Of a stretch of 64,000 bases of DNA, positions 1 to 64,000 are shown in pieces. The stretch is taken from IMG/VR virus record IMGVR_UViG_3300032272_000007, positions 1 through 64,000 of that record; one strand, 5' to 3'. The notes below the pieces were generated by a model. That model was given only the letters and a program-made list of their open reading frames with translations. It was not told the origin of the DNA and searched no databases. This DNA is from a virus. Its lineage: Duplodnaviria > Caudoviricetes. How positions within the stretch are numbered: the first letter of the stretch is position 1; each line of letters opens with the position of its first letter. The translations under genes and the position numbers were made by a program.

Positions 1-345
1 GAGCTTTTCTCCCGGGTCTAGCTTACCAACCTTGAAGCTGAGTAGCTCCTTGGTTAGCTCATTGACGCGATCCTGTAGGAGTTTATTTTCCTTTAGGATC
101 ACACTATTATGCAGCTTGGCCACTTGAAGTTTTTCAAAATAGATGTTCCCCAGCTCCTTCTTCACATCTTCCTCACTTATTTGCTCTAGCCAAAACACTG
201 GCTTAGGAGAGACGGACTTGAATTGGCCCTTCTCGAACCAGTCGGTTTTGACCATTCCATTTACCAGTATTACTGGAAAATAGCCAGTTATGCTCTTATC
301 TGGAAGTCGTTCGTTAACTGAAATTGATCTGTAAAATGTGTTCAT
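1..345 (-). CDS. Hypothetical phage protein, truncated at the window edge (N-terminus resembles DUF551-type 'ISVNERLP')
   Basis: ATG at 345, open to base 1 (MNTFYRSISVNERLPDKS...); not in the ORF track. Confidence 0.6.
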   Translation of the reverse strand, partial: MNTFYRSISVNERLPDKSITGYFPVILVNGMVKTDWFEKGQFKSVSPKPVFWLEQISEEDVKKELGNIYFEKLQVAKLHNSVILKENKLLQDRVNELTKELLSFKVGKLDPGEKL

Positions 346-362
346 ATCTGATTTTTTAGGGT

Positions 363-1832
363 CTAAAATGGTTGATCTTCATCCTTAGTATCACCAGTTA
401 CATCCCTTTTTGGGAAATCTTGGTCTCTCTTACCCGGTAGTGTGATTGTAAATTCAGTGTTTGGGGCTATTTGGGGAAATTGAGTTCCGGTATCCCAGTC
501 TTTCCAGTTAAGTGTTGGTCCTATGAATTTAGCTGAAACATCGTCAAGTCTCCCATTTCTATGTTTGGAGATGATAATTTCAGCGTAATTATTCAAAGGC
601 ATTCCGTCCTCACCGGTATCGAGCCCGTAATATTCAGGACGGAACAAGAACATCACTACATCAGCATCTTGTTCAATGGCTCCAGACTCTCTTAGATCGG
701 ACAGTTGGGGACGTTTGTTCCCTCCTCTGGTTTCTACAGCTCTACTTAGCTGAGACAGCTCAATAACTGGCACATTCAGCTCTTTGGCGATAATTTTTAT
801 ATTTCTACTGATTTCGGATATTTCCTGCTCTCGATTATGTTTCTTAAAGCTATCATGTCCCGACATCAATTGGAGGTAGTCTATTATAATCAATTTGATA
901 CCGTGCTTCATTTGCATTCTTCTGGCTTTTGCTCTTAATTCCAAAATGGTTATACCAGGACTGTCGTCAATGAATATCGGAGCATCCGCCACTTCACCCG
1001 CTTTTTCAATGTATTGTGGCCATTGGTGTTCTGACACCCTCTTTCTTCTTATATCTTCATAAGGAATTCCACTATGCTGAGAAATTAACCTATTGGTTAA
1101 CTGGATAGCTCCCATCTCCAGACTAAAGAAAGCTACTGGCTCCTGAAAGTCGATTGCTGCATTAAGAGCACATTGGAGAGCAAATGCGGTTTTTCCCATA
1201 CCTGGCCTAGCCGCAATTACAATCACATCGGTAGGTTGCCATCCTGCCGTTACCTTGTCGAGCGCCTTTATTCCAGATGGAACACCCGTTTCCTCCTGAT
1301 CGCTATTTTTACCATCCTCTACTTCTTGGATAGCTTGTGGAACCAGAGCCGCAACGGACTGGTAATCCTTGGCGACCGCCATATCAGAAAGATCAATCAC
1401 CAACCCCTCCAGTTTATCTACCTGCTTCCAGACATCGATAGTGTCCTCATAGGAGTCTTTCACGGCCTCACTAGCAACCCTGATCACTTCCCTTTTGATG
1501 GCCTGCTCTTTGATGATCATGGCGTGAGCCTCGATATTTGCGGAGGAGTTGACCTTTGCGGTTAGTTCAGCTACAATGTGAGCCCCACCAACGTGCTCCA
1601 ACTGCCCTGTTTTACGCAGCTGATGAACTACCGTCTTCATGTCAACTGGTGCGCCTGAACGATAGAGATCATAAATCGCCTGAGCAATCGATTTGTTCAC
1701 GTCTTTGTAGAACATCTCAGGAGAGATCCTATCTATAATTAGACCAACAGCGCCCTTCTCCAACATCATGGCTCCAAGTATTGGCTCTTCTAGTTCTACG
1801 GCCTGTGGAGGTAATTTTCCTAGAGTCGTCAT
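363..1832 (-). CDS. dnaB: Replicative DNA helicase DnaB
   Basis: N-terminal 'LPPQAVELEEPILGAMM', Walker A AARPGMGKT, IIIDYLQLM, LSQLSRAVETR, SDLRESGAIEQDAD. Confidence 0.97.
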   Translation of the reverse strand: MTTLGKLPPQAVELEEPILGAMMLEKGAVGLIIDRISPEMFYKDVNKSIAQAIYDLYRSGAPVDMKTVVHQLRKTGQLEHVGGAHIVAELTAKVNSSANIEAHAMIIKEQAIKREVIRVASEAVKDSYEDTIDVWKQVDKLEGLVIDLSDMAVAKDYQSVAALVPQAIQEVEDGKNSDQEETGVPSGIKALDKVTAGWQPTDVIVIAARPGMGKTAFALQCALNAAIDFQEPVAFFSLEMGAIQLTNRLISQHSGIPYEDIRRKRVSEHQWPQYIEKAGEVADAPIFIDDSPGITILELRAKARRMQMKHGIKLIIIDYLQLMSGHDSFKKHNREQEISEISRNIKIIAKELNVPVIELSQLSRAVETRGGNKRPQLSDLRESGAIEQDADVVMFLFRPEYYGLDTGEDGMPLNNYAEIIISKHRNGRLDDVSAKFIGPTLNWKDWDTGTQFPQIAPNTEFTITLPGKRDQDFPKRDVTGDTKDEDQPF

Positions 1833-2674
1833 TTCTTATTATCTCTCAAATGTGCTGGAACGTAACCAGAGGTACCATCCCTTGGATCGTTAATCGCTTG
1901 ATTAAGGTATACAGGAAACTTGTCTGGTTTTAAGATTGTCTCCATGGTCACAAACTGTTTCATTTTTTCATCTTCACCCCAAACCTTATGGAGGTATGTG
2001 AATACTGTTTTTACTTGCTTCGGTGTGACGTTTCCATCGCGTACAAGATCTCGTATGTTACGCTCAATGATGTTGTTTAGAATTACCTGCTTGTTGGTGA
2101 TCTCCGTGAAAGTTCTAGTCCACCATTCAATATCAATAGGTTTTTTGCTTGAGGATTCAGATCCTTTGATGTTTTCTTTGAATCTTTCTTGAGCATCTGG
2201 CATGTCCGGGATCTCGTGGCCAATTTTGACATCCACACCAAATCTATCCAAAACGTCTGGGTCAATTGACCGCAAAAAACTCATGTACTCTGGCTCATTG
2301 TTGAAGGTTTCTTGGTAGGAAAACAACAACTTCATGATGGGCGCATGAGCCCAATCTTTGGACGATCCAAAATTTTTCTGATCATACTTTAGGAAGTGGG
2401 TTATCCAGATGACGTTGTTTACTTTAACAAACCCTCGGTGCTCTTTCCCCCCATTAATAGACTTGGGTTTGGATAGACTCTCCAGAGCGGAGGTATAGTC
2501 CTCTTCGGCGCAGTTGATGATAATCGAGTCCATGGTTGGATCCGCTACCTTGTAAAAACCAGACTTATCGCAGTTATCCCAAAGGAAGTCATACACTACC
2601 TTCTCCATCGGACTCAGCTGGCGGTGCCGCTTGTCCTTCCATTTTTGATTGTCGCTTATTCTCATCGTACACAT
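1829..2674 (-). CDS. Phage replication initiator-like protein
   Basis: Coupled to dnaB; N-terminal wHTH-like region; C-terminal 'FVTMETILKPDKFPVYLNQ' resembles the conserved phage replisome-organiser C-terminus; start could be 2665. Confidence 0.65.
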   Translation of the reverse strand: MCTMRISDNQKWKDKRHRQLSPMEKVVYDFLWDNCDKSGFYKVADPTMDSIIINCAEEDYTSALESLSKPKSINGGKEHRGFVKVNNVIWITHFLKYDQKNFGSSKDWAHAPIMKLLFSYQETFNNEPEYMSFLRSIDPDVLDRFGVDVKIGHEIPDMPDAQERFKENIKGSESSSKKPIDIEWWTRTFTEITNKQVILNNIIERNIRDLVRDGNVTPKQVKTVFTYLHKVWGEDEKMKQFVTMETILKPDKFPVYLNQAINDPRDGTSGYVPAHLRDNKK

Positions 2675-2990
2675 TGATTTTTACACCGTTACGAATCAGG
2701 AACGGCATCCTGTTAAATTTTCTTGCTGCATTCCTCAAGTTGATTGCGAGAACGTATTCGTTATCTGGATCATGCCAAGCCTCTTGCTTTTTACTGGTAG
2801 TGCCAGTGTCAAAGTTAACCTGGTGGTTAACTTTTGAGATCTCCACCATACCAAACTTGAATGTTCGTTCGTTGAAGAAGTAGAGGTTTGCTCCCTTTGG
2901 GACGACAATATGACCTATGTGGGTTTTCTCCTTCCTCTGGTCAACTACCTCTTCAACTCGATCCTCATGTTTTGGCTCTAGGTCTTTCAT
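2589..2990 (-). CDS. Hypothetical protein (MKDLEPKHED...)
   Basis: Start moved to ATG 2990, which sits in the recurrent CCAAAGAAGCAATG junction. Confidence 0.65.
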   Translation of the reverse strand: MKDLEPKHEDRVEEVVDQRKEKTHIGHIVVPKGANLYFFNERTFKFGMVEISKVNHQVNFDTGTTSKKQEAWHDPDNEYVLAINLRNAARKFNRMPFLIRNGVKINVYDENKRQSKMEGQAAPPAESDGEGSV

Positions 2991-3079
2991 TGCTTCTTTG
3001 GAAGAAAGTCCCATTTCTTTACAGAGAATGACCTTGGGGTTATGTTCTTGTCGAACGTCCATTTGACAGTCTTGTCCAT
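2987..3079 (-). CDS. 30-aa ORF MDKTVKWTFDKNITPRSFSVKKWDFLPKKQ
   Basis: Starts in junction J2; its TGA overlaps the next ATG in junction J1. Confidence 0.5.
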   Translation of the reverse strand: MDKTVKWTFDKNITPRSFSVKKWDFLPKKQ

Positions 3080-3088
3080 GTTCTATTG

Positions 3089-3406
3089 TTAAAATGCAGT
3101 CGTTGCGATTAGGTCGGGTGTTGAGTAATCCTCTAATACCCTTTCAAAGGAGCAAATAATCTTGTACCCGCATGAGTAATCATCTTCATTATAGGATTCG
3201 TCCTGATCCTCTTCATCTGGTTCTGAGTCTTCAATGTCTAGTAGATAGCTGGTTTTTAATTCAGCTTTCTTTAGCCTCCTGACTCGCTTACGATCTGTCG
3301 GATCAGAGCAAGTGGTACTCTCGTGGTGCTGTAAAGCCTCATCCTTGCTATTAGCAAGGACCCAATCCTTTTCGCCGTCAAAATCAAATTCGTAAATTGC
3401 TTTCAT
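3089..3406 (-). CDS. Hypothetical protein
   Basis: 105-aa ORF in the operon, natural composition. Confidence 0.7.
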   Translation of the reverse strand: MKAIYEFDFDGEKDWVLANSKDEALQHHESTTCSDPTDRKRVRRLKKAELKTSYLLDIEDSEPDEEDQDESYNEDDYSCGYKIICSFERVLEDYSTPDLIATTAF

Positions 3407-3409
3407 GTT

Positions 3410-3640
3410 CTATTGTTCTAGTAAGTCCCGTGGGTCAAGGAATTCTTCACTATAAGAATCTACACTGTAGCTATCCGAACACTCCATCTTTAAGACCCTA
3501 CCAATTGATGTCCACCTTTCATTATACCAAATGTCTTTAGGCCACGAAACCCCATTAGCGTCCCGCTGTGCGGTACCGCCAAACTCTCTTCTTCCTGGTT
3601 CAATTGTAATAACGCAAAACCTATACTGCGACTCTTTCAT
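3410..3640 (-). CDS. Hypothetical cassette-like protein ending DLLEQ
   Basis: Framed by junctions J1 and J2. Confidence 0.7.
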   Translation of the reverse strand: MKESQYRFCVITIEPGRREFGGTAQRDANGVSWPKDIWYNERWTSIGRVLKMECSDSYSVDSYSEEFLDPRDLLEQ

Positions 3641-3719
3641 TGCTTCTTTGGTTTAATTAATTCAACATGCTTAAAAATATTTCTAAGCTCAATTATTTGG
3701 CTTTCATAAAAGTAAGGAG

Positions 3720-4148
3720 CTACATGTCCTCATTCTCCTTTTGGAGCTGCTGGATTTTGGATTGTTGCTCTTCAATCTTCATGGAACTCAAATTGGTCCC
3801 TTTGTAAAGTTTAACCTCCCCCTCCAACCGCTGTACCTCCTTGCGGAGTTTTTTGATTTCAATATTCTCTAAATCAACCTCAGCATCTGCACGACCTAAT
3901 GAATATGAATTAGCCTTTTCTTCCTCACGTAGCTTCATATTTGCGCCACGCAAATCGCTATTCTCTACCTCTTCCAATCCTCTATTAGCTTCTGAATCTT
4001 GGAGTTTATTCCGTAGCTCTGCGGTTTGGGATTCGAGCCAAGTAGAATATCTATTGCCTGACTCGGCGATCAATACAAATGATTCATCTTTATTGATTTT
4101 TTTACGATACTCGCTTCTTATCTTTTCAATCTCCTTACTCTTTTCCAT
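3720..4148 (-). CDS. Coiled-coil protein, paralog of 8049..8561
   Basis: Shares ESQTAELRNKLQDSEANRGLEEVENSDLRGANMKL and EVxRLEGE with 8049..8561. Confidence 0.75.
   Translation of the reverse strand: MEKSKEIEKIRSEYRKKINKDESFVLIAESGNRYSTWLESQTAELRNKLQDSEANRGLEEVENSDLRGANMKLREEEKANSYSLGRADAEVDLENIEIKKLRKEVQRLEGEVKLYKGTNLSSMKIEEQQSKIQQLQKENEDM
3931..4035. repeat. 105-bp exact direct repeat, copy 1
   Basis: Identical to 8332..8436 by base-by-base comparison. Confidence 0.95.
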
Positions 4149-4149
4149 A

Positions 4150-4362
4150 TCAATTAGTCTTTAGGTTCAGGGATTTTATCACAGCCGTAGTGTGCTCCTC
4201 TAATTCTCTTTCGAACCTTTGGTTGAGTTCTTTCATAACAGAGAGTCTACCACTAGCGTATGCCACTTTGTGCTCCTTCCAAAACCTATTCGCAAATAGC
4301 TTCTCCTCCTGCTTTATGTACGCGTGGATTGAATCAAATTTTGTTTCTATCTCTTTGCTCAT
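4150..4362 (-). CDS. Hypothetical protein (MSKEIE...)
   Basis: ORF bounded on both sides by junction J3. Confidence 0.7.
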   Translation of the reverse strand: MSKEIETKFDSIHAYIKQEEKLFANRFWKEHKVAYASGRLSVMKELNQRFERELEEHTTAVIKSLNLKTN

Positions 4363-4473
4363 ATCAATTAGTCTTTAATTTGAACTGTTCGGGATTTCCG
4401 AACAGTTGGATTCTCTGTTCTCATTACTCGTCTTTAGGGGGTTTTGGAGTTGTTATCCATGTTATTATATCTT

Positions 4474-5016
4474 TCATCCTTCCTTAATTTTTACCCAACC
4501 GTATTCTATTAAGTCCTCAATTGACAATCCCATCCAAGGTAAAGCGTAGCCTTTGGAGCGGAGGTGGTCAACAATTCTTATGTAGGAAACGCCATCATTT
4601 ATATTACTACCTACCTCTCCAATATTCCTCTTATAAGTGACCTTTTTTTCTCTGTGCTTTTTTTCTGGAAAAGTGGTTGAGGTATTAATGCAGCCGTATT
4701 TGTTTATCATACAGTATCTCATAATGTCTAAGTTGTCATGCGACTCCATCCAAACACCCCAATCATCACGGCGTGTTATTTTCCAATCGTATCTACCTTG
4801 TAAAAAAGCAAGGTGAGCCACCTCAATAGCGTCCTCGTCACTTATAGAGGATAGGGAAGTGAGTTCTAAGTAAGATTCTTCGAATAAATCCTTCTTTTTG
4901 AAGAGGTAATATGATACATCATTAGCGCTTCCCCATATTTTAACAGGCAAGACTCTTTGCCCCCAATACTGAGCGAAAAACTTTGCTTTGTTCTCTGGTG
5001 TGTTCTCTGCTTTCAT
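4474..5016 (-). CDS. Hypothetical phage protein
   Basis: 180-aa ORF with A-rich start context. Confidence 0.75.
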   Translation of the reverse strand: MKAENTPENKAKFFAQYWGQRVLPVKIWGSANDVSYYLFKKKDLFEESYLELTSLSSISDEDAIEVAHLAFLQGRYDWKITRRDDWGVWMESHDNLDIMRYCMINKYGCINTSTTFPEKKHREKKVTYKRNIGEVGSNINDGVSYIRIVDHLRSKGYALPWMGLSIEDLIEYGWVKIKEG

Positions 5017-5034
5017 TGTTCTTATTGGTTTGGG

Positions 5035-5160
5035 TTAACTGGGTATGTATGATTCGTTTGAATGCCAAAATTCAATGTGATTGTAATGATCATTTATCTG
5101 CATGCTGATAAGGCCGCAGTATGGACAATGGTGTCCTGGTTCTTTCTCTTCCTTACTCAT
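5035..5160 (-). CDS. 41-aa putative C2H2 zinc-finger peptide
   Basis: MSKEEKEPGHHCPYCGLISMQINDHYNHIEFWHSNESYIPS has C-x2-C-x12-H-x4-H spacing; start in junction J5. Confidence 0.55.
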   Translation of the reverse strand: MSKEEKEPGHHCPYCGLISMQINDHYNHIEFWHSNESYIPS

Positions 5161-5185
5161 TTGGTTCTGCTTTTTGGGTTCCAAA

Positions 5186-5392
5186 TCAAAACGGAATAGT
5201 ATACACCTTAAAATTAGTGTCGGTCAAGGCATCTGCTTTTATCGTTCTCAAATGCCCATTGCAAAAAATGTCTGTACCAAAAGTTTCAAACATATAATTC
5301 ACTTGGTCTTTATTAAAAATAGTGTTCCACGCAGGAACTCTTGAAAAGTTTCTGCGATTCCTATCTACATCTTGTTTCTCTGAATTATTCAT
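5186..5392 (-). CDS. Hypothetical protein (MNNSEKQ...)
   Basis: ATG at 5392 is more plausible than the upstream TTG. Confidence 0.65.
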   Translation of the reverse strand: MNNSEKQDVDRNRRNFSRVPAWNTIFNKDQVNYMFETFGTDIFCNGHLRTIKADALTDTNFKVYTIPF

Positions 5393-5408
5393 AATTTCTA
5401 ATTTTCGT

Positions 5409-5643
5409 TTACGCCTGCTCAAACATTTCCAGTTTCGATTTGAGGTATTTTGTCACCACTTCTTTCTGGTTGTCTTCAAGGTCATCCGTCACATTGATTT
5501 CATTGAGCAACTTTCCTATTGCCCCCCCACCTGGAAGTCATAGGCTGTTCGTTGATCGTGTCCAAAAGAGTCCATATTGATACTCTCGCCTCTACTTCTT
5601 GTTCTACATTTACTAATACTTCGATTTCGTCCATCATTGTCAT
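5409..5643 (-). pseudogene. 77-aa gene frameshifted at a G7 tract
   Basis: 235 nt (3n+1); deleting one G at 5522-5528 restores MTMMDEIEV...SRWGAIGKLLNEINVTDDLEDNQKEVVTKYLKSKLEMFEQA. Confidence 0.75.
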
Positions 5644-5668
5644 TTTGGTTCTGCTTTTAAAAAGTCGT

Positions 5669-5902
5669 CTATGGTGTAACCGAAGTATAATCGTCTATTT
5701 TCCTACCCATCCAATGACATAAAGTAGCCATTTTCTCAACGGTTAATGTGTTCCCAGCGAATGCCCTGCTCACTGTTGGGTGGCTAACACCCGATAGTTC
5801 GGCTATTTTTCTTACTGATAGATTTTCCTTCAGCCTGAATTGCTCAGCGTGTTTCCAATCGTTAAGATCGTCCTTGAACTTGTCTTTATCTATTTTAACC
5901 AT
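5669..5902 (-). CDS. XRE-family HTH transcriptional regulator
   Basis: LSVRKIAELSGVSHPTVSRAFAG...EKMATLCHWMG. Confidence 0.85.
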   Translation of the reverse strand: MVKIDKDKFKDDLNDWKHAEQFRLKENLSVRKIAELSGVSHPTVSRAFAGNTLTVEKMATLCHWMGRKIDDYTSVTP

Positions 5903-6220
5903 GAAACAAATATAATCATTAATGAAACACAATTCCAACTTTCTTTCAAAAAACTTTAGGCATTGTATACAGTCCGTTAAGGGTGGCGTGGTCGTAGCGT
6001 ATCAATACACAGCCGTAACTCATTGTGTCGGTCGTTGACGTACTCAATTCTATCGTCGAACAGGAGGAAGCTACGTTTATCAACAAAGTAGAATTTAGGA
6101 GTATGTCATATCTTATTTGCGCTTCCTGTGAATGGTGTTGAGTCGTCTATGTGCATTGACTTTGCAGCCTTAAAGATCCTTATGTCTAAGTATCCGTGCA
6201 CCGTAACTTTTTCAAAGTTA

Positions 6221-6580
6221 TTATGTTAAAGGAAATTCATGGGGTAGTATTGTACTCCAAGTTTTTCCACCTTCAATTTTCTCTGGCTTCCAATCGGATG
6301 GTATGGTTTTAGCGAATAGTAAAGCCATATCTATATTCCAGAATAATCCAAGTTGCTGAACTTCATGTTGCTGAACTTCATCTTTATTTTTGTGGTTGTC
6401 TTCAATTTTTGCAACTACATAAAGCCCTGTTTGTTCATCTTCCGCTTTGCAAATTAATACACACTCATGTACATCATAAGCAGGATTGTCTTGTGTTGGA
6501 ATTTCTCCAAAAGTCTGTGTTCTAAAATCTACTATTTCCATTGGTAATAATTTATTAAGTTTATTAATTGATTTATCCAT
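6221..6580 (-). CDS. Hypothetical protein
   Basis: 119-aa ORF; start follows junction J4. Confidence 0.7.
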   Translation of the reverse strand: MDKSINKLNKLLPMEIVDFRTQTFGEIPTQDNPAYDVHECVLICKAEDEQTGLYVVAKIEDNHKNKDEVQQHEVQQLGLFWNIDMALLFAKTIPSDWKPEKIEGGKTWSTILPHEFPLT

Positions 6581-6644
6581 TGCAGCTTCTTTTATGGTTT
6601 GGTTTCATTTCATTCGTGTTTAGTTACCAGCTAATCCGAAAGAA

Positions 6645-7022
6645 TTAAAAAGCAAAGCCGTCGCACAAATACACATTATCATTGCCTTTGCCTGTTCCAA
6701 ATTCAGGATTACCATCGCATTCGATAGGGTGCTTGGAACAGGTATCACATAAATTTAGTTTCTCCTTATTTCGTTTCAGCGCCTCCTCCTTTGTTAGCCC
6801 TCCGTGTCCTACACAAGCTAACCCAGAAACAAACCCACCATAAGTTCCATCTAAAAATAGACGCTCACCAGTGTAAGGGTCATTGGAATACTTACCGCCT
6901 TTGTGTTTACTGTATGCGGGTTTGTCGCAAAGGCCATCTGGGCATCCACCGCTCCACATTGGTACAGAACATTTCCCCTCTCCTTTTCCGTTCACATGAT
7001 TGTGATTTTTATCTGATGCCAT
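6645..7022 (-). CDS. Cys-rich hypothetical protein
   Basis: Multiple Cys, including CxxC. Confidence 0.7.
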   Translation of the reverse strand: MASDKNHNHVNGKGEGKCSVPMWSGGCPDGLCDKPAYSKHKGGKYSNDPYTGERLFLDGTYGGFVSGLACVGHGGLTKEEALKRNKEKLNLCDTCSKHPIECDGNPEFGTGKGNDNVYLCDGFAF

Positions 7023-7072
7023 AATATTTGCTTTTTAATTTGTGTTTTCAATTTAAGTTAAGCCGTGTTTCA

Positions 7073-7450
7073 CTATTCCACGCCTCTTTTACCTCTTCTT
7101 TCATTATTTCGTTTCATGGTTGGTGATAGAACCTTAAAACATTCCTTGCAAAACCAATTTGAATCATCGTCTTGAGTCATATTGTCAACATTAAGTTCTT
7201 TGTTGCATGAAGTGCATTTCATTGAACACTCTTCTGCTTCTAGTAAGTCCACATGAAATGAGTGACGCTCTTTGACTCCTAAATCATCTAAGTGATCGCT
7301 CACAACATTGTAATAATTATTTTGTTCGTCCCTGTATTTGTCGGTGTCGAAAGCAAAAGTTCCCTCTACAAAATCCTCAATTCTGAATCTGGTTTTACCG
7401 TTAACTATCGGCCTCTTTTTGTAGTAGTGATATTTTAGATTTTTTATCAT
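7073..7450 (-). CDS. Hypothetical protein with C-terminal Zn ribbon
   Basis: CTSC...WFCKEC. Confidence 0.7.
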   Translation of the reverse strand: MIKNLKYHYYKKRPIVNGKTRFRIEDFVEGTFAFDTDKYRDEQNNYYNVVSDHLDDLGVKERHSFHVDLLEAEECSMKCTSCNKELNVDNMTQDDDSNWFCKECFKVLSPTMKRNNERRGKRGVE

Positions 7451-7462
7451 GACAGTATTGGT

Positions 7463-7708
7463 TTATTGTTCTAGTAAGTCAGGGGTCAACTCTTTGAAAA
7501 TGTGAGGAAACCAAACTACTGGATAGTCACAATCCAATATCTTAACCGTCTGCAATTCATCTGTATAAAGTTGTCCCGTTCTCCTTCCTACGAAAGATGG
7601 TCTGATATTGTAATCCACATTGACTTTCTCACCAGCTTCACGCCTCCAATCTGAACCCATTACAGAAATAGGCTGATTCAATGTTAATTTATTGGGTAGC
7701 TCTCTCAT
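7463..7708 (-). CDS. Hypothetical cassette-like protein ending DLLEQ
   Basis: Framed by junctions J1 and J2. Confidence 0.7.
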   Translation of the reverse strand: MRELPNKLTLNQPISVMGSDWRREAGEKVNVDYNIRPSFVGRRTGQLYTDELQTVKILDCDYPVVWFPHIFKELTPDLLEQ

Positions 7709-7720
7709 TGCTTCTTTGGT

Positions 7721-8038
7721 TTAATTAATTCTTTTCTTCAACTCATCACAGTAGCAGAGGAAGGAGAATTTTATAGTCTTGGATGAAAAATCTTGTGTAC
7801 TGTCTGTGATCGCTAAGTAATAATCTCTCTCACCTCTGGCAGTCTTTCCATGAAGCAAGTCGCCGTATTTAATTCCACCAAAATTTTGTACAGGCATTAC
7901 ATGACTACCTTTACCAGTGTTATAATCCAATCCGCTTTTAGCGTCCCATATTGTCAATGGATAATTGACCTCTAACATGTCACCCGCCTTCTCTGTACAG
8001 ATTCCACCCTTAGATATTTTGTCTGCTCTTACTTTCAT
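7721..8038 (-). CDS. Hypothetical protein
   Basis: 105-aa ORF between J4 and J1. Confidence 0.7.
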   Translation of the reverse strand: MKVRADKISKGGICTEKAGDMLEVNYPLTIWDAKSGLDYNTGKGSHVMPVQNFGGIKYGDLLHGKTARGERDYYLAITDSTQDFSSKTIKFSFLCYCDELKKRIN

Positions 8039-8048
8039 CTCTCTTCTT

Positions 8049-8561
8049 TTATGGTTTGGTTAGGAGGGCTTCGAATCTCATTTTCATTTTTGCTATGCGA
8101 TCAGTGTAATCAGTGCGCCAAATCTTTTCCTCATTTTTAATCCCTTTTCGTAACCGAGTGTTCTCCTTTTGCAGCTGCTTGATTTTCTGGTCCCTCTCTG
8201 CTTTTTCTATTGCGTGACCTAAAATTAGTTTTCCATTCTCCCCCTCCAACCGCTCTACTTCCTTCCTTTCCTTTTCCAGAAGTCCAGATAAAAGTGAGTT
8301 TTGAGAATCAAGTTCGGTTAGTTCCTTGAGGAGCTTCATATTTGCGCCACGCAAATCGCTATTCTCTACCTCTTCCAATCCTCTATTAGCTTCTGAATCT
8401 TGGAGTTTATTCCGTAGCTCTGCGGTTTGGGATTCGGCGAATGTTGGACCATTATAAAAGTGAAACATTTCGTTTATGATCACCCTGCAAGGGGTATCCC
8501 CATACATAGCTTCCCACTGCTTTAAATCATTAGTGTATTCCTTATCTATCTCTTTGCTCAT
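8049..8561 (-). CDS. Coiled-coil protein, paralog of 3720..4148
   Basis: Shares the 105-bp exact repeat; starts in J3, ends in J4. Confidence 0.75.
   Translation of the reverse strand: MSKEIDKEYTNDLKQWEAMYGDTPCRVIINEMFHFYNGPTFAESQTAELRNKLQDSEANRGLEEVENSDLRGANMKLLKELTELDSQNSLLSGLLEKERKEVERLEGENGKLILGHAIEKAERDQKIKQLQKENTRLRKGIKNEEKIWRTDYTDRIAKMKMRFEALLTKP
8332..8436. repeat. 105-bp exact direct repeat, copy 2
   Basis: Identical to 3931..4035. Confidence 0.95.
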
Positions 8562-8566
8562 ATCAA

Positions 8567-9712
8567 TTAGTCTTTTTCATCATCAAAGACCTCATCAGCA
8601 CTTTCATTGATCTTGAAAATTTCTGGATTCAGATAGAATCTCTTATTGCCATTTTTGTCTGGCTTATTGGAGAACGCCTTAACATCCTCTTGGTCTGGCT
8701 GGCGGAGGTCTGCTTCATGGAAGTCGTACAAGCTCAACTTCAATAAAGATTGGACTCTTTGTATATTGTGCTTCCTTGGTTCAACGAACGCCTTAACCTC
8801 ATCGCTCAATTTCTTATAGATAGTAAGCAGCTTCCATTGGCGATCGGTAAGCTCCATAGCTTCAAACTCCTCTTTCTGGTAAATATTATCATTGACCCAA
8901 TCGGCTTCTTTCTCGGTACCAACAAGTTCAGGCTCAAGGGCCTGCAGTTTCCCCACTCCTTCCTGCTGAGGAGCGGTCATTTCATCTGGGTTATACAGAT
9001 AATAGAACTCGATGCCATACTCTTTTTTGATGGCTTTAGCAGCCTCAACGACCTTCCAACTAATAGCAGAAAAATATTGTATTTGCTCTTGTATCTTGAT
9101 GACAGTAGGATCGTTGGCGTACATGGTCACTACCTCGAGTTTGTACCCATCTATCCAAATAAGGATCCTCGCGTACTCCAATTCACTTATAAGTAAACCC
9201 ATGCACACCTGAGCGATGAATGAGGGGCTCACACTGTTTGGGTATCGGTTCGCCTCCATAGAGGAGGTATTTTTACATTCCAACGTCCCTTTTGCGACAA
9301 GGTGTCCGTCTTCATACTCGTACTCCTTCCCGTCTGGAGAGAAGAATAGCCATGGGTATTTATCGTTGACCTCATAGTATGAAGCACTACGGAGATGGTT
9401 TTTCTTTTTACCCGCCTCCATGTTATCATACATCACCATCTGGTCGGGGTTGGAGTGATCCCAGTATCGGTACTTTTCTATGATATTACCCTCCTCATGC
9501 TGGCCAGCCTTTGAGCGCACGTTTCCAGAAAACTCTGTAACATTCTCACCTATCTTTCCAAGGTGTACCTGGATGGGTGCGGTGTAGATATATTTGATAA
9601 GTCTCCCAATATACTGGGCTAGAACTCCGCCAATTTCAGAGGCTCCGTATCCGTTCTTTCGGAACTGATACCACTCCTTACTGTGCTGCTTTAGTTGTAC
9701 TCGTTTAATCAT
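8567..9712 (-). CDS. YqaJ/lambda-exonuclease-family recombination nuclease
   Basis: QHSKEWYQFRKNGYGASEIG, GQHEE, PWLFFSPDG, LECKNTS, AQV motifs. Confidence 0.88.
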   Translation of the reverse strand: MIKRVQLKQHSKEWYQFRKNGYGASEIGGVLAQYIGRLIKYIYTAPIQVHLGKIGENVTEFSGNVRSKAGQHEEGNIIEKYRYWDHSNPDQMVMYDNMEAGKKKNHLRSASYYEVNDKYPWLFFSPDGKEYEYEDGHLVAKGTLECKNTSSMEANRYPNSVSPSFIAQVCMGLLISELEYARILIWIDGYKLEVVTMYANDPTVIKIQEQIQYFSAISWKVVEAAKAIKKEYGIEFYYLYNPDEMTAPQQEGVGKLQALEPELVGTEKEADWVNDNIYQKEEFEAMELTDRQWKLLTIYKKLSDEVKAFVEPRKHNIQRVQSLLKLSLYDFHEADLRQPDQEDVKAFSNKPDKNGNKRFYLNPEIFKINESADEVFDDEKD

Positions 9713-9714
9713 CT

Positions 9715-9927
9715 TTAAATAATTTTCGTTTTGTCTGTAATAGCTCCCATTACTTGAAGCTGTGACCGTATACTCTGCCCAGTCGTACCATACATGATAA
9801 TGATACTTCCCTTCAATCCCATATCTTCAAGATTGATTTTGATGGGCTGATTATTTTTCATCCGCTTGATGTTCTCCTCAGTGAGACCAAACAGGAGGTC
9901 GTTGTTACTCAGTTTTGCTTTAATCAT
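9715..9927 (-). CDS. Hypothetical protein
   Basis: 70-aa ORF in the operon. Confidence 0.65.
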   Translation of the reverse strand: MIKAKLSNNDLLFGLTEENIKRMKNNQPIKINLEDMGLKGSIIIMYGTTGQSIRSQLQVMGAITDKTKII

Positions 9928-10207
9928 GGAATTTGCTTTTATGTTCGTTTTTGGTGCAAATAGTGTCTACATCTCGGATAACTTCACTTAATTTGAACAC
10001 TTCCTCCTTGAGCTGTTCTGGTGCTCTGGCTAACAGTTCTTTCTTCATATCATGCAAGTCCTTTATCTCCACATCATTAATATCAAAATCCATTTTCTCT
10101 AAAGCACGGGCTAACGCCGACCAACCAAATCGGCGACCTCCAGTCATGATTATTATTTTCTTTTTCATCCGTCGTAACTTATAGACATCATCCCTCTTCC
10201 CATTCAT
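9920..10207 (-). CDS. Hypothetical protein
   Basis: Overlap-coupled ORF. Confidence 0.55.
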   Translation of the reverse strand: MNGKRDDVYKLRRMKKKIIIMTGGRRFGWSALARALEKMDFDINDVEIKDLHDMKKELLARAPEQLKEEVFKLSEVIRDVDTICTKNEHKSKFHD

Positions 10208-10382
10208 CTGGTGAAAAATTGCTTCTTATGTAGTCCATCACATCCTCTTGTACTGGAGTTGGATCCCTATCTGACTTCTTCTGAGCAAACCAGAACCATT
10301 TCCAGAAGTCAAGAGGTACTTCATCCATTGATTTACCCCTGTGTGGCCCAAGTGGCATTTGATCGTAGCTAGATAGTATCAT
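10188..10382 (-). CDS. DUF3820-like small protein
   Basis: MPLGPHRGKSMDEVPLDFWKW resembles the MPFGKHKG...VP..YL.W motif. Confidence 0.6.
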   Translation of the reverse strand: MILSSYDQMPLGPHRGKSMDEVPLDFWKWFWFAQKKSDRDPTPVQEDVMDYIRSNFSPDEWEEG

Positions 10383-10701
10383 TATCTCCGCATTTTTTCT
10401 TGGCTATTCTAAATAATTCAAAAACTTTAGACCACTTCGGATCGTCCTCTACCTGGTATCGATAATTCTCCCAGATTCGATGTTCCTCCATGGTCATCAA
10501 CACTATGAACTCTTTTACCAGCTTCAAAGCTGGGCAGGATCCCTTACTCAGTACGTGACTGAATACAAAGAACATGCTCGGGTGAAAGTTGTAGTTCAAC
10601 GGCTCACCCGAGACAAAGCTAATATGTTCCCGTTCTTTCCAGATCTCAAGGAACACCTTGCCCTGATCATTAAGTCTTATCTCCTTCGGTGGAATTTGCA
10701 T
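10369..10701 (-). CDS. HNH-like nuclease
   Basis: FSHVLSKGSCPALKL...IVLMTMEEH resembles degenerate HNH proteins of Bacteroidota phages. Confidence 0.5.
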   Translation of the reverse strand: MQIPPKEIRLNDQGKVFLEIWKEREHISFVSGEPLNYNFHPSMFFVFSHVLSKGSCPALKLVKEFIVLMTMEEHRIWENYRYQVEDDPKWSKVFELFRIAKKKCGDNDTI

Positions 10702-11620
10702 CTACTTCAAATACGGATCCAGCCCCAGCTGCGACATTCTGATTACTCTGGTCCAACTCCTTTACCTTCTTTTCCTCGGCGGTCTCCACCGCATCAATAT
10801 CCAAAGTCATTTGCTTCTCATCCAGATTGGCCAGGATGGTTTTTCCAACCTCTTCTTTATCTTGAGCATACACCCCTAGCTTGGATTCCTTGGTTTTAGG
10901 CAGTTTCTTGGCCAGCTGCTTGATCGTGGACTTCATCCACATCCACCCCATCGGATCGTTTACTACTTTCCATGCTTTACCTCCGCCCGACCCACCGTTG
11001 GATTTAGCTTCAATGGCTGCAATCTCAGAGGCATTCATGTAAACCCACGTTGGAAATTGTTTGTTTTTCAGCCATGCTATGGCATAAGCTCCCACCCTTT
11101 TGGATCCAGTATGATCCTTCGCTGGTATGTGGATTAGGTTGGGGTTAGCGCCCTTCACCTCGCTGAACTCATCAGCTTCATAGACAATTTGGCAATCGAT
11201 TTGCTCTATTTCTGGGTGCCTACCAAACAACTCAATCCATCCTTGATACCCAATCTGAAACTGAGCCATCTTAACCCAGGTGTTATCGACTTTCGACTTA
11301 TACCCAATGATCCAAGAAAGACCAAACGGAGTGTTGGGTGTGAGACCAAGGGTGGCAGAGACAAGGAATGCACCAAATAATGATCTAACCTCACACTCCA
11401 ATAGTGCAGGATCATTCTTGATTCCAGTAATCACCTCCCCTATAAACTCTTTCGCTGCAATTCCCTTTGATTCCAAAAGCTGGGATAGTTGATCTTCATA
11501 CTTCCACATGGTGGCTTCAAAGATTTTTACTGCCACATCTTTGTCACCTCCTGGTTGTAGAAGGGAGCCCTCTAATTTCGTGACTGCTACTACTGGTTTT
11601 TTCTTCTCTGTTTCAGACAT
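10670..11620 (-). CDS. recT: RecT-family single-strand annealing recombinase
   Basis: GLTPNTPFG, AQFQIGYQGWIEL, VYEADEF, GAYAIA, MWMKSTIKQLAKKLP. Confidence 0.92.
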   Translation of the reverse strand: MSETEKKKPVVAVTKLEGSLLQPGGDKDVAVKIFEATMWKYEDQLSQLLESKGIAAKEFIGEVITGIKNDPALLECEVRSLFGAFLVSATLGLTPNTPFGLSWIIGYKSKVDNTWVKMAQFQIGYQGWIELFGRHPEIEQIDCQIVYEADEFSEVKGANPNLIHIPAKDHTGSKRVGAYAIAWLKNKQFPTWVYMNASEIAAIEAKSNGGSGGGKAWKVVNDPMGWMWMKSTIKQLAKKLPKTKESKLGVYAQDKEEVGKTILANLDEKQMTLDIDAVETAEEKKVKELDQSNQNVAAGAGSVFEVDANSTEGDKT

Positions 11621-11864
11621 TGATCTTTTTTTCTACAACGTTAACAAAATCATTTAATGTACGGCAATTATCCGCTTCCTCATCTGGAATGCTGATGTTG
11701 AACTCACTCTCAAGTTCCATCAAAAGCTCTACAAAATCCAACGAGTCGACTCCTAGAGCGCCACTCAACGGGTTGTCTAGGTTTTCTCTAACTTCGGTTT
11801 CTTCGAGACCAAGTTTATCAACGGCAATCTTGACTGCCTTAGTAGTAATTAAATCTGTGTTCAT
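11613..11864 (-). CDS. acpP: Acyl carrier protein (phage-encoded)
   Basis: LGVDSLDFVELLMELESEFNISIPDEEA with an intact phosphopantetheine Ser. Confidence 0.92.
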   Translation of the reverse strand: MNTDLITTKAVKIAVDKLGLEETEVRENLDNPLSGALGVDSLDFVELLMELESEFNISIPDEEADNCRTLNDFVNVVEKKINV

Positions 11865-12475
11865 GTGCTAATTTTTAGTTTACTAATTTGATTCAAAACT
11901 ATATTCTTGTGGTATAATATCTCCTGAGCAGAGGGCTTTAAATACAATTCATCTGATTCAAACGGAATCCCAAATAATTTACTGTGATCGCTTCTACGAC
12001 CTAGCTCCTCTACAATCCAAATGGATCCAGCAGAGCAGCTTACAGTATGAATATCACTGTCACTCAGCTCCACTATTCCACCAATTGGCAAGACGTAATC
12101 GCTACAATTAATATATGTGTCACACACATATTCAAGGCCTTTTCCCTCTTCCAGTATTGAATAATAGTCGTATTCTGGCAGTAACACATTGCCTTGAAGT
12201 GGGGGGTACATCCTAGTGGCCATGTGATGATTGATAACACCACCAAGTGGTGTTAATCGTATTGGATACTTATGGTCATGAAGTTGAATATCAAATGGTT
12301 TTATCTCATTTGCTGAGATAAAAACTCTAATGAATTCTCCAGATTCTTCACCGACTACAATAAGAGAAAATAGCCCCTTGGCGTGGCAATTTTTAAGACT
12401 CCTCGCCAAACAGTCTCTATTTGGGGATTTAAGTTTGTTGGATACACAATCTAGGATGTCTTTTAGCTTACTCAT
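11861..12475 (-). CDS. Putative cupin-fold metalloprotein
   Basis: LHDH...IHTV His arrangement resembles cupin/dioxygenase metal sites; ATGA-coupled to the ACP. Confidence 0.45.
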   Translation of the reverse strand: MSKLKDILDCVSNKLKSPNRDCLARSLKNCHAKGLFSLIVVGEESGEFIRVFISANEIKPFDIQLHDHKYPIRLTPLGGVINHHMATRMYPPLQGNVLLPEYDYYSILEEGKGLEYVCDTYINCSDYVLPIGGIVELSDSDIHTVSCSAGSIWIVEELGRRSDHSKLFGIPFESDELYLKPSAQEILYHKNIVLNQISKLKIST

Positions 12476-13644
12476 GATGTTTGAAGTTTGATAATTTGAT
12501 TCTTTTCAGCCACTAACCGCTCGTTTGAGACGTGGCCATAGTATTTTTCAGTAGTGCTAACGGATTCATGACCAAGGAATTGGGACACAGCTGTTAGACT
12601 GTGCCCCCTTTCCAGCATTAACACAGCAAAACTGTGACGCAGGACATGAGGAGTCACCTTTCGGCCCACCAACTCACTAAGTGGTCCTTTACAGAAGGCG
12701 CTGAACCTAGCATATTCAGCCTCATGTTTGCTCACAATAATCTTCCCGTCTGGCTCGAGGAAATTTCCTACCGGTAACCAGTTATTGAATGTCTTCTTGA
12801 AATCCGCCGCTAAAATCAACTCAATGATTCTATTCAATTCAGGGTATACTATTACCCTCGCCTGTACCTGAGATTTATGCCTGTTGTACACTAGGAACTT
12901 GTTACCCTCCAGATCTATGGTAAACTCGGGCTCTGTGCAGCAGTCGGCAAATGAATAGCCTGAGTAGGCTAAGAATAGGGATAGCAGGCCGTAGTGCTCA
13001 TCGGCGTACTCCCAGAGCTTGGTAATTACTTTTGGATTGATAAATTCCATAATGTTCGATTTCTTCTTTACCTGGTAGATCTTCTTTGCTTTGAATGGGT
13101 TGAATCTAATACTGTCAGGCCACTCATCCAAAGGAAAATCTTCAATGACCGTTTCCACTACCATTTTGATGAAGTTGATGTAAATGGAAATAGTATCGTT
13201 GGCATATCCTGATCTATTCAGCCATCCACGGTAACCCTTAGCTAATGATGTCGACAACATGGCCAGAGGAATGTCTTCCTGCGCGCCTAGCCCACTCAAA
13301 TACCTTTGAAAGGCACTCTGACAGTGGCGATATGTGGTCTTGGTATGATTAGACAGTCCTTTCAGTTCATCGGTTGTTCTCACGTAGTATTCACAGGCCT
13401 GGGAGACCGTGTATGGTGCGCCCGTCTTAATAGAGGAGGATTTCATGAGTGAGAATGCCAACTCTGGTGATGATGGAGACCCTGTTTTAATGATCTCCTC
13501 CAGCTTGCGGGTATAGTCCTTAATTTCTTGGCTCCTCCTCCAGTCTCTTTTCTTAACTATTCCAGTGGACTTATCCTTGGTGGATCCGCAGATGGTTAGT
13601 CTGCAGTAGATGTATTTCTCACGTCTGATGAAGAAGGTGATCAT
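12472..13644 (-). CDS. Tyrosine recombinase/integrase, Bacteroidota (IntDOT-like) type
   Basis: TPHVLRHSFA, FLGHESVSTTEKYY; first catalytic Arg replaced (SGYSFAD) with RHK downstream; N-terminal arm/SAM-like domains. Confidence 0.92.
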   Translation of the reverse strand: MITFFIRREKYIYCRLTICGSTKDKSTGIVKKRDWRRSQEIKDYTRKLEEIIKTGSPSSPELAFSLMKSSSIKTGAPYTVSQACEYYVRTTDELKGLSNHTKTTYRHCQSAFQRYLSGLGAQEDIPLAMLSTSLAKGYRGWLNRSGYANDTISIYINFIKMVVETVIEDFPLDEWPDSIRFNPFKAKKIYQVKKKSNIMEFINPKVITKLWEYADEHYGLLSLFLAYSGYSFADCCTEPEFTIDLEGNKFLVYNRHKSQVQARVIVYPELNRIIELILAADFKKTFNNWLPVGNFLEPDGKIIVSKHEAEYARFSAFCKGPLSELVGRKVTPHVLRHSFAVLMLERGHSLTAVSQFLGHESVSTTEKYYGHVSNERLVAEKNQIIKLQTS

Positions 13645-13982
13645 TTCTTGTGTTTGTAAACTCCGTTTTCATCTGGCTCACCCCAGTCTCTCCCTTCATT
13701 AATCTCCATTTTGCTGAATGCGGCCTCTAGTAACTGGTTGGCAGTGATATTAATACGCCTCGCACTCCCAGTCAGCAGAATCAAACAGTCAGCATACTCT
13801 TCCAGAGCTATCTCTTTGTTCATATCACCAGCTGCAAGCTCAACAATTGTTTCATCCACCTCATCTTTCAAATGACACATAGGGGCTACTGGATCATTAC
13901 AATGCATAGGAAACACTCGTTTTGCAAAATCATAATTCCAGTCCATTAGGTTCTGGAGTGTTATCTCGTCTGGTCTATTCAT
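13641..13982 (-). CDS. DUF550/MazG-like dNTP pyrophosphohydrolase
   Basis: HLKDEVDE...EEYADCLILL...KMEINEGRDWGEP. Confidence 0.85.
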   Translation of the reverse strand: MNRPDEITLQNLMDWNYDFAKRVFPMHCNDPVAPMCHLKDEVDETIVELAAGDMNKEIALEEYADCLILLTGSARRINITANQLLEAAFSKMEINEGRDWGEPDENGVYKHKK

Positions 13983-14196
13983 TTCCTTGTTTTATGTTGA
14001 TTAATTCAATCACAGCACCCGCATCATACATTACTTCTTGATACATGCGCTCAGGGATTACCTCCAGTGTGTTGCTTCTTGGTGCTCCTCCAACCTGAAT
14101 AATTCTACAATTGGCCAATGTGGTGGCAACTTCCTCTTGACTAAGGCTGAATGTTGGGACAAATACGTACCTGAATTTTGGGGCTAGTGAGACCAT
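13975..14196 (-). CDS. Hypothetical protein
   Basis: 73-aa ORF preceded by the AACTTCAAAC leader and a -7 promoter. Confidence 0.7.
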   Translation of the reverse strand: MVSLAPKFRYVFVPTFSLSQEEVATTLANCRIIQVGGAPRSNTLEVIPERMYQEVMYDAGAVIELINIKQGNE

Positions 14197-14223
14197 AATG
14201 TTTGAAGTTGATAGCTAAATTAT

Positions 14224-14231
14224 CAAATATA
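14224..14231 (-). promoter_or_regulatory. Bacteroidota sigma70 -7 element TATATTTG
   Basis: TAnnTTTG in a divergent intergenic gap, with TTTG motifs upstream. Confidence 0.65.
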
Positions 14232-14279
14232 GTTCAATTTACAGGCAAACAAATCAAAATACTTTTAGTTTAGCCACAG

Positions 14280-14750
14280 ATGAAACCAGAAACCAAGCAT
14301 TTGAGCGCCCTCCTTATTAGCACCATGGGTAAAAGCATTAAGCATGTATCTGAAAAGTATTTGAAGAGGGAGTATGCGGCCTTTCACAGCCGTGTTAAGA
14401 AGGGAAAGATTCACGTCCTGGACTACATTAAGCTATCCATCTTAACTGGAAAATCTCTCGATGAGATCCTAATGCAGGATCCTAGATATGCTGATGACAT
14501 CAAGAAAATACGTGAGGAGTTTGGAATTCCTGAAACTGATGATGAGGCTGTAGATACTGAGCTGACCCCAGAGGCTCAGGATCTCATAAAGGATGTTCTT
14601 GGTCTTGGTGAGAAAAAGCCAAATTTATGTGACTCGGATGGCGCTCAAACTGCTGGAGACAACCTCCCCATCGCCCAAAAAGAGGAGGAAGCCCAAGAGG
14701 CAGGGGAAAAGGTGGAGATTAGTGATGACTTTCCTTTTGAGGATGTGTAG
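14280..14750 (+). CDS. Divergently oriented putative repressor (HTH-like N-terminus, acidic tail)
   Basis: Only plus-strand gene in the early block; 'KLSILTGKSLDEIL' resembles an XRE C-terminal helix pair. Confidence 0.5.
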   Translation: MKPETKHLSALLISTMGKSIKHVSEKYLKREYAAFHSRVKKGKIHVLDYIKLSILTGKSLDEILMQDPRYADDIKKIREEFGIPETDDEAVDTELTPEAQDLIKDVLGLGEKKPNLCDSDGAQTAGDNLPIAQKEEEAQEAGEKVEISDDFPFEDV

Positions 14751-14998
14751 TTGATATTTCTTTATATCTGACTTTTGTCCAACTTCCACACTTATGACAA
14801 ATAGCTTTGTATACTATTGGTAGAATATCTCCCTCATCGTTAGGATGACATTTATAGCAAAGTCGTACTGTCATTTTTCTGTTTTTTCTGTTGCGTGGTA
14901 CACTCCACATCCTTCCCAAACCTCTTCCCACCACCAGTTCTCTGGATCTGGGACGGTGATCAAACACACCTGGTCTTTGACGAATTCAAATGGCTGCT

Positions 14999-15283
14999 TC
15001 ATTCAAGGGTGAATTTATGTTTCTCAAAAATTGCTTTGGCTCTGTCTGAGTCAGACTTGGGGCCACACCTATAATTTCCGTCATGATCATAGAATCCACG
15101 CTTCAAGGCCAAAAGATCTCTCTCCTTATGGATTTCTATCCACCCTCCAGCGTATTCCCCCGGTCTCCGACACCTTTGGTTCGGCTGAGCCTGGCAGTGG
15201 GGACATTCTACCTCAAAAGGTGGATCCTGTGGGAACGTGTGTCCGCAGGATGAGCAGTCAATAGGTTCTCCAATTTTACCCAT
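14999..15283 (-). CDS. Zinc-finger protein
   Basis: CSSC, CPHC, C-x-x-P...H. Confidence 0.7.
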   Translation of the reverse strand: MGKIGEPIDCSSCGHTFPQDPPFEVECPHCQAQPNQRCRRPGEYAGGWIEIHKERDLLALKRGFYDHDGNYRCGPKSDSDRAKAIFEKHKFTLE

Positions 15284-15312
15284 CTATACCATTGATAATT
15301 TTTCTTTTTCCA

Positions 15313-17103
15313 TTATGCTGCTTTTTTAACATTCATAATCTCTTTCATCTTATCCATTCTGCAGGCCACCATCGCTTTCACCAGCTTAGGAGGCACCGAG
15401 TTACCAATGAATCGCTTCTGGTCCGTCTGTGTGCCTCTGAGCTTGTACCTTGAGCCGAATCCTTGGATGTTGAGCAGTTCAGGAACTCGTAACATCCTCA
15501 TCTTAACATCAGACAGCCCATGAAGAGCCATAAACAACTTGATCTTCTTGGTGTACTCGGAGTCATCTTCGTAGATGATGATGCCATATCCTTCGATAGA
15601 TGGCTCCGCCTCTACCAGAGATGGGGGAGCTTTGTCCATTCGGGCGATCAGCGTGAAGCACGGCTTATCCGCCTCGTTCCCCTTGCTTTTGTATTGAGGG
15701 TTGTACAGGAAGCACTTAGAATCTGAACTAAGTTGTTGCTTGTCTATAAATACGATAGACAGCCTGTCTTTTGTTGTCAATGTGTCGGCAGGCCTCTCTA
15801 TGTCGTGAGTTATCCCAGTACCATAGTACTTGCTTAAAAACACCACCGCATGGTGATCCTTGGTTGTGATAGCTCCAGTGGGATCTTCAATAGACTGGCT
15901 TTGATGGCCACCTGAGAAGTACTTGGATAGGAATACTATTGAATGATGATCCTTGGTCATCAGTGTGCCTATCGTCTTATCTAACTCATGTACTCCACCA
16001 TTGGAGTAATGCTCCATTAATAATTCCACCTGAGCCAGAGCTCCGCCACCAAATGAGGTAATTGATCCTAAAGGCTCATCAGTTCCTTTGACCTTACCGT
16101 TCGGTCGTCCAGAAAAGTACTTCATGATAAACTCAGGCTGAACAATAGCTAATCTATTCTGAGTGGTTATGGTTGGAGCTGCTCCGTCGAGGTCAACGGG
16201 ATTACTAACTCCTCCTCTTGTGTTGGAAAGATACTTGGAAATGAACTCGGGCTCTTTACCCTCACCTACATGCTTGATCAATCCAACGTACAGGCGCTCT
16301 AATGTGTTCTCGCTAAGATCTTTCTTCCTTCCAAATATGCTACGCCCCTTGTCTTCAAGGTTCAATGCTGGACGCACAGCCAACCACTTGCGTACCTTCT
16401 TACCAAACAGCCCGCCATTAGACTTAGATGGATCTTTGGCGTGGGTGGCCTCTGGCCAGGTATATGGTAGATATGGTTTCTTGAACTGCCCAAAGTATCG
16501 GACACGGCTAGTCCGTGCACCAAAATCAGCAGCGTTAAATATTCGATGATCATAGTCATATCCATAGTCATCACAGATGTGCTGCAGCCATCTCCTGTAA
16601 TCTCTACCATTCTTCTTAGACTCTGGGATCCAGTGGTACTCGTTGTTCTGTCTGAACTTGAGATCTGATCTGTCGACATGAGATTTCTCGCAAGCAATAC
16701 GGAGAGGTCCCCAGCTCATGAACTCTACTACATTTTCAATGTCAATGTAATCTGGATCAATGGCAGCTATGTACCTGTACAGATGTTCGGCCAACGTTCG
16801 GCTATCAGCGTCCCGGCTCTCGCCTCCCTTAGCTTTGCTGAAATGTGTGCACTCCAGGGATGCCCATAGGCAGATGATGGCATTTGGATCGTTCGCCCGT
16901 ATGTTACGCACCAACCGAGCAAGCTGTTCAACATTGAACGTCTTAATGTCTTCGGTGAAGTGGAGGACATTCTTGTGATTGTCGTAGTGGCTCTTGATTG
17001 CAATAGGATCGTGGTTAATGCAGGCTATCACTTTGCCGCCAGCTCTGGCTATGCCAGTGGTTACGCCGCCAGCCCCGCAAAATAGGTCAATGTAGTAGAT
17101 CAT
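15313..17103 (-). CDS. DNA (cytosine-5)-methyltransferase with tandem variable-region repeats
   Basis: IDLFCGAGG, WASLECTHFS, IENV, RTSRVRYF, IGNSVPP; about 6 internal 'P.gTiTTKD' repeats. Confidence 0.95.
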   Translation of the reverse strand: MIYYIDLFCGAGGVTTGIARAGGKVIACINHDPIAIKSHYDNHKNVLHFTEDIKTFNVEQLARLVRNIRANDPNAIICLWASLECTHFSKAKGGESRDADSRTLAEHLYRYIAAIDPDYIDIENVVEFMSWGPLRIACEKSHVDRSDLKFRQNNEYHWIPESKKNGRDYRRWLQHICDDYGYDYDHRIFNAADFGARTSRVRYFGQFKKPYLPYTWPEATHAKDPSKSNGGLFGKKVRKWLAVRPALNLEDKGRSIFGRKKDLSENTLERLYVGLIKHVGEGKEPEFISKYLSNTRGGVSNPVDLDGAAPTITTQNRLAIVQPEFIMKYFSGRPNGKVKGTDEPLGSITSFGGGALAQVELLMEHYSNGGVHELDKTIGTLMTKDHHSIVFLSKYFSGGHQSQSIEDPTGAITTKDHHAVVFLSKYYGTGITHDIERPADTLTTKDRLSIVFIDKQQLSSDSKCFLYNPQYKSKGNEADKPCFTLIARMDKAPPSLVEAEPSIEGYGIIIYEDDSEYTKKIKLFMALHGLSDVKMRMLRVPELLNIQGFGSRYKLRGTQTDQKRFIGNSVPPKLVKAMVACRMDKMKEIMNVKKAA

Positions 17104-17376
17104 TTATAGTTTTTTGTTACTGTACAAGTCAATAGGATTAGAGATGAAGTTATCAAACCATCTGGTTTCGAGATCATCTTTGTTAAGTACTAGAAAGGTT
17201 TGAGCTACAGCCGTATCTCCTGGTAGAACATCTGCATTACAGAAGTCACAGATATACACGCCTTCACATTCTCCTTTTACCAACATAACACGCTCATTCT
17301 CATATCTGTTTGGGTTGGGAAACCTCTCTTTTTTGGCATCATCACCACATTTTTCACACAGTAATTCACATTTCAT
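17104..17376 (-). CDS. Cys-rich hypothetical protein
   Basis: CEKC, CDFC. Confidence 0.7.
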   Translation of the reverse strand: MKCELLCEKCGDDAKKERFPNPNRYENERVMLVKGECEGVYICDFCNADVLPGDTAVAQTFLVLNKDDLETRWFDNFISNPIDLYSNKKL

Positions 17377-17379
17377 TGG

Positions 17380-17574
17380 TTATCTAATTTGGTTGAAGAA
17401 ATAGTACACAGCCGCCTTAGTAGGACCAGCCATGTTGTGGCCAGCCAACCATTGGCTAACCTTTGATGGCGAGGTGTTCACACCTTCCGCCAGAAGTTTG
17501 TTACTTACTCGCTTCTCATCCTGCATGGATCTAATCCACTCGGGGGTTACTAGGTCAAAGTCTATTGTATTCAT
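17380..17574 (-). CDS. XRE-family HTH protein
   Basis: SNKLLAEGVNTSPSKVSQWLAG. Confidence 0.75.
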   Translation of the reverse strand: MNTIDFDLVTPEWIRSMQDEKRVSNKLLAEGVNTSPSKVSQWLAGHNMAGPTKAAVYYFFNQIR

Positions 17575-17735
17575 TAGAATATTGTGAATTGTTCGTTAAA
17601 CATGATGTCAGATGTGTGAATTGTTCGGTAGTGGCCATTTCCCACACGGCATATAGCCCAGTTATCATTCCATTTGTGTATGAGATGAAATAGCTTCGTT
17701 ACTTTGTAGTTGCAGTAGTGTCTAGTCTTGTCCAT
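17574..17735 (-). CDS. 53-aa ORF (MDKTRHYCNY...)
   Basis: Starts in junction J2 with the same MDKT start as 2987..3079. Confidence 0.55.
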   Translation of the reverse strand: MDKTRHYCNYKVTKLFHLIHKWNDNWAICRVGNGHYRTIHTSDIMFNEQFTIF

Positions 17736-17738
17736 GTT

Positions 17739-18077
17739 CTATTGTTCTAGTAAGTCAGGGGCGACATATCCACAATTACGACAAATTCTCCTTGGAATTA
17801 TATCAATCTCATTATCTACAACAAATAGATGTTTTCCTGTTGAATCCTCTTTGCAATCTGCGTCTCTCATTGCTTCTTTGGGTTTAATTAATTCGCGGAA
17901 CCTTATCACCAACTCTCCTATTAAGAGGTCATAATCTTCGTCTGGTCTAGCTGGAATGTGCATAGTGGGAACTTGGTGTGATTCACTCTTATAAATCTCG
18001 TCCGTAATTTTATCCACCTTCTTAACCAGTTCTTCGTCTGAAAGTGTGCATTTTCTAAAAGTTGCTATTGTATTCAT
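17739..18077 (-). CDS. Hypothetical protein, an apparent in-frame fusion across junction J1, ending DLLEQ
   Basis: Internal ELIKPKEAMRD is J1 plus one extra C. Confidence 0.7.
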   Translation of the reverse strand: MNTIATFRKCTLSDEELVKKVDKITDEIYKSESHQVPTMHIPARPDEDYDLLIGELVIRFRELIKPKEAMRDADCKEDSTGKHLFVVDNEIDIIPRRICRNCGYVAPDLLEQ

Positions 18078-18316
18078 ATCTCTTCTTTTACTGTTTTATT
18101 GTAATCATCCTTGTGGTGGTGAAACACCTTAATTTCTTCGCCTGAGAGGAGATCCCAGAACTTAGAGTAGGACTTCTCTGGTTTAGGAGGGAAGGAGCTA
18201 CCCAGCGTGAGGAACGGACGACCCTTGACGTGTAACTCACCTATGGGGTGGTGCTTGACTACTTCAAAGTAATCTTCTCGGTTATGATCACTCATAATGA
18301 TCGAATTTGATTTCAA
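18074..18316 (-). CDS. Hypothetical protein
   Basis: Coupled ORF. Confidence 0.55.
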   Translation of the reverse strand: MKSNSIIMSDHNREDYFEVVKHHPIGELHVKGRPFLTLGSSFPPKPEKSYSKFWDLLSGEEIKVFHHHKDDYNKTVKEEI

Positions 18317-18584
18317 TTGTGTCGCCCTGCTTGTTGATGTACTTACCCCAGTTCACTGACGGGTCAAACTCGTACACTGAGTAATCTTTACCCTCATCAT
18401 CCGTGAACCATAATGTGTCAGAGGCATTCAAATAGTCTACATCTTGAAATATGACTGATTCCCCTAATTCAAAGCATTCACAAGGGCATGGTTCTGGTTT
18501 TGTTGGCGCCTTGATGGCTGAGTATATGACCATAGCTATAATTATTGCCAGGCACACTAGTAGAATTTTGATATTATCATTCAT
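18288..18584 (-). CDS. Membrane-anchored hypothetical protein
   Basis: N-terminal hydrophobic helix, then PEPCPCEC. Confidence 0.7.
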   Translation of the reverse strand: MNDNIKILLVCLAIIIAMVIYSAIKAPTKPEPCPCECFELGESVIFQDVDYLNASDTLWFTDDEGKDYSVYEFDPSVNWGKYINKQGDTIEIKFDHYE

Positions 18585-19327
18585 ATTTCTTGATTTACTA
18601 GTTTAGTTACATTTATCAAAGCCACGTTCTCTAAATGATTGTGACCTTTAATATGTTGAATCGTTTGTTGTAGAACATCACGATGGAACAGGTCAATGAG
18701 GGACTTGGAATCGTTATCGAATTTCCCTATTAATGGAACACCTTCTGAAAATAGTACCATATAAAGCTCATCATATTGTTCGTTAGATAGTAACTCTTTT
18801 AATCTCAATGTGTATGCCTCAACTTTATCAAATCCACCATTTTTATCAATCAGAATTTGTGCTCTTTTCTTCATCTCTTCCTTTTCATTACTATAATTAC
18901 TGTCATGAAATTCAGATAGGGCCTTTTCGAACCCGCTAATAGACTCTTTTGACCATTTTGATGCGTCCAACACATTGGTTATTGACTTGATGATTTTTTC
19001 AGCCTTTGTTGCAACTGATTTTCGAAGTTTATCAACCTCAGCCTCAACAAGTGTTTTTTTCTCCTCTTCTTGATAGTTAAGCTGATACCTAGCTCTGGCG
19101 ATCATACAGGTTTTAAGGTCAAATTTGATAAGACCTTTATCACCTTTCAGAAAACTACCATCAGATAGTTTCACCCAAAACTCTGATTCATTGGCTTTCA
19201 TTAGGGTTACGGGCTCATCTCCTGCTTGAATCTGAACCGGAGAGATAGCATAGTTGAATGAACTATTAATAAGGGCTGGAGTTAGCCCCTCATCTTGAAG
19301 TGCTTGGGATATTTTTTTGATTTCCAT
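18581..19327 (-). CDS. Hypothetical protein
   Basis: 248-aa helical ORF. Confidence 0.75.
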   Translation of the reverse strand: MEIKKISQALQDEGLTPALINSSFNYAISPVQIQAGDEPVTLMKANESEFWVKLSDGSFLKGDKGLIKFDLKTCMIARARYQLNYQEEEKKTLVEAEVDKLRKSVATKAEKIIKSITNVLDASKWSKESISGFEKALSEFHDSNYSNEKEEMKKRAQILIDKNGGFDKVEAYTLRLKELLSNEQYDELYMVLFSEGVPLIGKFDNDSKSLIDLFHRDVLQQTIQHIKGHNHLENVALINVTKLVNQEI

Positions 19328-19328
19328 G

Positions 19329-19541
19329 TCAATAGGAGGTTAGAATGTCAGTCATTAATTTGATCTTCTTGGTATCGTAACCCACAAGTGCCGCCTGAGC
19401 TTTGTCAATGTTACACTCGATGCAAACGGAGGCTGAACGCTCTCCCCTTAGCCAGTACGGCATAATCTCGGTGGTCGCCTGATCTATGGCATTCTGGAGG
19501 CTCTCCTTGAGAACCTCCAGTGCTGATTTGTTCCTAGGCAT
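19329..19541 (-). CDS. Hypothetical protein
   Basis: Coupled ORF. Confidence 0.55.
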   Translation of the reverse strand: MPRNKSALEVLKESLQNAIDQATTEIMPYWLRGERSASVCIECNIDKAQAALVGYDTKKIKLMTDILTSY

Positions 19542-20283
19542 CTGTAATCACCCTAAATTCAACAACCCACACCCAAGGATTCTCGTCCCATGAGTCATTA
19601 CCGTTGATTGAGTCCCATAAGGATTGGAATGAAGTAGCAGGATTACTAAATGATGTCCAACCAGCATAATTTGTCCATGTGTCGGGGTGTCCTCCAGTTT
19701 TAATTCTCTCAATTCCTTCCCGTTTAGCGTCCTGCCGCGAGATCTCATTCAATCTTTCCACCCTACAATCAATTACATCCAACCTGAGCCTACATAAGTA
19801 CTTAGCCATGTGTATTGATGGCTTCCACTTAACCATATCCCAGTTCCAGTCTTTGGTGTCGAGCTTCATTCCGAGAGTCTGGCCATCGTAGTGATAAGCC
19901 TCCTCTGTGCCATAGGCGATAACCTCAGACTTTCCAAGAAAGTCAGTCACCATGTGACCTGCTTCCGCCCACTTCTCTCTAACCCATAGCGTGTCATCTG
20001 GACGAGCATACCAGTCTGGAAATGCTAGTCCAGCTCCAGCTCCAGTAGTGTGGAGCTGTTTCAATCCTTTACTAGATAATTTTCCAAGGTCTCCAGTAAA
20101 CTCTTCCAATGGCATTGGGAATGTATTGGGGATTGCCTCAGGCTGGGGCTTGATAAGCCTGCGTGTCTGAGTCTTTTGTCCTGAGAGGATAGCCTTGACC
20201 ATCTCAGGTTTGAATAGTATTGGCTTATCCACGTCTCGTGCGTCTGAGGAAATAGATAACCAATGCAGTAACAATGGCAACAA
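19534..20283 (-). CDS. ASCH/PUA-like phage protein
   Basis: PILFKPEMVKAILSGQKTQTRR, LWVRE, WKPSIHM, VERLNEIS, WDENPWVWVVEF. Confidence 0.85.
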   Translation of the reverse strand: MLPLLLHWLSISSDARDVDKPILFKPEMVKAILSGQKTQTRRLIKPQPEAIPNTFPMPLEEFTGDLGKLSSKGLKQLHTTGAGAGLAFPDWYARPDDTLWVREKWAEAGHMVTDFLGKSEVIAYGTEEAYHYDGQTLGMKLDTKDWNWDMVKWKPSIHMAKYLCRLRLDVIDCRVERLNEISRQDAKREGIERIKTGGHPDTWTNYAGWTSFSNPATSFQSLWDSINGNDSWDENPWVWVVEFRVITDA

Positions 20284-20303
20284 GACTCCACTTAAGTGCT
20301 TTC

Positions 20304-20504
20304 TTAGCTCTCATGATTGCCCTCCTTTCCGAATAGTATTACTTGATGGACTGTACCCTTGGCGAATAGCCCTGAATCTATTGTCTTGAGTTCTGATTTG
20401 TTTTTCCCTGTCTTGAGGCCATGAGGGCGCTCATTGTGGGATGTGACCAGAGCCCTATCTTCGGCGCTCATCTTGCTAGTACTTGTTTTCTTGAATAGTT
20501 CCAT
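20304..20504 (-). CDS. Hypothetical protein
   Basis: Preceded by two AACTTCAAAC leaders. Confidence 0.65.
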   Translation of the reverse strand: MELFKKTSTSKMSAEDRALVTSHNERPHGLKTGKNKSELKTIDSGLFAKGTVHQVILFGKEGNHES

Positions 20505-20534
20505 AATGTTTGAAGTTTAGTTTGAAGTTACGTA

Positions 20535-20554
20535 AAGTAAACTAAAGTTTACTT
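20535..20554. promoter_or_regulatory. Operator-like palindrome AAGTAAACT-aa-AGTTTACTT
   Basis: Perfect 9-bp inverted repeat; degenerate copy at 23454..23473 inside the main early promoter. Confidence 0.55.
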
Positions 20555-20772
20555 AAAATCCAAATAATGGGTATTGACTTTATCTGGAACCATCTTTTGG
20601 GCTTCCATTTAGACAAGTATCTTACTCGTACAGTGTTTTTGTCAATTTTCCTTATTACAATGGCCTCACGGATATGTGGGTAACAGAATGCCGGAATTGT
20701 ACGAAATGGAAATGGAAATATGATGTCTCCCTCTTTGTACATTCCAGCTGGACGATAAGTAATTACTTTCAT
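20542..20772 (-). CDS. Small protein, tandem paralog of 20769..21059
   Basis: MKVITY...EGDII...RWFQI...SIPIIWIL. Confidence 0.65.
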   Translation of the reverse strand: MKVITYRPAGMYKEGDIIFPFPFRTIPAFCYPHIREAIVIRKIDKNTVRVRYLSKWKPKRWFQIKSIPIIWILSKL

Positions 20773-21059
20773 ATTTCTGTTATGTTAAAGTTTACTTTTA
20801 GAATCCAAAGAATGGGTATTGAGCTCAATAGCATCATTATCAAAGCAATGATGAAAACGATCATTATCGGCCTGCTCCGCACCCAGTTGATTTGAAACCA
20901 TCGGGAGAGCCTCCACTTGGAGAGTTTCCATACCTTGAGGGTGCAATCATCAACAAATCCAGTGATTACGCCCTTTTGATCCTCCTTATTGAGTCGGTAC
21001 ATTATGATGATCTCCCCTTTATTCCATATTCCTACGGTTGTGTAGCTAATTACTCTCAT
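20769..21059 (-). CDS. Small membrane protein, tandem paralog
   Basis: MRVISY...KGEII...RWFQI...TM helix...SIPILWIL. Confidence 0.65.
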   Translation of the reverse strand: MRVISYTTVGIWNKGEIIIMYRLNKEDQKGVITGFVDDCTLKVWKLSKWRLSRWFQINWVRSRPIMIVFIIALIMMLLSSIPILWILKVNFNITEI

Positions 21060-21247
21060 ATTTCTGTGATGTAAAATTTTGTGACTGGCCACTGACTAGA
21101 ATAATGATCAGCACTCCATATCCTCATCGCTCTGAGTAGTGCCTGCCACTTGGTTGGTGCCTCCACCTGCAATACGGTGGATCTACCCTCTGACTCAACC
21201 TTAGACTCTGACTTGAGCTGAACCGTGTACTTTTTGTTTGTTTCCAT
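21056..21247 (-). CDS. Hypothetical protein
   Basis: METNKKY...FYITEI. Confidence 0.6.
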   Translation of the reverse strand: METNKKYTVQLKSESKVESEGRSTVLQVEAPTKWQALLRAMRIWSADHYSSQWPVTKFYITEI

Positions 21248-21347
21248 AGTGTTAAATTTAACCATTGATCAGGTTGTGGGTGCTTGTTTGAATATAATGC
21301 GTTCGTCTTAGTTAAGCCCTCCCCCAGAGAGGAGGAGGGACAATGAA

Positions 21348-21518
21348 TTAATGATTGAATGCTGCGTAATTGGATTGTCGCTTCTCATACGAGCAATAGG
21401 GCTTACCTGGCTTTACCTTGCCAGTGTGCTTTGACCTGCTTGCTGTTGAGTAACCAGTCCTTGCACAGGATCCTAGAGTGATGATGGCTATCAAAGCCAA
21501 AAAGATTGATCTTTTCAT
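21348..21518 (-). CDS. 56-aa lipoprotein
   Basis: MKRSIFLALIAIITLGS-C lipobox; AACTTCAAAC leader; not in the ORF track. Confidence 0.7.
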   Translation of the reverse strand: MKRSIFLALIAIITLGSCARTGYSTASRSKHTGKVKPGKPYCSYEKRQSNYAAFNH

Positions 21519-21561
21519 AATGTAACGTTTGAAGTTTGAAGTAAAAAAATGGTAGCCCTAC

Positions 21562-21768
21562 TTAGGCTACCGATTGAATCTTGTTGTCGAAGAAGATAGG
21601 AACGTCAATTGCTCTGACGGCCTCATTAAAATCATCCTCAGCTTTCTGCCATTTCTCAGCATTAGCTTGAGAAGGATCTGTCATGAACTGTTGTTCGAGA
21701 TCCTTCATGATTTGCTCCTTAATTTGGAGTTTGCCAGTGTTGGCTTCTATTTGAATTACTGTGTCCAT
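21562..21768 (-). CDS. Hypothetical protein (MDTVIQIE...)
   Basis: AACTTCAAAC leader; followed by hairpin GGTAGCC-CTACTTA-GGCTACC. Confidence 0.65.
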   Translation of the reverse strand: MDTVIQIEANTGKLQIKEQIMKDLEQQFMTDPSQANAEKWQKAEDDFNEAVRAIDVPIFFDNKIQSVA

Positions 21769-21845
21769 AATACTGCGTTTTGTTTGAAGTTGATTGTAAG
21801 ATACACAAACTTTACTAATAAGCAAATTAATGGTACTTTGAGCAT

Positions 21846-21880
21846 AAAAAAAGGACTCCCCACTTTTGGAGAGTCCCCTT
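21846..21880 (-). terminator. Intrinsic terminator after radC
   Basis: GGACTC/GAGTCC-based stem followed by a T7 run on the minus strand. Confidence 0.7.
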
Positions 21881-21933
21881 CATTAAGCACTAGCACCAGC
21901 CAGTCGGCTAGTTTCTTCTGAGAATGTATTGCA

Positions 21934-22386
21934 TTACAGTATCTTGTTTTCTTGTGAGTAGGAGAAGTAACCATCTCTAGTCAAAATTAAATGGTCAAGC
22001 AACTCTATGTCCAGCACTTTACCCGCATCTAGTATTTTTTGGGTCATCACATCATCTTGGTGACTGGATCTTAAATTGCCGCTCGGATGATTGTGCGCTA
22101 GAATTATATTGTGAGCATTCGACTTTAAAGCAGCCTGATAGATGATTTTAGCATCAACAACCGCAGCTGACGTTCCACCCTCGCAAACCTTCACAACTCC
22201 CAGAACGTCATTAGATCGGTTCATGAGTAATAAGTAGACAACTTCCCTGTACTCCATCTCCTGTTCGAAGAATGGTCGGAGTATTTTGACGGCTGATGAG
22301 CTATTTGTTATCCTAAGTCTGTCGGCGGCTTTAACCGTTGTTGAGTAGGTGACTTTCACCTCTGCAACCATTGATAAATCGGTCAT
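21934..22386 (-). CDS. radC: RadC-like JAB-domain protein
   Basis: E...AHNHPSGNLRSSHQD, ELLDHLIL. Confidence 0.92.
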   Translation of the reverse strand: MTDLSMVAEVKVTYSTTVKAADRLRITNSSSAVKILRPFFEQEMEYREVVYLLLMNRSNDVLGVVKVCEGGTSAAVVDAKIIYQAALKSNAHNIILAHNHPSGNLRSSHQDDVMTQKILDAGKVLDIELLDHLILTRDGYFSYSQENKIL

Positions 22387-22646
22387 TCCGCCTGAGCTGA
22401 TGGAACAACAGTGAATAGAAAGATGGACGGCTTATAGGGCTGGCCGTGTAGGTCGCTAACTCCTCTGAGTTGTGACGGCTGTACCTCAACCAGAACTGCC
22501 TTAGTTCCGTGTGATGAGAATTTGTTACACTCTCTTTTGGCATCACTGGTATTGAATATTGCAGCGCTGGATGCAATGTGCACTTTGTAGTCATCCCCAT
22601 TGTAGTGGATCGTTTCGGGTAAACTTGCTCGTTTGAAGGTTTTCAT
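22383..22646 (-). CDS. Hypothetical early protein
   Basis: AACTTCAAAC leader. Confidence 0.7.
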   Translation of the reverse strand: MKTFKRASLPETIHYNGDDYKVHIASSAAIFNTSDAKRECNKFSSHGTKAVLVEVQPSQLRGVSDLHGQPYKPSIFLFTVVPSAQAE

Positions 22647-22733
22647 AATTTGCTAGTGTTTGAAGTTTGAAAAAAAGGGGTCTCAGTCACCGTCATGGCT
22701 TTGCCGTCGTGGTCGAGGCACCCCTAAAAGTCT

Positions 22734-23000
22734 TTAGATTAGTGCTTTTTGATCTGTTGAACAATAGAATAGGTGGAATTGGATATATCTGCACTTCTGG
22801 TTTATGATCATCATCCGAATAATGTTCTCTCGATTGAGATATTCCAGTTTTCTATCCGACCAGTAGAGCCGCATAAACTCTTTTTTGCCCTCTCCGTCCT
22901 TGAATTTGAAGTACTCCATATTATCTTCATCAGCTTCCAGTTTCTCAAAATGGTGCTTGTACATCCGCTTGACATCTCGGTTTAATTCTTTGGTAGTCAT
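22734..23000 (-). CDS. Hypothetical early protein
   Basis: Coupled ORF. Confidence 0.7.
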   Translation of the reverse strand: MTTKELNRDVKRMYKHHFEKLEADEDNMEYFKFKDGEGKKEFMRLYWSDRKLEYLNRENIIRMMIINQKCRYIQFHLFYCSTDQKALI

Positions 23001-23221
23001 ATCAAATCTCCGTTTTGGTCAAAACTACCCATAACCTCCGCCTGAGTGGAGGACAGGATGTTATAGGGATCGTGTAGAACTAGGGTGTTCTTGTGACTAA
23101 GCGAAGAGTTAGCTCTTAACAGAGTCTCGTTGCTAACGCCCATAGGACAGCCGATTGATATTAGATAGTCGATGCATTGACCGATTGTTGGGAATGATTC
23201 TAAATAGTGTATTCCTTTCAT
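22997..23221 (-). CDS. Hypothetical early protein
   Basis: Coupled ORF. Confidence 0.65.
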   Translation of the reverse strand: MKGIHYLESFPTIGQCIDYLISIGCPMGVSNETLLRANSSLSHKNTLVLHDPYNILSSTQAEVMGSFDQNGDLI

Positions 23222-23224
23222 AAT

Positions 23225-23425
23225 TTAGTTGTTTGAGGGTTTGAAATATTTGGCTGCGGAAAATTGCTTTGTAAACACCACCATAGAAGTAGAGCTATCT
23301 GGAAATGAATTGACCAATCGTCTCGCCTCATTTAATGTTAGGCCACGTTCAATAACTTGCCGTCTGTCTGAGATCCGAAAGACTCGGACTACTTTATAGG
23401 TTCCTGTGTATGTTAAATCTTCCAT
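23225..23425 (-). CDS. Hypothetical early protein (first gene of the leftward operon)
   Basis: Directly downstream of a consensus promoter. Confidence 0.7.
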   Translation of the reverse strand: MEDLTYTGTYKVVRVFRISDRRQVIERGLTLNEARRLVNSFPDSSTSMVVFTKQFSAAKYFKPSNN

Positions 23426-23451
23426 AATGCTGTGTTTAGTTTAAAGATACC

Positions 23452-23481
23452 CAAAGATAACATTAGTTTACTTAAAGTCAA
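23452..23481 (-). promoter_or_regulatory. Consensus Bacteroidota sigma70 promoter TTG-N19-TATCTTTG
   Basis: Both elements present with correct spacing. Confidence 0.8.
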
Positions 23482-23753
23482 GTATTATCAAGTTTATTTT
23501 GATTATGTTGGTGAATTCGTCCTAATTGGCTATCATTGGAATTGGTTAGGTTAAATAGATCGGCTTGATAAACCGATCGACATGGAGAGCTCATCACAAA
23601 ATGGTGGGCTCTTTTTTTAAGACACTTTCAATGTAGCGCCATTGAGTATTGACGGTTATTTAGGTAGGTAGCGCCCTCGAAGCATCCTAAATCACCGTCC
23701 AATAAGAAGAGATTGCCAATTTTAAAGACTTCGCTACCTTGGACCCATCGGAT

Positions 23754-24278
23754 TCATTTCGGTGGGTTTTTTCGATTTCGCTTCTTACGCTTCTTAGCCT
23801 GCATCTTTTCGAGCCTTTCACGTTCTGGTCGCCTAAGACCAGTGTCGAAATGAAGCAAGGAGAAAGCATAAGGAGACATAACAGGATTGTAGTTGCAAAT
23901 TCTACTCTCAACTGCATTCTTCAAACATCGAACATAATAGCCTACAATGCTCTTCCCGCTACTCTGAATGCAGTATTTGTCTATCTCATAGGCTTTCTGA
24001 TTCAAAAAAAAAGCAACATTCCCCTTCGCAAGTAATCGCTTCGACGCGATCCTAGAAATATCAACGCTGTAACCAGTATATTCAGTAACCAGATAAACAG
24101 TAAAATAACCCCCATAGTCTTCACAAATAGTGTTTATAGCCAAAAGACATGTCAAATCCGAAACAGTGAAACCATCATATCTCTTCATTGTCTCTGTTAA
24201 TGCCAAACGATGCAAACTACCTATTTCAGCAATCTGAGATGTCCTGGTCTTTCTCCATTCAGGTTTCTTATTCTCCAT
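23754..24278 (-). CDS. Hypothetical protein, possibly winged-helix DNA-binding, with a basic tail
   Basis: 174 aa; MarR-like helical pattern; KKRKKRNRK tail. Confidence 0.6.
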   Translation of the reverse strand: MENKKPEWRKTRTSQIAEIGSLHRLALTETMKRYDGFTVSDLTCLLAINTICEDYGGYFTVYLVTEYTGYSVDISRIASKRLLAKGNVAFFLNQKAYEIDKYCIQSSGKSIVGYYVRCLKNAVESRICNYNPVMSPYAFSLLHFDTGLRRPERERLEKMQAKKRKKRNRKNPPK

Positions 24279-25000
24279 GTGTTTCTTTCTTGTCTGGTCT
24301 AATCAATGGGTTTTCGTTACTACAAACCTACACACACACGCCCAGACACGCATTACAGGCCTCATTTGCAGCTCAATTGGATTGATCATAGAAATGGTGA
24401 GAAGATCCTCGGGGATTGACGCAAGGGAATTGCACTGATCTAAGTTTCATGTACCATCGAGTGTACCATGATGGTCAATTGTAGCGATTAGAGGCTGTTT
24501 AGGGCTATTCTAGGTTAACTTTCTGTTAATGGAGGCTATCAATGCACCCATACAGGCCCATTATAATGGCTGGAATCGGTGACCCCCTACCCCCTAAATG
24601 GATCCGTTTTCCCTTTGGGGAATTGGCAGGGGGATGGTATGTAGAAGCGACAAGTGATCATTTACATTCTCAAAATTTTTTTTCAATATTTTTTTTGGGA
24701 GATTTGGGTTTATGTACTACTGTATACTGAAAGATGAGAATGGTCTGGAGACTAAGATTACCGGGAGGGATGATCGTCCTGATTTGGTTCCTAGTTATTA
24801 TGCTGGTGTCCTGGTGAATAGGACTTGTGAGAAATAGGGTCGAATTCGAATTGATGTTGCGAAAGGGGGTGATGTCGAAGTGTGTGTTTGCCAAATAGGT
24901 CGAATTGTTTATCCTTTGGTTTCTTGGCTGGGGTCCTCTCGCTTTGCTCGGGAAGACGAGCGGGACGTGGATTTGTCGGGTCGAAGTGTATCTTTGAGAA

Positions 25001-25216
25001 ATGATGAACTTTGTAGTTGTTGGATCTAATGCCAGGCCTAGCGAATCCCGGCTATCGCTGGAGGAGCTGCTTACGCTGCCAACGAAAACCATCAAGTTGC
25101 GTCGAAGGAAGCTCAATCGAAAGGCTCTCATGGTGAAATCGTGGGAAAACACCTCCCCGTACTGGCTCAAGTACGAAAGCGCACGTTTGCGCCTCTATGG
25201 TAGATACGAAAATTAG
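25001..25216 (+). CDS. Possible small basic protein
   Basis: Follows a TATCTTTG -7 element at 24989. Confidence 0.35.
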   Translation: MMNFVVVGSNARPSESRLSLEELLTLPTKTIKLRRRKLNRKALMVKSWENTSPYWLKYESARLRLYGRYEN

Positions 25217-25362
25217 CGCCGAAATGAATACCTTTGAGAAATATAAGGTGATCAGGGAGAAATGTTGCGCTTTGTGGAGGTGCACCGAAGCAAAGAATTG
25301 CGGTATAACAAAAAGCGACAGGAGACCGACTCTCCCTGATCATCTTATTAACTTTGAAATTT

Positions 25363-25671
25363 TTATTCTTCATAAATACTCTTGATTTCGGTGACGAACG
25401 GCTCTTCTTTCAATTCACCATCCTCATTAACATGCTTTGGCCTTTCACCTGGCGCGAACGATACATGACCCCTGAACTCGAGAGCTCCGTACTCATACAC
25501 TGAATTGAAGCCGAAAAACGTACATACCCTCTTCGCGTGGGTTTCATAGTCCTCATTCTTCTTGAAAAAGCCGATTTTGATCATCTCTTCAATGTCGAAG
25601 TGCTCTTCCATAAAGTCCTTGAGGAGGGTTTCTTTGTCAGTCATTTCAGGTAGTAAAAAATCTGATACCAC
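25363..25671 (-). CDS. Hypothetical protein
   Basis: Natural composition; probable start at an internal ATG. Confidence 0.65.
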   Translation of the reverse strand: MVSDFLLPEMTDKETLLKDFMEEHFDIEEMIKIGFFKKNEDYETHAKRVCTFFGFNSVYEYGALEFRGHVSFAPGERPKHVNEDGELKEEPFVTEIKSIYEE

Positions 25672-25929
25672 ATTAGATTCTGGTCGAATGTGATTGATAC
25701 TATGTCAATATCGGCCATCTTCTCATCGTTGACAAAATTCAGCACATCAATGGCCTCAAATGCGCGTTGGTCGTATAGTCGTCTCCTTTTCATGATTCAC
25801 CTTCTTTAATTGACTCCAGTCCGCTTGAAATTCTTTGTAAAACTGTTTTTGCCACATCTTCGAGACCGCTGGGGTAAGAGCTCTGGACACCGAAGCCCAG
25901 ATCTCTCATAGTATCAATATTGATTTTTT

Positions 25930-26112
25930 TCATTTTCCCGTCATTTTCTTCTTGAATTCCATCAGCTTGTCAACAGCATCCAGCTCCAGGCTTACTACTG
26001 GAGGGTTGTTGTGGTCATTTACCATTAATTCAATCGAAAACCCAGTAAAATGGGCGTATGCTCCGTCTCCAAGATGGACGGAGTTGGTTTCGTCTCTCAT
26101 TCTTCGAACCAA
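25930..26112 (-). CDS. Hypothetical protein
   Basis: HLGDGAYAHF motif typical of small phage proteins. Confidence 0.6.
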   Translation of the reverse strand: MVRRMRDETNSVHLGDGAYAHFTGFSIELMVNDHNNPPVVSLELDAVDKLMEFKKKMTGK

Positions 26113-26546
26113 GATACGTTATCAATAAATTCAACCGAACATCCTCCTGAAATACAATCAAGATCGATTGTGGCTATCTCCGTATAACCATCATTGGATC
26201 TTATGTAGGCATAAATGATAAGTTTCCCTGAATCGATCCCGTCAATATCAGCTGTTATGCTCGTGGATCCATCGGGTAGGATTCTTCCAGAAAGGGTTAC
26301 ATCACCGATTTCGTCAGGGGTATTCAATGCATCTGAAAATACTACTGCAGAAAACTGATTGCTGTACCTTTCTGATATATTGATCAGTCCAATACCGATC
26401 GCGGAATCAGAAGGTCCGGAATCTGGGGTGATCAACGCAATGTTGTATCCATAGATAGGACCAGGTAACTCAGGCCCATTGTCACAAGAAAAAAGAGTTG
26501 TGGCTAATAAAGCCAGTAGAAGTACTGTTGTTTTGAAAGATTTCAT
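26097..26546 (-). CDS. Lipoprotein
   Basis: MKSFKTTVLLLALLATTLFS-CD lipobox; beta-rich mature part. Confidence 0.8.
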   Translation of the reverse strand: MKSFKTTVLLLALLATTLFSCDNGPELPGPIYGYNIALITPDSGPSDSAIGIGLINISERYSNQFSAVVFSDALNTPDEIGDVTLSGRILPDGSTSITADIDGIDSGKLIIYAYIRSNDGYTEIATIDLDCISGGCSVEFIDNVSWFEE

Positions 26547-26581
26547 AATTTTATGTTTAAAGTTTATGAGGTTAAATATAG

Positions 26582-26613
26582 TTTGGTTTATTGATATAAT
26601 CAAATTATATTTG
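26582..26613 (+). promoter_or_regulatory. Promoter TTTG-N20-TATATTTG for tRNA-Met and the downstream RNA
   Basis: Consensus elements 16 nt upstream of the tRNA. Confidence 0.75.
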
Positions 26614-26629
26614 ATTTAAGTAAGTATAT

Positions 26630-26702
26630 AGCGCTGTAGAGCAGATGGTAGCTCGCTAGGCTCATAACCTAGAGGTCGCCGGTTCGAGTCCGGCTGGCGC
26701 TA
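26630..26702 (+). tRNA. tRNA with CAT anticodon (Met or Ile2)
   Basis: Cloverleaf: CTAGG-CTCATAA-CCTAG anticodon arm, GCCGG-TTCGAGT-CCGGC T arm; no encoded CCA. Confidence 0.93.
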
Positions 26703-26990
26703 CATAAACCAGAGAAGGGGGATGTAAGACGTGCACAGCATCCCCCGCAGAAATCAAAGGCGGAACGAACGCCAATGGGACAGCGGACATTGAATAACCA
26801 TTGGAACTGAGATTTCCTAGCCACCGAAAGGTGTTTAAGCCGACTGAATCAAATCAATTAGATGATATGCCCCTATCCGCTGGGGGGCTTTGTTGAGAGA
26901 TTCGAAGACAACCATTTGTAAGACAGGCCAGACGTAGAGCTGGTATCTCGATTAACAATAGAAAAGGGGCAGTATATCTGCCCCTTATTT
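26703..26990 (+). ncRNA. Candidate structured ncRNA
   Basis: ORF-free, multiple helices, GNRA loop, loop-loop complementarity, ends in a terminator. Confidence 0.55.
26964..26990 (+). terminator. Intrinsic (probably bidirectional) terminator
   Basis: AAGGGGCAG-TATAT-CTGCCCCTT. Confidence 0.8.
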
Positions 26991-27039
26991 CTTCCCAAAC
27001 TGGGTATTTACTTTCCGAACGACCTTTATTTTTTCATAG

Positions 27040-27399
27040 CTATTTCTGGTATGTTCCTTCTACATCTCGGCTTTTCCGATCAATCTGGCGCTGCAGTAGC
27101 CATTGTTGCGCCTCCTGGAGCTTAGTGATCACCAATGCACCTTCACGGCTAGGCACTAGTCCGTTTTTGTATTGAAGGTCATGGATCATTACAGCAAGTA
27201 GGTGCTCGTGTAGCGTTCCTTCACGTTTTTCTACCTCCTCCTCATTTACTTTGGATCCACGGACGAAATTTAGCCGTTGTTGCGCCGCTGGATCTTCCAC
27301 ATATTCAAGGCCTTTTCCATCCACTACTCTGTAGACTGGAAGTAAGTAAGACGTTCCTTCTTCGAGAATTTCGAAGTCATTTTTCAAATCGATTTCCAT
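27040..27399 (-). CDS. tad1: Tad1-family anti-Thoeris/anti-CBASS sponge homolog
   Basis: F.RG...G.....LL...L...SRE.A...T...EA..W...R..DR..R.V.GT pattern matches the Tad1 C-terminal hairpin as recalled from memory. Confidence 0.8.
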   Translation of the reverse strand: MEIDLKNDFEILEEGTSYLLPVYRVVDGKGLEYVEDPAAQQRLNFVRGSKVNEEEVEKREGTLHEHLLAVMIHDLQYKNGLVPSREGALVITKLQEAQQWLLQRQIDRKSRDVEGTYQK

Positions 27400-27504
27400 T
27401 GTATATAATATTTAATTGTTAAAAATTCAATCTATAAAGCCGGATCCCTATTGCAGCAACTCCAACGGTTGCGGCTACTGTATTTTTTAGAAAGTCGCGT
27501 CTTT

Positions 27505-27687
27505 TCATATCCCAGTCTTTTGTTCGTACCGTGTAATCAGCACTAAAATGAAAGAGTGGTAGTTCTTTGCTATCACGGGATTTCCTGTTAAGATGTATTC
27601 TAGCGGGCTCAGAACCATTAAGATGAGAAAAATGACAAATGCCACGATTAATAACAGAATGCCGATGATTCTAAATAGTATTTTCAT
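27505..27687 (-). CDS. Small membrane protein
   Basis: Long hydrophobic N-terminal helix. Confidence 0.65.
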   Translation of the reverse strand: MKILFRIIGILLLIVAFVIFLILMVLSPLEYILTGNPVIAKNYHSFILVLITRYEQKTGI

Positions 27688-27881
27688 TCTTCCAGTAACA
27701 GTTTTGCTGCTTTTTCAAAGGTTTCTCCAGTGAATTTTTCATCTCCAGTGGTCTCAAGTAGTTCGAATGCCTGCGGATTTTGGTCTAAAATATCCCTTTT
27801 CAGAAGTTGGACCAACTCATCATGATCACCTTGAGAATTCGCTATTAACCATTGATGGTAAGCTGTCTTTTCTTTTTCCAT
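27684..27881 (-). CDS. Hypothetical protein
   Basis: Coupled ORF. Confidence 0.6.
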   Translation of the reverse strand: MEKEKTAYHQWLIANSQGDHDELVQLLKRDILDQNPQAFELLETTGDEKFTGETFEKAAKLLLEE

Positions 27882-27966
27882 TACTTATTTGGGTTATAGC
27901 CACATTCTCCACAATCACCCCCTTGGTAGTAGGGGTTTCCGCAGCAGTGGCAAAAGTCTGATTTTT

Positions 27967-28239
27967 TCATTCTGATTTGTAGTTAATGCTCTCCTGAGAG
28001 CTTTCTAGTAGGTCGAATACCTTGAAAATGGTTTCTCCAGCGAATCCCCTCTCAAATTCAAATACTGCAGTCTGAATCCTGGCGTACTGAAACGTCTTTC
28101 GGAAGAATGGTCCTTTGCGTTACTCATGTTTTACGTTTACCGTTGGAAATACAACAAATTCAGCATTCAATTTTTTCACCTCTTCACGAAGCTGGAGGAG
28201 CTCCTGGTAATCCTCCAGTGGTATCTTTGCGTGGAACAT
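27967..28239 (-). pseudogene. 90-codon gene interrupted by an in-frame TAA
   Basis: MFHAKIPLE...NVKHE*RKGPFFRKTFQY...INYKSE in one frame; stop at 28120-28122. Confidence 0.6.
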
Positions 28240-28527
28240 CTACATTGGCAAGTTGAAGTTCTCCATAATTCGTTCAATTTGAGCTTGTAAGTAGTGGATC
28301 TCGGATTCTAGTTCCTCTATAGCTGCAATATGCCTCGGAAATTGGCTGTTGTTATCTGTTGAATCTGGGGTGGGTTCTTTCTGAATAGCATTATCAAAAA
28401 TCTCATTGGTTAAATTGTGTAAGTTTTGATTAACATTACTGATTCTATCCCGACAGCTAATAACTTTTTCAGTCTGCTCTACAATAGAGGCTAGTTTTGG
28501 TGATTTTGCATCAATTAAATCCTTCAT
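28240..28527 (-). CDS. Coiled-coil hypothetical protein
   Basis: 95-aa ORF. Confidence 0.7.
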   Translation of the reverse strand: MKDLIDAKSPKLASIVEQTEKVISCRDRISNVNQNLHNLTNEIFDNAIQKEPTPDSTDNNSQFPRHIAAIEELESEIHYLQAQIERIMENFNLPM

Positions 28528-28549
28528 TTTTATAAATTTAGAGTGTTAG

Positions 28550-28622
28550 AGACGATAACAGGGCTCGAACCTGTGATCAATGTTTTGCAGACATTCGCCT
28601 TGACCAACTTGGCTATATCGTC
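28550..28622 (-). tRNA. tRNA-Cys(GCA)
   Basis: GACGATA/TATCGTC acceptor stem, AATGT-CTGCAAA-ACATT anticodon arm, TTCGA T loop. Confidence 0.93.
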
Positions 28623-28665
28623 TAAAAGGGAAGAGCTCACTACACTCTTCCCACAGTTATGCTGA

Positions 28666-29331
28666 CTAATCAGCAGAAAGTGATTTCACTACAGCTATGA
28701 ATAGATCATCTTTGTAGCGTTGTGATTCAGGGAGATCGGCGTAAGGAACGATGCACGGGTGCAATTTCTTCTCAGGATCTTTCTCCTCACCGTATTTCCA
28801 ACCTTCATCTACCTTATCCTTCATCCAGTTGTTGTGAAGTGAATCAGGCCCAGCTTTTGGGTTCTCCAAACGGAAAATTACACCCTTAACAGCGCTCTCT
28901 TTTTGCCAATCTGGTGCCTTTTCCCAAGTTAGCTGAGAATTGTCACCGATCGATTGGCAATAAGTTCTGTTGACTTCGTGGCAGGTTTCGGCGATCTTAG
29001 CAATGAAAGCGGCTTTTTTAGCCGCCAGGTGTTCTTTATCATCAGCTTTGCCCTTCTTTTCATCTTTATCGGCTGTAACTTTCGTATTACCAGCATCAAA
29101 AACATCTCCAGGAGACCATGACTGGTAACCATCTTCATAAACCACAAAGTATCCTCCAGCTATTGGATTATGCTTTTTGACATATAAATGAGAAACTGCG
29201 AACTTTTTACCCTTTGAGGGAGTGATAATTGCAGAACCGCCGGGTTTTAGCTTAACGGATTTGATTTTACAAGCACGAACCACCTTGTGGCTTCTGTACT
29301 CCTGTAATTTTGAAACATCTAATGGATCCAT
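28666..29331 (-). CDS. Two-domain protein: N-terminal YEDGYxSWSP (Tad2-like) domain plus C-terminal RyR domain
   Basis: GGYFVVYEDGYQSWSPGDVF; AETCHEVN...HNNWMKDKVDEGWKYG.EKDPEKKLHPCIVPYADLPESQRYKD. Confidence 0.8.
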   Translation of the reverse strand: MDPLDVSKLQEYRSHKVVRACKIKSVKLKPGGSAIITPSKGKKFAVSHLYVKKHNPIAGGYFVVYEDGYQSWSPGDVFDAGNTKVTADKDEKKGKADDKEHLAAKKAAFIAKIAETCHEVNRTYCQSIGDNSQLTWEKAPDWQKESAVKGVIFRLENPKAGPDSLHNNWMKDKVDEGWKYGEEKDPEKKLHPCIVPYADLPESQRYKDDLFIAVVKSLSAD

Positions 29332-29481
29332 ATAATTTTAATTTTTGATTAATTCTTTGCAAGGTAAATTCTTTTTTATTTCCAGCTCCTTCTGCCCCAC
29401 TGGCCATATTTTGCAGATACACTCCCTTTTAGGGTCTCTCTTGCATAGTGGGGCGTGTGGGCAGAAAAACTTTACCATAAC

Positions 29482-29497
29482 TGTTTCACGTGAAACA
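29482..29497. promoter_or_regulatory. parS: Canonical parS centromere site TGTTTCACGTGAAACA
   Basis: Perfect 16-bp palindrome matching the bacterial parS consensus, occupying a 21-nt intergenic gap. Confidence 0.85.
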
Positions 29498-29499
29498 CT

Positions 29500-29724
29500 T
29501 TACACTTTCTGAGGACCATGTGCCATACTACCATCTAATCTACTGAATGGCTGATTCTCCTTTATCGGAGGTAAGGACATACACTTACGAAGCACATTCA
29601 TTCCCTCCCTGATTTCTATCTCGTTCTTTTTTAGCTTCTTACGCATATAAGGGGTGGTCTGCACCCGTATTTCATACTGAACTAGGCTTAATTTCTCTTC
29701 AAGAATTTCAATTGCTGCTTTCAT
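29500..29724 (-). CDS. Hypothetical protein (MKAAIEILEEK...)
   Basis: ATG downstream of the leftward promoter. Confidence 0.65.
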   Translation of the reverse strand: MKAAIEILEEKLSLVQYEIRVQTTPYMRKKLKKNEIEIREGMNVLRKCMSLPPIKENQPFSRLDGSMAHGPQKV

Positions 29725-29745
29725 AAGGACTGAATCATTTAAAAT

Positions 29746-29777
29746 CAAATATAGTTTGATGATGTAGATAAAAACAA
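29746..29777 (-). promoter_or_regulatory. Leftward promoter TTG-N21-TATATTTG at the transcription divergence point
   Basis: Consensus elements; strand switch at about 29750-29809. Confidence 0.7.
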
Positions 29778-29808
29778 GAGATTGTCAAATTATTTTTAAT
29801 TTAGCTGC

Positions 29809-30630
29809 ATGAAGTTCATCTATGACTATGCGGTCGTTAAATTCGACAAACTAATACGGAATGAATCCGAAGTATCTGGAGCAAACGGACAAAAAATACT
29901 TCTAGCAATGGCTAAGGAGATGGAGCGCTATGTGCACAATGAGGGAACGGTCGTAAGCGTTCCAGATAAACTATCTGATAGTAAAGTCTTTGCTTTCAAC
30001 AGGATGGGGCCTCCTTTATACTATCGATCCAGCCCACAGGAGGTAACATGGCTTGATGTTGTTCCAATGTCCATTAAGGCTGGGGATAAGGTGTATTGCC
30101 ATCATAATGCAGTAATGAATGCCCTAAAAGACTCCGAAGATGTAATACTCAAAGAGGAGTACAACAAAGAGCGGAAGGAAACAACTGTTTGGATCAAAGT
30201 GCTAATTACTGATATTTTCTGTGCGGAGCGGAAAGGAAAACTTTTCCCTAACGCTACTTGGACATTGGTTAAGCCTGATATGGAAACATGGGAGGATATA
30301 TTAGTTCCCATTCCTGAAATAGACCCACTAACTGGTCAGCAGAAGGTGGAACTAACCAAAAAAATGGATAAAGCTGGGATCATGCAGACTACTCCGGTAC
30401 CAAAATGGTTACCAAAGGAGAAGTGGATACAAACGAAACAGGCACCAGAAGCAAAATTTCTTAGAGGGTTCATTGAAGCTATTGGAGATCCGTTGATTGG
30501 AGATATTAAAGACCTTGAAAAAGGAGATCACATCATTTTTAGAAATTTCGTTGATTTTGAGGTTAGCATTGGTGGTGTTAAATATTATTTGATGAAACAG
30601 ATGAATATTAGAGGGGTTATTGAAAAATAA
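29809..30630 (+). CDS. Tandem GroES-like co-chaperonin
   Basis: Two Cpn10-like units: GTVVSVP...IKAGDKVY and GFIEAIG...LEKGDHIIF...YYLMKQMNIRGVI. Confidence 0.75.
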   Translation: MKFIYDYAVVKFDKLIRNESEVSGANGQKILLAMAKEMERYVHNEGTVVSVPDKLSDSKVFAFNRMGPPLYYRSSPQEVTWLDVVPMSIKAGDKVYCHHNAVMNALKDSEDVILKEEYNKERKETTVWIKVLITDIFCAERKGKLFPNATWTLVKPDMETWEDILVPIPEIDPLTGQQKVELTKKMDKAGIMQTTPVPKWLPKEKWIQTKQAPEAKFLRGFIEAIGDPLIGDIKDLEKGDHIIFRNFVDFEVSIGGVKYYLMKQMNIRGVIEK

Positions 30631-30696
30631 TCTACCTTTGGATTTCGCCTCTCAAGCCTTCACTGGCTGAATCATAATGTGAGGAGTGTTTGAAGT

Positions 30697-30983
30697 AAAA
30701 CCCTTGGATCCATTCAGGGGTTTTTTTGTACCTTAGCACTGGTGGTTTATTTTTTCAAGGCTCAGTATGAGTTTTTAAGTATGAGCGTCAAAACCTCTGG
30801 GATTTTCTCAGAGGTTTTATTTTCGAGAGGATCAGGATGTTGAGATCAAGCATTCGTGGGAGTGGTTGAAGGCCACAGCTGGGCAATTCTCTTTGCAAGA
30901 TCATCCAGCCGTTCTGAAAAAGCCCACAGTTGAATTATGCCCTCTCTGCAAGGAAGTCCCAGCGCTACTATACTGGGCTTTCT
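30697..30983 (+). terminator. Cluster of three terminator-like hairpins
   Basis: AAAACCC..GGGGTTTT (30697), AAAACCTCTG..CAGAGGTTTT (30790), AGTCCCAG..CTGGGCTT (30954). Confidence 0.6.
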
Positions 30984-31144
30984 TGTTTTTCTAATCCCCT
31001 TTGTATCCCCTCAGTATGGTCATACTAAGGGGATGTATATCCCCTTTGCATCCCCGCTTGTATGGTATTGATATACTATAACAATACACTATTAATACAA
31101 TATCTACTAGTAGCAGTAAGGAGAATCAAATTATATTTGTTTCT

Positions 31145-31429
31145 ATGGAAACAAATATAAAACCCAGATTCGATTGCGCTCTTGTTGAATTACTACCTGA
31201 TAAAGATCATTTCAGTAAAGATGCGGACATTATTAAACCAGACAATGCTAAAAACTCTGGTAAGATGCTTAGAGGTAAAGTTCTAAGATTTGGATCTAGC
31301 TGCGAGGGATTGACGGAAGGAATGATCGTTGGTTTCCGGAATGGAGCTGGAGAGAAAGACATCGATGCTGAAAATGCCAATTTAATGTTGATACGCGATA
31401 AAGACCTAATGATCACCTATGACGACTGA
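31145..31429 (+). CDS. groES: GroES (Cpn10)-like co-chaperonin
   Basis: IKPRFDCALVE...IIKPDNAK...GKVLRFG...GMIV.F...LMLIRDKDLM. Confidence 0.75.
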   Translation: METNIKPRFDCALVELLPDKDHFSKDADIIKPDNAKNSGKMLRGKVLRFGSSCEGLTEGMIVGFRNGAGEKDIDAENANLMLIRDKDLMITYDD

Positions 31430-32108
31430 AACCGAGGAGCGATTTAGTAAGCTCAGGTTTCCTGTGCATAAAATACCGCCTGAGAAAGATCTTACTCAGG
31501 CGGTACCTAATCTATTTGTGTACAATGAATTCAAGAAGTTCGCCCATGAGCATAAATCACTCATCATTCGATACATCTGCTTTTTGTATGATCCAGGATC
31601 TGACCTCATCACTGACTTTCAAGAAGACATGGAAGCCAGACGAAACGCTGCTGCAGTTGCGGCGGGAATAGAAAGAAATGGAGATAAGTGGCCTAAGTGG
31701 TTTGAACTATCCATCAACTTTGAAAAAGAGGAGGTTAAAAAAGTTTTAGTAGAAGAGGGTACTGACGATTCAAAACCCATATACAAAAACGAGAGGAAAA
31801 TTACTCGAGACAAGGATTTGATCATGATGATCCTACGTTTCATTAGAATTTTCCGAAATAGAATTTGGATTGAGATCTGCACCCTTGAGGTGGAATACGA
31901 TCGTATGACCAAACAGCGATGGGAAGGAGTTGGACTTAATGATCCACAGAAAATCAAGCAGGCGGCTGATTTATCTAATGTTTGTGATGGTCACCTGGTA
32001 AAGTTGAATTCCTTCTACAATGAATTTTTTGGAGACAAGGATCTTGAGGATAATGTTATTGAAATGATGACTCCTGAAAATTTAGATAGACTTAGAAAAA
32101 GCGGATAA
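31419..32108 (+). CDS. Probable terminase small subunit
   Basis: Coupled immediately upstream of TerL; helical. Confidence 0.5.
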   Translation: MTTETEERFSKLRFPVHKIPPEKDLTQAVPNLFVYNEFKKFAHEHKSLIIRYICFLYDPGSDLITDFQEDMEARRNAAAVAAGIERNGDKWPKWFELSINFEKEEVKKVLVEEGTDDSKPIYKNERKITRDKDLIMMILRFIRIFRNRIWIEICTLEVEYDRMTKQRWEGVGLNDPQKIKQAADLSNVCDGHLVKLNSFYNEFFGDKDLEDNVIEMMTPENLDRLRKSG

Positions 32109-34357
32109 TGTATCACGAGGTAGAGGGAGGAACAGAAATCACAATAAAACACGGATACAAGGTTTGGATTCCTCCAATGCCAGAAAAAAGCGCTATTCAT
32201 GGCTTTGAAAAACTAAAGAAAGATCAGAAGTGGGAAAGAACCCTTCTTCCAGACTATTGGGAAGATCGACGCGAAGAGGAAATCTTCAAACGCGAAGAGT
32301 GGGAGAAAATGGTTAAAGATGGGAAGATTGATAGGAAAAAATCTCATCCGTTTGTAGATCCAGTGCTTGAAAAATTCAGAAGACAAGAATTTGCTCGACG
32401 CGAAGAGGGATTTTGGTTTTATAACAATGGGGAACCGACCTATATTAATGGATCTCACTACTATTACCTGAACTGGACCAGGTGGGATCACGTGGAAAAC
32501 GATGGTTACCCTATTTTCTATGAGAATCAAATACATCGATTTTACTTCCGAGAACTTTGTGAGACAGATCCAAGATCGCTAGGCTACCTCATTATCGGAC
32601 CAAGGGGATTTGGTAAGTCCTGTGAGGAAATTTCGTGCATCATAAACCGCATCACAAAACCACCACGTAAAAAGTGGGCTGCAATCCAGTCAATGACTGA
32701 AAAGGACGCACAGGATGTACTTTTCATTAAAAAGGTTGTTCCTATGTACAACGACCTTCCAGATTTCTTCAAGCCCATCAATGATCATGGAACCAGTCCA
32801 GTATCATCACTTTCATTCAAAAGAGACCGAAAAACAGGAAAAGCTGCCCATAAAGTAAAATTTGATCCAGAAGATGAACTAAACAATCTTCTATCATGGG
32901 TGGGATCCAAGGAAAAAGCACTAGATGGTGAAACCCTCCAGGACATCATGCAGGATGAAGTTGGAAAAACAGAGGATCACATCGCAAATGTGTCAGTACG
33001 TACTGGGGTCAACCGAAATAGTGTTTTCAGAAATAATAGAAAAATTGGTATTCAGCGATGTACTACCACTATTGAGGATATGGACTCTGGTGGAGCTGCA
33101 TGTTTAGAGCTCTGGGATGACTCAGATCCAGATAAGCGCACCGCCAACGGGCAAACCCTCTCTAGTTTGTATAAATGGCTAGTTATAACTCAGGAGTGCG
33201 ACCGTAGGTTTGCTGATGATTATGGTCGGATTGGTCCAGACCGGGAGATACCAATTGAAGATATTGACGATCCAGACAGGAATGGAGTAGGAAAACTAAG
33301 TGGTAAAAAAATGTCCCTTCTTGAATACCACGGGAATGAGCGAAAAGCTAGAATGCACGACCCTATCAAATTGGCTAATTGGGTTCGTAAGCATATCATG
33401 AGTGAGCAAGACATTCGAATTAAGAAAGGAGGAGCAAGTACATTCAACCAGATGATTATTAATAATAATCGAACGGAATTAATGCTTCTTAAAACCCCTC
33501 TTTGGGTACGAGGTAACTTCCATTTCGAAGGTAAGCCGTTCAAAAGCAAGGTTTATTTTGAAAGAGATGATCATGAAGGAAGGTGGCAAGTTAGTTTACT
33601 ATTGGATCCAAATGACTCCAATCGGTTTCATTACGAGGAAGGTCTTAATGGAAAAAAATTATTGGTACCGAATAACTCTTTAAAATTTGGAGCTGGAGTC
33701 GATCCTATCAAAGATGTTAAGACTAAAAATCCTCGTGCATCAAAGATGTCCGCCCACTTCAAGTACAAGTATGATGACAAAATTGATAGAGGAAAACCAG
33801 TAGAAGAATGGGAGTCATGTAGATATGTTGCTAGGTATCACTTCCGTCCAGATGATTCAAAGGATGCTTTTATGGACGTAGCAATGGGGATGTTGTATTT
33901 TGGATGTTGGGCAAATATTGAGGGAAACATTGGAGAGTTTACGGGATGGCTAAAGTCTAATGGAATGGATAAATTCATTATGACGGCGGCAGATTTTGAT
34001 GAGCCTTCCTTTGAGTCAAAAAAGAGCCTAGAGAACAGCTTGGTATCCACCGTAGAGGTGCAACAGGCGTATATTAGTAAAATTCGTACCTTTATCGCAA
34101 GACATCTCCACAGGAGAAATGCTTTACCTTTTATTGAAACGAATGACCAATTGTTGGATTTTGAGATTGAAAAGGTAACTTTCTTTGATGATGTCGTAAG
34201 TTTGGGGTTCTGTGAACTTGGTGACGATGCTATCGTTATTGAACAAGAAGTTCCCGAAACAGAATCAAGTGATTGGTTTCCGGAGTTTGATATTAGCGAA
34301 GACACCCCCGTACTGGTAGAAAATTACGATGATGAATTTTGGAAAGATTTAATGTAA
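32108..34357 (+). CDS. terL: Terminase large subunit
   Basis: GPRGFGKS Walker A, MQDEVGK Walker B, GAGVDPI nuclease motif; crAss-like N-terminus. Confidence 0.92.
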   Translation: MYHEVEGGTEITIKHGYKVWIPPMPEKSAIHGFEKLKKDQKWERTLLPDYWEDRREEEIFKREEWEKMVKDGKIDRKKSHPFVDPVLEKFRRQEFARREEGFWFYNNGEPTYINGSHYYYLNWTRWDHVENDGYPIFYENQIHRFYFRELCETDPRSLGYLIIGPRGFGKSCEEISCIINRITKPPRKKWAAIQSMTEKDAQDVLFIKKVVPMYNDLPDFFKPINDHGTSPVSSLSFKRDRKTGKAAHKVKFDPEDELNNLLSWVGSKEKALDGETLQDIMQDEVGKTEDHIANVSVRTGVNRNSVFRNNRKIGIQRCTTTIEDMDSGGAACLELWDDSDPDKRTANGQTLSSLYKWLVITQECDRRFADDYGRIGPDREIPIEDIDDPDRNGVGKLSGKKMSLLEYHGNERKARMHDPIKLANWVRKHIMSEQDIRIKKGGASTFNQMIINNNRTELMLLKTPLWVRGNFHFEGKPFKSKVYFERDDHEGRWQVSLLLDPNDSNRFHYEEGLNGKKLLVPNNSLKFGAGVDPIKDVKTKNPRASKMSAHFKYKYDDKIDRGKPVEEWESCRYVARYHFRPDDSKDAFMDVAMGMLYFGCWANIEGNIGEFTGWLKSNGMDKFIMTAADFDEPSFESKKSLENSLVSTVEVQQAYISKIRTFIARHLHRRNALPFIETNDQLLDFEIEKVTFFDDVVSLGFCELGDDAIVIEQEVPETESSDWFPEFDISEDTPVLVENYDDEFWKDLM

Positions 34358-34364
34358 ACTCAAC

Positions 34365-36725
34365 ATGGCTCAAAGTGAAACGATAGGAACTAGCAACTTT
34401 CCATCGGATCTATGGGATCCTAAAAAGAAGCAGGGCAAAGACTATTCTCTCAAATATGGCAAGGCGTTCCTCCATGAACATGAAAAAGGACTGACCAGTA
34501 GTTCTTTTGGATTTAGGGGGAAAAGTTTTGAAGGTGATGATATGACTCGTTACCGAATGTACGCCAAAGGAGAGCAGCCCACCGATAAATACAAAACCAT
34601 TTACTCCCACCAAAGAAACGTTGGGAAAGGCAAGCGAAACCTATCACATACCGCCATAGACTACTCGATATTAGCAGTAGCTCCAAGAATAGTCCAAAAT
34701 CTAGTTGGAAAATTACTAGGCCAGGACATGACGGTAAACATCAGCGCAGTAGATCCCATCTCTGTCAGCGAAAAAAACAAAACCAAGCACAAAATTGTCA
34801 CCTACCTACACAATAAAGGGTTTTTAGAAAAGATTGCCGAAAAAGCCAATTTTGATGTTCAAGATTTATCTCCAATCCCAGAAGGAGTACCTGAACCAAG
34901 CGATCAGCTCAACCTAGACGACTACACAGATTTATTTTTTAAGAACAAGTGGTTGATGGAGATGAAAGACTTCATCACCCATAACTACGAGGTGAATGAT
35001 GCTGATAAACTGCTGGAAGAACTTGCAACCGATCTTGTAGAGGTCGGAGCTGGCGGTATCCGCGTCTGGATGGACAGACAGGGTAATGTCAAGTTCAGAA
35101 GGTGTGTAGTTGAGGAGACCGTAGCAAACAATTGTCGATTTGAAGATTTCAGAGATCTTACCCGGGTGGGGGAATTCATATATGTCACCATCGCGGAGTT
35201 ACGTAGCCTATGGCCAGGCCAGCCCGAGCAAACCTATTTGGACATCGCTAACGGCGCAACATCAAAATATAGCAGTAGCGCCAATCATTATACCTCGAGA
35301 TACCATGAAAGCGGATCCTTTCCCTACGACGATGAGCGGGTGCGAATATTTGACTACACTTGGAAAAGTTCTGACCAAGTATCTAAGGTCATCAAAGAAG
35401 ACACAAAAACTGGCCACCAAGATGTATTTAACAAACCCTACAACTGGGCGGCAAAAATCAATAGAGAGGAGTACAAAGAGAGATTTCCAAACAGAGAGAT
35501 CATCGAGCGGGTAGATGAGAACTGGTATCAGGCCAAATTAATTGTGGGAACCAATCACATTTTTGATTATGGACTAGCTACCAATATCATTCGTGAAGGA
35601 TCTAACATGTCAAGGACTAGACCAAACTTTATACTGCAGCGTACCCCCCCGATCATGAAGCACATCATTCCAGTGCTTGATCAAATACAATTGAACTTCT
35701 TGAAATGGCAACAGCATGTAATGACCTCTATGCCAAGACAGATGTCCATCGAGATGACAGCCTTGGAGAACATCTCTCTCACCAAAGGGGGCAAAAAAAT
35801 GACCCCTAAAGAGGCGTTAGCTCTTTATTTCGAGACTGGAATCATACTATGGAGACGAACTAACTGGAGAGGGTCTGAGGCGCAATTTAAACCAATCGAA
35901 CACCATCCTGGAAATATCAGTCAACTGGCCGATCAGCACTATGGATTTATTATTAGCGGAATTGATCTTCTTAGGTACCTGGTGGGACTCCCAGAAGTTA
36001 CCGACTCCACGGTACCGAACCCAGAGATTGGAAAAGGGGTGATGATGGAGGCTATATCCAGTGTGGCGGACACCATGAGAAGGTTATACAATTCTTGGAA
36101 ATTTTCATACAAGGCACTTGCTAGAAATGTTCTTGATTTGACGGTAGATTCTGTTATTTACTTTGGAGGAGATCAATACGTCAATGCACTTGGTATCGAT
36201 TCTGTAGTATTTACCCAGCTAGTGCAAGAATTAAGCTCTCGGGAACTTGGTATAATAATCGAGATAGGTCCAGACTCGGAGAAGAGGGTATTCTTGCAGC
36301 AGATGATCATCAAAGCTCAGGAAAACCAACAAATAGATGCAGAAACCGCATATATTCTCCAGCACGAGAAAAACTACCTCCGCGTAGTGTTGATTCTAAA
36401 ACAGAAAGCCGTTGAGGCACAGAAAGCGCAATCACAAGCGGTTCAGGAACAGACTAAAGCAGAACTTGACAAAAATGCTGCGTCTACAAACATTGCCAAT
36501 GAGGGCGAAATTAACAAGCTGATAAAAGAAAATGAGTTGGCGATCAAACTAGCGGATCATAAGCACCAATTGAAGGTTATTGAAGATGATAATATTGCCA
36601 AAAATGATATTATCTTGAAGAAACTGGAGCATGACCAAGAATTGGACGAGAACGAGCAGAAGTTCGTTAATGACGCTACGTTGGCGGACAAAAAAGAAGC
36701 CTCAACCGCGATGGCTGAGGCCTAA
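34365..36725 (+). CDS. Portal protein
   Basis: Position, 786 aa, crAss-like portal pattern with a coiled-coil C-terminus. Confidence 0.88.
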   Translation: MAQSETIGTSNFPSDLWDPKKKQGKDYSLKYGKAFLHEHEKGLTSSSFGFRGKSFEGDDMTRYRMYAKGEQPTDKYKTIYSHQRNVGKGKRNLSHTAIDYSILAVAPRIVQNLVGKLLGQDMTVNISAVDPISVSEKNKTKHKIVTYLHNKGFLEKIAEKANFDVQDLSPIPEGVPEPSDQLNLDDYTDLFFKNKWLMEMKDFITHNYEVNDADKLLEELATDLVEVGAGGIRVWMDRQGNVKFRRCVVEETVANNCRFEDFRDLTRVGEFIYVTIAELRSLWPGQPEQTYLDIANGATSKYSSSANHYTSRYHESGSFPYDDERVRIFDYTWKSSDQVSKVIKEDTKTGHQDVFNKPYNWAAKINREEYKERFPNREIIERVDENWYQAKLIVGTNHIFDYGLATNIIREGSNMSRTRPNFILQRTPPIMKHIIPVLDQIQLNFLKWQQHVMTSMPRQMSIEMTALENISLTKGGKKMTPKEALALYFETGIILWRRTNWRGSEAQFKPIEHHPGNISQLADQHYGFIISGIDLLRYLVGLPEVTDSTVPNPEIGKGVMMEAISSVADTMRRLYNSWKFSYKALARNVLDLTVDSVIYFGGDQYVNALGIDSVVFTQLVQELSSRELGIIIEIGPDSEKRVFLQQMIIKAQENQQIDAETAYILQHEKNYLRVVLILKQKAVEAQKAQSQAVQEQTKAELDKNAASTNIANEGEINKLIKENELAIKLADHKHQLKVIEDDNIAKNDIILKKLEHDQELDENEQKFVNDATLADKKEASTAMAEA

Positions 36726-36747
36726 CAAACTGTATGAAAAAGAAATT

Positions 36748-37299
36748 TTAAGTAAGAGCAGTTGTAACCCACTCACCATCTACCACGCAAGCGAAGTATA
36801 CAGTAGAAAAAGCAGCAACAGCTTTTACTGCATCAGCAGCAGCGCCATCAATAGTTTCCCCAGAAGCAGGATATATCTCCAAAGCAACTGCAGTAGCATT
36901 TTTGATACAATGAACACCACCTTGTAGGGCAGCTGGAAGATCCAGAGCCTCCGCAGAAGTAGCAGTAGCAGTAGTTACATTGTTAAAATACTTGGTTACA
37001 TCGTAACCATCTCCCTGGGCAGTTCCAGTAGCACTAATAGCCGCATCAATAGCGTTTTGAACATGTAAATCAGTAGAAAGAGGGTTTTCAGCGGCCTTTA
37101 CCTCAAGAGGAGATTCTAATACCCGAACCTCTCTAGCGTTACCACTTTTGCTCATCTTTAGAACGGATCCAAAAGTAGCCTGATGTACTTCTTCAATAGC
37201 ATCTCCAGGAAGTACCTTCACAACTGGAGTTTGCATGTCTAAATCTTGATTTATGGAAGGACCGTCCTTCACAACAACCAATGGAATGAAATTTTGCAT
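36748..37299 (-). CDS. Antisense-oriented putative virion decoration protein
   Basis: Ala/Thr/Val-rich; LPAALQGG...KN...IYPASGETID; own -7 element at 37324-37331. Confidence 0.7.
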   Translation of the reverse strand: MQNFIPLVVVKDGPSINQDLDMQTPVVKVLPGDAIEEVHQATFGSVLKMSKSGNAREVRVLESPLEVKAAENPLSTDLHVQNAIDAAISATGTAQGDGYDVTKYFNNVTTATATSAEALDLPAALQGGVHCIKNATAVALEIYPASGETIDGAAADAVKAVAAFSTVYFACVVDGEWVTTALT

Positions 37300-37366
37300 A
37301 TGTTAATTTGTTTTTAGTTTGATCAAATATAGCGAAAAGTAGGAATTCACTATAAAATGATTATTT

Positions 37367-38695
37367 TTGATCAAACTATTTGCAATGGATGGAAATGAAG
37401 TAGCAGAAGTCGAGACGGATGACAGTTCGTCAGGAGGATTTTCAGATCTAAAAAAAGATGATTTTGAATTTGGGGCTGCAACCCCATTTAAAGAGGATTC
37501 CGATTTAGGTGAAGGCGGTGAGCCCGATGGGGCTGACAAACCAAAAGGTGATGAAAAACCAGCAGGTGATGAAAATCCCAAGGGCGATGAGTCCAAAGGT
37601 GATGAAAAACCAGCAGGTGATGAAGAACTAGCGGGTGACGCTAAACCCAATGAATCGGAAACTCTAGAGGGAGAAAAACCCGAAGGAGATGAAGCCTCAT
37701 CCTCTGATTCTTCCCTGTCAGATAAGCCAGGGGTAGATGATGCAGCGGTAACACAGCAGATTGAGTCAACACTACAGGAATTAAGTGGAGGAACAATCAA
37801 CAACGCTGAGGAGCTAAAAGCAGAATTACAAGAATTAGAGAGCCTCCGTCAAGAAAAAGCTAATCCCAAGGAACCAGAATTTGAAAATAAAGCAAAACAA
37901 AGGTTATGGAGTTTTGTTCAAAAACATGGTGACGGGACGGATCCAAAAGTAGCAAATACGTATCTCAATCTAATGCAGATTGACGCGAGTAAACTGGATG
38001 GCCGAGAGGTATTATTCCAAGAGTTCAAAATAGAAAACCCAGACGTTGAAGGTGAACGGGCAAAGGCCATTTGGGAAGAGATGAACGAGGATTACTCCGA
38101 AGATGCATTGGAGGGAAGTGAACTGAAAAAGTATGAGTTTGAGAAGAAGGTAAAGGAAGCCAGAGAGAAAATCACTACTATGCAGAGTGAATTTCAGGAA
38201 GGACAGCCTAAAGAAGAGGAGCCCAGCGTAGAGCAGGTGGCCATGGAAGTAATTCGTAACGACATCAAGGCACAAGTAAAATCCTACGAAGGGACGAGTT
38301 TGAGTTTCACGAAAGGTGCTGACGGCACTTTTGAGTTAGCTCCAGCTGATCCCAGCAAGCCAGTAGGTAATTTCACAATGAAATTAAGCGCAGAAGATTT
38401 ACAGAATTTTGAAGAGCAAGCTATTAGTCCAGAGAAACTCTGGTCTGAGCTAGTCAAATTTGATGATAAAGGGGTAGCCGATTATGGAACATATTTTGAT
38501 GTTCTGAATTACGCTAAAGATCCCCAAGCGTTCAAAACCAACTTATACAGTTTTGCCTATAATCAAGGTAAAATTGCCAATGAGAAGGCCGCTAAAAACA
38601 TTGATGATGAAAAACCACTTCCTGGTGGAGGAAACAATACCGAAGGGGTGAGTGACGTAGTTCAATCAATTCGAGATAATAGAAGATCTGCATAA
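37367..38695 (+). CDS. Capsid scaffolding protein
   Basis: Highly acidic, GDEKPAGDE repeats, between portal and MCP. Confidence 0.75.
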   Translation: MIKLFAMDGNEVAEVETDDSSSGGFSDLKKDDFEFGAATPFKEDSDLGEGGEPDGADKPKGDEKPAGDENPKGDESKGDEKPAGDEELAGDAKPNESETLEGEKPEGDEASSSDSSLSDKPGVDDAAVTQQIESTLQELSGGTINNAEELKAELQELESLRQEKANPKEPEFENKAKQRLWSFVQKHGDGTDPKVANTYLNLMQIDASKLDGREVLFQEFKIENPDVEGERAKAIWEEMNEDYSEDALEGSELKKYEFEKKVKEAREKITTMQSEFQEGQPKEEEPSVEQVAMEVIRNDIKAQVKSYEGTSLSFTKGADGTFELAPADPSKPVGNFTMKLSAEDLQNFEEQAISPEKLWSELVKFDDKGVADYGTYFDVLNYAKDPQAFKTNLYSFAYNQGKIANEKAAKNIDDEKPLPGGGNNTEGVSDVVQSIRDNRRSA

Positions 38696-38729
38696 GGCTA
38701 AACAGAACATTAAATGATTCGATACAGCA

Positions 38730-40121
38730 ATGCAACCGAATATAGCTGGCAGTGGCCAAGATGCCCGACTGTCATACGAACTAATTACGGCTTATGGAAT
38801 TTATAAGCCTGATATAGCAGAGGAGCTCTCAATAAAAGTTCCTCGTGCAGATTCTTTAGGCTGGCTGAAAAAGCTAGCAGGAGCCGGACAAACGAGCCGG
38901 ATGATTCCTAAGCGAATAGCTAGGAACAAAGTAGTATCTCACCACGAAGAGCGTGATCACTTGAATTTCAGCGCTACAATTGCCGTAGTAGATAATGGTA
39001 CTCCAGGGGAAACCAGTATCACACTTTCTGCTGCTGATCACTTTGATTCTGGAGCAAATTCACTACCGAAAGTCAGTGACTTGGTGGTATTCACCAATGA
39101 AGCCATTGGGTACGTAAGTGCAATTGTAAAGACGACCCCCAATGCTCATGTGGTAACTATTCTGGAGCAAAACTCTACACAGGATGTACAGACACCAGCG
39201 GTGGTTGGATCCAAAGTAGTATTCTTCTCGAACGAACAAGGAGCAGCTTCCAAGAAGCGAGGTTCTCAAGTTCCTGGTTACGATAAATATGACTTTACGG
39301 TGACTACCACTCGTAGAGACATCATAATCGATGACTTTGAAATGCAGAATGCAACATGGTTCAAATACAAAGGACAGTGGAAAGTATATGTGAAAGCACT
39401 GGATGAATTTTCAGACGCATTCAACATGAATGAGCAATTGAAACTTCTAATTGGTGAAGCATCTGAGAGTTTGACTTCTCCAGAAGGCAACCCTCTGTAT
39501 TCAAGTACTCAGCTTATTCCTCAGATTACTAACGCTGGTATCAATTTCGATTACTACGGTTCTCCAGACTTAACAACTCTTCAAAATCTTGAGTTGCTCA
39601 ACGACCGGTACTATGGTGATACTGAAAACTTGATTGCCTGCGGTATTAATGCTGATCAAGGATGGAGACAGTGGTTGTTAGAGTTCACCAAAGAGGGAGG
39701 GCGAGACCTTTCTTTCGCGGGGTTTAACAAGCAAGAAATTGGAATCAATGTTAAAACCATTGAGATTGGATCTCAAAAGTTCCATATCGATTGCTGGAGA
39801 ATTTTATCTCACGCTGGTACTTTAGGTGTTGACGGTATGCCATACCGTGACATGATCCTCCAGATCCCTCTTGGAAGCGGAAACGCTTATGTAGAGAGTG
39901 AAGGCGAGATGAAACGTCAAAAAAGAGACTATTTCAGATGTGTTTACGCACCCCTGAAAGCTGGAAACAGAATGGTCGATGATGTTTACACTTGGGATCA
40001 TGGTGCGCTTGCAGAGAACCACTCTGATGATGAACTAGCACTCAATGTCTCTATGGTTTCATATAAGACACTGGAGCTACTTTGCCTTAACAAGTTCGGA
40101 ATAGCCCGAAAAATCGGATAA
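38730..40121 (+). CDS. Major capsid protein
   Basis: Position, 463 aa, followed by a strong terminator. Confidence 0.88.
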   Translation: MQPNIAGSGQDARLSYELITAYGIYKPDIAEELSIKVPRADSLGWLKKLAGAGQTSRMIPKRIARNKVVSHHEERDHLNFSATIAVVDNGTPGETSITLSAADHFDSGANSLPKVSDLVVFTNEAIGYVSAIVKTTPNAHVVTILEQNSTQDVQTPAVVGSKVVFFSNEQGAASKKRGSQVPGYDKYDFTVTTTRRDIIIDDFEMQNATWFKYKGQWKVYVKALDEFSDAFNMNEQLKLLIGEASESLTSPEGNPLYSSTQLIPQITNAGINFDYYGSPDLTTLQNLELLNDRYYGDTENLIACGINADQGWRQWLLEFTKEGGRDLSFAGFNKQEIGINVKTIEIGSQKFHIDCWRILSHAGTLGVDGMPYRDMILQIPLGSGNAYVESEGEMKRQKRDYFRCVYAPLKAGNRMVDDVYTWDHGALAENHSDDELALNVSMVSYKTLELLCLNKFGIARKIG

Positions 40122-40138
40122 TATTAACCAATGGAGTG

Positions 40139-40172
40139 GGGGGCCATGTCGGCCCCCATTTCTTCTTTTTTT
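40139..40172 (+). terminator. Intrinsic terminator after the MCP
   Basis: GGGGGCC-ATGTC-GGCCCCC plus T-rich tail. Confidence 0.85.
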
Positions 40173-40192
40173 CACACTTTTAAAAAACGGAT

Positions 40193-41074
40193 ATGAAACC
40201 GAATCAAGTCCTTCACAAGGAGCTTCACGTTAAGCCCCTAGATGAAGGCCAAACCGCAACATTCCGACTTATTGGAGCTAATAAGCTGGGAAACAAGTAC
40301 AGTAGTGGGGGCAGAAGGCTGCCAATCAACCCCGCTGTAAAGCAAGTGCCAGGAATGGCATATTTATACGATCCACACAAGAAAACACGTGTTAGGATCG
40401 GTAATGTAGTTGGTGAAGAACCGAACGAGGAGAATGGTAAAACGGTATTTAAGCAGATTACTGCCGCCATTTTAATTGAAAACGGAGAGATCATCTTTAA
40501 TGCTGAGCAGAATGATTCTTATTGTTTCATGATGCGACATCCGGGGTGTAAAACTAATCCTTGGCACGATCGGAAAAAGAAGCCGATTTTTGAACTTATT
40601 GACAAAGCCGCCGAAAGGCAAAGTAAAATTGCTTACGATGCGGTTGAGGATGATGCAATTATCTTGCTACGTGACTCAGGACTGGATGAACTTTTAGCAA
40701 TAGCCGAAAGCCTTCATGAAGATTATAAGTCATTAGTTAATGTCGACAATTCAGTTGATGAAATACGACATGATTTAAGGAATATCGTCAGGAAAGGAAA
40801 TCCAGAAGTCATTATTCGGGCGAGTGATTACAAATTTGGAAAGATGAAACTCCAAGTAATTGAAAGCGAGAAATGGCTTATTCTGAAAAGAATTGTAGCA
40901 AACCGAGCTTGGCATTCAATTATGGGGGACCAGAAGAAGGAGTTGATGACCGTAGAGCCTGGAACCGATATGATCACAGCGTTGATCCATTGGTTTACTC
41001 AGGATGATGATGGTAAAGCGTTCTATCAGAAGGAACTATTACCAAGATTGAAAGCGTATAAAGCGAACGTATAA
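40193..41074 (+). CDS. Conserved post-capsid hypothetical protein
   Basis: 293-aa ORF in the position typical of crAss-like genomes. Confidence 0.7.
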   Translation: MKPNQVLHKELHVKPLDEGQTATFRLIGANKLGNKYSSGGRRLPINPAVKQVPGMAYLYDPHKKTRVRIGNVVGEEPNEENGKTVFKQITAAILIENGEIIFNAEQNDSYCFMMRHPGCKTNPWHDRKKKPIFELIDKAAERQSKIAYDAVEDDAIILLRDSGLDELLAIAESLHEDYKSLVNVDNSVDEIRHDLRNIVRKGNPEVIIRASDYKFGKMKLQVIESEKWLILKRIVANRAWHSIMGDQKKELMTVEPGTDMITALIHWFTQDDDGKAFYQKELLPRLKAYKANV

Positions 41075-41086
41075 TATTATGGAGAG

Positions 41087-41767
41087 ATGCTGATACCACA
41101 ACTAAAATTACTCATCGATGTAGCCGGAGATGTTATCTGGATACAAGACGACACTGGTGTTTATGATGCTAATAACATTGGCGGTTGGGGAGATCCCAAC
41201 CAAGAACGCAATGAAATGGCTCTGATGATCCACGCTAAACGCACTGATGATGTAGATGTGGTATCAACACTTCTTTCTGATCAAATTGTTTGGAATGCAG
41301 GTCTGGCAAATACAGATGTTTCTGAGTTTCAGATTACTCTTGATCAGGATGGAATCTATAATATATACCTCTTTGTCTTTCCTGTCACCACAGATGGAAT
41401 AGATGACCTAGAAGGGACTACTATTGTATCTGGCGACATTGTTTTCTACAATGGACTGCTACAAACGTTCAATGGTAGCATATTTACAGAAGTAGATCCT
41501 TCTTTCTACGATCAATTTATCGACGATGTGAATATTCCTCAAGTTTTTTGTGAGGACATTATTATGCCAAACATCATCATTAAGTACAATGAACTGTACA
41601 AGACGTACCGACAAAAAAGGCTAGAGAATTGTGAGGACATATCAGATGATAGAGAACAATTATTCGATTTAAGAATGAGTATCGAGGGTACAGAATATGC
41701 ATTCAGAAGTAATTTGAAAACCCAAGCCAGAACTAACCTTGAAGCACTTCATAATGAGTACGACTAA
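41087..41767 (+). CDS. Putative virion structural protein
   Basis: Late operon, acidic beta-rich N-terminus. Confidence 0.65.
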   Translation: MLIPQLKLLIDVAGDVIWIQDDTGVYDANNIGGWGDPNQERNEMALMIHAKRTDDVDVVSTLLSDQIVWNAGLANTDVSEFQITLDQDGIYNIYLFVFPVTTDGIDDLEGTTIVSGDIVFYNGLLQTFNGSIFTEVDPSFYDQFIDDVNIPQVFCEDIIMPNIIIKYNELYKTYRQKRLENCEDISDDREQLFDLRMSIEGTEYAFRSNLKTQARTNLEALHNEYD

Positions 41768-42642
41768 TGTCACAGAACCCACAGACACCCACTTATGCTA
41801 AAACCATCCCCAAAAACGGATGTGCTCCACAGGGTTTTAATAAATTCTACATACCTTCTTGGGTAGATCAGATAAAAGCACTCGAAGTCACCACTAATGA
41901 CTCTCAAATTGTAATTGTAGACAATTCCAATGTTAACAAACATAGTTTTGCTATTGACTTTGTTCCGCATGAGGCCCTATCTGGAAATCTTTCCTTAGTT
42001 GCCCAGCAATCAAGTGTTCCGGTAGCAACTCCAGTACTCAAAGGAGAAACTATTGATGAGGTGAACCTGGTTTGGTCTTACAATAAATCGATTTCTGTCC
42101 AAACACTTGTTTCTGATGATGTTGGGATTACAGACCCCACACTGACATCTGGACTAAGACTTTACGATTACACATCCCTTTCCATTACAGAGGACACAGC
42201 ATTTACACTAGACGCAGACGATGGGCAAGCTCTTCCTGACTCCACCCTGCAGTTAGTAAAGTCAATTCTTTTTGGTAACTACTACTACTATGGTGATGGG
42301 GCCAGCCTTCTCGGGTCATCCAGCTCTGGAGTTCAGGCATTTCTTGACGGAATAAATAAAACAATCGAGACAGATAAGGTCAGAAACCTACTTGCCACTG
42401 GTGGTGCGGATGAGCATTTCTTTTTTGCTTTCCCTGCATCATTTGGGCTTCCAACAGAGATCAAGAAAGGCCTATTTGCTGGAGGATATGTTCGACTACT
42501 TAATGTGGGCGGCACACTATTGACATCTGGTAGTGAGAGTGATCTTAATATCAATAATGGGAATGTATCAGAGCCTTACTACCTGTATATGAGTCTTTTT
42601 GACAATCAAAACGATCCAAACCAAGCGGTTGAAATATCATGA
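41767..42642 (+). CDS. Putative virion structural protein
   Basis: Beta-rich; C-terminal FFFAFPASFG...YYLY motif similar to the end of 46563..47990. Confidence 0.65.
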   Translation: MSQNPQTPTYAKTIPKNGCAPQGFNKFYIPSWVDQIKALEVTTNDSQIVIVDNSNVNKHSFAIDFVPHEALSGNLSLVAQQSSVPVATPVLKGETIDEVNLVWSYNKSISVQTLVSDDVGITDPTLTSGLRLYDYTSLSITEDTAFTLDADDGQALPDSTLQLVKSILFGNYYYYGDGASLLGSSSSGVQAFLDGINKTIETDKVRNLLATGGADEHFFFAFPASFGLPTEIKKGLFAGGYVRLLNVGGTLLTSGSESDLNINNGNVSEPYYLYMSLFDNQNDPNQAVEIS

Positions 42643-45600
42643 GTGACGGAAAAATAGAAATTCATGCACCGTTAAAACCCCTCAATGACAATGAACGAAT
42701 GTTTATTGTTGAGCAGAAGTATGTAAAAGGAGCAGATCAGATATTTTCTAACCTTGCCGAACTGGTAGCCTTTCATCCCGACCGAATGCAGCAGGGAATG
42801 ACCGCTAGAGTGGCCAATTACCCAACAATTGGTGACATCACCGAATACTACCTTAATGAAGATCCAGCGGCAATGATTGACGGGAGTCTTGATTCCATTG
42901 TTACTATTGACAATTTTGGTACCTATTGGTCAATTCTAACCCAGCAAAACTCAGGAGCAGTAACCATTAGGGAGTATGCTCCAAGTAAAACAGGCGGGGC
43001 TCGACCATCGTACCCATATGCCCCATCAACAGAGGTTCCCGATGGATGGACTGCAATCTATGATCCACAGCTCGGGCATAAATGGATGCGTTTCCGTACA
43101 GATGATGTTGACGTTAACACTGATGGGGTTTTTGATAACTGGAGTATACCAGTACAAATAGGCACTCAGTTCGCCGCAAACGACTACATAGAAAATAGAT
43201 TTATTCGTCAAGATGCCGATTTAACCATAATATCATCGGAAGGAGGACTGCAGCTTAATGACTTCTATATAGTTGTATCTGGAAATGTTGACGTAAACGG
43301 AGTCAATAAGACTAAGGGAACCATATTTGAGCATGTAGGAGGAAACACCTATACCTTTAATACCGCCACAGTACAAGAAACCGTACCTCCTCCTCCCTCT
43401 ACTGATGGATTAGGTGCTCCAAACAATGAGCCAACAGGATATTCCGACACTATTCCGGTGGGGAGCGCAATGCTATGGGTTATTGAGGGCCAAAAAACAG
43501 CATACGGTCAACTAAAGTCCGATTGGGTAATCCGAAGGATCAATGAAGATCCTAACTACATACGATATTCAAATGCTGCAACTCCAGATCCCAATACTAT
43601 TGTTGACATCAACACTAGTGCGGCAGCAGCTACCCAAGGCGATACCGATTTAACTAATGCTGGCTGGGCTAACGTATTTAGTGGGGAAAACTTCATAGCT
43701 ACTCGCCAAGACGACAACGGAGGAAGTCCGGGACCACCATTTCTTCCCTGGAAACTGGAGAAAATTAACGAAGAGTCTGGTGAGTTTGTAGATTCCGTTT
43801 TTAAGCTATTTGATTTCAACCTTCCAGTGGGAGATCCCCTGTTGGTAGCACCAACGGAGGCAGATCCAACACTTGAAGGATGGTTTGATACAATTCAGCC
43901 AGAGACCGGCCAGCAAAAAAACTTTATCTCCTCAGCAAGGAAATTCATTGATGGCACACTCAAAACCGCATGGAGTGACCCAGCTCCATTTACAGGATTT
44001 GACATCTATGTTCTGAATGTAGAGAGTGATAGTGATGATGATTTCAAAACTGATAAGGACGGAAATGTTGTTCCAGCGACTATCCAGCTTGATGCAGAGT
44101 TATTTAAAGGTGTAGTAAGACTATGGGAAGACATAGATGTGCCGTTGACATTCTCTTGGAAGAGAGTATATGACAATGGATCCGCGATCGATGAAGCAGC
44201 TGACTTTGACACAGGAGACGACTTCTACCTTTTAGCAGATACAGGAACACCAGGACAAGATGGATATAAATACTCCGGACAAAGACTCATAGTAAAACCT
44301 GATGGGGTTACCGGAAAAGCCATATTCCGAGCGCAGGTAATTGTGACCATGGCGGATGCTCCAGACATAACAATAACCAAAGATTTAAGTTTATTAGATG
44401 TTTCTGATGGACTTGACGCGAAAGACATTAGCATTGGTGTAGATAATCCAACAACAATTTATGACACGGTAAATACCGTTCATGTACCAGCAGCGGTAAA
44501 TCTTACGTCCTTTTATTCTAACATTGGCTCACCAACACTTTATTGGTATGTAGAGACCGCACCAAGTACTTGGACGGCAATAGTCACAGCTGGCGCATAT
44601 ACAGTAAATGGAAATATTCTTAATATTGACACCTCAGTGCTTTTTGCCGCAGATGGTACCGCAGAAGAATTTAGATTTGCTGTTAGCACTCACGCTACTG
44701 ACCCTGATTTAGCAAATGGGGACACAATCCACACCGATTACAAGACCGTTGTTAAACTAGGATCCGCAGGAGTTGGGGCTCCGGGAGTGGATTCGGTCAT
44801 TTCCCTACTCGATAATGAGGCCGCTACAATTGTTCTTGATAAGGTATCGATTCAGCCTGTTCCTAATGAGACTGGTGCAGCAGGTAGGGTGATAACCAAA
44901 GTTCAGGTTTACGATGGGGCAACTAAGAAAGTTTATGGGGGAGGTAACGATTATACGATAGTAGTTTCTCCAACAGCTGGAGACATCCAGTTCGGTGTTC
45001 AGGCAGACGGAGCTGACGCAAGAGTCTTTATTGCAGCATGGACCAGCTCTGTAGCTAGAAGCGCAACGTGTACAATCACTATCACCTACGGAGCTCTAAC
45101 TCTTGAAAAGGTGTTCCAGATAGGGAGTACATTGGATGCACCAGGCGCAATCGTTCTTGATGTAGACTCAAACAAAGGATTTGCCTTCACCCCCCAAGAT
45201 GTAACCGATAAGACCTTAACGGCCAGCCTCTACGACACGAACGAGGATCCTGAGCTACAAACATCTGGATATGAGTATAATTTTCAGATAGCAGGTATTT
45301 TTCAGGGGTGGACGGCTGTAAGAACTCAGTTATTGACAAGAAATGATATTCTAACGTCTGGAGACGTAGTGGTACAGGTTCGACCGACTGCTGGATCCGT
45401 CATAAGGACTAGGACACTTAAATTCTATGACATTGTTGATAGTAGAATTATAACGATGCTGACCGCTTCTGACCCAGTTGTCATAGCAGATAAAATACCT
45501 ACCAATCACGTAGACAACAGCAATATAACCGTTAATTCAGTTGATTGGAAGGATGTTAACAGTGTGTTTTGGGACACAAATCCACCAATATATGCTTGTT

Positions 45601-46559
45601 ATGGAGAGCAAGACCCAGCGGATCCGGCTGCTTTTATATGGTCAAACCCTTTCCGAATTAAAGGAGAGAAGGGAGATCAAGGGGTTAATGGGAACTTCTT
45701 CTTCAACATGTATAAGCAAGCAGGGACAGCACTTCCAAACGGTGATACTTCCACATTAGGACAGATGACCGGTGCGGGGTGGACAGCAAACCCGCCAGGC
45801 ACAGACAATGTGTATGTAGCACAAAGGCTTTGGACGGGAGAGGGAGTCACATTTGATGTAAATAATTTACCTAGCACCGGACCCGTTGGAGGAACCACAT
45901 GGTTGGGACCAATCGTTTTTTCGGGAATAAGCGGAAATGATGGCGCAAACGGGAGTAATGGAGCAGACGGAGATAAGGGGTGGAGTCAGGTTATAGCAAT
46001 CGTATCAGACGGATCAAGAAGAGTTCAACAATTATCCGACTGGGTAGGAGGGGAAGGCACAAAGCCCGGTAATGTGGGAAACTACATAGGCCCATCAGGA
46101 TATGTAACCTCAATAGGTTCTGCGGTAGATGTAAGAGGAGCTACCGGAGCTACCGGAGCTCAAGGTGCTGGATTTGATTCTCTTGGGGCTCCGTATCCCG
46201 TTGGAAGTGCTCAAATAGCAATGGGAAGTGGTTCTGCTAATTTTAACAACCTCATTCTATGGCAAAAAACAGGAGCAATAACATCTTTTGCTGCGGGGCC
46301 AACCGATAATGATGATCAATGGGGATCTTTCTTTCTTGCTCATAATTTAGGAAACACTAACTACTACTGTACCTTTAGTTCTTGGAACCCAAAAACAGGA
46401 TCAGCTACCGCCACGGCTAAAAAAGTACAAGAAGATGCGATCTATGCGGTCATGTACGATAGACAAAACTCTAGTTTTAGAGTAGTTTTTAGGGAAATGT
46501 TCAGTCTCAGTCAGGAGAATCCACAACACCTATTTGTAACCCTTTGGAAAATCCCATAA
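42639..46559 (+). CDS. Large tail fibre/spike protein with short collagen-like segments
   Basis: 1306 aa; GEKGDQG, GNDGANGSNGADGDKG, GATGATGAQG. Confidence 0.75.
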   Translation: MSDGKIEIHAPLKPLNDNERMFIVEQKYVKGADQIFSNLAELVAFHPDRMQQGMTARVANYPTIGDITEYYLNEDPAAMIDGSLDSIVTIDNFGTYWSILTQQNSGAVTIREYAPSKTGGARPSYPYAPSTEVPDGWTAIYDPQLGHKWMRFRTDDVDVNTDGVFDNWSIPVQIGTQFAANDYIENRFIRQDADLTIISSEGGLQLNDFYIVVSGNVDVNGVNKTKGTIFEHVGGNTYTFNTATVQETVPPPPSTDGLGAPNNEPTGYSDTIPVGSAMLWVIEGQKTAYGQLKSDWVIRRINEDPNYIRYSNAATPDPNTIVDINTSAAAATQGDTDLTNAGWANVFSGENFIATRQDDNGGSPGPPFLPWKLEKINEESGEFVDSVFKLFDFNLPVGDPLLVAPTEADPTLEGWFDTIQPETGQQKNFISSARKFIDGTLKTAWSDPAPFTGFDIYVLNVESDSDDDFKTDKDGNVVPATIQLDAELFKGVVRLWEDIDVPLTFSWKRVYDNGSAIDEAADFDTGDDFYLLADTGTPGQDGYKYSGQRLIVKPDGVTGKAIFRAQVIVTMADAPDITITKDLSLLDVSDGLDAKDISIGVDNPTTIYDTVNTVHVPAAVNLTSFYSNIGSPTLYWYVETAPSTWTAIVTAGAYTVNGNILNIDTSVLFAADGTAEEFRFAVSTHATDPDLANGDTIHTDYKTVVKLGSAGVGAPGVDSVISLLDNEAATIVLDKVSIQPVPNETGAAGRVITKVQVYDGATKKVYGGGNDYTIVVSPTAGDIQFGVQADGADARVFIAAWTSSVARSATCTITITYGALTLEKVFQIGSTLDAPGAIVLDVDSNKGFAFTPQDVTDKTLTASLYDTNEDPELQTSGYEYNFQIAGIFQGWTAVRTQLLTRNDILTSGDVVVQVRPTAGSVIRTRTLKFYDIVDSRIITMLTASDPVVIADKIPTNHVDNSNITVNSVDWKDVNSVFWDTNPPIYACYGEQDPADPAAFIWSNPFRIKGEKGDQGVNGNFFFNMYKQAGTALPNGDTSTLGQMTGAGWTANPPGTDNVYVAQRLWTGEGVTFDVNNLPSTGPVGGTTWLGPIVFSGISGNDGANGSNGADGDKGWSQVIAIVSDGSRRVQQLSDWVGGEGTKPGNVGNYIGPSGYVTSIGSAVDVRGATGATGAQGAGFDSLGAPYPVGSAQIAMGSGSANFNNLILWQKTGAITSFAAGPTDNDDQWGSFFLAHNLGNTNYYCTFSSWNPKTGSATATAKKVQEDAIYAVMYDRQNSSFRVVFREMFSLSQENPQHLFVTLWKIP

Positions 46560-46562
46560 AAA

Positions 46563-47990
46563 ATGGATGTAAACGAACATATTGCCGATTTTTTGAGAGA
46601 CGCAACTTATAGGTTAGCGGAAATAACTAATGAGCTGGAGGGTACAATTATAGACAAGGATGCAGCTGAGTATAAAAAACTCAACGGATACCGGCAGGAT
46701 ATTTGGCTTTTCTCTAGGGTAATATTCTATGGATCACACTTCATTTATCAGGCAGAAAAAAGCGGCTTCACAAACGATTGGACTGATAATGAAATAATTG
46801 AAGAGATAGAGTATATCAGAGATAGGGTTGGTATTAGTGAAATTCCTTGGGTTAGTTACACCAACTACATGCCAAATCTGATCGTAAGAGCATCAGGAGG
46901 AGGAATTGAGGTTGAAGAAGATCCATTTATTAAAGTAGGGCAAGAAGGGGACTTGGTTGAATACGACCAAGATCAAAAAACCCTTCGTCCAATAAGTAAA
47001 CCAGTCTTACTTGGATTTTCTGGAGACATAGCGACCTATTATCAGAGAGCCTTAGCTTATGGATACATACTAAATGGAACTTTTACAGAAGCCGAATGGG
47101 CTGGTGAAAATCCTCTTTTGTTGTCTGGAGAGATGGGGATTGCTATTATTGGAGGATTAGGAACCAAATTCAAATTAGGACCAGGAAGGTGGAATGATCT
47201 CAATTATTTCACGGAAAAATATTCAATTGGGGATGTAGTCACTAATCCGATCGGTGACGCAATCAATACAGCTGCAGTACAGGATGAAAGTATAGAGAGT
47301 GTAATTAAGTTAATGTTGAGTCCTTATGCTGAACCAGTTATTCAGAATTTACAGAATGACGCAGGAGGAGGCTATCTCTCTGAATCAATTATCATCTTAG
47401 GGAATACAATTTCAGGAGGAATTAACATACAGTTCACTGTTTCTAATTCAGCGAACCTCGATGGAGCTACACCAATCAACGTGACAGCAGGAGGAGTATT
47501 TTCCAATGAAGGAGATTTCGCTAATGGAAGCCCCATCAACCTAACTCTTGCATCAGATCTAACACCTACTCAGCTCACCAACATTGAAATAAAGGTGAAG
47601 GCGACTCACACCAACGGGGTGACCCAGGAGTTTAGCACTTTCATCCGATTCCGTCCGGAGATTATATGGGGAGTTTCTGCATTGAACTCATTGACAGCCT
47701 CCGAACTAGCAGCCATCACAGCAAAGCAGCTATTGACAACCGAGGAGTATGCTGGAGAATATGACTATACCCAGTCTGGGTACCTTTATTTAGCTATTCC
47801 AGTAACCCTTAGCCCGTCTAATTTGTTTTTTGCAGACACAACAAACCCACTGATATCACTACCAATCGATATGGTAGATCTAGGCGTTGTGACAAATGTC
47901 AACCCGTCTGGAGCCGGAGCGTACAATTATCAAGTTTTCAGAACCCAATATTCAATCTCTGAGAATTCAACTAAAATAACGATTCAATGA
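46563..47990 (+). CDS. Putative tail/structural protein
   Basis: Hyaluronidase-like 'WAGENPLLLSGEMGI...FKLGPGRWNDL' head-binding motif. Confidence 0.65.
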   Translation: MDVNEHIADFLRDATYRLAEITNELEGTIIDKDAAEYKKLNGYRQDIWLFSRVIFYGSHFIYQAEKSGFTNDWTDNEIIEEIEYIRDRVGISEIPWVSYTNYMPNLIVRASGGGIEVEEDPFIKVGQEGDLVEYDQDQKTLRPISKPVLLGFSGDIATYYQRALAYGYILNGTFTEAEWAGENPLLLSGEMGIAIIGGLGTKFKLGPGRWNDLNYFTEKYSIGDVVTNPIGDAINTAAVQDESIESVIKLMLSPYAEPVIQNLQNDAGGGYLSESIIILGNTISGGINIQFTVSNSANLDGATPINVTAGGVFSNEGDFANGSPINLTLASDLTPTQLTNIEIKVKATHTNGVTQEFSTFIRFRPEIIWGVSALNSLTASELAAITAKQLLTTEEYAGEYDYTQSGYLYLAIPVTLSPSNLFFADTTNPLISLPIDMVDLGVVTNVNPSGAGAYNYQVFRTQYSISENSTKITIQ

Positions 47991-48961
47991 GTGATACAGT
48001 AAGAGCTTTATTGAGATCAGCCGGTAACTACCCCATCTTCCAAGATTGGGACAAGAAAGGGGGTATGTTCATTGTTAAAAACAAAGCTGCCAGAAATGCT
48101 ATACCCGCTCAATTTAGAGTTTTAGATACCGATAGAACAACAATGTGTTATGTCGAGGGAGATGAGATCTATTATCTAAACAATAATCCAGCAGGAGATC
48201 TTACAGCGGATACTGACTGGGAAATAGCGGTTACTAAGGGTGTTCCAGAGACACTTATAGGAACATGGAAAAGTGACAATACGGATCCAGTCCTACTAGA
48301 TACTGATTCAACCACCGATAACAATGGGGATTATTATTTTGTTAGAGGAGCACCAACCGATCAAATGGTTACCCATACAGGCTTGTTTGAGGGAAATACC
48401 GAAACCGTGAAGAACGGCGACATGATCGTTTCAGCGGCAGGAAAGTGGGTAGTTAGAAGATTTGATCCTCAAGTAAATATTCCAGAGGAGCTTATTGTGC
48501 GTCAATATGTACAAGACATCACAGAAAGAGACAATCTCGACCGGTGGGAGGGAATGGCCGTGGTGGTTAAGGATATTGGCACAGGATTCTCCGCTGAGTA
48601 TTTGTATAAGCCATCTTCGGTTGATGCAGATGGACAAGGATTTGTATTGCTTACCAATCCTAACCTAAATCCAAGCGGACAGGTGGTAATTACTTCTGAT
48701 AATGCACTAGCGATCACAGGACCAGGAATATATGTTTATGTGGGCGCTGGAGATGCAAACTGGACGATACCATCTATTGGATCCGCGATTCAAGGAGGCA
48801 TAATTATGTGCAAGAATAGATCATCAGATGAGGGTAATCTTATCATAAATGCAGATGCAGCGGGGGAAATATACGATACTGACGGGACATACGACACTAA
48901 ATTGATATTCCCAGAGGACAAATTTGTTAGCTTTATAGCAGAAACTTATTGGACAATTTAA
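47987..48961 (+). CDS. Putative tail fibre-associated protein
   Basis: 'VQDITERDNL' repeat-type motif; C-terminal IQGG...KN domain. Confidence 0.65.
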   Translation: MSDTVRALLRSAGNYPIFQDWDKKGGMFIVKNKAARNAIPAQFRVLDTDRTTMCYVEGDEIYYLNNNPAGDLTADTDWEIAVTKGVPETLIGTWKSDNTDPVLLDTDSTTDNNGDYYFVRGAPTDQMVTHTGLFEGNTETVKNGDMIVSAAGKWVVRRFDPQVNIPEELIVRQYVQDITERDNLDRWEGMAVVVKDIGTGFSAEYLYKPSSVDADGQGFVLLTNPNLNPSGQVVITSDNALAITGPGIYVYVGAGDANWTIPSIGSAIQGGIIMCKNRSSDEGNLIINADAAGEIYDTDGTYDTKLIFPEDKFVSFIAETYWTI

Positions 48962-48965
48962 TATT

Positions 48966-50753
48966 ATGAAGAAACTATTTATATCATTATTGCTCATCCT
49001 GACCTCATTGGCAGGATTTGGCCAGACGTACAAAGTAGTACGGGCAAAAACACTTCTTCCTCTACCAGTAGCGGCAAGAGGTAACGACACGCTGAATATT
49101 AGCGGGAAGATCAAGATCAACAGTCTGCTATTTCCTAATGTAGACGGAACCGCAGCACAGTCATTACTTACAGATGGTGCAGACTCCCTTTACTGGGGAA
49201 CGATACCAGTACTGAACAACATCGCTGATGATGCCGCAAATAGTCTTTTACTAGGCAATGCAGGAACAGCAGGAAACATTGATTTAACAGCACAAGGATC
49301 AGACGCAAATGTCGGGTTCAATTTTGTGCCGAAAGGAACAGGTCAGATACTAATACCAGACGGAACATCCGTATTGCCTTCTTTGGCCTTGGCCTCTAGT
49401 CCTACCACTGGAATGTTTTTAGATGGTTCTGTTTTAACAATAAAAACAGGTTCAGGAGGAGGTGACCTAGCGTTTCAATCTTGGACAGGAATTATCAGAC
49501 CACAATCATCCAATACTTTTGATTTAGGGTCTTCTGGGTTTTTATGGAAAAGGGGATTTTTTGCGCAAGATGTTGCTATAGGTAATCTCAATTTAGTAGG
49601 CAACACTATATCATCCACAGATACAAATGGAAACATCAACCTAACTCCTAATGGAACAGGCAACATCGTTCTGGGAACAACTACACTCGATGCGGATCAA
49701 GTATTAGGAGCGGGTCAAGATAATTTCGTACTAACTTACGATAACGGAACAGGATTAGCTTCTTTTGAGACTGCGGCTGGCGGAGGTGGCGTCACATTTG
49801 GAACTGATAATCAAATTCCAGTAATGAACGCAGGGGGGACAGATTTTGAATACACTAGTAATCTTCAGTACGCTACTGGTCTATTCCAAGTCACAAACAC
49901 GTCATCTGAACAGGTAAGAGGTTTGTATGACGGAAATAATTATGCCGAATTTGACGCATCAAGCGGAGTTGTACAAATAACAGCTAGGGCAACAGGAAAC
50001 TTGTTCACTAATCTGAGCCAGACAACAACCAACGCAGGGATTGATTCAGATATATCCAGCGCCTCAGGGAGTGCTTTTTGGAGTGTAAATGGTGACAACG
50101 ACACAGGAACAACACCTATTTATTCAATGGTAGCTTCCATTGGTGCAGCTCCGTTTGCGACAAGGCCATTATTTAGAATGACGAATTTCTCAACGGACGT
50201 ATACGAAATACAAGCAGATGGAGATTTTGATTTTCTAAATCATAACACAATAGGTATTAGCTCAATATTTTTAACCGAAAAAGCAGCAGCAGATGCTGAC
50301 GTAGCGGGTAGTGGCCAGCTTTGGGTGAAAGACGATGCGCCAAACACCTTAATGTTCACCGATGATGCTGGAACAGATTTTGAACTAAGTCAGACAACCA
50401 CACAAACAACGACGACCACGGGAGCAGGGGGGTCAGCGAGTATTGACATACCCTTAAACGCCTCTAGCACTTATCTATTAGAAATTTCGGTAGTTGGGGG
50501 TGAGACAGATGCAACACCCACTATGTATGCTAGTCGTACTTTTGAAGCCCTGTATCATAGAGTTGGATCTGGTAGTGCTGTTGAAGATGGAGAAAACGCT
50601 GGAACATTCATTGAGGTAGGGGGTGGAAGTATGGGAATATCCCTTTCACCTAATGGTAACAACGCGAGGGTTGTATTGTCTGGTCCAGATATTACCAGTA
50701 CAAACATGAGTTGGAGGGTTACCGTTAAGAGCACAAGGGTAGCTTCAAATTAA
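48966..50753 (+). CDS. Tail fibre/spike-like protein with an N-terminal Sec signal peptide
   Basis: MKKLFISLLLILTSLAGFG-Q; G/T/N-rich fibre repeats (TNGNINLTPNGTG). Confidence 0.75.
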   Translation: MKKLFISLLLILTSLAGFGQTYKVVRAKTLLPLPVAARGNDTLNISGKIKINSLLFPNVDGTAAQSLLTDGADSLYWGTIPVLNNIADDAANSLLLGNAGTAGNIDLTAQGSDANVGFNFVPKGTGQILIPDGTSVLPSLALASSPTTGMFLDGSVLTIKTGSGGGDLAFQSWTGIIRPQSSNTFDLGSSGFLWKRGFFAQDVAIGNLNLVGNTISSTDTNGNINLTPNGTGNIVLGTTTLDADQVLGAGQDNFVLTYDNGTGLASFETAAGGGGVTFGTDNQIPVMNAGGTDFEYTSNLQYATGLFQVTNTSSEQVRGLYDGNNYAEFDASSGVVQITARATGNLFTNLSQTTTNAGIDSDISSASGSAFWSVNGDNDTGTTPIYSMVASIGAAPFATRPLFRMTNFSTDVYEIQADGDFDFLNHNTIGISSIFLTEKAAADADVAGSGQLWVKDDAPNTLMFTDDAGTDFELSQTTTQTTTTTGAGGSASIDIPLNASSTYLLEISVVGGETDATPTMYASRTFEALYHRVGSGSAVEDGENAGTFIEVGGGSMGISLSPNGNNARVVLSGPDITSTNMSWRVTVKSTRVASN

Positions 50754-50784
50754 TTTTTAGGTTAACTTTAAACAAAAAAATTAA

Positions 50785-50964
50785 GGAATCGCAGGAGGAA
50801 TAAAAGCAGCTTCTATAAACATTTCTGTCAGTGCGGTAGTAGCCCCTCTTTGGACTCCTTCGTAATTAGGGGCGGCTGTAGTTGGGGATATAGAATTTAG
50901 GTTTGTTGCTACTGGCACAGGTGTAACCACATTTCGATTCTCGGGACAATATCAAGTTTTATAA
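50785..50964 (+). pseudogene. Startless tail-fibre C-terminal relic
   Basis: GIAGG...PS*LGAAVVGDIEFRFVATGTGVTTFRFSGQYQVL*; internal TAA at 50863. Confidence 0.4.
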
Positions 50965-50992
50965 ATTTTCTAAACCATATAAAAAAATCAAA

Positions 50993-51343
50993 ATGGAACA
51001 ATTAATTAAAGATGTATCGGTCAAATTTGATGACCAACTAGACTTCACTGAATTAGTAGGTGGACTTTCTGGACAAGCAATCGAGTGGGTAGATGGTAAA
51101 ATCATCCATGGTGGGCTTTCTTTTGGTGTCTCTAAAGTGCCAGAGGAATATCACTCGGATGTAGAAGCTGTTCTTAATGCTTATCTGAACGATGATCTAG
51201 TATCATTATCGGAGACAGTTAAGAACCGAATGAATGAGTGGATTGATATACCTGGTATTGATGAGACTGATGAAGGTTTGATCTTCGGCGCACTTGGTAC
51301 AGCTATTTTCACGATCTTGCAGAGGAAAATAGAAAACGGCTAA
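50993..51343 (+). CDS. Hypothetical protein
   Basis: Strong A-rich start context. Confidence 0.7.
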   Translation: MEQLIKDVSVKFDDQLDFTELVGGLSGQAIEWVDGKIIHGGLSFGVSKVPEEYHSDVEAVLNAYLNDDLVSLSETVKNRMNEWIDIPGIDETDEGLIFGALGTAIFTILQRKIENG

Positions 51344-51526
51344 GTGAAACTCATTTATAAATTCATTTTCGGAGCACTTAACGGGACCATTGGCGTGGAT
51401 CTCGTTAAGATCTTCGATGCTGATGGAAACGGGAAGGTCTCTTTTAAAGAGATACGGAATGCTTCATTGGATAAATGGATAAATTTTCTATTTTCAGTTG
51501 CAATTAGCATAAAAGCATTTTGGTGA
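51344..51526 (+). CDS. 60-aa membrane peptide with an EF-hand loop
   Basis: DADGNGKVSFKE canonical loop; hydrophobic ends; GTG start. Confidence 0.6.
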   Translation: MKLIYKFIFGALNGTIGVDLVKIFDADGNGKVSFKEIRNASLDKWINFLFSVAISIKAFW

Positions 51527-51912
51527 ATGAAGAAACGCACTATATAGACGAAGTAATTGAATATTTACAACATCCTTTCTATATGATGATTGGAGGTCTA
51601 ATAGTGTACTTTTTTATCAAGTGGGGAGTGATGAGAAATCTTAAAAAGATCCCAGAAGCAGGTTTTTTCTCTGATCAGAAAGATGAAATGGGCGTTGGGT
51701 TAATACTTGGACTGTCCTTCATAACATGGGATGATGAAGTCCTTGCGGCCTATTATAAAACACAACCAGATGAGGTACCAGAATTAGAATTGTGGATGTA
51801 TTTTTTTGTAGGAGTTGCGGGTGAAAACCTGTACCAACTCTTTCAGGTGGCCTATCTTGTTAAAAGTAAGGTTGTTAGCCTGCTGAAAAAAATTAAAATA
51901 AAGATGGACTAA
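51520..51912 (+). CDS. Holin-like membrane protein
   Basis: Three hydrophobic segments and a basic C-terminus. Confidence 0.55.
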   Translation: MVNEETHYIDEVIEYLQHPFYMMIGGLIVYFFIKWGVMRNLKKIPEAGFFSDQKDEMGVGLILGLSFITWDDEVLAAYYKTQPDEVPELELWMYFFVGVAGENLYQLFQVAYLVKSKVVSLLKKIKIKMD

Positions 51913-52547
51913 TGCCCAAGAGAATCAAGGAGATCGTTGAAAAAGTACAGTTTTACTACGGTAAGAGAGAAACGGGTTATACATCTCCCGATGAGATAAC
52001 CAGAGAACTTAATGTAGAATCAGGCAACGTATTCACCGATCTAATTGAAGAGTACGCCATAACCCGCCGTATTTCAGAATACCTACAAGGGTTTATGGTT
52101 CCATCCGAAGAGATTGGACTCAACCTATCTGGGGAAGGCGATAAACCCACTGATTTTGCTCATGCCATCTCTTTCCGCCTGGATGACGACACTGCAGGAG
52201 AAATTCTGGAAATTGCTTTCTGGAGAGAACGGTTAAAGCACCCCAACAAACCCCCATCCGCTGAATTTCCGATCGCCAGAATGGTTGGAACTAAAATAGA
52301 GGTCCGCCCAGCGGACTCAACAAAGATATTTTTGGATTACTTTCGTTTTCCCACAAAGGTCGTATATGACTTTATTGTTCAAAATGGGGACGAGTATATC
52401 TATCAAGACCCCACTTCGGTGGACTGGGAATGGCCTGAAACTATTGAGGATCGTATAATTAACCGAGTATTAGCTAATCTTGGTATACCTAATAAAGACC
52501 GGGACTTGATGGGATACTCTCAAAATGAGAAATTTCAAGAAAAATGA
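51912..52547 (+). CDS. Tail tubular/adaptor protein
   Basis: Position and size match crAss-like/P22-gp4-like ring proteins. Confidence 0.65.
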   Translation: MPKRIKEIVEKVQFYYGKRETGYTSPDEITRELNVESGNVFTDLIEEYAITRRISEYLQGFMVPSEEIGLNLSGEGDKPTDFAHAISFRLDDDTAGEILEIAFWRERLKHPNKPPSAEFPIARMVGTKIEVRPADSTKIFLDYFRFPTKVVYDFIVQNGDEYIYQDPTSVDWEWPETIEDRIINRVLANLGIPNKDRDLMGYSQNEKFQEK

Positions 52548-53188
52548 CAACCCTTAACTCCATAGCGCACTTAATTAAAGATCGGTTAGCGGGGGGAAAC
52601 TCCTCTGTAGACAACCAGCTTGACGAACGGGATATTATTATTAGGATCCGCCAGGTAATCAATCAGGTACTCAGAATTTCATTCTTTGAAAACATGGGTA
52701 TTGGCGATAGAAATGCGTCAAACCTTTACATTGTTTCATACGAGGTATCTATCATGGAGGATACTGCTGAAAAGTACAAGTATATAAAATTACCAGATGT
52801 GCTGGCAAATCTGCCTTATAACAAAGGGATCCACTCAATGCACCCGAAGGGGTCTCCAGACGAAACTCTCATTAGAGCTAACAATCACTATGTAACAAGA
52901 AATTTAAGATCGAGTCAGATGGAGGGTAAACCCGCCTACTTTCTGGAAGGAGATCGGCTAGTTATGAGAAAGAAGAACTGGAAATCATCATGGACAAAGA
53001 TGATTGTAAAATTGAAATTGGCGGCTCCAGATAAATTTGGACTAGATGACCCTCTTCCAGTCTATGCGGACCAGATAAGCCAAGTTGTAGAGATTGTAAC
53101 AACATATTTTGCTCCTCCAGTGATTCAGGATGTGTTAAATGATGGAAACAAAGACCGTGTAGTAAATATTAGAGATGGCAAAGGATAA
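52544..53188 (+). CDS. Tail tubular/adaptor protein
   Basis: Second of three consecutive ring-protein-sized genes. Confidence 0.6.
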   Translation: MTTLNSIAHLIKDRLAGGNSSVDNQLDERDIIIRIRQVINQVLRISFFENMGIGDRNASNLYIVSYEVSIMEDTAEKYKYIKLPDVLANLPYNKGIHSMHPKGSPDETLIRANNHYVTRNLRSSQMEGKPAYFLEGDRLVMRKKNWKSSWTKMIVKLKLAAPDKFGLDDPLPVYADQISQVVEIVTTYFAPPVIQDVLNDGNKDRVVNIRDGKG

Positions 53189-53960
53189 CAAAAGTTGGTA
53201 TACGGTTAGCGAGGCAGCTTACGATGCTCTTGATGATATAGGAGAAACTGAGGCTCGTTTTGACGTTTTCCTCAAGTGGGCGCTTAGGGCAGCTAGATCA
53301 TGGCATATTGATCAAGCCAAGGAGGTGAAGACTAAAATCCTAAAGTTGACCAAACACAGGTCCATTGTATTACCAGATGATTATGTGGATTGGGTTAAAG
53401 TGGGGATTAAGTGTGGAGATACGGTCAAAACGTTTACGCACGACACCAGTATAGCAAGTCATTATGATTGTGTCGCTGGAGAGAAGCAGGAGAATATGCC
53501 CTGTTACGATGATGTAAATTTATTTGAACTAGACATCAGTAGTGATAAATACCTGTTTCACAACATATTAAGTACTGATTATGGAGTTGATACTCCAATA
53601 TTTGGTCTCGCCTACAAGAGCAATGGTCTTGGATACTTCACGGTTCATCGAGAGGAAGGAGAGATTCAGTTCAGGGCTATAATGCCAAGAAACAGCGATA
53701 TATACCTTGAATACATATCAAATGGATGGGATCCAAACAAGGAAACCGTCATCAATCCACTAGCTTATGACTTAATTATCCAATTCATTCATTGGCAAAA
53801 TCTCCGCTTTAACAAAACCATTGCCCGATCACACGTAAAAGAGGCAAGGAAGGAATACTGGGATGAATTTGATAGGGTTCAATACAGACTGTTAGATCTC
53901 ACTATAGAGGATGTGCAGGAAGTAGCTAGAGAGGCATTTATCCCAACCGTACAAACCTAA
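53175..53960 (+). CDS. Tail tubular/adaptor protein
   Basis: 'IVLPDDYVDWVKVG' motif common in such ring proteins. Confidence 0.65.
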   Translation: MAKDNKSWYTVSEAAYDALDDIGETEARFDVFLKWALRAARSWHIDQAKEVKTKILKLTKHRSIVLPDDYVDWVKVGIKCGDTVKTFTHDTSIASHYDCVAGEKQENMPCYDDVNLFELDISSDKYLFHNILSTDYGVDTPIFGLAYKSNGLGYFTVHREEGEIQFRAIMPRNSDIYLEYISNGWDPNKETVINPLAYDLIIQFIHWQNLRFNKTIARSHVKEARKEYWDEFDRVQYRLLDLTIEDVQEVAREAFIPTVQT

Positions 53961-53962
53961 AA

Positions 53963-56900
53963 ATGAGCTTTTTAGAGAAATATACATTTAAGGGGATCAA
54001 TAAAGACGTTCACCCTCAGTCTTTAAGCACAGACGGCCAGAGGAGACTTACTCCTGGAAACGTGTTTCATGTCGAGAATGGTAGATTAACTAGCTCAGAG
54101 GGGAATAATAAGGAGTCTGTTGAAAGTATTCTCGGTAACGAGGAGAGGGTAAACGGAAATTTACCAAACGGAGCAAACAAGGTTGTGGGAGTCTATGAAA
54201 ATATTGAAGACTACTCATTGATCTATTTCATGTGGAACGGTGATGGAAATCACAGCATACATCGATACAATGGCAGTTCCTCCACCTTCGAATTAATAGT
54301 TGAGTGGTCAGGGTTGAATTTTTCTGGAAAGCCACTAACAGGCATTGGCAGAGCTGGAGAGAATGTTTATTGGACAGATGGTGAAAACCCATTGAGATAC
54401 ATAAATCTTGCGGAGCTCTATCCAGTTTTAAATGAGAAACTAGCTTCATTATACCTCCACCCACCATCCAGGCCAGCAACCACTACATTTGGGACAGATT
54501 CCAGCCTACCCGTTAACAGGATGAATGAAGATAGCTGGCAGTTTACCTACCGATATGTCTATAATAATGGAGGATTATCGAGATTTGCGCCCTACTCAGT
54601 ACTCATGGAGGCTAAAGACTTTCCATTGTCATTCGATGATTCGAACAACTACATAGATGTAAGGGTGTTCATTGAGGATGACATTGTAACCCAGCTGGAC
54701 AAGGTTGAAATCTTTTACAGGAAGAATAATTCAGAGGTCATATACTTCTTTGATGAAGTTCTTGACCCATCAATATCAACATTCTTTGATGTTAGATTTG
54801 ATAATTCATTCACTGGTTATGTGGTGCCACAGGAGGAGACAAGTAGATCGGATGAATCAATTCCTGTTTTATCGTCAGCTCTGGCTTACTTCAAGGATCG
54901 ACTATTTGTTAATGATAGTGTGGTGGGAAGAGATGTAAATGAGGGTAACTACACAGCTACCGTAACTAAATTTTCAGATGCAAAGAGATCTGGTCTACAG
55001 AATAAGGAGGGAGGATCCTATAGTTATGGCTTAAAGTTCACCGATGGATCTGGAAGAAATACTCTTGTAAAGAAAATTGGATCTCTACAGTTCGACAGGC
55101 TAACACCATCATTCGCCTCAGATGAGGAGTTTTCTGTAAATCTTACCGCCAAGGAATACGCAAGAGTTCAGGTAAGCGGAACCGCACCCATCTGGGCAAC
55201 TCACGCACAAGTCGTCATGACGGGTGAAACATCTATTGGAACTTACATGCAGTTTGTTGGATATGCAGCATTCTTGGATAATTTCAATGCAGACGGGGCA
55301 AAAACGCCAATTGCTCCAGGCGATCCAGATTTTGAGGAGCATGTATCCTCTGGAAGAATTTATCTAAACCAAAAGCTGGGTTTTCGATCGGACATACTAC
55401 ATATATTCTGCCCTAAAAACCTACCCTTTGAGCCAGAGGAGGGCATGTTCATCCGTCTAGCATCAATCGCTAATGGAGAAATTGCCATATTAAAGATTGC
55501 TGCATTCTATGGGGATGCTATTGAGGTATTCGGCCAAATTCCACAGGTAGCTACTGCGGGTCAAAACTGGGACACTCAAAATATAAACACAAAACTATAT
55601 TGTGAGGTTTTCACTTTCTCCGAGCAATCAAAGGAGCAATTATTCTATGAGATTGGAGATAGATACGTCATACCCTCTAACCAACAGATGAATATTGACG
55701 ATATTCTTGAGGGGGACACGCATATATTAGATGACAATTCTTTGATAGGTGGTAGCGCCCCAATAGCAACAAGGCAAGGGGTTTATCATGATTACGACCT
55801 TCGAACGGTGGATGATTCTGATTACGGTATTGCAGATAATTGGGAAGATCCAATATTTGCCGTTATTGAGTCACAAACACCCACCAGTAAACAGGTACAC
55901 ACCGCACAGGATGATCTAAATGTAAGTGTAAGTACGGTTACTACCATTACCCCAGACCTAACTAAAATCGCGTGGAATCAGGGTCGGGCATTTGTGTTAC
56001 AAGAGGATAATGGTGTAGATCAACAGCCTACACGTATATCATTTAGTGATACATTTATTCAAGACAGTAATATTAATGGAGTTCATAACTTTGATTCTTC
56101 CAATAGAAAGAATATTCCCAGAGAACTAGGTCCAATAACCAAGTTTTTACCAATTGGAGGGAATGTAATGCTGGCTATTCATGAGCGTGAGTGCTCGAGT
56201 CTAAGTATTGGAGAGGGGTTCATCAAGGTTGGGGACAATAATTTTATCCTTCAAAAGACAGAAAGTGTTGTTGGTGATGAAAGAAGTTTGCTTGGTGGGT
56301 TCGGGACTATATTTCCAGAGACCGCACAGTCTTTTGAGGGAATGGGGTTTTTCTACGACATCTACAAAGGATCTATTGTCAAATACACCCTCAATGGACT
56401 GTTCCCTGTTTCTGATTATGAGATGAAAAACTATTTTGAGCAGAAATCTAAGCAACTAATACCGTATATAGGCCAGATTAATGTGATTGCTGGTATCGAT
56501 CCTTACCACAAAGAGTACATTATTACATTTCCAGCTATCGACAACATTCCAGCTGAGACGTGGGCTTTTAATTTTGTAAAGAATAGATGGAATTCTCAAT
56601 ACCCGTATGTTCCAGAGATGTATTCCAAGCTAGGAAACAAGTTGATCACCTTCAATCAGGGTCGACTATACGAGCACCACAGGGGAGCTACTTATAACAA
56701 TTTCTATGGTGTTCAGTATGATAGGAAGATAATTTTTTACGCCAATCCATGGGTAACTAAAACAAAAAAACTACTCAACATCAGCATTATGGCTAAGGAA
56801 CTCGCTAAAGACAGCGATCCTGAATATAAGGTGATGGTAATTAGAACCCCATCAGGACAGGAGACGTATTTGAAGTTGAAACACTTTGAAAGGAAAGAAC

Positions 56901-57085
56901 AAACATTCTATGCACAGGTTTTAAAAGATATTAATTCTACCGCTGATCAAGGAAGGGTTGCCCTTCTTGACGGTGCAGATATGAGAGACAAATATTTCGA
57001 GATTGAAATCAACACCAATCTCACAACAGAAGCTCTTTTACACGAGGTTACCACCGTAATGGTAGAATCAGAGTATAGTAGGTAG
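53963..57085 (+). CDS. Tail stabilization/nozzle protein
   Basis: 1040 aa, beta-propeller-like, crAss/P22-gp10-like position. Confidence 0.8.
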   Translation: MSFLEKYTFKGINKDVHPQSLSTDGQRRLTPGNVFHVENGRLTSSEGNNKESVESILGNEERVNGNLPNGANKVVGVYENIEDYSLIYFMWNGDGNHSIHRYNGSSSTFELIVEWSGLNFSGKPLTGIGRAGENVYWTDGENPLRYINLAELYPVLNEKLASLYLHPPSRPATTTFGTDSSLPVNRMNEDSWQFTYRYVYNNGGLSRFAPYSVLMEAKDFPLSFDDSNNYIDVRVFIEDDIVTQLDKVEIFYRKNNSEVIYFFDEVLDPSISTFFDVRFDNSFTGYVVPQEETSRSDESIPVLSSALAYFKDRLFVNDSVVGRDVNEGNYTATVTKFSDAKRSGLQNKEGGSYSYGLKFTDGSGRNTLVKKIGSLQFDRLTPSFASDEEFSVNLTAKEYARVQVSGTAPIWATHAQVVMTGETSIGTYMQFVGYAAFLDNFNADGAKTPIAPGDPDFEEHVSSGRIYLNQKLGFRSDILHIFCPKNLPFEPEEGMFIRLASIANGEIAILKIAAFYGDAIEVFGQIPQVATAGQNWDTQNINTKLYCEVFTFSEQSKEQLFYEIGDRYVIPSNQQMNIDDILEGDTHILDDNSLIGGSAPIATRQGVYHDYDLRTVDDSDYGIADNWEDPIFAVIESQTPTSKQVHTAQDDLNVSVSTVTTITPDLTKIAWNQGRAFVLQEDNGVDQQPTRISFSDTFIQDSNINGVHNFDSSNRKNIPRELGPITKFLPIGGNVMLAIHERECSSLSIGEGFIKVGDNNFILQKTESVVGDERSLLGGFGTIFPETAQSFEGMGFFYDIYKGSIVKYTLNGLFPVSDYEMKNYFEQKSKQLIPYIGQINVIAGIDPYHKEYIITFPAIDNIPAETWAFNFVKNRWNSQYPYVPEMYSKLGNKLITFNQGRLYEHHRGATYNNFYGVQYDRKIIFYANPWVTKTKKLLNISIMAKELAKDSDPEYKVMVIRTPSGQETYLKLKHFERKEQTFYAQVLKDINSTADQGRVALLDGADMRDKYFEIEINTNLTTEALLHEVTTVMVESEYSR

Positions 57086-57113
57086 TTATGTAGAAATCAT
57101 TAACTTTATCCCC

Positions 57114-57785
57114 ATGCCAGCATCAACAGCATTAGCATTCGTTCCATCAGCGTTCCAATTTTTTCAAGGCATCCGCCAGAAACAATTGGCAAAAAACCTT
57201 AAACAGGATACCTACATCCCTGGAGCTCTAAGAGAGGCTGAGGCTAGAACCAGAACCAGAGCTGGTGTAACAAAGTTACCCGGTCAAGATCGCGCTGAGG
57301 AGAAAATCAAATCCACTACAGCCAATACGATCGCGGTAACCCGAAGGAACGCCAAAGACTCCACCACTGTTTTAGAAAAAACACAGCAAGCGGATGCGGT
57401 ATCAAAAGCTGCAGTAGGAGATATGAATGCTCGAGTTGAGGGCTACAAACTAAAGAATGAGGAGAAGCTAAATCAGGTATTGAGCCAAAAGGCCAGTTAT
57501 CAAAAAGCTAATAAGGATCAGTTTGACGCTGCAAAATCAGCATTAGAGGGAGCCTCCTCGCAAAATTTTTATAATGCAGCTACCAACGCTGCTACAGCGG
57601 GTATAATTACTGGAGCAAATAAAGGTAGTGCGGCGAAAGGAGCAATCGGAACAGGTGTACCACCCACAACTCCAGCGGCGGCGGGAACAGAAAACACACC
57701 CCCTTTTCTGGATGACCCCACAAATGTGTTCTATAAGGCATTAATGCAGCGCTATGGTGTAACGCCGCAGAACCCAATAAAGTAA
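57114..57785 (+). CDS. Putative ejection (internal virion) protein
   Basis: Ala/Gln-rich with hydrophobic Gly/Ala ends, follows the nozzle. Confidence 0.65.
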   Translation: MPASTALAFVPSAFQFFQGIRQKQLAKNLKQDTYIPGALREAEARTRTRAGVTKLPGQDRAEEKIKSTTANTIAVTRRNAKDSTTVLEKTQQADAVSKAAVGDMNARVEGYKLKNEEKLNQVLSQKASYQKANKDQFDAAKSALEGASSQNFYNAATNAATAGIITGANKGSAAKGAIGTGVPPTTPAAAGTENTPPFLDDPTNVFYKALMQRYGVTPQNPIK

Positions 57786-57792
57786 AATCAAA

Positions 57793-59265
57793 TTGGCAGG
57801 TAATACAGCATCAAATCTAGTATTCAGAGGAGCAGAAGGAACTGGTGCCGCACAGATCTTCGGAAGAGAGGGAAATCCACTCAAGGCCTTAGCTCAGGTC
57901 AAAGCCAACGAAGCCAACCAGGCAACGCTACTCCAGAAGAGAAAGGAAGCCAGAGACAAGAAAATGGCCGATTTAGCGGAATGGGCTCCAGACGAACGAT
58001 GGGCTCCATTTGACGAGCAGGTTCGAACGATGGCTGAGGACCTTATGGGGTGGGAAGTGGAACAGATACAGGCTGGAGCAGACACATCCGATGTGGGATT
58101 TACCCGTCAAGTAAAATCATTGCAGAATAAGGCTAATTTGGTCGCCTCTAAATCCAACCACATGAAAACTGTGTTTGATGACGTAAGAAAAACTTACACC
58201 GAGGGTGATAAGAAGGATTATTTCCAGACCAAGCATTATGATGAGTTGCTGAATGACGTTTTCATGGATGAAAATGGCAACGGTAATCCGATAGACCAGA
58301 TTAATCTTGATGACGCACGATCAATATTGGATGATCCAGAGGGATATAATATCACAGCTATTACCAATGATTTCATTGCCGAGCTTCCAGAGAAGTCTAA
58401 AGAATTTTATAGTGGTCTCGCCACCAAGCTAGGCCAGGGTTTTGAGCAATCTAAGTTCATGACTAAAGTACTTCAATTTGCTCCAGACGGAAGTTTGGAG
58501 TTTGATGATAACAACCAACCAGTGCTAAGACTGGCTCCAGAGGTTATTCGAGAAGCAATGAATAATGACCTTCTGGGTCGATGGGTCGACTATGAAACAG
58601 GTAGGGAGGTTGAGAAACGACTACAGACAAGAGGATTGTTAGATGCTGCTGGTGTTCCTTCAACAGACATTGATCCAGTAGAGGAGCAGGAAATTCAAAA
58701 AGAAATTTTGAGGGGACTACTCATCCAGCGGGATCCAACTAGCATGAGCAAGAAGCCAACGGGTATGCTCAAGCATGATACAGCTGGCGGGAGAGGGTTT
58801 TCGGTACAAGAACCATTGGTTGATGTCAGGTATCGAACACTTAGGAAAGCTATCTACAGCCTTGATGAGTCCGCTCTAAAGGAAGCAGCACAAGCGGCCG
58901 GAGGTATTCAAATAGAGTTTCTTGGGGGGGAGCCGGGACCAGGAGGAAAACTGGTAGACGAAGCATCTCCTGATAGAATACGTGTAACCATCGACCAGAA
59001 GGGGTTCGAGGATCAGAAGAGGGGACAAGAAGGAGAGAAAATCGGAGTTAAGCCAAAAGTAAAAGACATTTACATTGGTGACAATAAGTCAAGGGAAGCG
59101 GCAATATTTGAACTCAATCAATTGATGGATGAGGCTCAGGGGGCAGCTAAACTCAGAATAGGTAATGATAACATCCGCCTATTTCATGAGAGATGGCTAA
59201 AAAAGAATTCCAAAAATCTAGGATTTGGAGGAGATAATGGGAAAGTAACATTTGGGTTTAAGTAA
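57793..59265 (+). CDS. Putative ejection (internal virion) protein
   Basis: 490 aa, TTG start, helical. Confidence 0.65.
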   Translation: MAGNTASNLVFRGAEGTGAAQIFGREGNPLKALAQVKANEANQATLLQKRKEARDKKMADLAEWAPDERWAPFDEQVRTMAEDLMGWEVEQIQAGADTSDVGFTRQVKSLQNKANLVASKSNHMKTVFDDVRKTYTEGDKKDYFQTKHYDELLNDVFMDENGNGNPIDQINLDDARSILDDPEGYNITAITNDFIAELPEKSKEFYSGLATKLGQGFEQSKFMTKVLQFAPDGSLEFDDNNQPVLRLAPEVIREAMNNDLLGRWVDYETGREVEKRLQTRGLLDAAGVPSTDIDPVEEQEIQKEILRGLLIQRDPTSMSKKPTGMLKHDTAGGRGFSVQEPLVDVRYRTLRKAIYSLDESALKEAAQAAGGIQIEFLGGEPGPGGKLVDEASPDRIRVTIDQKGFEDQKRGQEGEKIGVKPKVKDIYIGDNKSREAAIFELNQLMDEAQGAAKLRIGNDNIRLFHERWLKKNSKNLGFGGDNGKVTFGFK

Positions 59266-62200
59266 TGGGAAAACAGAAGGAAAAAAAGCCAAATAATGTA
59301 ATGAAGGAACTATTCTCCTATCTACAGGAGTCTGGATCTTCTGATGACCTGCCTGATAACATTGATGTTTTTCAGGCTCAAATGGATGCCGATACCGCAA
59401 TTAGTAGCAATATCTATGATTTTCTCAACAAGTCTGCCAAGGTTAATGACCTGCCTGAAACACATATTGCATTTAGGGAAGGTCTCGGGCTTACTGTAAA
59501 AAAAAAAGACGATTCACCACTGGATTCACCAGATGGTGCACCAATATCTACCGAGGATTCAGAAATTATTTCAGAAGAACCCATCGATCAACCTAGTGAA
59601 GAACCAGGAAGTGAAATCAAAATAGACGGTATTGAGGATTTAGGCATTGATGCCCCAGAAGGTGAGCCACCTTCTCCAGTAGTGAATCCAGAAATGGCGC
59701 AGCAGGAGAAGGACTTCCAGCCACAAATCCAAAGGTTGATTACTCAACCAGAGCTTGATGAGCAGCAAATACAACAAAGAGCTAGTGACCCTATTTTAAG
59801 CGGCATAGATAATATTGTCGGCAGTGTTCAGGACAAACTATTCCCGGTATGGGAAGAAGCGGCTCAGGCGGCTCAGGCGGAGGCTGTGAAGCTAATAGAC
59901 ATCCAATTCGGTGAGTGGGTCAAAAAGAATCCAAAAGCCAATGAGAAGGAGCAACAAATCAAGTATCAGGAGCTTGCTGCTAAATTTCAAGAGGGGCCTT
60001 TCAAAAATCGATTGAAGGGAATTGAAAATCAGTTCAATAAAACTATCACAAAGGAGATCGAAGAGACCATTGAAGGATTCATTGGTATCGAGAAGTGGAA
60101 GCAGATGGAAGATGGCCCAAATAGGCTGCAGACTTACCTTAGTCAATTTACCAGAACATTCTACGAGATACCTGGTACTCTGTCCAAGGGTTATGGCATT
60201 CTGGTCGGCGATGAAAATATTCAAGAGTTTGGTACCGCATGGCAGAACGTTGTAGATGAATTCCACCCATCTAATCCTAAATATGCTGAGGAAATTGCCG
60301 CACAACTTACCCATGGCCTTGGTCAGGTAACGTCATTAATATTTATGGGAGGGGTAACGGGGATGGGCAAGACCGGCACAAACCTACTTCTCAAGAAAGG
60401 AGCTAAGGATGTTGCTAATATGTCTTCCAAGCAGATCCTTTACGAGTCAGGAAAGAATATGATGAAAACCTTGTCATCAGCTCCAGCCGTACTTGGTGCT
60501 ATGCAGATGGCCGTTCCTGAGTTTGAACAAGCAATTCAGAAAGGAGCTACCGATGATCAGGCGTTTGAGGTGTTCGTTAAAAACGCAATTGTAGGAAGTG
60601 TTTTGGAGCAGGCTCCAATTCTTCAATTCTTTAAGCGGCTAAATCAGGCCACAGCTGGCGGACTAAAAACATGGATGCTGGGCAAGGGTAAAGCAGCCTT
60701 CAAGGGCGGACTCGAGGAGGGGTTCACGGAATATCTTCAAGGAGTTTATGCCAACTGGACCGCTAAGGAGGTGTACGATAACTCTGTTAAAATACTCGAT
60801 GGTGTAGCTGGAGAGGGAGCTCTTGGATTTGGAGTTGGTTTCATTATTAATGCCATTGGTGCCAACATCAAGATCGCCAGGCAACAGAATAAGGGAGACG
60901 AGTGGATTGATAAAGCGGAAGCTCATCTGGAGCAAAAGAAAACGGAGTTTGACCCAGAAGCCACCATCACAAAGGATCCAGCGGTAGAGAAACCAAACGT
61001 GATTGATCTTACCGAAAGTAATGCTAAATCCATTCAAGAGAAGATTACAAAAGGGGATGAACTAAGCCCCCACGAGCAAAAGGAGAGAGAGCAATTTGAG
61101 ACCGAAGGGAAAGAGTTTACAGAACCAAAACCACCAAAGGAGGTAGAGGAAGTGGATAAAGTGGTAGAAGATCCGTTGGAATCGGAAGAAAAACAGGAAA
61201 AACCGGAAGCATCAGACTCAGAGATTGATCAGGAAATACTTGGATACAAAGGCGGGTTTATCAAGGATCAGAAAAATATTTTAAATACCCGTATTGTCGA
61301 TATAAAAATCGATGGAGACAAAGTAATACTTAATCAAGGTCAGTCCTCATTTGAGAAATCGATGACCAAACAGGAGTTCTTGAACATGGTCGATAAAAAA
61401 GACCCAAAATTTGAGATCACTATTGCAAGAAAAAGTGAGATAGAGCAACCCCCCAAGGCGGAGAAACCAAAGGTCAAAAGCGTAAGGAAGGGGCCTAGAA
61501 AATTCCCTATACCAAAACGACATCAGCCGGCAGTGGACGCTACCCCGGACACACTGCGTCAATCAATAATGCAGTCGATTATTGGGGGTGTTCGCTTTGA
61601 AACACAACGATTCAAGAAGGAAACAGGTCGTAAGATTGATGGTAGCGTATTGGGAATGGTCGCCTCCAAGGAAAAGGGAGGTATGGACATGGATCAATTC
61701 ATTCTGAATTTAAAGGATGAGTGGGATACTCACGATGAAGGTGAAATCCGAAATGAAATACTTGATGTGATCAACTCCTATGGATCCAAGGAAGACATGT
61801 TCAATTCTCTGATGGATGAAATAGGAGTAGAGGGAGAAGCCATAGCGGATCCAGATGAAAGAGCTCTTCGGAAACAAGAGGCAGAAATGGCTAACCAAGC
61901 CCTATCTCAGTTATCAGAAGAGGAACGGCAATTGCTAGAAAATAGCCCTGAAATTCTACCAGATAGTGTTTTTTCTCTGTCAGATGAGGAGGCACAGCAA
62001 CTTTTAGATGATAATGAAGCATACGAAGCGTACTTAAAAAATTTAGATAATGGAACAGAAACCGCAAGTGAAACTAGCCCTGAAAGTGATCAGGGACAAG
62101 TTGAAAAAACAAGACAAGAAGAAACCACCTCCAAAGAAGGAGTAAGAAAGTGGATAAAGGACATCCCCAGACGTGGAAAAACGGAAATATCACTCAATCC

Positions 62201-64000
62201 AGCTGAACAAAAAGCCCTAAAGGAAATTAATGGCACCACCACTAAAAGCAAACTCTATTTAAGAGGAGAAAAAGGACTTTCAAACAAGTATGGCGATGAC
62301 ACTATTCAAATGCTCAGGGATTATGAGTTAATCTTATTTGGAGCAGATGGTAATAAATTCTCAGCAGTAAGTCAGGTCGGTAGAGAAATAGCGGATGACA
62401 TCACCCAAGAAGTAAAGCGGGAAGATAAAGGAGATAGATTTTTGGTTCCAGAGGAACTTGATACGAAAAAATTCAGAAAAACCCTTAACAAAATACATGA
62501 TCAGTGGGAGAATGATCCAACTGGTGAGCTAATTAATGATGATGATGCGAGAAAGTTCATCACCGACACCGCTAAGGAAAAGGGCTTTATAACGGGTGTT
62601 GAGAGGGATGGATACGGGAATGAGAGAATTACCTTCACCAAAAATGAAGAACAATCCCCCAAAAAGGATAAACTAGCTCAGAAAGAAGAGAAAATCAAAG
62701 ATGAGTTAGCGGATCTATGGAGCCAGTTTGGAAAAGCAGGAGCAAATACCGCAAATACGGGGATCACTCCAGAGCAATTTGAGCTAGCGGCCAAGATAAT
62801 AGCTAAATCAGCAGAATTAGGATTTGTCAAATTTGAACAAATCATTGAGTTCGTCCGCGATAATATCGGAGAGAACGTACTTAAAGAGAATTTTGATGCA
62901 TTCAAAGCCGCATACGTGGCGAATAAAGTTACTGAGAATCCAGAAAATGAGGATCTCAATTCCATTGCATCACAGAACCCAGAAAATTTTATTAAACCAA
63001 AATCAAATGAACTCCCTACCACAAACAATCTGGAACCAGATAGCACAGATGGAGGATCTATCGACCCAGTGGGCAAAGAAGATGTTTCCGATCGACGAGG
63101 ATCAGATCGACGTGGAACTAGAGAAGGATCACGACAGGATGAAAAAGACGGGAATGAGCGACAAAGCGATACTGTCATTTCAGACGATAGCGATACTACA
63201 CCTGGAACACAAAGCAATCAGAAACTTTCTGAAACAGAGCGAGGAGAACGAAGCACTCCAAATGATCGCACTACCGGAGACGGTAGAGGAAGTAATCCAA
63301 ATAGCAGGCAAAGAATATTGGATGGAGGAGAAGGACGAGCAGAATCTACGAAGCCTGATAACAAAACACTCACTAAAAAAGAGCGCCTAAAAGCTCAGAA
63401 AGCAGCTGAATCTATTGAAGTAGTATTCAATGATCCTAACAATGTCCGAGAAACCCTACCATTGCTTTTCCCAGAGCAACAGGACGATGTAATCAAGATA
63501 GAAAGGAGATTCTCAGAGGACCCAACCTCAACAGATCCCAAAAAGGGAATATTATTTACTAACGGAACTGGTACGGGCAAAACCTTCACGGGTTTAGGAG
63601 CAATCAAGAGATTCCAAAAAAGAGGACTCAACAACATACTGATTGTAACAAAAGCAAAAGTCACCAGCGTTTGGCAAAACGAAGGGAAACTTTTTGATAT
63701 TGACATCAATAAGTTAGAGGGAATTAAGGACAGGGGCAAAGGGGTTAGGGTGACTTCATTTGAGAACTTCCGAGCGAATGAGAGCATAAAACACGAGAAA
63801 TTTGACCTTGTTATTTATGATGAAAGTCATAAGCTCATGAACAACAAGCGTGGGGAGGGAATGGCGACAGCCCAATCTCACTATACCATTTCCAATAAGG
63901 ACACCTCTTATGCAAAGAAGCGCTTAACAGACGTTCATCCGCTATGGATGAAGAAAAGAGACATTGAGGCTAAAATAGAAGCTGAGTCAGCCTCAAGATC
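59265..64000 (+). CDS. Giant polyvalent internal virion protein with an SF2 helicase domain (DarB-like), truncated by the window
   Basis: Open from ATG 59265 to the window end (over 1570 codons, absent from the ORF track); GTGTGKT at about 63564-63584 and DESH at about 63817. Confidence 0.88.
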   Translation, partial: MGKQKEKKPNNVMKELFSYLQESGSSDDLPDNIDVFQAQMDADTAISSNIYDFLNKSAKVNDLPETHIAFREGLGLTVKKKDDSPLDSPDGAPISTEDSEIISEEPIDQPSEEPGSEIKIDGIEDLGIDAPEGEPPSPVVNPEMAQQEKDFQPQIQRLITQPELDEQQIQQRASDPILSGIDNIVGSVQDKLFPVWEEAAQAAQAEAVKLIDIQFGEWVKKNPKANEKEQQIKYQELAAKFQEGPFKNRLKGIENQFNKTITKEIEETIEGFIGIEKWKQMEDGPNRLQTYLSQFTRTFYEIPGTLSKGYGILVGDENIQEFGTAWQNVVDEFHPSNPKYAEEIAAQLTHGLGQVTSLIFMGGVTGMGKTGTNLLLKKGAKDVANMSSKQILYESGKNMMKTLSSAPAVLGAMQMAVPEFEQAIQKGATDDQAFEVFVKNAIVGSVLEQAPILQFFKRLNQATAGGLKTWMLGKGKAAFKGGLEEGFTEYLQGVYANWTAKEVYDNSVKILDGVAGEGALGFGVGFIINAIGANIKIARQQNKGDEWIDKAEAHLEQKKTEFDPEATITKDPAVEKPNVIDLTESNAKSIQEKITKGDELSPHEQKEREQFETEGKEFTEPKPPKEVEEVDKVVEDPLESEEKQEKPEASDSEIDQEILGYKGGFIKDQKNILNTRIVDIKIDGDKVILNQGQSSFEKSMTKQEFLNMVDKKDPKFEITIARKSEIEQPPKAEKPKVKSVRKGPRKFPIPKRHQPAVDATPDTLRQSIMQSIIGGVRFETQRFKKETGRKIDGSVLGMVASKEKGGMDMDQFILNLKDEWDTHDEGEIRNEILDVINSYGSKEDMFNSLMDEIGVEGEAIADPDERALRKQEAEMANQALSQLSEEERQLLENSPEILPDSVFSLSDEEAQQLLDDNEAYEAYLKNLDNGTETASETSPESDQGQVEKTRQEETTSKEGVRKWIKDIPRRGKTEISLNPAEQKALKEINGTTTKSKLYLRGEKGLSNKYGDDTIQMLRDYELILFGADGNKFSAVSQVGREIADDITQEVKREDKGDRFLVPEELDTKKFRKTLNKIHDQWENDPTGELINDDDARKFITDTAKEKGFITGVERDGYGNERITFTKNEEQSPKKDKLAQKEEKIKDELADLWSQFGKAGANTANTGITPEQFELAAKIIAKSAELGFVKFEQIIEFVRDNIGENVLKENFDAFKAAYVANKVTENPENEDLNSIASQNPENFIKPKSNELPTTNNLEPDSTDGGSIDPVGKEDVSDRRGSDRRGTREGSRQDEKDGNERQSDTVISDDSDTTPGTQSNQKLSETERGERSTPNDRTTGDGRGSNPNSRQRILDGGEGRAESTKPDNKTLTKKERLKAQKAAESIEVVFNDPNNVRETLPLLFPEQQDDVIKIERRFSEDPTSTDPKKGILFTNGTGTGKTFTGLGAIKRFQKRGLNNILIVTKAKVTSVWQNEGKLFDIDINKLEGIKDRGKGVRVTSFENFRANESIKHEKFDLVIYDESHKLMNNKRGEGMATAQSHYTISNKDTSYAKKRLTDVHPLWMKKRDIEAKIEAESASR
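62050..62145 (+). CDS. Nested +1-frame ORF MEQKPQVKLALKVIRDKLKKQDKKKPPPKKE
   Basis: A-rich start context; lies in a disordered linker of the host ORF. Confidence 0.45.
   Translation: MEQKPQVKLALKVIRDKLKKQDKKKPPPKKE
63007..63390 (+). CDS. Nested +1-frame 127-aa protein (MNSLPQTIWNQ...)
   Basis: Globular helical composition while the host frame is R/G/D/S/E-rich; AAACCAAAATCAA-ATG start context. Confidence 0.7.
   Translation: MNSLPQTIWNQIAQMEDLSTQWAKKMFPIDEDQIDVELEKDHDRMKKTGMSDKAILSFQTIAILHLEHKAIRNFLKQSEENEALQMIALPETVEEVIQIAGKEYWMEEKDEQNLRSLITKHSLKKSA

Follow-up and report, generated by a model that had tools for sequence, protein, structure and literature searches.

In the early-gene block of an uncultured temperate phage with a genome of 74.8 kb, stop/start junctions of 20–30 bases are reused letter for letter between unrelated small genes. 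Most likely, to judge from sequence comparison, these junctions (J) are joints where genes were inserted or swapped by short-homology recombination. They are a clear case of the mosaicism already known from phages, not a system of a new kind. All repeats were read from one metagenome-assembled genome (IMG/VR record IMGVR_UViG_3300032272_000007), of which the window comprises positions 1 to 64,000 (64,000 nucleotides). The J copies and genes described below lie on the minus strand.

Junction sequences and their copies

Four junction families, J1 (27 nt), J2 (22–24 nt), J3 (31 nt) and J4 (19 nt), together with a 105-nt patch account for almost all of the long dispersed repeats in the 74.8-kb genome. 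Exact dispersed repeats of at least 18 nt are confined to 2.9–8.6 kb and 17.7–17.9 kb, with a 21-nt pair (12125/27298), which is not a junction, as the lone exception. The genome contains 269 shared 14-mer pairs versus 15 in shuffles, self-BLAST gave E-values of 1e-4 to 1e-8 for the repeats, and they far exceed chance. All J repeats are in direct orientation on the coding strand. Every family straddles a stop and/or start codon, with exact identity over 14–31 nt, and is represented by only three to four copies at three loci (A, B and C).

J1 had been reported in the earlier note at three minus-strand sites, the third with one extra C, and exact-match and alignment checks agree with this. Copies A (3637–3663) and B (7705–7731) are identical over 27 nt and contain GAATTAATTAAACCAAAGAAGCAATG at 3638–3663 and 7706–7731, respectively. 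Copy A combines a three-frame stop with the ATG of a 76-aa ORF, copy B the TAA stop of gene g105b, in another frame, with the ATG of an 81-aa ORF. Copy C (17863–17894) carries the extra C (CCC at 17880–17882) and is located inside a fused 112-aa ORF. The partial copy A', for which a 14-bp core at 2988–3001 had been described, is present and its identity is longer, 19 nt at 2983–3001 (CCAAAGAAGCAATGAAAGA); it covers the end of a 30-aa MDKT ORF and the ATG of a 133-aa gene (2589–2990). Bases of J1 that belong to coding sequence in one copy are non-coding or out of frame elsewhere (e.g. copy B). J1-like variants, AAACCAnAAAGAAG, stand upstream of several other start codons. J4, also a J1-like variant (AACCAAACCATAAAAGAAG, 19 nt, 8043–8061), precedes g105b; an exact copy (6586–6604) precedes the gene at 6221–6580, and a 79% copy is found at 18063–18096.

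The four positions given earlier for J2 were recovered as exact matches. Copy C (17724–17761) is the longest with 38 nt and is tiled by the three others. Copy A (3404–3427), which comprises the DLLEQ-stop end, AAC and the ATG of gene g105a, shares 24 nt with 17733–17756. Copy B (7464–7485), with PDLLEQ and a TAA stop, shares 22 nt with 17740–17761; here 13 nt separate the TAA from the ATG at 7450, versus 3 nt in the other two copies. The partial copy A' (3068–3090), directly behind the g105a stop, extends over the ATG and initial codons of the 30-aa MDKT ORF and matches 17724–17746 over 23 nt and 3404–3417 over 14 nt. The J3 copy before gene g70 (4346–4376) is identical over 31 nt to copy B (8545–8575), in which the YqaJ-like gene stops and gene X_B starts. 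A third copy of 18 nt (4146–4163) precedes gene X_A.

Read directly from the sequence, stops occur in all three frames upstream of the J1 ATG and in two of three frames in J2 and J3, so that a join in another phase still terminates the upstream ORF. Every synonymous position of the D-L-L-E-Q codons is identical, as are the non-coding bases past the stop. Thus, the J copies have a common origin and did not arise by convergence. The identity tracts have ragged ends that differ by pair of copies, and the sequences flanking the copies on both sides are unrelated.

Genes between the junctions

The ORF list contains, as stated earlier, three ORF cores of 76, 81 and 43 aa that end in DLLEQ and a stop. 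Core A (3410–3640, MKES...) is an ORFan, core B (7463–7708, MREL...) has two outside orthologue clusters, and core C (17739–17870, MRDA...) is read in frame with the upstream gene and forms the last 43 residues of the fused 112-aa ORF. The claim that the three are unrelated holds at sequence level, since BLASTP found no match between them and, with the shared termini removed, their Smith-Waterman scores stayed within the range of shuffles. The outside orthologues of core B (P0074, P0075) have residues of about 4–74 in common with it and possess neither the MRE start nor the TPDLLEQ end. Consequently, both ends of core B are grafts and the gene is chimeric.

The gene fused to core C, X_C (17871–18077), belongs to a widespread small phage protein family (MNTIATFRKCTL...IPARPDEDYDLLIGEL..RF), and its variable C-terminal tail supplies the 5' half of J1. 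This half (..RELIKPK..) fits the native tail of the family, other members of which end in ..RFRELIK, ..EEIIKPG.. or ..DELKKPKI. At locus A a startless 30-codon tail (3637–3727), mentioned in the earlier note, is indeed present ahead of J1 and ends ELIKPKKQ-stop within it; it gave no match to the X_C family HMM and shows a weak likeness to an internal X motif. Both MDKT ORFs described before exist, and the 30-aa one (2987–3079) ends PKKQ-stop in the J1 core. For core B, X_C and g105a, homology to outside orthologues ends at the J borders.

Three genes are enclosed by junctions. g105a (phrog_5459, 3089–3406), located between J2 and J2', has native ends common to gp033 of Cellulophaga phage phi13:2. 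J2 identity breaks off at its ATG and resumes right behind its stop, with the 14-nt AACAATAGAACATG on each side (3404–3417 = 3077–3090), and locus A minus g105a has the gene order of locus C. g70 (4150–4362), between J3 and J3', is flanked by the 18-nt J3 repeat, and its first five codons are identical to those of X_B. g105b (7721–8038) lies between J4 and J1. In sequence terms, the duplicated junction around each of g70, g105a and g105b is the signature expected of insertion by crossover at the junction.

Proposed exchange at the junctions and alternative readings

We consider it probable that J1–J4 are short boundary (linker) sequences and that genes are inserted, duplicated and replaced by homologous crossover within them. 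Each J would be a unit of 19–31 nt in which the stop codon(s) of the upstream gene are followed by a short unstructured spacer and then by the ATG and one to four codons of the downstream gene, and in this phage lineage such units would have been copied from one gene junction to others. A crossover at one junction would leave it duplicated on both sides of the incoming gene; this could come about when concatemers or co-infecting relatives exchange unequally, or when a one-gene circle integrates. Paired crossovers at J1 and J2 would replace the ORF between them. The recipient's first two to three and last six to seven codons (PDLLEQ-stop) would be retained after such a swap, and translation of the tightly packed co-directional array would thereby be preserved. 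The initial spread of a junction to a new site still needs an illegitimate or duplicative event. Moreover, direct repeats this long beside a RecT should lead to deletions, which counts against crossover at linkers.

Genes for a RecT-family annealing protein (10670–11620; PF03837, E 2.9e-31) and a YqaJ-like exonuclease (8567–9712; PF09588, E 3.2e-5, above the cut-off; homologues carry PF09588) sit between the J-bearing loci. PMC3945230 quotes a minimal pairing segment of 23–27 bp for Red-beta and 31–34 bp for RecA. The exact J lengths of 22–31 nt (J1 27, J2 22–24, J3 31 nt) match the Red-beta minimum and are mostly below the RecA figure; J4 and the partial copies measure 14–19 nt. Since the J lengths lie at a Red-beta-type minimum and the pair is encoded, RecT/YqaJ is a plausible driver. 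We infer that the phage's own pair may catalyze the exchange and that exchange at J sites may be ongoing.

The earlier proposal of gene shuffling at these sites is supported in part. The J sequences sit exactly at stop/start codons between unrelated flanks, and the grafted ends of core B, the native ends of g105a, the tract lengths and the encoded RecT/YqaJ pair mark them indirectly as recombination joints. A role of the tyrosine recombinase is not supported, and nothing links this enzyme to the J sites. Likewise, the view that the system is more systematic than lambdoid linkers finds no support, given the three to four copies per family, the three loci and the distant syntenic relative (76.7 kb), in which a search for J-type repeats found none. 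Because this relative is devoid of such repeats, those described here may reflect a handful of recent accidents instead of a maintained "grammar".

A stronger version, in which J1 and J2 are maintained docking arms and not scars, appears doubtful. RecT/YqaJ would then move small ORFs among three docking sites and co-infecting relatives, each ORF being swapped between a three-frame-stop/ATG head and a PDLLEQ-stop/ATG tail. The arms of 22–31 nt would be at the minimal pairing length of RecT/YqaJ and below the figure for the host RecA. If true, this would amount to a natural "recombineering cassette" system in which translation of an anti-host gene array is left undisturbed.

J identity could also be maintained as a functional RNA or DNA signal, e.g. 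an operator through which a translational repressor controls a set of early genes, or a translational coupling/re-initiation element, with recombination as a by-product. The J sequences span the translation initiation region and are unstructured in mRNA, as initiation regions should be; the phage has another shared leader box (AACTTCAAAC), and the J1-like variants ahead of other starts would fit as well. Nevertheless, we regard a signal as unlikely. The length of identity varies by pair of copies and enters coding sequence on both sides, which fits shared descent better than selection on a fixed motif, and a signal agrees poorly with J1 bases that change between coding and non-coding or out-of-frame use. 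The copies number three to four only, no candidate regulator emerged, and the junction duplications that flank single genes are left unexplained.

Similarly improbable is a scheme in which one module (X, small gene, MDKT gene) was duplicated long ago to give loci A, B and C, the copies diverged until they were no longer recognizable, and the identical patches are recent short gene-conversion tracts between them instead of sites of cassette exchange. In its favour, X_A (3720–4148, 142 aa, coiled-coil-like) and X_B (8049–8561, 170 aa) are true paralogues (BLASTP 51% identity, E 2e-30) that share a 105-nt patch (3931–4035 = 8332–8436) at 100% identity and are about 50% identical outside it. A and B are also alike in gene order and orientation, and RecT could convert short patches. 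However, the cores have no residual similarity, the shared termini are missing from the outside orthologues of core B, and g105a is a foreign family with native ends. Furthermore, conversion requires pre-existing flanking homology, which is absent around J1 and J2.

It is very unlikely that co-assembly of strain variants from one phage population produced the tandem arrangement and the sharp mosaic joints as an artefact. The data come from a single metagenome assembly, the record is classed as linear in IMG/VR, and the 105-nt patch is of a length that can confuse a de Bruijn graph. In contrast, repeats of 19–31 nt are shorter than ordinary reads and final k-mers and should be spanned, and a 122-nt overlap closes the contig on itself at a size like that of the distant relative. 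A mis-join would, moreover, presuppose shared junctions in real genomes.

An integron-like site-specific cassette system is most unlikely: small co-directional, repeat-flanked ORFs and a tyrosine recombinase encoded between loci B and C (12472–13644; PF00589 + PF13102) would suit it, but this enzyme has the ordinary phage-integrase architecture (PF00589 and a SAM-like domain) and lies within the RecT operon, while a search of the J sequences found no inverted repeats, no GTTRRRY box and no attC-like palindromic site with R boxes (the 8-nt TTAATTAA in J1 is the only palindrome), and the ragged tracts define no fixed two-sided core.

Relation to known boundary sequences

In the modular theory of mosaic phages, short conserved boundary ("linker") sequences have already been described at the junctions between modules, as summarized in PMC3029335, which cites lambdoid work. 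There, as for J, short stretches of identical nucleotides coincide exactly with gene boundaries, the genes on their two sides are unrelated, and homologous recombination by general or phage recombinases is proposed. Those linkers are seen between genomes, whereas the J copies occur within one genome. In addition, J extends a few codons into both neighbours, which gives unrelated proteins a common start and a PDLLEQ end, and its host is probably from the Bacteroidota. A close relative was sought in phage, IMG/VR, metagenome and genome collections and not found; the nearest kin recovered were a contig belonging to a Roseivirgaceae MAG and a single Cellulophaga phage gene.

PeSL (promoter-early stem-loop) cassettes of T4-type phages are likewise known (Arbiol et al. 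2010, PMC2839356; Comeau et al. 2014, PMC4122927). Like J, PeSL is a multi-copy intergenic motif; it spans the stretch between the stop of one gene and the start of the next and occurs among small ORFan genes in an early region that is plastic. Recombination between its copies inserts, deletes and replaces genes, as proposed for J, and a one-gene circle integrating at a PeSL copy would leave the gene between two copies, as for g70, g105a and g105b. In contrast to PeSL, J is 19–31 nt long, partly coding, present in few copies and devoid of promoter, stem-loop and terminator. A promoter-like site, such as the sigma-70-type early promoter of PeSL, was sought at every J copy without success, and no Bacteroidota-type TAnnTTTG box was seen on reading the J sequences. 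Folding of the J contexts was no more stable than that of shuffles (z -0.15 to +2.65). Lacking promoter, hairpin and inverted repeat alike, J is neither PeSL-like nor integron-like.

Relaxed homologous recombination by Rad52-like phage recombinases (Red-beta/RecT) offers a third comparison (De Paepe et al. 2014, PMC3945230; Martinsohn et al. 2008, PMC2327257). These systems share with our phage a temperate lifestyle, a RecT/exonuclease pair and tracts at the minimal pairing length. However, exchange was measured in those studies between diverged homologous regions of hundreds of bp, whereas J homology is a lone island of 19–31 nt.

Most mosaic joints of phage genomes are without shared sequence (PMC3029335), and therefore the extent to which short boundary sequences drive gene shuffling in phages is a matter of continuing debate. 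Several copies of the same joint beside RecT/YqaJ, with tracts at the reported minimum of the annealing protein, form a convenient natural substrate set for this idea and extend the phenomenon to phages of (probably) Bacteroidota. For annotation, the joints account for the common start and C-terminal PDLLEQ of unrelated small early proteins, and these shared ends should not be taken as a protein motif. The interval between YqaJ and DnaB measures 6.7 kb here, with two tandem mosaic modules, versus 3.2 kb in the distant syntenic relative.

Junction repeats in the early region

The genome record totals 74,756 nt (CheckV completeness 93%; IMG/VR class 'linear'). Window positions 1-122 overlap genome positions 74634-74755 over 122 nt with 99.2% identity. 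Since the record ends overlap in this way, the genome is probably complete, and circular or terminally redundant. From position 1 to ~30,600 it contains a single, tightly packed array of mostly small minus-strand genes, including those for DnaB (363-1832), a YqaJ-like exonuclease (8567-9712), RecT (10670-11620), a tyrosine integrase (12472-13644) and a C5 methylase (15313-17103), all on the minus strand.

Every element listed in the earlier note was recovered where it had been placed. A genome-wide inventory yielded 269 shared pairs of 14-mers compared with ~15 in shuffled sequences. Copies A and B are 4,068 nt apart for J1, about 4,060 nt for J2 and 4,199 nt for J3, and copy C lies about 10.2 kb from copy B. 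With one exception, dispersed exact repeats of at least 18 nt are confined to locus A (~4.4 to 2.9 kb), locus B (~8.6 to 7.4 kb) and locus C (~18.1 to 17.7 kb), where short stop/start junctions (J1-J4) recur between small genes. Exact identity amounts to 27 nt for J1 and 22-24 nt for J2. J3 (AAAGACTAATTGATATG...) is located at 4346-4376 and 8545-8575 (31 nt, exact) with an 18-nt copy at 4146-4163, and J4 (AACCAAACCATAAAAGAAG) at 6586-6604 and 8043-8061 with a 79% identical copy at 18063-18096. All copies are direct repeats and none lies on the opposite strand. A 17-mer of J2 gave five matches in IMG/VR, all chance occurrences within ORFs and none at a stop codon.

Beyond these loci, the sole long dispersed repeat is CACATATTCAAGGCCTTTTCC (plus-strand sequence; 12125-12145 and 27298-27318), an exact direct repeat of 21 nt, which joins a gene of 204 aa, adjoining an ACP-like gene, with the gene at 27040-27399. 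Two diverged tandem paralogues with similar leaders (29% identity, E 3e-9) lie side by side at 20542-20772 and 20769-21092, both on the minus strand.

All three copies of J2 encode D-L-L-E-Q with the same synonymous codons, and the bases behind the stop codon are also common to them. Therefore, the copies share descent at the DNA level and did not converge on a peptide. The tracts of identity have ragged ends that differ by copy pair. In locus C, the 38 nt of J2 are covered from left to right by matches to copy B, copy A and the partial copy A'. On its right J1 ends sharply (ATG-ARA-GA), and on its left the length varies. The ORFs between J1 and J2, namely core A (76 aa, 3410-3640), core B (81 aa, 7463-7708) and core C (43 codons, 17739-17870), had been described as unrelated. 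At the sequence level this holds true: BLASTP found no match among the three, and Smith-Waterman scores stayed inside the shuffle range once the common termini were removed. For core A no homologues were found, and its Atlas model has a pLDDT of 0.50, so that comparing folds would tell little.

Genes next to the junctions

Core B has two outside orthologue clusters (P0074 and P0075, 44% identity). The homology spans LPNKLTL to F(K/T)EL, and neither the first codons (MRE) nor the last seven residues (TPDLLEQ) are shared. Consequently, the junction-derived ends of core B are grafts on a pre-existing gene.

A single gene, g105a (3089-3406, minus strand), lies between duplicated copies of J2. It is a member of phrog_5459 and has 48% full-length identity with gp033 from Cellulophaga phage phi13:2 (Pachyviridae; L040:5995-6306), in which both its N- and C-termini are conserved and with which it has the acidic motif SEPDE..YNE.DYSCG.KII in common. 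This resemblance hints at a host among marine Bacteroidota. The ATG of g105a coincides exactly with the end of the J2 identity, and the 14-nt sequence AACAATAGAACATG recurs directly past its stop codon (3404-3417 and 3077-3090). Without g105a, locus A reads core, J2 and MDKT ORF, which is the order of locus C. Judged from the sequence, such an arrangement is what a crossover at the junction leaves when it inserts a single gene. The same signature is seen for g70 (4150-4362), which lies between 18-nt copies of J3 and has its first five codons in common with X_B, and for g105b (7721-8038), which is bordered by J4 on one side and J1 on the other. Pfam and PHROGs searches with the flanking small genes gave nothing beyond phrog_5459, and the Atlas leads for g105b remained under a usable score.

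In locus C, J1 is preceded by the small gene X_C (17871-18077, minus strand; MNTIATFRKCTLSDEEL...IPARPDEDYDLLIGEL..RF), whose product is one of a large and widespread family of short phage proteins. Besides the query the family has 57 homologues (P0016-P0072; loci L015-L039), all from uncultured phages; no Pfam or PHROG model covers the family, and none of its members was found in cultured phages. Its highly conserved core of ~60 aa ends in ...DYDLLIGEL..RF and is followed by a C-terminal tail that is hypervariable in sequence and length. Since some of these tails read ..RELIK, ..IIKPG.. or ..LKKPKI, the X_C gene plausibly has its native 3' end in the 5' half of J1 (..R-ELIKPK..). In locus B these bases do not share a frame with the gene upstream, and A' has kept only 19 nt of J1. 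At J1 of locus C an extra C abolishes the frame-1 stop, resulting in a 112-aa fusion. This fusion may be genuine, because about a third of the family members likewise bear unrelated C-terminal extensions, some of them Cys-rich. That X_C is naturally fused to a Cys-rich extension related by homology to core C is unsupported, as the apparent tblastn extension at L034/L035 is weak and crosses a stop codon.

Origin of the junction arrangement

For this one assembled genome the best-supported reading, which we consider rather probable, is phage mosaicism of the ordinary sort, with short boundary sequences as the joints. A crossover inside an identity tract of 19-31 nt would insert a gene and thereby duplicate the junction. 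Crossovers in these tracts could also duplicate or delete blocks, giving the tandem A/B modules, and crossovers at both J1 and J2 would replace the ORF between them. The incoming gene could arrive as a one-gene circle, a route patterned on the mini-circles that PeSL cassettes form in T4-type phages (PMC2839356). The minimal efficient pairing segment is quoted as 23-27 bp for Red-beta and 31-34 bp for RecA (PMC3945230). Since the exact tracts of J1 (27 nt), J2 (22-24 nt) and J3 (31 nt) compare with the Red-beta segment, the phage's own RecT/YqaJ pair is a plausible catalyst. The shuffling interpretation proposed earlier is partly supported: linker-mediated exchange is likely and a role of RecT plausible.

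J1 contains stop codons in all three frames (TAA, TAA, TGA; read directly) just ahead of its ATG, and J2 and J3 contain stops in two of three. Such a junction would close an upstream ORF joined in another phase, which is suggestive only, since three-frame stops are not very improbable in an AT-rich 27-mer. The J sequences contain no sigma-70-like promoter or terminator and fold no better than shuffles; inverted repeats are missing, the sole palindrome being TTAATTAA within J1. Thus, they are neither PeSL cassettes, which have an early promoter and a stem-loop, nor attC-like. A tie to the AACTTCAAAC leader box and the candidate small RNA at 30633-30726 was discarded because the motif differs and complementarity to J1 or J2 is missing.

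That the J sequences are instead a translational operator or coupling signal is unlikely in our view. Similarly doubtful is an old duplication with patchy gene conversion, although gene conversion may well account for a patch of 105 nt that is 100% identical in X_A (3720-4148) and X_B (8049-8561). These coiled-coil-like paralogues (BLASTP E 2e-30) are elsewhere ~50% identical; X_A ends at 142 aa and X_B runs ~35 residues further. Out of frame after X_A, a 30-codon tail (3637-3727, minus strand) weakly resembles the internal X motif FAESQTAELRN (E 2e-4 in one pairwise test chosen post hoc). Perhaps an unequal crossover left it behind as the scrap of a third X allele; its origin as an X_C-family remnant was ruled out by the family HMM. 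Where tandem module B meets module A, the 111-nt gap that separates the gene at 4474-5016 from J3 copy A contains a perfect 10-bp stem-loop (AACUGUUCGG-AAAUC-CCGAACAGUU, 4383-4407, minus strand), which is not followed by a T-run and could serve as an attenuator or for processing.

An assembly chimera is very improbable. Least credible of all is the integrase-driven cassette system that had also been considered, as nothing ties the J sequences to the tyrosine integrase and they show neither inverted repeats nor attC-like features.

Junction repeats in other phages

Megablast and blastn searches of 50,697 phage records found no cultured phage with a match at the DNA level. Scans of IMG/VR with the J1 23-mer and with the YqaJ-like, 281-aa, core-B and X_A/X_B proteins or alignments revealed no close relative, and scans of metagenomes and GTDB genomes nothing closer than kin with 26-34% identity. 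Single proteins have homologues at 52-78% identity (P0002-P0005; for X_C, P0016). The 78% match is the YqaJ-like P0002; P0005 is encoded on a contig of 75 kb and P0016 on one of 87 kb. The nearest kin compared as a contig, 76.7 kb from a Roseivirgaceae MAG, has 25-47% protein identity and the same integrase-RecT-YqaJ-DnaB order. Its YqaJ-DnaB interval is 3.2 kb versus 6.7 kb in the window, which would fit a local expansion in the latter. This distant relative has no junction repeats, and the claim that the system is more systematic than lambdoid linkers is unsupported.

Boundary sequences were set out in PMC3029335, according to which most mosaic joints do not have them. The linker shuffling proposed here would be a further case of these known phage sequences at work and not a new kind. 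Several of 25 IMG/VR loci with an X_C-family gene have repeats of their own, and three were inspected. L023 carries a 23-36-nt stretch (AACCGATTATTAACTTTTAAAAA) at three successive junctions around the X_C homologue (284-319, 561-583 and 926-961). A promoter-like leader with a Bacteroidota-type TAAATTTG box is repeated in L017 (3059-3095 and 3343-3379), and L031 shows larger duplications (864-1042 and 3713-3890).

Follow-up and report, generated by a model that had tools for sequence, protein, structure and literature searches.

A putative tRNA-Met 3′ trailer RNA with a short conserved 5′ domain in two metagenomic phages

Introduction

Phage tRNA genes are increasingly viewed as counter-defence cargo, and the RNAs that ride on tRNA transcripts, such as T4 RNA C/D, 3′ETS-leuZ and the GOLLD and ROOL RNAs found near tRNAs, are poorly understood. 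Here we ask what kind of RNA, if any, follows a tRNA-Met gene in a phage record of IMG/VR that is 74.7 kb long and 93% complete (CheckV), the first 64 kb of which is the stretch of DNA analysed and is called the window below. The original prediction for this locus was that the tRNA-Met is co-transcribed with one ornate RNA of about 290 nt, which extends from the tRNA to a terminator at 26990 and is organised by a kissing interaction between the loop sequences CAGCGGA and UCCGCUG.

Genome setting of the locus

Judged from its large terminase (TerL), the phage is a distant relative of Flavobacteriia podophages: the protein shares 24-28% identity with its counterparts in podophages that infect Cellulophaga, Maribacter, Tenacibaculum and Flavobacterium, and nearer uncultured relatives, at 69-47% TerL identity, are found on metagenome contigs only. 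Note also that several TerL homologues of the phage group (P0013, P0035, P0037, P0040 and P0045) are about 1090 aa long and have Hom_end/LAGLIDADG domains, as has a gene of 1125 aa at L036:5583-8960, and these long homologues suggest intein-containing terminases. The tRNA and its trailer are flanked by two minus-strand genes, P0002 and P0001, and the features of the locus are as follows, where L035 is the partial homologue described below and p is the pair probability.

26097-26546, minus strand: P0002, a small protein with a lipoprotein-like signal peptide, read from its translation; the divergent neighbour
26582-26613, plus strand: Bacteroidota-type promoter, -33 TTTG (26582-85), 20-nt spacer, -7 TATATTTG (26606-13); direct reading
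26630-26703, plus strand: tRNA-Met, anticodon CAT; ARAGORN, and the Rfam tRNA model at 65.8 bits
26704-26808, plus strand: putative conserved 5′ trailer domain; L035 alignment, covariance-model match and fold z of -2.56
26717-26746, plus strand: hairpin P1, GGGGGAUG / CAUCCCCC, with a 14-nt loop; p 1.00
26759-26773, plus strand: hairpin P2, GGCG-GAACGAA-CGCC; p 0.95
26772-26804, plus strand: hairpin P3, CCAAUGG/CCAUUGG (26772-78/26798-804), with CAGCGGA (26781-87) in the loop; direct reading, p 0.08
26822-26833, plus strand: CACC-GAAA-GGUG hairpin with a GNRA loop; direct reading
26869-26895, plus strand: internal terminator-like hairpin T1, GCCCCU-loop-GGGGGC followed by UUUGUUG; terminator scan (26869-88), p 0.92
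26896-26956, plus strand: apparent lineage-specific spacer between T1 and T2, which can form UUGUUGAGAGAU/AUCUCgaUUAACAA around CCAG/CUGG; fold z of -0.87, no L035 counterpart
26957-26993, both strands: bidirectional intrinsic terminator T2, AAUAGAAAAGGGGCAG-uauau-CUGCCCCUUAUUUCUU; hairpin 26964-86 called on both strands, p 0.98
27040-27399, minus strand: P0001, a Tad1-family (Thoeris anti-defence 1) protein with a weak Pfam match to Acb2_Tad1_hairpin; the convergent neighbour

For P0001 we found 272 homologues, and a family profile of 30 sequences matches the solved Tad1 structures (8kbh, 8kbg, 7uav and others) with an E of 3e-8 over residues 29-115. P0002 has no match in Pfam or PHROGs. Just upstream of its start codon, at 26555 on the minus strand, lies AACTTTAAAC, a one-mismatch copy of the early-gene leader AACTTCAAAC, which has seven exact minus-strand copies from 12479 to 22658 and the box of which is also present in the relatives L035 and L029. 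An anti-leader small RNA directed against this recurrent leader, the only target tried, was rejected, the best complement in the RNA being 6/10.

It is noted that the minus-strand operon also contains a tRNA-Cys (28549-28622), which is located between a gene for an RyR-domain protein (28666-29331, minus strand; Pfam RyR, E 5.5e-13) and the small ORFs extending towards the Tad1 gene, and that the gene order RyR-MerR-Tad1 is preserved in L029 and L035. A 273-aa protein encoded just upstream of the packaging genes (29809-30630, plus strand) has a Cpn10 (GroES-like) C-terminal domain and is present in every relative fetched (L029, L032-L035). A tyrosine-integrase-like gene at 12472-13644 on the minus strand (PHROG 1, E 2.8e-27) suggests a temperate lifestyle; because it is 13 kb away, the tRNA-Met is not an obvious attachment site, and an integration scar with a repeated tRNA end was rejected since no direct repeat of the tRNA end is present.

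Transcription unit of the tRNA-Met

The promoter read upstream of the tRNA-Met ends 16 nt before the tRNA starts, and full matches to this Bacteroidota pattern number three in the 64-kb window versus 1.9 expected by chance, while a sigma-70 promoter scan gave no plus-strand promoter upstream of the tRNA-Met. The tRNA gene does not encode CCA, its discriminator A being followed by CAT. No ORF of at least 60 aa lies within 26704-27039, where there are only mechanical ORFs of 31-51 aa, and the non-coding stretch after the tRNA is thus 336 nt at most. A hidden protein gene, or a relic of the genes that follow the trailer in L035, was rejected likewise, as comparison gave no trace of one. At the far end of the stretch, the inverted repeat of T2 has 16 nt per arm, with an A-tract before it and a U-tract after it, and T2 is, as read from its sequence and position, common to the tRNA unit on the plus strand and the convergent Tad1 operon on the minus strand.

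The setting described in the original prediction is therefore borne out: the promoter upstream of the tRNA exists in a Bacteroidota-type form, the stretch up to the strong terminator contains no ORF of appreciable length, and the terminator hairpin was confirmed by the terminator scan. Co-transcription with the tRNA-Met is very probable from the arrangement, in which the non-coding region lies on the same strand between the tRNA 3′ end and the terminators.

Folding of the 290-nt region

The fold of the 292-nt region has a z-score of -3.69. After removal of the terminal terminator the z-score becomes -1.68, with 12 of 200 shuffles as good, and thus the value for the whole region is carried mostly by that terminator. 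By segment, the z-scores are -2.56 for the 5′ 109 nt, -0.32 for the middle 84 nt (26812-26895) and -0.87 for the 3′ 73 nt (26888-26960), implying that the middle and 3′ parts are without thermodynamic signal because their fold energies are like those of shuffled sequence. The 5′ 109 nt give -2.56 on the plus strand versus -1.31 on the minus strand, and an RNA from the minus strand was dismissed, the whole-region z-score there being -1.39. Perfect inverted repeats of at least 7 nt number four in the region versus 1.5 in shuffles (P 0.11).

All helices named in the original prediction are present in the sequence at the positions given for them, but they differ greatly in how probably they form in the Boltzmann ensemble of the full transcript. 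The helix GGGGGATG/CATCCCCC at 26717-24/26739-46 is P1 and has a pair probability of 1.00, and the pairing GAGAT/ATCTC (26897-901/26945-49) enclosing CCAG/CTGG (26928-31/26940-43) also stands, with pair probabilities of 0.67 and 0.99, respectively. By contrast, three other proposed helices hold as sequence but not as favoured structure. CCAATGG/CCATTGG, that is P3, has the low probability listed above and its place in L035 is taken by a differing hairpin; the GNRA hairpin folds in the isolated segment but has a probability of 0.12 in the full ensemble; and the stacking of CCCC/GGGG (around 26870-86) on AAGCC/GGCTT (26837-41/26886-90) overlooked a 28-nt one-sided bulge, with AAGCC/GGCUU having a probability of 0.01. 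The stable hairpin P2 was absent from the list of proposed helices; two of its nucleotides are shared with the 5′ arm of the CCAATGG helix, and its counterpart in L035 is only weak. Moreover, beyond P1 the helices P0 and P3 and an alternative GAAAUC/GAUUUC helix compete, with covariation in none of them.

The proposed kissing loop

The two heptamers CAGCGGA (26781-87) and TCCGCTG (26876-82) are exact complements, with a duplex energy of -11.1 kcal/mol, and the 3′ heptamer is unpaired with a probability of 0.97, as the kissing-loop proposal would have it. The other data point in the opposite direction. A complement between the loops of two separate hairpins reaches at least 7 nt in 5% of shuffles and at least 6 nt in 26%. 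The last nucleotide of the second heptamer, G26882, may belong to the stem of T1, the loop of which holds UCCGCU(G). Alternative folds engage the 5′ heptamer in pairing most of the time, its probability of being unpaired being only about 20%, while the 3′ heptamer occupies the loop of a terminator-like hairpin at which most transcripts probably stop. In L035 the 3′ hairpin region that carries the kissing partner is missing and the equivalent 5′ hairpin has a 3-nt loop, and hence the loop-loop pair, for which covariation between homologues had been named as the check, is not kept there.

Taken together, the complementarity of the heptamers is real and the interaction built on it is not supported. 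The same applies to the larger claim of a single structured RNA of about 290 nt, for which the whole-region z-score and the presence of every listed helix speak, and against which stand the dependence of that z-score on the terminal terminator and the 3′ 190 nt that are unmatched in L035. The 290-nt kissing-loop architecture is not supported, and we regard it as a very improbable description of this RNA.

The homologue L035 and the conserved 5′ domain

The sole partial homologue found is on L035 (JGI 3300073486), a metagenomic phage contig of 18.5 kb, which shares with the phage, in the same order, the Tad1 protein (82% amino-acid identity), the RyR protein (52%) and a 174-aa protein (65%). 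Between the L035 genes for the Tad1 and 174-aa proteins lies a tRNA-Met that closely resembles that of the window and keeps its relative orientation; no other relative with the same tRNA was found. The trailer after this tRNA is 181 nt long, and two ORFs (116 and 126 aa) follow it on the same strand. At 165-185 nt from the tRNA, each of the two trailers ends with a GC-rich hairpin, which in L035 is CCCUC-GAUUUU-GAGGG.

Window positions 26706-26804 are colinear with positions 3-106 of the L035 trailer at 60% identity, whereas the upstream promoter region and the distal trailer gave no convincing alignment between the two, and window 26812-26960 has no counterpart in L035. In a tblastx comparison of the window trailer with L035 no conserved peptide was found (E 0.57 or worse). 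Within the colinear part, the blocks AAACCAKAGRAAGGGG and CCCCGMAGAAAU, which flank hairpin P1, are nearly invariant, and further along the domain come GAAC, UUGAnUnACCnUUGG and a possible closing helix CCA/UGG that is invariant in L035. P1 itself is differently composed in the two phages, its arms GGGGGAUG/CAUCCCCC in the window becoming GGGGAGCCAU/AUGGCUCCCC in L035: four of the ten pairs are changed on both sides and one on one side, with all cells paired, in an alignment fitted to a covariance model for which the L035 fold was the only input. An alignment of just two sequences gives covariation no statistical power, and the observed values were attained in 21 of 500 column shuffles. The remaining helices are either invariant or not alignable, and the P3 position is occupied in L035 by another hairpin, of 13 bp around a 3-nt loop, which has no aligned counterpart in the window. 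The L035-only covariance model has a single match in the window (128 kb over both strands), with 19.3 bits and an E of about 0.01, a value for which the calibration is rough. Judged by this comparison and by the segment energies, the likeness to a conserved folded RNA is confined to the first ~100 nt.

Wider searches

With Rfam 15, only the two tRNAs reach the gathering score in the 64-kb window, and at E up to 10 the region 26500-27200 gave terminator noise of at most 20 bits versus thresholds of 44-66; the L035 trailer likewise matched no family. This agrees with the earlier statement that no tmRNA, RNase P, group I intron or HDV-like motif is recognisable here, and the other ribozyme families of Rfam are likewise without a match. 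In a blastn search of 50,697 phage records, effective down to about 65-70% identity, query positions ~6-89 (the tRNA) were matched and the trailer never was. An IMG/VR scan with both kissing heptamers gave 27 matches, all of them by chance as judged by blastn; P0001 and TerL as single IMG/VR queries gave nothing, and a string from the tRNA D/anticodon arms had no match in IMG/VR.

Relatives of the phage were also inspected. The trailer was not matched by blastn, nhmmer or the covariance model in 80 IMG/VR loci with Tad1-like genes, and neither tRNA nor trailer is present in the closest TerL relatives (61-47% identity, L029-L034; 69%, L128) or in the Tad1 relatives L036, L037 and L124-127. As these closest TerL and Tad1 relatives retain the order Tad1-RyR-Cpn10-TerL and lack the tRNA and trailer, the element is dispensable for the phage group. 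The 174-aa protein has one homologue among 5.8 billion proteins, which is the one in L035, and homologues of the 116-aa protein of L035 have no tRNA or trailer upstream.

Pattern scans for the trailer in IMG/VR, JGI metagenomes and GTDB genomes gave one meaningful match, on an unrelated AT-rich contig (L038, SDBT01000954.1). There, at 3185-3278 on the minus strand, an initiator-type tRNA-Met is followed by the 16-nt motif AAACCATAGGAAGGGG; together with the preceding CTACA, 19 of 22 bases are the same, and the motif forms a small hairpin with a U-tract. The contig is otherwise dissimilar to the phage, and ARAGORN calls a permuted tmRNA about 700 nt downstream. Given its place right after a tRNA-Met, this match seems too specific for chance.

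Discussion

We propose that the stretch encodes a 3′ trailer RNA of the tRNA-Met with a conserved 5′ domain of about 100 nt, which probably ends at the internal terminator near 26895, the rest being spacer before the bidirectional terminator shared with the Tad1 operon. To this reading, which is drawn from sequence comparison and predicted folds, we assign a rough probability of 0.45. According to the model, transcription would start from the Bacteroidota-type promoter shortly upstream of the tRNA and would mostly stop at T1, with the read-through halted at T2 (26957-93). In a tRNA without encoded CCA, cutting of the 3′ end directly after the discriminator is the RNase Z route, and because no CCA is encoded here, the 3′ end of this tRNA is presumably cut in this way. 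Processing of this kind would release a trailer RNA some 190 nt long, which we infer to be stable. The functional part would be the first ~100 nt, with P1 placed between conserved purine-rich single-stranded blocks and followed by one or two hairpins, the whole domain possibly being closed by the short CCA/UGG helix. The domain would either stabilise and insulate the processed tRNA precursor, and so act in processing or stability, or be a small stable RNA of its own, like 3′ETS-leuZ or T4 RNA C/D; these are the roles that we favour. The remaining ~150 nt, including the loop with the kissing partner, would be lineage-specific spacer and terminator sequence. In the window the domain persists with no ORF behind it, and its role is therefore expected to be independent of a downstream gene.

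It may be argued that the trailer is a functionless transcribed spacer, a filler between the phage tRNA and its terminators in which the likeness to L035 is residual ancestry around a generic stabilising hairpin. This agrees with a fold that is no better than that of shuffles once the terminator is removed and with the poor z-scores of the middle and 3′ parts, with the finding of one partial homologue across IMG/VR, JGI metagenomes, GTDB genomes and INPHARED, and with the fact that close relatives manage without the trailer. Yet the two phages, whose other intergenic DNA is unalignable, share three short and almost unchanged blocks behind the tRNA, the P1 stem has been rebuilt by four double changes rather than decayed, and the 16-nt motif recurs after the unrelated tRNA-Met of L038, so that we consider this explanation unlikely, though by no means negligible. 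The L035 arrangement suggests another possibility, namely that the element is a cis-acting leader or insulator for downstream genes, with the ancestral layout kept in L035 and the window being a relic after gene loss: the L035 trailer runs directly into its two ORFs, with its hairpin 22 nt before the ATG, and the same position in the window has non-conserved sequence and terminators only. We regard this as improbable, because the conserved blocks and P1 have stayed intact in the window with no gene behind them; moreover, no trace of the L035 genes is left in the window, and homologues of the 116-aa protein do without an upstream tRNA or trailer.

A remnant of a second tRNA from a former tRNA cluster is what one would suppose from the string GTAGAGC-TGGTATCTCG at 26935-53 (plus strand), which is similar to the D-arm of the tRNA-Met next to it (P ~0.04 versus shuffles in a local alignment), and from the T-arm-like GGGGGTCGAATCCCG in the L035 trailer. 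The positions of these tRNA-like strings in the two trailers, however, differ and are not homologous, neither ARAGORN nor the Rfam tRNA model (E up to 10) finds a second tRNA in 26704-27000, and a cloverleaf is missing, as is a direct repeat of the tRNA end. We thus take a decayed tRNA to be the least probable of the explanations considered, while the D-arm-like string itself may be left over from a lost copy of the tRNA or may have arisen by chance. Finally, the ~100-nt domain might be a new phage regulatory or counter-defence RNA, acting as a decoy or sponge together with the Tad1-family and RyR-domain proteins or as a trailer signal specific to tRNA-Met. The latter idea is hinted at by L038, since AAACCATAGGAAGGGG is found there after an unrelated initiator-type tRNA-Met; even so, we hold a role of this kind to be more improbable still than the 290-nt architecture.

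Returning to the trailer with a conserved 5′ domain, we note that the element is new to Rfam and is a small, rare and probably tRNA-cotranscribed trailer RNA of two metagenomic phages, and that, being rare and small, it is a lead only. The main practical outcome is a negative one, in that work on this RNA should not build further on the 290-nt kissing-loop architecture. On the positive side, if a Bacteroidota-type phage does carry a conserved trailer domain next to its Tad1 and RyR anti-defence genes, this is one more tRNA-linked RNA to examine.

In comparison with known systems, T2 is an ordinary case and does not differ from other bidirectional intrinsic terminators between convergent genes. 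The GOLLD and ROOL RNAs are large and ornate and often lie near tRNAs and in prophages (PMC5737381; bioRxiv 10.1101/2024.12.08.627333), with lengths of about 580-800 nt, many multistem junctions and pseudoknots, and conservation across phyla (PMC5737381). The trailer resembles them in being tRNA-adjacent and phage-associated with a function that is not known, but it matches neither Rfam model at E 10, and has about 100 conserved nucleotides, no supported pseudoknot, a non-coding stretch of at most 336 nt and two metagenomic phages as its range, consistent with the earlier view that it does not obviously match these RNAs. T4 RNA C/D are likewise small phage RNAs with no known role in the same transcription unit as phage tRNAs; the trailer differs from them in having no blastn match among the phage records searched, and in belonging to a podophage relative of Flavobacteriia phages with a single tRNA rather than a cluster. 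In E. coli, 3′ETS-leuZ is the trailer of the glyW-cysT-leuZ tRNA operon and acts as a sponge of small RNAs (Lalaouna et al. 2015, as described in PMC8383071). The phage trailer has no sequence or Rfam relation to it, and it is phage-encoded, in a Bacteroidota-type setting, longer, and equipped with a multi-hairpin 5′ domain. What the two have in common is the layout of a non-coding RNA between the last tRNA of a transcript and the terminator, an RNA that tRNA processing would release.

Follow-up and report, generated by a model that had tools for sequence, protein, structure and literature searches.

A putative RyDEP-family anti-Thoeris protein carrying a widespread N-terminal beta-barrel domain, encoded near a Tad1 gene in a phage

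The protein studied here, P0001, is probably an anti-Thoeris protein of the RyDEP family, which by analogy with its closest assayed relatives would be of the sponge type, joined to a separate N-terminal module that could make it bifunctional and encoded in a leftward unit together with a Tad1 gene. [quoted passage not shown] The sequence-only reading of this DNA had proposed a two-domain anti-defence candidate, and this proposal is borne out, the RyR-type family having been shown in that preprint to evade Thoeris. Its implication of RyR domains in anti-defence was likewise correct, but the novelty is gone, as these domains are already published under the name RyDEP. The coordinates of the features discussed below, in the window of 64,000 nucleotides that was analysed, are collected in Table 1.

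Table 1. Features of the P0001 gene and of its surroundings (positions in the window).
Feature	Position	Strand	Size or residues	Description	Basis
Whole gene P0001	28666..29331	-	221 aa	N-terminal beta-barrel domain, charged helical linker and RyR/R12-like (RyDEP-family) domain	
N-terminal domain	29068..29331	-	residues 1-88	Unnamed beta-barrel domain, widespread in phages	
Charged linker	29026..29067	-	residues 89-102 (about 86-102)	Lys/Asp/Glu-rich	
RyR/R12-like domain	28675..29025	-	residues 103-219		PF02026, PDB, Foldseek, alignment
82-aa ORF	29500..29748	-	82 aa	Opens the leftward unit; upstream of the RyR gene	ORF list
Sigma-70-like promoter match	29759..29788	-	TTGACA, 18 nt, CATCAT	Divergent intergenic region; weak	
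tRNA-Cys (GCA)	28549..28622	-		43 nt downstream of the RyR gene stop, same strand	ARAGORN
Tad1-family gene (P0229)	27040..27399	-	119 aa	Same strand and predicted unit as the RyR gene, 1.27 kb away	
Bidirectional terminator-like hairpin	26964..26986		9 bp stem, 6 GC pairs	Closely follows the Tad1 gene	
tRNA-Met (CAT)	26630..26703	+		Opposite strand, past the terminator-like hairpin	ARAGORN

ORF calling gave an intact reading frame for P0001, and the full-length AF2 model of the protein has a mean pLDDT of 94.3. The charged linker noticed earlier between the two domains is present; in the model it makes up the beginning of a long helix (residues 90-127) that enters helix alpha1 of the RyR domain, and the pLDDT falls to 69-80 across residues 81-100. 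Full-length homologues are P0002 (51% identity), P0003 and P0005, together with proteins of Pectobacterium, Yersinia and E. coli phages at ~40% identity, and neither P0001 nor the neighbouring Tad1-like protein has a match in NCBIfam. When positions 26000-32000 were searched at the nucleotide level against phages, the matches were confined to the tRNA-Met and to a short stretch of the RyR sequence, which indicates that there is no close cultured relative. The source phage, of ~75 kb, probably has a Flavobacteriia host.

The C-terminal domain is the clear RyR domain that had been announced. Pfam PF02026 matches P0001 with an E-value of 5.5e-13 and 49.4 bits for a cut-off of 27.4 (47.3 bits in the genome-wide search), and a PDB sequence search returned RyR repeats with E-values as low as 1.2e-23, among them 35tm_A, a 'RyR domain-containing protein' of 139 aa, which is probably the RyDEP of DyoEdafos (gp78, YP_010013426.1). 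The AF2 model (pLDDT 94) has the four-helix fold of the RyR repeat, with helices at residues 90-127, 141-156, 162-175 and 202-218, and the structural comparison suggested earlier for this domain, performed by Foldseek, returned Bacteroides and human RyR repeats with E-values of 1e-5 to 1e-3. In RyDEP, the ligand is contacted by H75 (ribose), W78 (stacking on the adenine), H100 (phosphates) and D117 (ribose) (bioRxiv 10.64898/2026.05.28.727677). Gp78, whose role is anti-Thoeris, shares the RyR/R12-like fold with P0001, and in our alignment (A4) its H75, W78, H100, K116 and D117 fall in invariant columns, aligned with H166, W169, H191, K207 and D208 of P0001, in which all four ligand and catalytic residues (H166, W169, H191, D208) are thus kept. 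From the alignment with gp78 and the H7-type protein described below, the predicted cADPR pocket of P0001 is composed of H166, W169, H191 and K207-D208. The position of Gln54, a residue mutated in the RyDEP study (bioRxiv 10.64898/2026.05.28.727677), is occupied by Ser146 in P0001 and by Ser in all nine other aligned sequences that do not come from DyoEdafos; this difference is an observation of the present analysis and not a validated discriminator.

Among the nine proteins assayed in the RyDEP study, cleavage was found for the mycobacteriophage enzyme alone, DyoEdafos gp78, which cleaves 2'/3'cADPR; six of the eight homologues bind without cleavage and the other two show no binding of the cADPR signals (bioRxiv 10.64898/2026.05.28.727677). 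Two homologues, H4 and H7, have a nanomolar Kd for 3'cADPR and rescued phage from type I Thoeris (same preprint). H7 (UniProt A0A2P0PB48, from a Pectobacterium phage; a gene that looks identical, AWD92553.1, is found in phage Nepra) has, like P0001, an N-terminal beta domain followed by a RyR domain. The two proteins are ~40% identical over their full length and 49.6% identical in the RyR part, with every ligand residue conserved, and both genes are surrounded by early or DNA-metabolism genes. They differ in their source, an N4-like phage of Enterobacterales for H7 and a Flavobacteriia-type phage for P0001, in the long charged linker, which only P0001 has, and in the N-domain, of which H7 has a divergent copy with a longer SKDTPEEYHS stretch where P0001 has YEDGYQS. 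The assays of H7 used the cloned RyR part only (bioRxiv 10.64898/2026.05.28.727677), that is, the only protein of this architecture to have been assayed was assayed with its N-domain cut off, and since the RyR part alone sufficed, the N-domain is dispensable for that activity of H7. The earlier idea that the RyR domain binds an immune second messenger is therefore true by experiment for the family and would hold by homology for P0001.

From the identity of the domain and the conservation of its residues, we infer both the ligand of P0001 and its mode of action, and on the basis of these sequence comparisons we predict that its RyR part is a sponge-type RyDEP rather than a glycosidase. A glycosidase-type RyDEP, which would open 2'/3'cADPR to linear ADPR by hydrolysing its ribose-ribose bond, appears improbable. 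The His/Asp catalytic dyad (H166 and D208) is present in P0001 together with the other ligand residues of the DyoEdafos enzyme, but homologues that bind without cleavage have retained these residues too, and the dyad therefore does not discriminate a glycosidase from a sponge. Moreover, a single one of the nine assayed proteins cleaves, the RyR part of P0001 is about 50% identical to the sponge-type H7 and 26.5% identical to the enzyme, and Ser146 stands in the place of Gln54. The contexts differ as well: the DyoEdafos RyDEP is a single-domain glycosidase of 139 aa embedded in a NARP1 NAD-salvage operon, whereas P0001 adds the N-domain and its gene, with no flanking NARP1 genes, lies near Tad1, its neighbours being small ORFs without assigned function, a tRNA and Tad1, and not Adps or Namat. 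It is very unlikely that the RyR domain of P0001 has a non-immune role, such as the binding of ATP, ADP or another adenine nucleotide for the regulation of metabolism. Such a role has been suggested for RyR proteins of bacteria, ATP analogues and ADP are ligands of RyR R12 domains (PDB 6uhh, 9l9b, 9l90), and the two phage homologues without cADPR binding would be in agreement with it; however, the P0001 gene belongs to the same predicted unit as the gene of a Tad1 sponge, RyR domains are fused elsewhere to Acb2/Tad1 hairpin domains (P0006, P0033), and the closest assayed relatives of P0001 are anti-Thoeris proteins.

The N-terminal domain contains the motif that had drawn attention to it, GYFVVYEDGYQSWSPGDVF, at residues 60-78. 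Its conserved positions in P0001 are H15-K16, K53-H54, the run G59-G-Y-F-V-V-Y-E-D-G-Y-Q-S-W-S-P74, F78 and G81, and the consensus of the family (~85 aa) reads H-K ... K-H-x-P ... G-G-Y-F-V-V-Y-E-D-G-Y-x-S-x-S-P ... F-E-x-G-Y. A profile search recovered 5,652 cluster representatives (E<=1e-3), and across thousands of these clusters the polar residues H15, K16, H54, Y61, Y65, D67, Y69, S71 and S73 are near-invariant. The N-domain of P0001 has no match in Pfam or NCBIfam, no Pfam model covers the domain in any of 148 family members, and the alignment profile matches no PDB sequence at E<=10; the PHROGs that it matches (11049, 9467, 872 and 32732) have no annotated function, and its neighbours in the ESM Atlas, 76-93% viral, fall in unnamed clusters without a Pfam family. 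Modelled alone by AF2, the domain reaches a pLDDT of 92.2. Among the best 150 of the 5,652 representatives, it stands alone in 47 (82-105 aa), is in tandem in 7, and is N-terminal in 69 and C-terminal in 27.

The N-domain is fused to a range of partners. In the 148 family members, the partners named by Pfam are the Acb2/Tad1 hairpin (PF24729) in 5, Tad2-like (PF11195) in 4, Sequestin (PF21825) in 4, Acb4 (PF13876) in 1 and RyR (PF02026) in 1, with P0063, P0064, P0067-P0071 and P0073 as examples of the fusions to sponges; the non-sponge Pfam partners are DUF2158 (1), DUF551 (1) and one weak repeat match. The majority of the extensions (71 clusters among 88 extensions) are partner regions of unassigned identity, and some partners are not sponges, such as MazG pyrophosphatase (33 Vibrio phage records), DUF551 and LysM. 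The earlier statement that phage sponges are often fused to one another agrees with the study of Tal et al. 2025 (PMC12265669), in which PF21825 and PF13876 were experimentally proven to be sponges, Sequestin itself was found by the logic of 'fusion to sponges', and sponges were described as short and oligomeric, with a pocket of positive charge where the protomers meet. The N-domain is short when it stands alone, is modelled as a homodimer and is recurrently fused to proven sponges. Two small, separately oligomerising modules in one polypeptide, as predicted for P0001, are also found in the fusions Acb4-Tad2 (Pasteurella phage Pm86), Tad2-Sequestin and Sequestin-Acb4 (Tal et al. 2025, PMC12265669), whose three families all occur fused to the N-domain; each of these fusions consists of two proven sponges, while the N-domain half of P0001 is a candidate one and has no Pfam model, and this lack of a model makes the N-domain invisible to a fusion survey based on Pfam.

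The homodimer model of the N-domain obtained a score of 0.67, compared with 0.00 for the best of three controls. Of the proteins with solved structures, 20 of 30 that pair one chain with itself and 1 of 23 that are single chains attain that mark, counts that apply here only approximately because our own alignment was used. The runs agreed in at least 95% of the contacts, with a partner pLDDT of 86, and according to these models the N-domain probably forms a homodimer. The modelled interface includes the conserved residues H15, K16, H54, D67, Y69, S71 and Y82; conserved positions are nevertheless not significantly enriched in it (14 of 26 versus about 12 expected, checked by hand with 40 interface residues among 90). 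The idea of a second ligand-binding module gains strength from the dimer model and the survey of fusions, without being proved by them. From the observed spectrum of fusions and the fold models we infer the function of the N-domain, which is a good candidate for a signal-binding family. The larger proposal is a tentative one that we hold to be a real possibility: the N-domain would found a very large phage family that binds or cleaves an immune signal as a homodimer, alone or fused to Tad1/Acb2, Tad2, Sequestin, Acb4 or RyDEP modules, and P0001 would be a dual anti-signalling protein. The literature searched contained no experiment on the binding of immune signals by the N-domain.

A rather unlikely alternative, still to be taken seriously, is that the N-domain has no ligand and serves as a generic module for dimerisation, scaffolding or solubility, or docks on a capsid or nucleic acid as a Dec-like OB domain. 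Its best PDB match is indeed the OB domain by which Dec, the decoration protein of phage L, binds the capsid (6e3c; Foldseek E 5.5e-4, TMq 0.67), one database record names a member 'capsid decoration protein', the partners are very diverse, and the predicted dimerisation would suit such a module. However, VIA gave for the comparison with Dec a Z of 7.4 (rmsd 3.3, 85 aligned, 24% identity), which is within the range that the tool gives for unrelated small barrels, and the absence of any PDB match of the profile also stands against this relationship. About one third of the representatives are stand-alone and some are in tandem, neither of which a dimerisation tag alone explains. The polar residues are near-invariant, whereas one would expect a surface that docks on capsids to change along with the capsid, and Dec-like capsid binding does not account for this conserved motif. 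Dec, which ends in a C-terminal beta-helix, is a late protein that cements the capsid as a trimer, and the gene context of the N-domain differs: in the source phage, Nepra, Jeremy and Bas106, its genes lie amid early or accessory genes, outside the head modules. Scarcely credible, by comparison with the candidate signal-binding module, is the initial reading of the N-domain as a short Tad2-type sponge, which would make P0001 a Tad2-RyR fusion. The motif does share polypeptides with true Tad2-like domains (P0067-P0070), but in these proteins PF11195 covers residues about 120-210, separate from the N-domain; PF11195 does not match P0001 at E<=1, no Tad2 chain was returned at E<=10 by the PDB sequence search, and when the N-domain alignment was compared with Tad2-like domains by hhalign, the probability was 0.4% (E 0.16). 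Among the Foldseek and VIA matches listed for the N-domain model there is no Tad2 entry, a listing that alone cannot exclude the fold. The Tad2 identity is thus rejected at the level of sequence and profile, where the N-domain is unrelated to Tad2 (DUF2829, PF11195; SPO1 Gp34.65), a small phage anti-Thoeris protein with which it often shares a polypeptide; the association was probably made because the N-domain is often directly N-terminal to true Tad2-like domains.

Other known families were also considered as the identity of the N-domain, and none of Lockin, Acb5, TadIV-1, Sequestin and Acb4 matched or is among the fold-search matches listed for it, though absence from these lists is not in itself an exclusion. 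Lockin is set apart by its description, a curved beta hexamer that INPHARED phages lack; Acb5 depends on conserved Trp and Arg residues, which are not conserved in the N-domain, and TadIV-1 is described as two-helical.

We propose that, by homology, the RyR/R12-like domain of P0001 would form a dimer in which each protomer would hold one TIR-made cADPR signal (3'cADPR or 2'cADPR) in a pocket formed by H166, W169, H191 and D208, and that the captured cADPR could no longer switch on the Thoeris effector ThsA. The N-terminal 88 residues would be a separate and self-sufficient beta-barrel, not needed for the RyR function, which may add a second anti-signalling activity by binding or cleaving a different small-molecule signal, and P0001 would then be bifunctional like the known Acb4-Tad2 fusions. 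The RyDEP family thereby gains a member from a marine Flavobacteriia-type phage. The N-domain is the more useful lead: it is found in thousands of phage protein clusters, and its nameable partners are almost always proven sponge families. Should it prove to bind or destroy a signal, it would rank among the most widespread anti-signalling modules known, missing from the lists of sponges because it has no Pfam model, and it might reveal a signal or a defence system for which no phage inhibitor has been matched.

The presence of a Tad1 gene about 1.3 kb away, as noticed from the sequence, was confirmed. The product of this gene, P0229, matches the PDB Tad1 8kbb (phmmer E 5.1e-6) and phrog_2428 (E 1.2e-18), and the profile of its homologues (A5) has six matches in the PDB at E<=0.01, all of them Tad1 sequences, with a best E-value of 4.7e-9 over positions 28-116 of 117. 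PF24729 is precomputed for P0229 and most of its homologues; the local Pfam score of the hairpin is 18 bits, under the 27-bit cut-off. With the solved Tad1 proteins (7uav, 8kbb-8kbh), P0229 has low pairwise identity and shares a C-terminus of the R-x-V-E-G-T type and the Acb2/Tad1 hairpin, and judged by its sequence it is a true Tad1 relative. The RyR gene is the second of a leftward gene set adjoining a divergent region, and it appears to form one unit, probably early, with the Tad1 gene. The first gene of this unit, the 82-aa ORF, has no family match in Pfam or PHROGs. The terminator-like hairpin is likely the end of the unit (8 such sites were found versus 3.0 expected). The promoter match agrees in 10 of 12 positions, but the region has just as many such sites as chance predicts, and the phylum to which the host probably belongs uses other promoters. 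The proximity of a RyDEP and a Tad1, two anti-Thoeris proteins, in an apparent early unit suggests a layered or signal-specific evasion of TIR signalling. ARAGORN located the two nearby tRNAs that had been pointed out; the suggestion that they may counter anticodon nucleases found no support other than their presence. The tRNA-Met, which is probably outside the leftward unit, shares 89% identity with tRNA-Met genes annotated in Cellulophaga phages.

The RyR gene encodes an intact 221-aa product, P0001, whose C-terminal half is matched by PF02026 (RyR; 49.4 bits, cut-off 27.4; E 5.5e-13) and by many solved RyR repeats in the PDB, down to E 1.2e-23, including the bacterial RyR proteins 3nrt and 6uag and also 35tm, a 139-aa 'RyR domain-containing protein'. 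The RyR domain proposed in the sequence-only reading is thereby borne out, the motif quoted there lies at residues 60-78, and the charged linker is present as a Lys/Asp/Glu-rich stretch C-terminal to that motif. The same reading implicated RyR domains in anti-defence, which is correct but already published. Lopez Rivera et al. [quoted passage not shown] They further report that six of eight viral homologues bind these signals but leave them uncleaved, and that H4 and H7, with nanomolar Kd for 3'cADPR, allow phage to escape type I Thoeris. The Pectobacterium phage protein H7 has the layout of P0001, an N-terminal domain (hereafter N-domain) followed by RyR, and its RyR part alone was cloned (supplementary table, PMC13232231). 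A protein of this architecture has already been tested, through its RyR half, and the N-domain is dispensable for RyR function in H7.

In an alignment of P0001 with the H7-type protein of phage Nepra, DyoEdafos gp78 and seven metagenomic relatives, RyDEP residues H75, W78, H100, K116 and D117 are invariant (H166, W169, H191, K207 and D208 in P0001). Identity of the P0001 RyR part is 49.6% with the H7-type protein, as against 26.5% with the glycosidase. At the position of Gln54 in this glycosidase, the only RyDEP found to cleave, the nine other sequences all have Ser, P0001 (Ser146) and the sponge-type H7-like protein among them; this difference may mark enzyme versus sponge and is perhaps related to catalysis. 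From the invariant ligand residues, the closer identity to the H7-type protein and the Ser at the Gln54 position, we predict that P0001 is a RyDEP of the sponge type. A signal-hydrolysing P0001 is still conceivable, both dyad residues being among those retained. The gene of this predicted sponge is, judged by its sequence, a real anti-defence gene. Among 331 records with a RyR match, 14 reach a coverage of at least 80%, and full-length relatives occur in cultured phages of Pectobacterium (CB1, CB3, CB4, Nepra, phiA41), Yersinia (TG1) and E. coli (4HA13). In two metagenomic proteins, P0006 (191 aa) and P0033 (201 aa), a RyDEP-type RyR domain is fused directly to a C-terminal Acb2/Tad1 hairpin (PF24729, 27.8 and 30.3 bits), a pairing without mention in the available sections of the RyDEP preprint.

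The N-domain had been called Tad2-like, and this label is wrong. The Tad2-like model PF11195 does not match P0001 at E<=1, a PDB sequence search with P0001 returns no Tad2 chain at E<=10, and hhalign, with the N-domain alignment set against Tad2-like domains from four metagenomic proteins, gives a probability of 0.4%, which together rule out Tad2 as its identity at the sequence and profile level. The association probably arose because the N-domain sits directly before true Tad2-like domains in P0067-P0070, where PF11195 spans residues ~120-210, outside the N-domain. Lockin, Acb5 and TadIV-1 were set apart by their descriptions, which do not fit. No Pfam model lies over the N-domain in any of the 148 members scanned, NCBIfam gives no match for it, the PHROG families that match are all of unknown function, and its ESM Atlas neighbours are unnamed clusters, 76-93% viral.

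The N-domain is autonomous and hugely widespread. Stand-alone homologues of 86-105 aa exist, and a profile built from them finds 5,652 representatives at E<=1e-3, and still 3,725 when the threshold is tightened to E<=1e-10 (50%-identity clusters of 1.84 billion proteins). Among the best 150 matches, the domain is N-terminal to something else in 69, stand-alone in 47, C-terminal in 27 and tandem or multiple in seven. Where the partner can be named by Pfam, it is preferentially fused to proven sponges: among the 148 members, partners are the Acb2/Tad1 hairpin (PF24729, five members), Tad2-like (PF11195, four), crAss001_48 (PF21825, four) and, in one member each, Phage_gp49_66 (PF13876), RyR (PF02026), DUF2158, DUF551 and a weak repeat hit. 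Of these families, Sequestin (PF21825) consists of 3'cADPR sponges, and Acb4 (PF13876) is a cyclic-dinucleotide sponge (PMC12265669). Sequestin came to light in a survey of Pfam families that occur as fusions with Tad2 and Acb4 (Tal et al. 2025, PMC12265669); a domain that Pfam does not model, such as the N-domain, could not show up in it. LysM is a non-sponge partner, and most partner regions are unnamed: the extensions of 40 aa or more, 88 in all, form 71 clusters. The largest unnamed cluster (P0086, P0091, P0109, P0151, P0156) carries the motif D-Y-A-W-T-W-H-C-N-I-A; Pfam does not match it, and it is possibly a further anti-defence module still to be characterised. Another non-sponge partner appears in Vibrio phages, 33 records of which, e.g. 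MF754115.1 (KF5) and NC_041910.1 (SSP002), have the N-domain within proteins annotated as MazG-like pyrophosphatase (in KF6 a 394-aa protein, phrog_37613, with the N-domain at ~120-211), which ties the N-domain to a nucleotide-hydrolysing partner.

Conservation of the N-domain is unusually strong: over 148 diverse sequences K16, A20, I23, Y61, S71, S73, P74, F78 and G81 are invariant, with conservation of 90% or more at H15, H54, P56, G59, G60, Y65, D67, G68, Y69, E79 and Y82. Its AF2 model (pLDDT 92.2, pTM 0.81) is a small beta-barrel with two short helices. Among solved structures it comes closest to the phage L decoration protein, in its OB-fold domain (6e3c; Foldseek E 5.5e-4 with TMq 0.67; by VIA-align, Z 7.4, rmsd 3.3, 85 aligned, 24% identity), followed by generic small barrels (Z <=5.3); by the tool's own warning, a Z below 8 can reflect a common arrangement. 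A PDB search with the N-domain sequence profile is empty at E<=10, and we take the modelled likeness as fold similarity only. BFVD matches of the model are uncharacterised phage proteins, among them the KF6 MazG fusion and the RyR protein of Yersinia phage TG1. Pseudomonas phage Jeremy (PV565041.1) has at 2986-3480 an N-domain protein annotated 'capsid decoration protein', although its neighbourhood is one of small non-structural genes, with a DNA methylase next to it; the Dec-like fold is the probable source of this label, which may mislead. The 95-aa stand-alone protein Bas106_0070 of Escherichia phage CurroJimenez_Bas106 (PQ850599.1, BASEL collection, 3001-3288), in an accessory slot after the lysis genes, would be a convenient test model.

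A homodimer model of the N-domain scores 0.67 (best of three controls 0.00), a value reached by 20 of 30 solved one-chain pairs and one of 23 solved single chains, counts that apply here only approximately, since our own alignment was used for the model. Contact agreement between runs is at least 95% (partner pLDDT 86), and the interface comprises the N-terminal strand (residues 8-21), 40-45, 64-71 and 78-85. It includes the conserved H15, K16, H54, D67, Y69, S71 and Y82; enrichment of conserved positions there, counted by hand, is not significant. These models suggest that the N-domain is probably dimeric. This would suit the oligomeric state of each known partner, since RyDEP and Sequestin form dimers, Tad2 and Acb4 tetramers, and Tad1/Acb2 hexamers of dimers. 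A docking or oligomerisation role without ligand would agree with such a dimer, and we consider it rather unlikely. Binding or cleavage of an immune signal, in keeping with the sponge fusions, is a tentative proposal with a substantial chance of being right, and other small-molecule or nucleic-acid functions take up the remaining probability. The N-domain remains an interesting lead.

Features around the RyR gene (window positions)
Feature	Position	Strand	Remark
tRNA-Met	26630-26703	+	ARAGORN
Terminator-like hairpin	26964-26986
Tad1 gene	27040-27399	-	119 aa
tRNA-Cys	28549-28622	-	ARAGORN
RyR gene	28666-29331	-	221 aa, P0001
Palindrome	29482-29497		TGTTTCACGTGAAACA, 16 bp, perfect
Promoter-like site	29788-29759		no better than chance
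GroES-like match	29809-30630	+	273 aa
GroES-like match	31145-31429	+	94 aa

The nearby Tad1 gene and the two tRNAs of the sequence-only reading were recovered. Tad1 structures match the 119-aa ORF directly (E 5.1e-6), and a profile of 21 of its homologues matches in the PDB Tad1 chains only, near full length (E 4.7e-9). The tRNA-Met gene, on the strand opposite to the surrounding leftward genes, is 89% identical to that of Cellulophaga phages phi4:1 and phi17:2; together with a short RyR stretch it makes up the nucleotide similarity of 26000-32000 to cultured phages. The source IMG/VR record (74,756 bp, estimated 93% complete) has a large terminase closest to those of Cellulophaga, Flavobacterium, Maribacter and Tenacibaculum phages (23-28% identity), so that the host is probably a member of Flavobacteriia.

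Genes left of ~29750 run leftward, which makes the RyR gene the second substantial gene of that set, and structural genes run rightward from 29809. Leftward of the RyR gene come tRNA-Cys, three small ORFs and then the Tad1 gene, followed by the hairpin; terminator-like sites are above chance (eight found, 3.0 expected). The closest homologues of both the RyR and Tad1 genes (P0002 and P0230) lie on one 18.5-kb related metagenomic contig. The palindrome, upstream of the RyR gene and flanked by an 82-aa ORF and the small ORF next to that, has what we take to be the canonical chromosomal parS sequence. Near the start of the rightward genes, two ORFs are matched by a PHROG of phage GroES-like co-chaperonins, the longer product by its C-terminal 40 residues only (E 4e-6) and the shorter over its full length (E 1.6e-3).

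Follow-up and report, generated by a model that had tools for sequence, protein, structure and literature searches.

This work describes a phage genome that carries one perfect copy of a chromosomal-type parS site and no detectable ParA or ParB of its own. ParB and parS form a near-universal bacterial system for chromosome segregation and SMC loading. The phage site, the 16-bp palindrome TGTTTCACGTGAAACA, lies at positions 29482-29497 of a 64,000-nt window (the whole stretch of DNA that was analyzed), which belongs to a 74,756-base IMG/VR virus record that is 93% complete according to CheckV. We regard it as an even call that selection has kept this parS as a site where host ParB loads, with segregation of unintegrated phage DNA as its likeliest use. 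The two halves of this reading differ in strength: binding of host ParB to the phage parS is quite likely, while a downstream role in the inheritance or positioning of unintegrated phage DNA, as weighed in our analysis, is an even proposition at best.

The parS site and its genomic surroundings

The site matches the parS consensus tGTTNCACGTGNAACa perfectly, and its description in the initial annotation as a canonical chromosomal parS is therefore correct. It is the sole match at ≤3 mismatches in the 64-kb window and at ≤2 mismatches in the whole 74,756-base record, which answers the question raised there of whether further copies exist. At the base composition of the window, a perfect parS is expected 2.7e-5 times per 74.7 kb, the same order as the earlier estimate of roughly 1 in 70,000. 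CACGTG is otherwise not unusual in the window, with 3 copies versus 4.5 expected. A second 16-bp near-palindrome at 31138-31153, which has the parS arms (TGTTTC...GAAACA) around another set of four central bases, overlaps the ATG of the 94-aa GroES-like gene described below; having lost the CACGTG core, it is unlikely to be a site for ParB.

On the minus strand, parS occupies the whole of the 21-nt gap (29479-29499) between the stop codon of an 82-aa ORF and the ATG of a 46-aa ORF, exactly as first described. The 46-aa ORF had been taken to head the leftward operon; that place instead belongs to the ORF on the other side of the site (29500..29748, minus strand), which reads 82 aa from a TTG codon, although the ATG at 29724 (74 aa) is the likelier start. 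As a consequence, parS is internal to the transcription unit. This first ORF has no Pfam or PHROG match and shows weak homology to the first leftward gene in a relative, L169. The Cys-rich 46-aa ORF (29338..29478, minus strand) starts 3 nt after parS, lacks homologues in relatives, and is of doubtful status as a gene. The next real gene downstream encodes a RyR-domain protein (28666..29331, minus strand; Pfam RyR PF02026, E 5.5e-13), and farther downstream lie a tRNA-Cys gene (28549-28622, minus strand) and a Tad1/Acb2-like gene (27040-27399, minus strand) whose match is weak (E 0.0034, below the Pfam cut-off). About 250 bp upstream of parS is a candidate −7 promoter box for the operon, TAnnTTTG at 29746..29753 (minus strand), which we take to be of Bacteroidota type by comparison with the Bacteroidetes promoter consensus.

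The operon is part of a leftward early/accessory block that is separated from a rightward packaging and structural block by a divergent intergenic region (29749..29808). The divergence point lies ∼250 to 310 bp from parS, in agreement with the ∼250 bp originally given. The rightward block opens with a 273-aa Cpn10-like gene (29809..30630, plus strand), which is conserved across the family, and continues with the GroES-like gene, a probable small terminase gene, the gene for the large terminase TerL (32108..34357, plus strand), which served as the family anchor, and a portal gene. TerL starts 2,626 bp downstream of the window parS.

Several features of this neighborhood deserve mention in their own right. 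The Cpn10/GroES-like genes form a pair just upstream of the terminase genes: the larger (29809-30630), whose product has a C-terminal Cpn10 domain, keeps the same position across most of the family, and the smaller (31145-31429, 94 aa) has BLAST matches in clade-A relatives only, with Pfam Cpn10-like genes in the same place in other clades. One relative also encodes Cpn60. The early region holds a candidate counter-defence/accessory set, consisting of the weak Tad1/Acb2-like gene (27040-27399), the RyR gene (28666-29331), a gene for a 596-aa C5 cytosine methylase (15313-17103), and a RecT/YqaJ recombination pair (8567-11620). The RyR-domain protein of the window phage is a fusion with a conserved phage N-terminal domain. 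This N-terminal domain is all that the window phage shares with L125, a 74.5-kb IMG/VR phage (the other window proteins had no match in the 12 kb fetched), and L125 has a core-type parS at 2682-2697 with two end or N-position changes.

Two other readings of the palindrome were considered and set aside. A reading as an RNA hairpin or terminator was rejected: the minus-strand fold around parS is no better than that of shuffled sequences (z = −0.03), and a T-run is absent downstream. For the sample searched, an origin from a captured piece of host DNA was rejected as well, as no match longer than ∼20 to 35 nt around parS was found among 401 Bacteroidota genomes. In one Bacteroidota genome (G413:C67:20662-20685), the window parS and 8 flanking bases are identical over 24 nt, a match that is borderline for chance, several hundred host sites having been searched.

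Recurrence and constraint in related phages

TerL homologues delimit a family of phage genomes of ∼70 to 80 kb. Six copies of the core GTTNCACGTGNAAC are present in 1.07 Mb of TerL-family loci together with the window; for comparison, 300 composition-matched palindromes gave a mean of 0.057 matches and a maximum of 2. This is an enrichment of ∼100-fold. The site is retained by selection and not by chance, as three further points developed below show: the site recurs in related phages, it keeps the pattern of degeneracy seen in hosts, and it is held inside coding sequence in relatives.

Recurrence is clearest in a sister clade that has 100% support on a quick TerL tree; parS is present in all five of its members (L178, L232, L233, L238, and L226). 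L178, a prophage in a Chryseolinea metagenome-assembled genome (MAG), has the perfect 16-mer; L233 differs only at position 16, L238 only at position 5, and L232 at both. A separate lineage, L234, has one parS that differs at positions 1, 5, and 12. In all, the seven phage sites vary at positions 1, 5, 12, and 16 only, where host sites vary as well, and the 12 specified core bases are identical in all seven even though the genomes are diverged. The records G000, G206, G207, G208, and G209 each contain exactly one core site (G208 being only a 12% fragment), and ParB_N is absent from all five of these parS-bearing records. In relatives, parS lies 1,984 to 2,607 bp upstream of the TerL start; for six of the seven site-bearing family genomes this distance is 2.0 to 2.6 kb and puts parS close to the early/late switch region, and in the five genomes whose locus includes the divergence point it is 0.25 to 1.4 kb from that point.

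Four members of the sister clade (L178, L232, L233, and L238) have parS inside a small signal-peptide ORF, 1,984 to 2,339 bp upstream of TerL; in this clade, the parS-bearing small ORF is the next or next-but-one after the Cpn10-like homologue. The reading phase of the site is identical in the four, where it encodes V-(S/P)-R-E-T. This secreted-protein ORF evolves fast, and its remainder is nearly unalignable: across 78 ungapped codons, invariant nucleotides average 0.44 per codon. The sole core substitution among the four in-ORF sites is T/C at position 5, which changes Ser to Pro in the protein and is tolerated by ParB sites. When 1.2-kb regions centered on parS were compared, the in-register site was the longest or joint-longest shared string in 6 of 10 pairs, and the CACGTG arm was among the top three shared strings in three further pairs; other strings common to these regions were 9- to 14-mers at unrelated offsets. 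These patterns indicate that the constraint on parS acts at the level of DNA and not of protein.

The position of the site is less fixed than its sequence. G209, the complete genome behind L226, has the homologous small ORF without parS; its sole parS is ∼11 kb from the divergence point, in an early-region ORF of 101 aa. The L234 site is ∼34 nt upstream of a secreted-protein gene, and the window site is intergenic, in the leftward operon, on the opposite side of the divergence point from the sister clade. In the family, parS thus changes its place in the genome and yet is kept. One site per genome at a changeable position points to a genome-level need and not to a local operator. As a separate observation, a gene of ∼56 to 60 aa lies directly upstream of the small signal-peptide ORF (L238:7304-7474 and L226:7568-7750). 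Pfam Hc1 (histone H1-like nucleoid protein) is recorded for the L238 copy only, so that in L238 a predicted phage nucleoid-protein gene adjoins the ORF that carries parS.

Not all members of the family have the site. L169 is the nearest relative with synteny to the window (TerL identity of 61%) and shares its RyR/Tad1 operon. At the place equivalent to that of parS, it has a gene of 114 aa and one of the MerR family, and no parS is present from ∼7 kb upstream to ∼12 kb downstream of its TerL start. No parS was found within ≤10 kb on either side of TerL in the clade-A relatives L169 and L172 to L175 (46 to 60% TerL identity), which may carry one farther out, and ∼19 family loci are without one in TerL flanks of ≤10 kb; the 71-kb record G210 also has none. 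Since the nearest assessable relatives have no site near TerL, the trait is dispensable and patchy. The conservation that the initial annotation proposed to check is present in part: the site recurs throughout the sister clade, but its exact position in the window is not kept in L169. In TerL, L168 is closest to the window phage (71% identity in the trimmed alignment used for the tree), and its contig of 5.4 kb stops short of the parS region. Searches of IMG/VR and JGI metagenomes with single proteins, the Cpn10-like protein and TerL, revealed no close relatives of the window phage. Several TerL genes of the family are ∼1,090 aa long, with intein/homing-endonuclease domains PF05203, PF05204, and PF14528 (for example, P0013, P0035, P0037, P0040, P0045, L234:2663-5923, and L235).

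Beyond the family, a perfect parS is present in at least 119 IMG/VR contigs, compared to 2 for the reversed control, and because of this excess the carriage of parS by phages is probably broad. The 119 perfect-parS loci fetched for comparison included no relatives of the window phage.

Lifestyle of the phage family and parS of its hosts

The whole 74.7-kb record gave no match to ParB_N, HTH_ParB, AAA_31, or CbiA. The initial annotation had seen no parAB in the window, and this extends to the full record; a phage-encoded ParA ATPase and ParB of the kind found in P1, N15, and mycobacteriophage parABS were not detected. Nor was an extrachromosomal prophage of the phage-plasmid type found. Members of the family are integrated in large chromosomal contigs of Chryseolinea (275 kb), Flavisolibacter (a 5.7-Mb chromosome), Terrimonas, and a Saprospiraceae genome, and all hosts of these integrated relatives are Bacteroidota. 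The window phage encodes a tyrosine integrase (12472..13644, minus strand), which indicates an integrating temperate lifestyle; tyrosine integrases are present in 5/5 family records tested, and G206, a parS-bearing relative, is a provirus by its IMG/VR class. From the integrated relatives, the integrases, and the provirus class, it follows that the family is temperate and integrating and has Bacteroidota hosts; the host of the window phage is probably also a member of this phylum. A phage-plasmid or carrier lifestyle had been proposed in part from an "att-less recombinase"; because the relatives are integrated prophages, this idea is neither needed nor supported.

In Bacteroidota, 164 of 201 genomes have at least one parS site at ≤1 mismatch, typically 1 to 3 sites, compared to 6 of 201 for the reversed control. 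The 37 genomes in which no site was found at this threshold may represent lineages that use another parS dialect or have no ParB. In the host family of prophage L178, ParB_N was found in 24/26 genomes (in ParB proteins of ∼300 aa) and the parS core in 25/26, nearly always at one locus with two sites 25 to 90 bp apart. Taken together, these genomes suggest that the likely host phylum uses exactly this parS with its own ParB.

The Chryseolinea MAG that holds L178 has the family-typical pair of sites on another contig than the prophage, whose own parS is one of three clear sites in this MAG. Two other near-sites, within an M48 peptidase gene and a TPR-protein gene and with no par genes nearby, are probably due to chance. 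DnaA is on a different contig from the prophage. ParB_N was not found in this MAG; given that the typical parS pair is present and that 24/26 relatives have ParB, its absence probably reflects an incomplete assembly. For two Chitinophagaceae genomes, those of Flavisolibacter (G002) and Terrimonas (G003), no parS-core match was found in the whole genome, and their prophages of the TerL family are likewise without parS. Absence from both hosts and prophages fits a matching of phage to host, with the small numbers kept in mind. The view of the site as host type, advanced in the initial annotation, therefore holds for the phylum and for the host family of L178 but does not extend to Flavisolibacter or Terrimonas.

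Possible use of the site by the phage and comparison with known systems

ParB binds parS by its helix-turn-helix domain, closes in a CTP-dependent manner into a clamp, and slides to flanking DNA; it also recruits SMC and stimulates ParA, and one parS suffices for the loading of ParB and SMC. If a Bacteroidota cell produces ParB, dimers of this host protein would recognize the phage palindrome, close into such CTP-dependent clamps, and slide onto the few kilobases that flank the site, a stretch that comprises the divergent control region and the packaging genes. By this spreading of ParB over flanking phage DNA, the phage DNA would bear a partition complex without encoding ParA or ParB. Unintegrated phage DNA—newly infecting DNA that has yet to integrate, excised DNA, or the DNA of a pseudolysogen—would then be tied to the ParA/SMC segregation machinery of the host, which would keep it positioned on the nucleoid and pass it to daughter cells. 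Because the family integrates, partition of free DNA would matter only transiently. In a lysogen, the phage parS would become an ectopic chromosomal parS.

Other readings of the same observations were weighed. Host ParB might act as a regulator, spreading over the divergent promoters and damping or timing the early accessory operon, the packaging block, or both, for instance to quiet the prophage. The location of six of the seven sites near the early/late switch, and of the window site downstream of the candidate leftward promoter, is in keeping with such a role, and silencing of neighboring genes by ParB/SopB/KorB-type proteins is established for P1, F, and RK2. We nevertheless judge it unlikely, since the only site in G209 is far into the early region, distant from the switch, and the window and sister-clade sites are on opposite sides of the divergence point; a position that is not strictly kept favors a genome-level over a local need. 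Moreover, to our knowledge, chromosomal ParB usually has little transcriptional effect. An action directed against the host, in which the parS of replicating phage titrates ParB or misloads SMC and so disturbs segregation or division to the benefit of the phage, also seems improbable. The relevant host family has one locus with about two sites, which even one site per phage copy would outnumber during replication, and an ectopic site in a lysogen, such as the prophage site among the three clear sites of the Chryseolinea MAG, could refold the chromosome. A single site per genome is, however, a weak sponge compared to multisite arrays, temperate phages gain little by harming the segregation of their lysogens, and the persistence of parS in integrated prophages suggests that it is tolerated and nontoxic.

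The two remaining readings give host ParB no part. If the palindrome were an operator for a phage-encoded DNA-binding protein, with a resemblance to parS only, a perfect palindrome within an operon near a control region would be readily understood, and the MerR-family gene at the corresponding place in the closest syntenic relative would offer a possible reader. That gene is missing from the window phage, however, and the relative that has it is without parS. Moreover, no window protein is common to the site-bearing genomes only, ParB_N and HTH_ParB are absent from the record, and the seven sites from diverged genomes keep all core bases and vary only where host parS varies; an operator of this kind is thus highly improbable. 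Chance occurrence, or neutral carriage with host DNA, would agree with the placement of the site in a variable, poorly conserved stretch and with its absence from the closest assessable relatives, and a scan of very many windows is bound to meet some chance 16-mers. The very low expectation per genome, the ∼100-fold enrichment in the family, the retention of the site within coding sequence in the sister clade, and the lack of host-like flanks beyond ∼20 to 35 nt among the 401 Bacteroidota genomes make this explanation hard to credit at all.

The preferred reading, loading of host ParB onto a selected phage site, has a precedent. As summarized in PMC2731898, which draws on Meijer et al. 2005, phi29 has five parS sites and uses host Spo0J for entry into the forespore. 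By the same account, the virulent Bacillus phages phi29 and Nf likewise have host-type parS without a phage ParA or ParB, and host Spo0J is the presumed or shown reader that couples phage DNA to host segregation (PMC2731898). The five sites of phi29 are spread over its genome, whereas here there is one per record (G000, G206, G207, and G209). Unlike those of phi29, the sites in the relatives studied here are within coding sequence and are carried into the host chromosome by prophages. The two kinds of phage are also far apart, phi29 (genome of ∼19 kb) being a small, protein-primed, virulent podophage of a spore-former and the present phage a ∼75-kb, integrase-bearing temperate phage of nonsporulating Bacteroidota. 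Bacteroidota are not known to form endospores, and the biological purpose must therefore differ from forespore trapping as in phi29.

Chromosomal complexes of parS with ParB (Spo0J) and CTP involve the identical 16-bp sequence with the same tolerated variation; the phage site differs in being on a virus, away from the chromosomal origin, and not beside parAB. Phage-plasmid partition cassettes, namely P1 parABS, N15 sopAB with dispersed centromeres, and mycobacteriophage parABS (PMC7157519), also place a centromere on a temperate phage, where it serves the inheritance of extrachromosomal phage DNA. These cassettes encode their own ParA and ParB, have element-specific repeated centromeres, and occur in phages that lack or bypass integration. 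In contrast, the window phage has neither ParA nor ParB, uses the host sequence, and belongs to an integrating family. A literature search on phage-borne or orphan parS, ParB hijacking, and SMC returned nothing on temperate, integrating, or Bacteroidota phages, and phi29 in sporulating Bacillus was the sole experimentally described case found of such use by a phage without its own ParB. The principle of a host-type parS on a ParB-less phage is thus already known from phi29 and Nf. The present phages differ in the single site, the nonsporulating phylum, the integrating lifestyle, the coding-embedded sites, and the movable position.

In sum, these temperate phages of Bacteroidota, a family unrelated to phi29, hold a single host parS that is under clear selection at the DNA level. 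If host ParB loads on it, the site would provide a cheap, gene-free route to phage inheritance or positioning, and lysogeny could alter chromosome architecture in hosts with a single parS locus. Genome annotation would also gain a simple 16-bp marker for matching phages to hosts, because the site on the phage is expected to follow the parS dialect of the host. Going further, we tentatively propose that a single host-type parS, movable in position, is retained by this integrating family as a "handle" for host ParB that serves the genome as a whole. In nonsporulating hosts it may partition phage genomes that are not integrated and so provide a ParAB-free carrier stage, and it would act as an ectopic ParB/SMC site in lysogens. 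If this proposal is true, the ectopic ParB/SMC loading site would reshape chromosome folding or prophage control; combined with the excess of perfect parS in viral contigs, which is at least 60-fold, it would make the hijacking of host ParB a widespread phage strategy that reaches beyond phi29.
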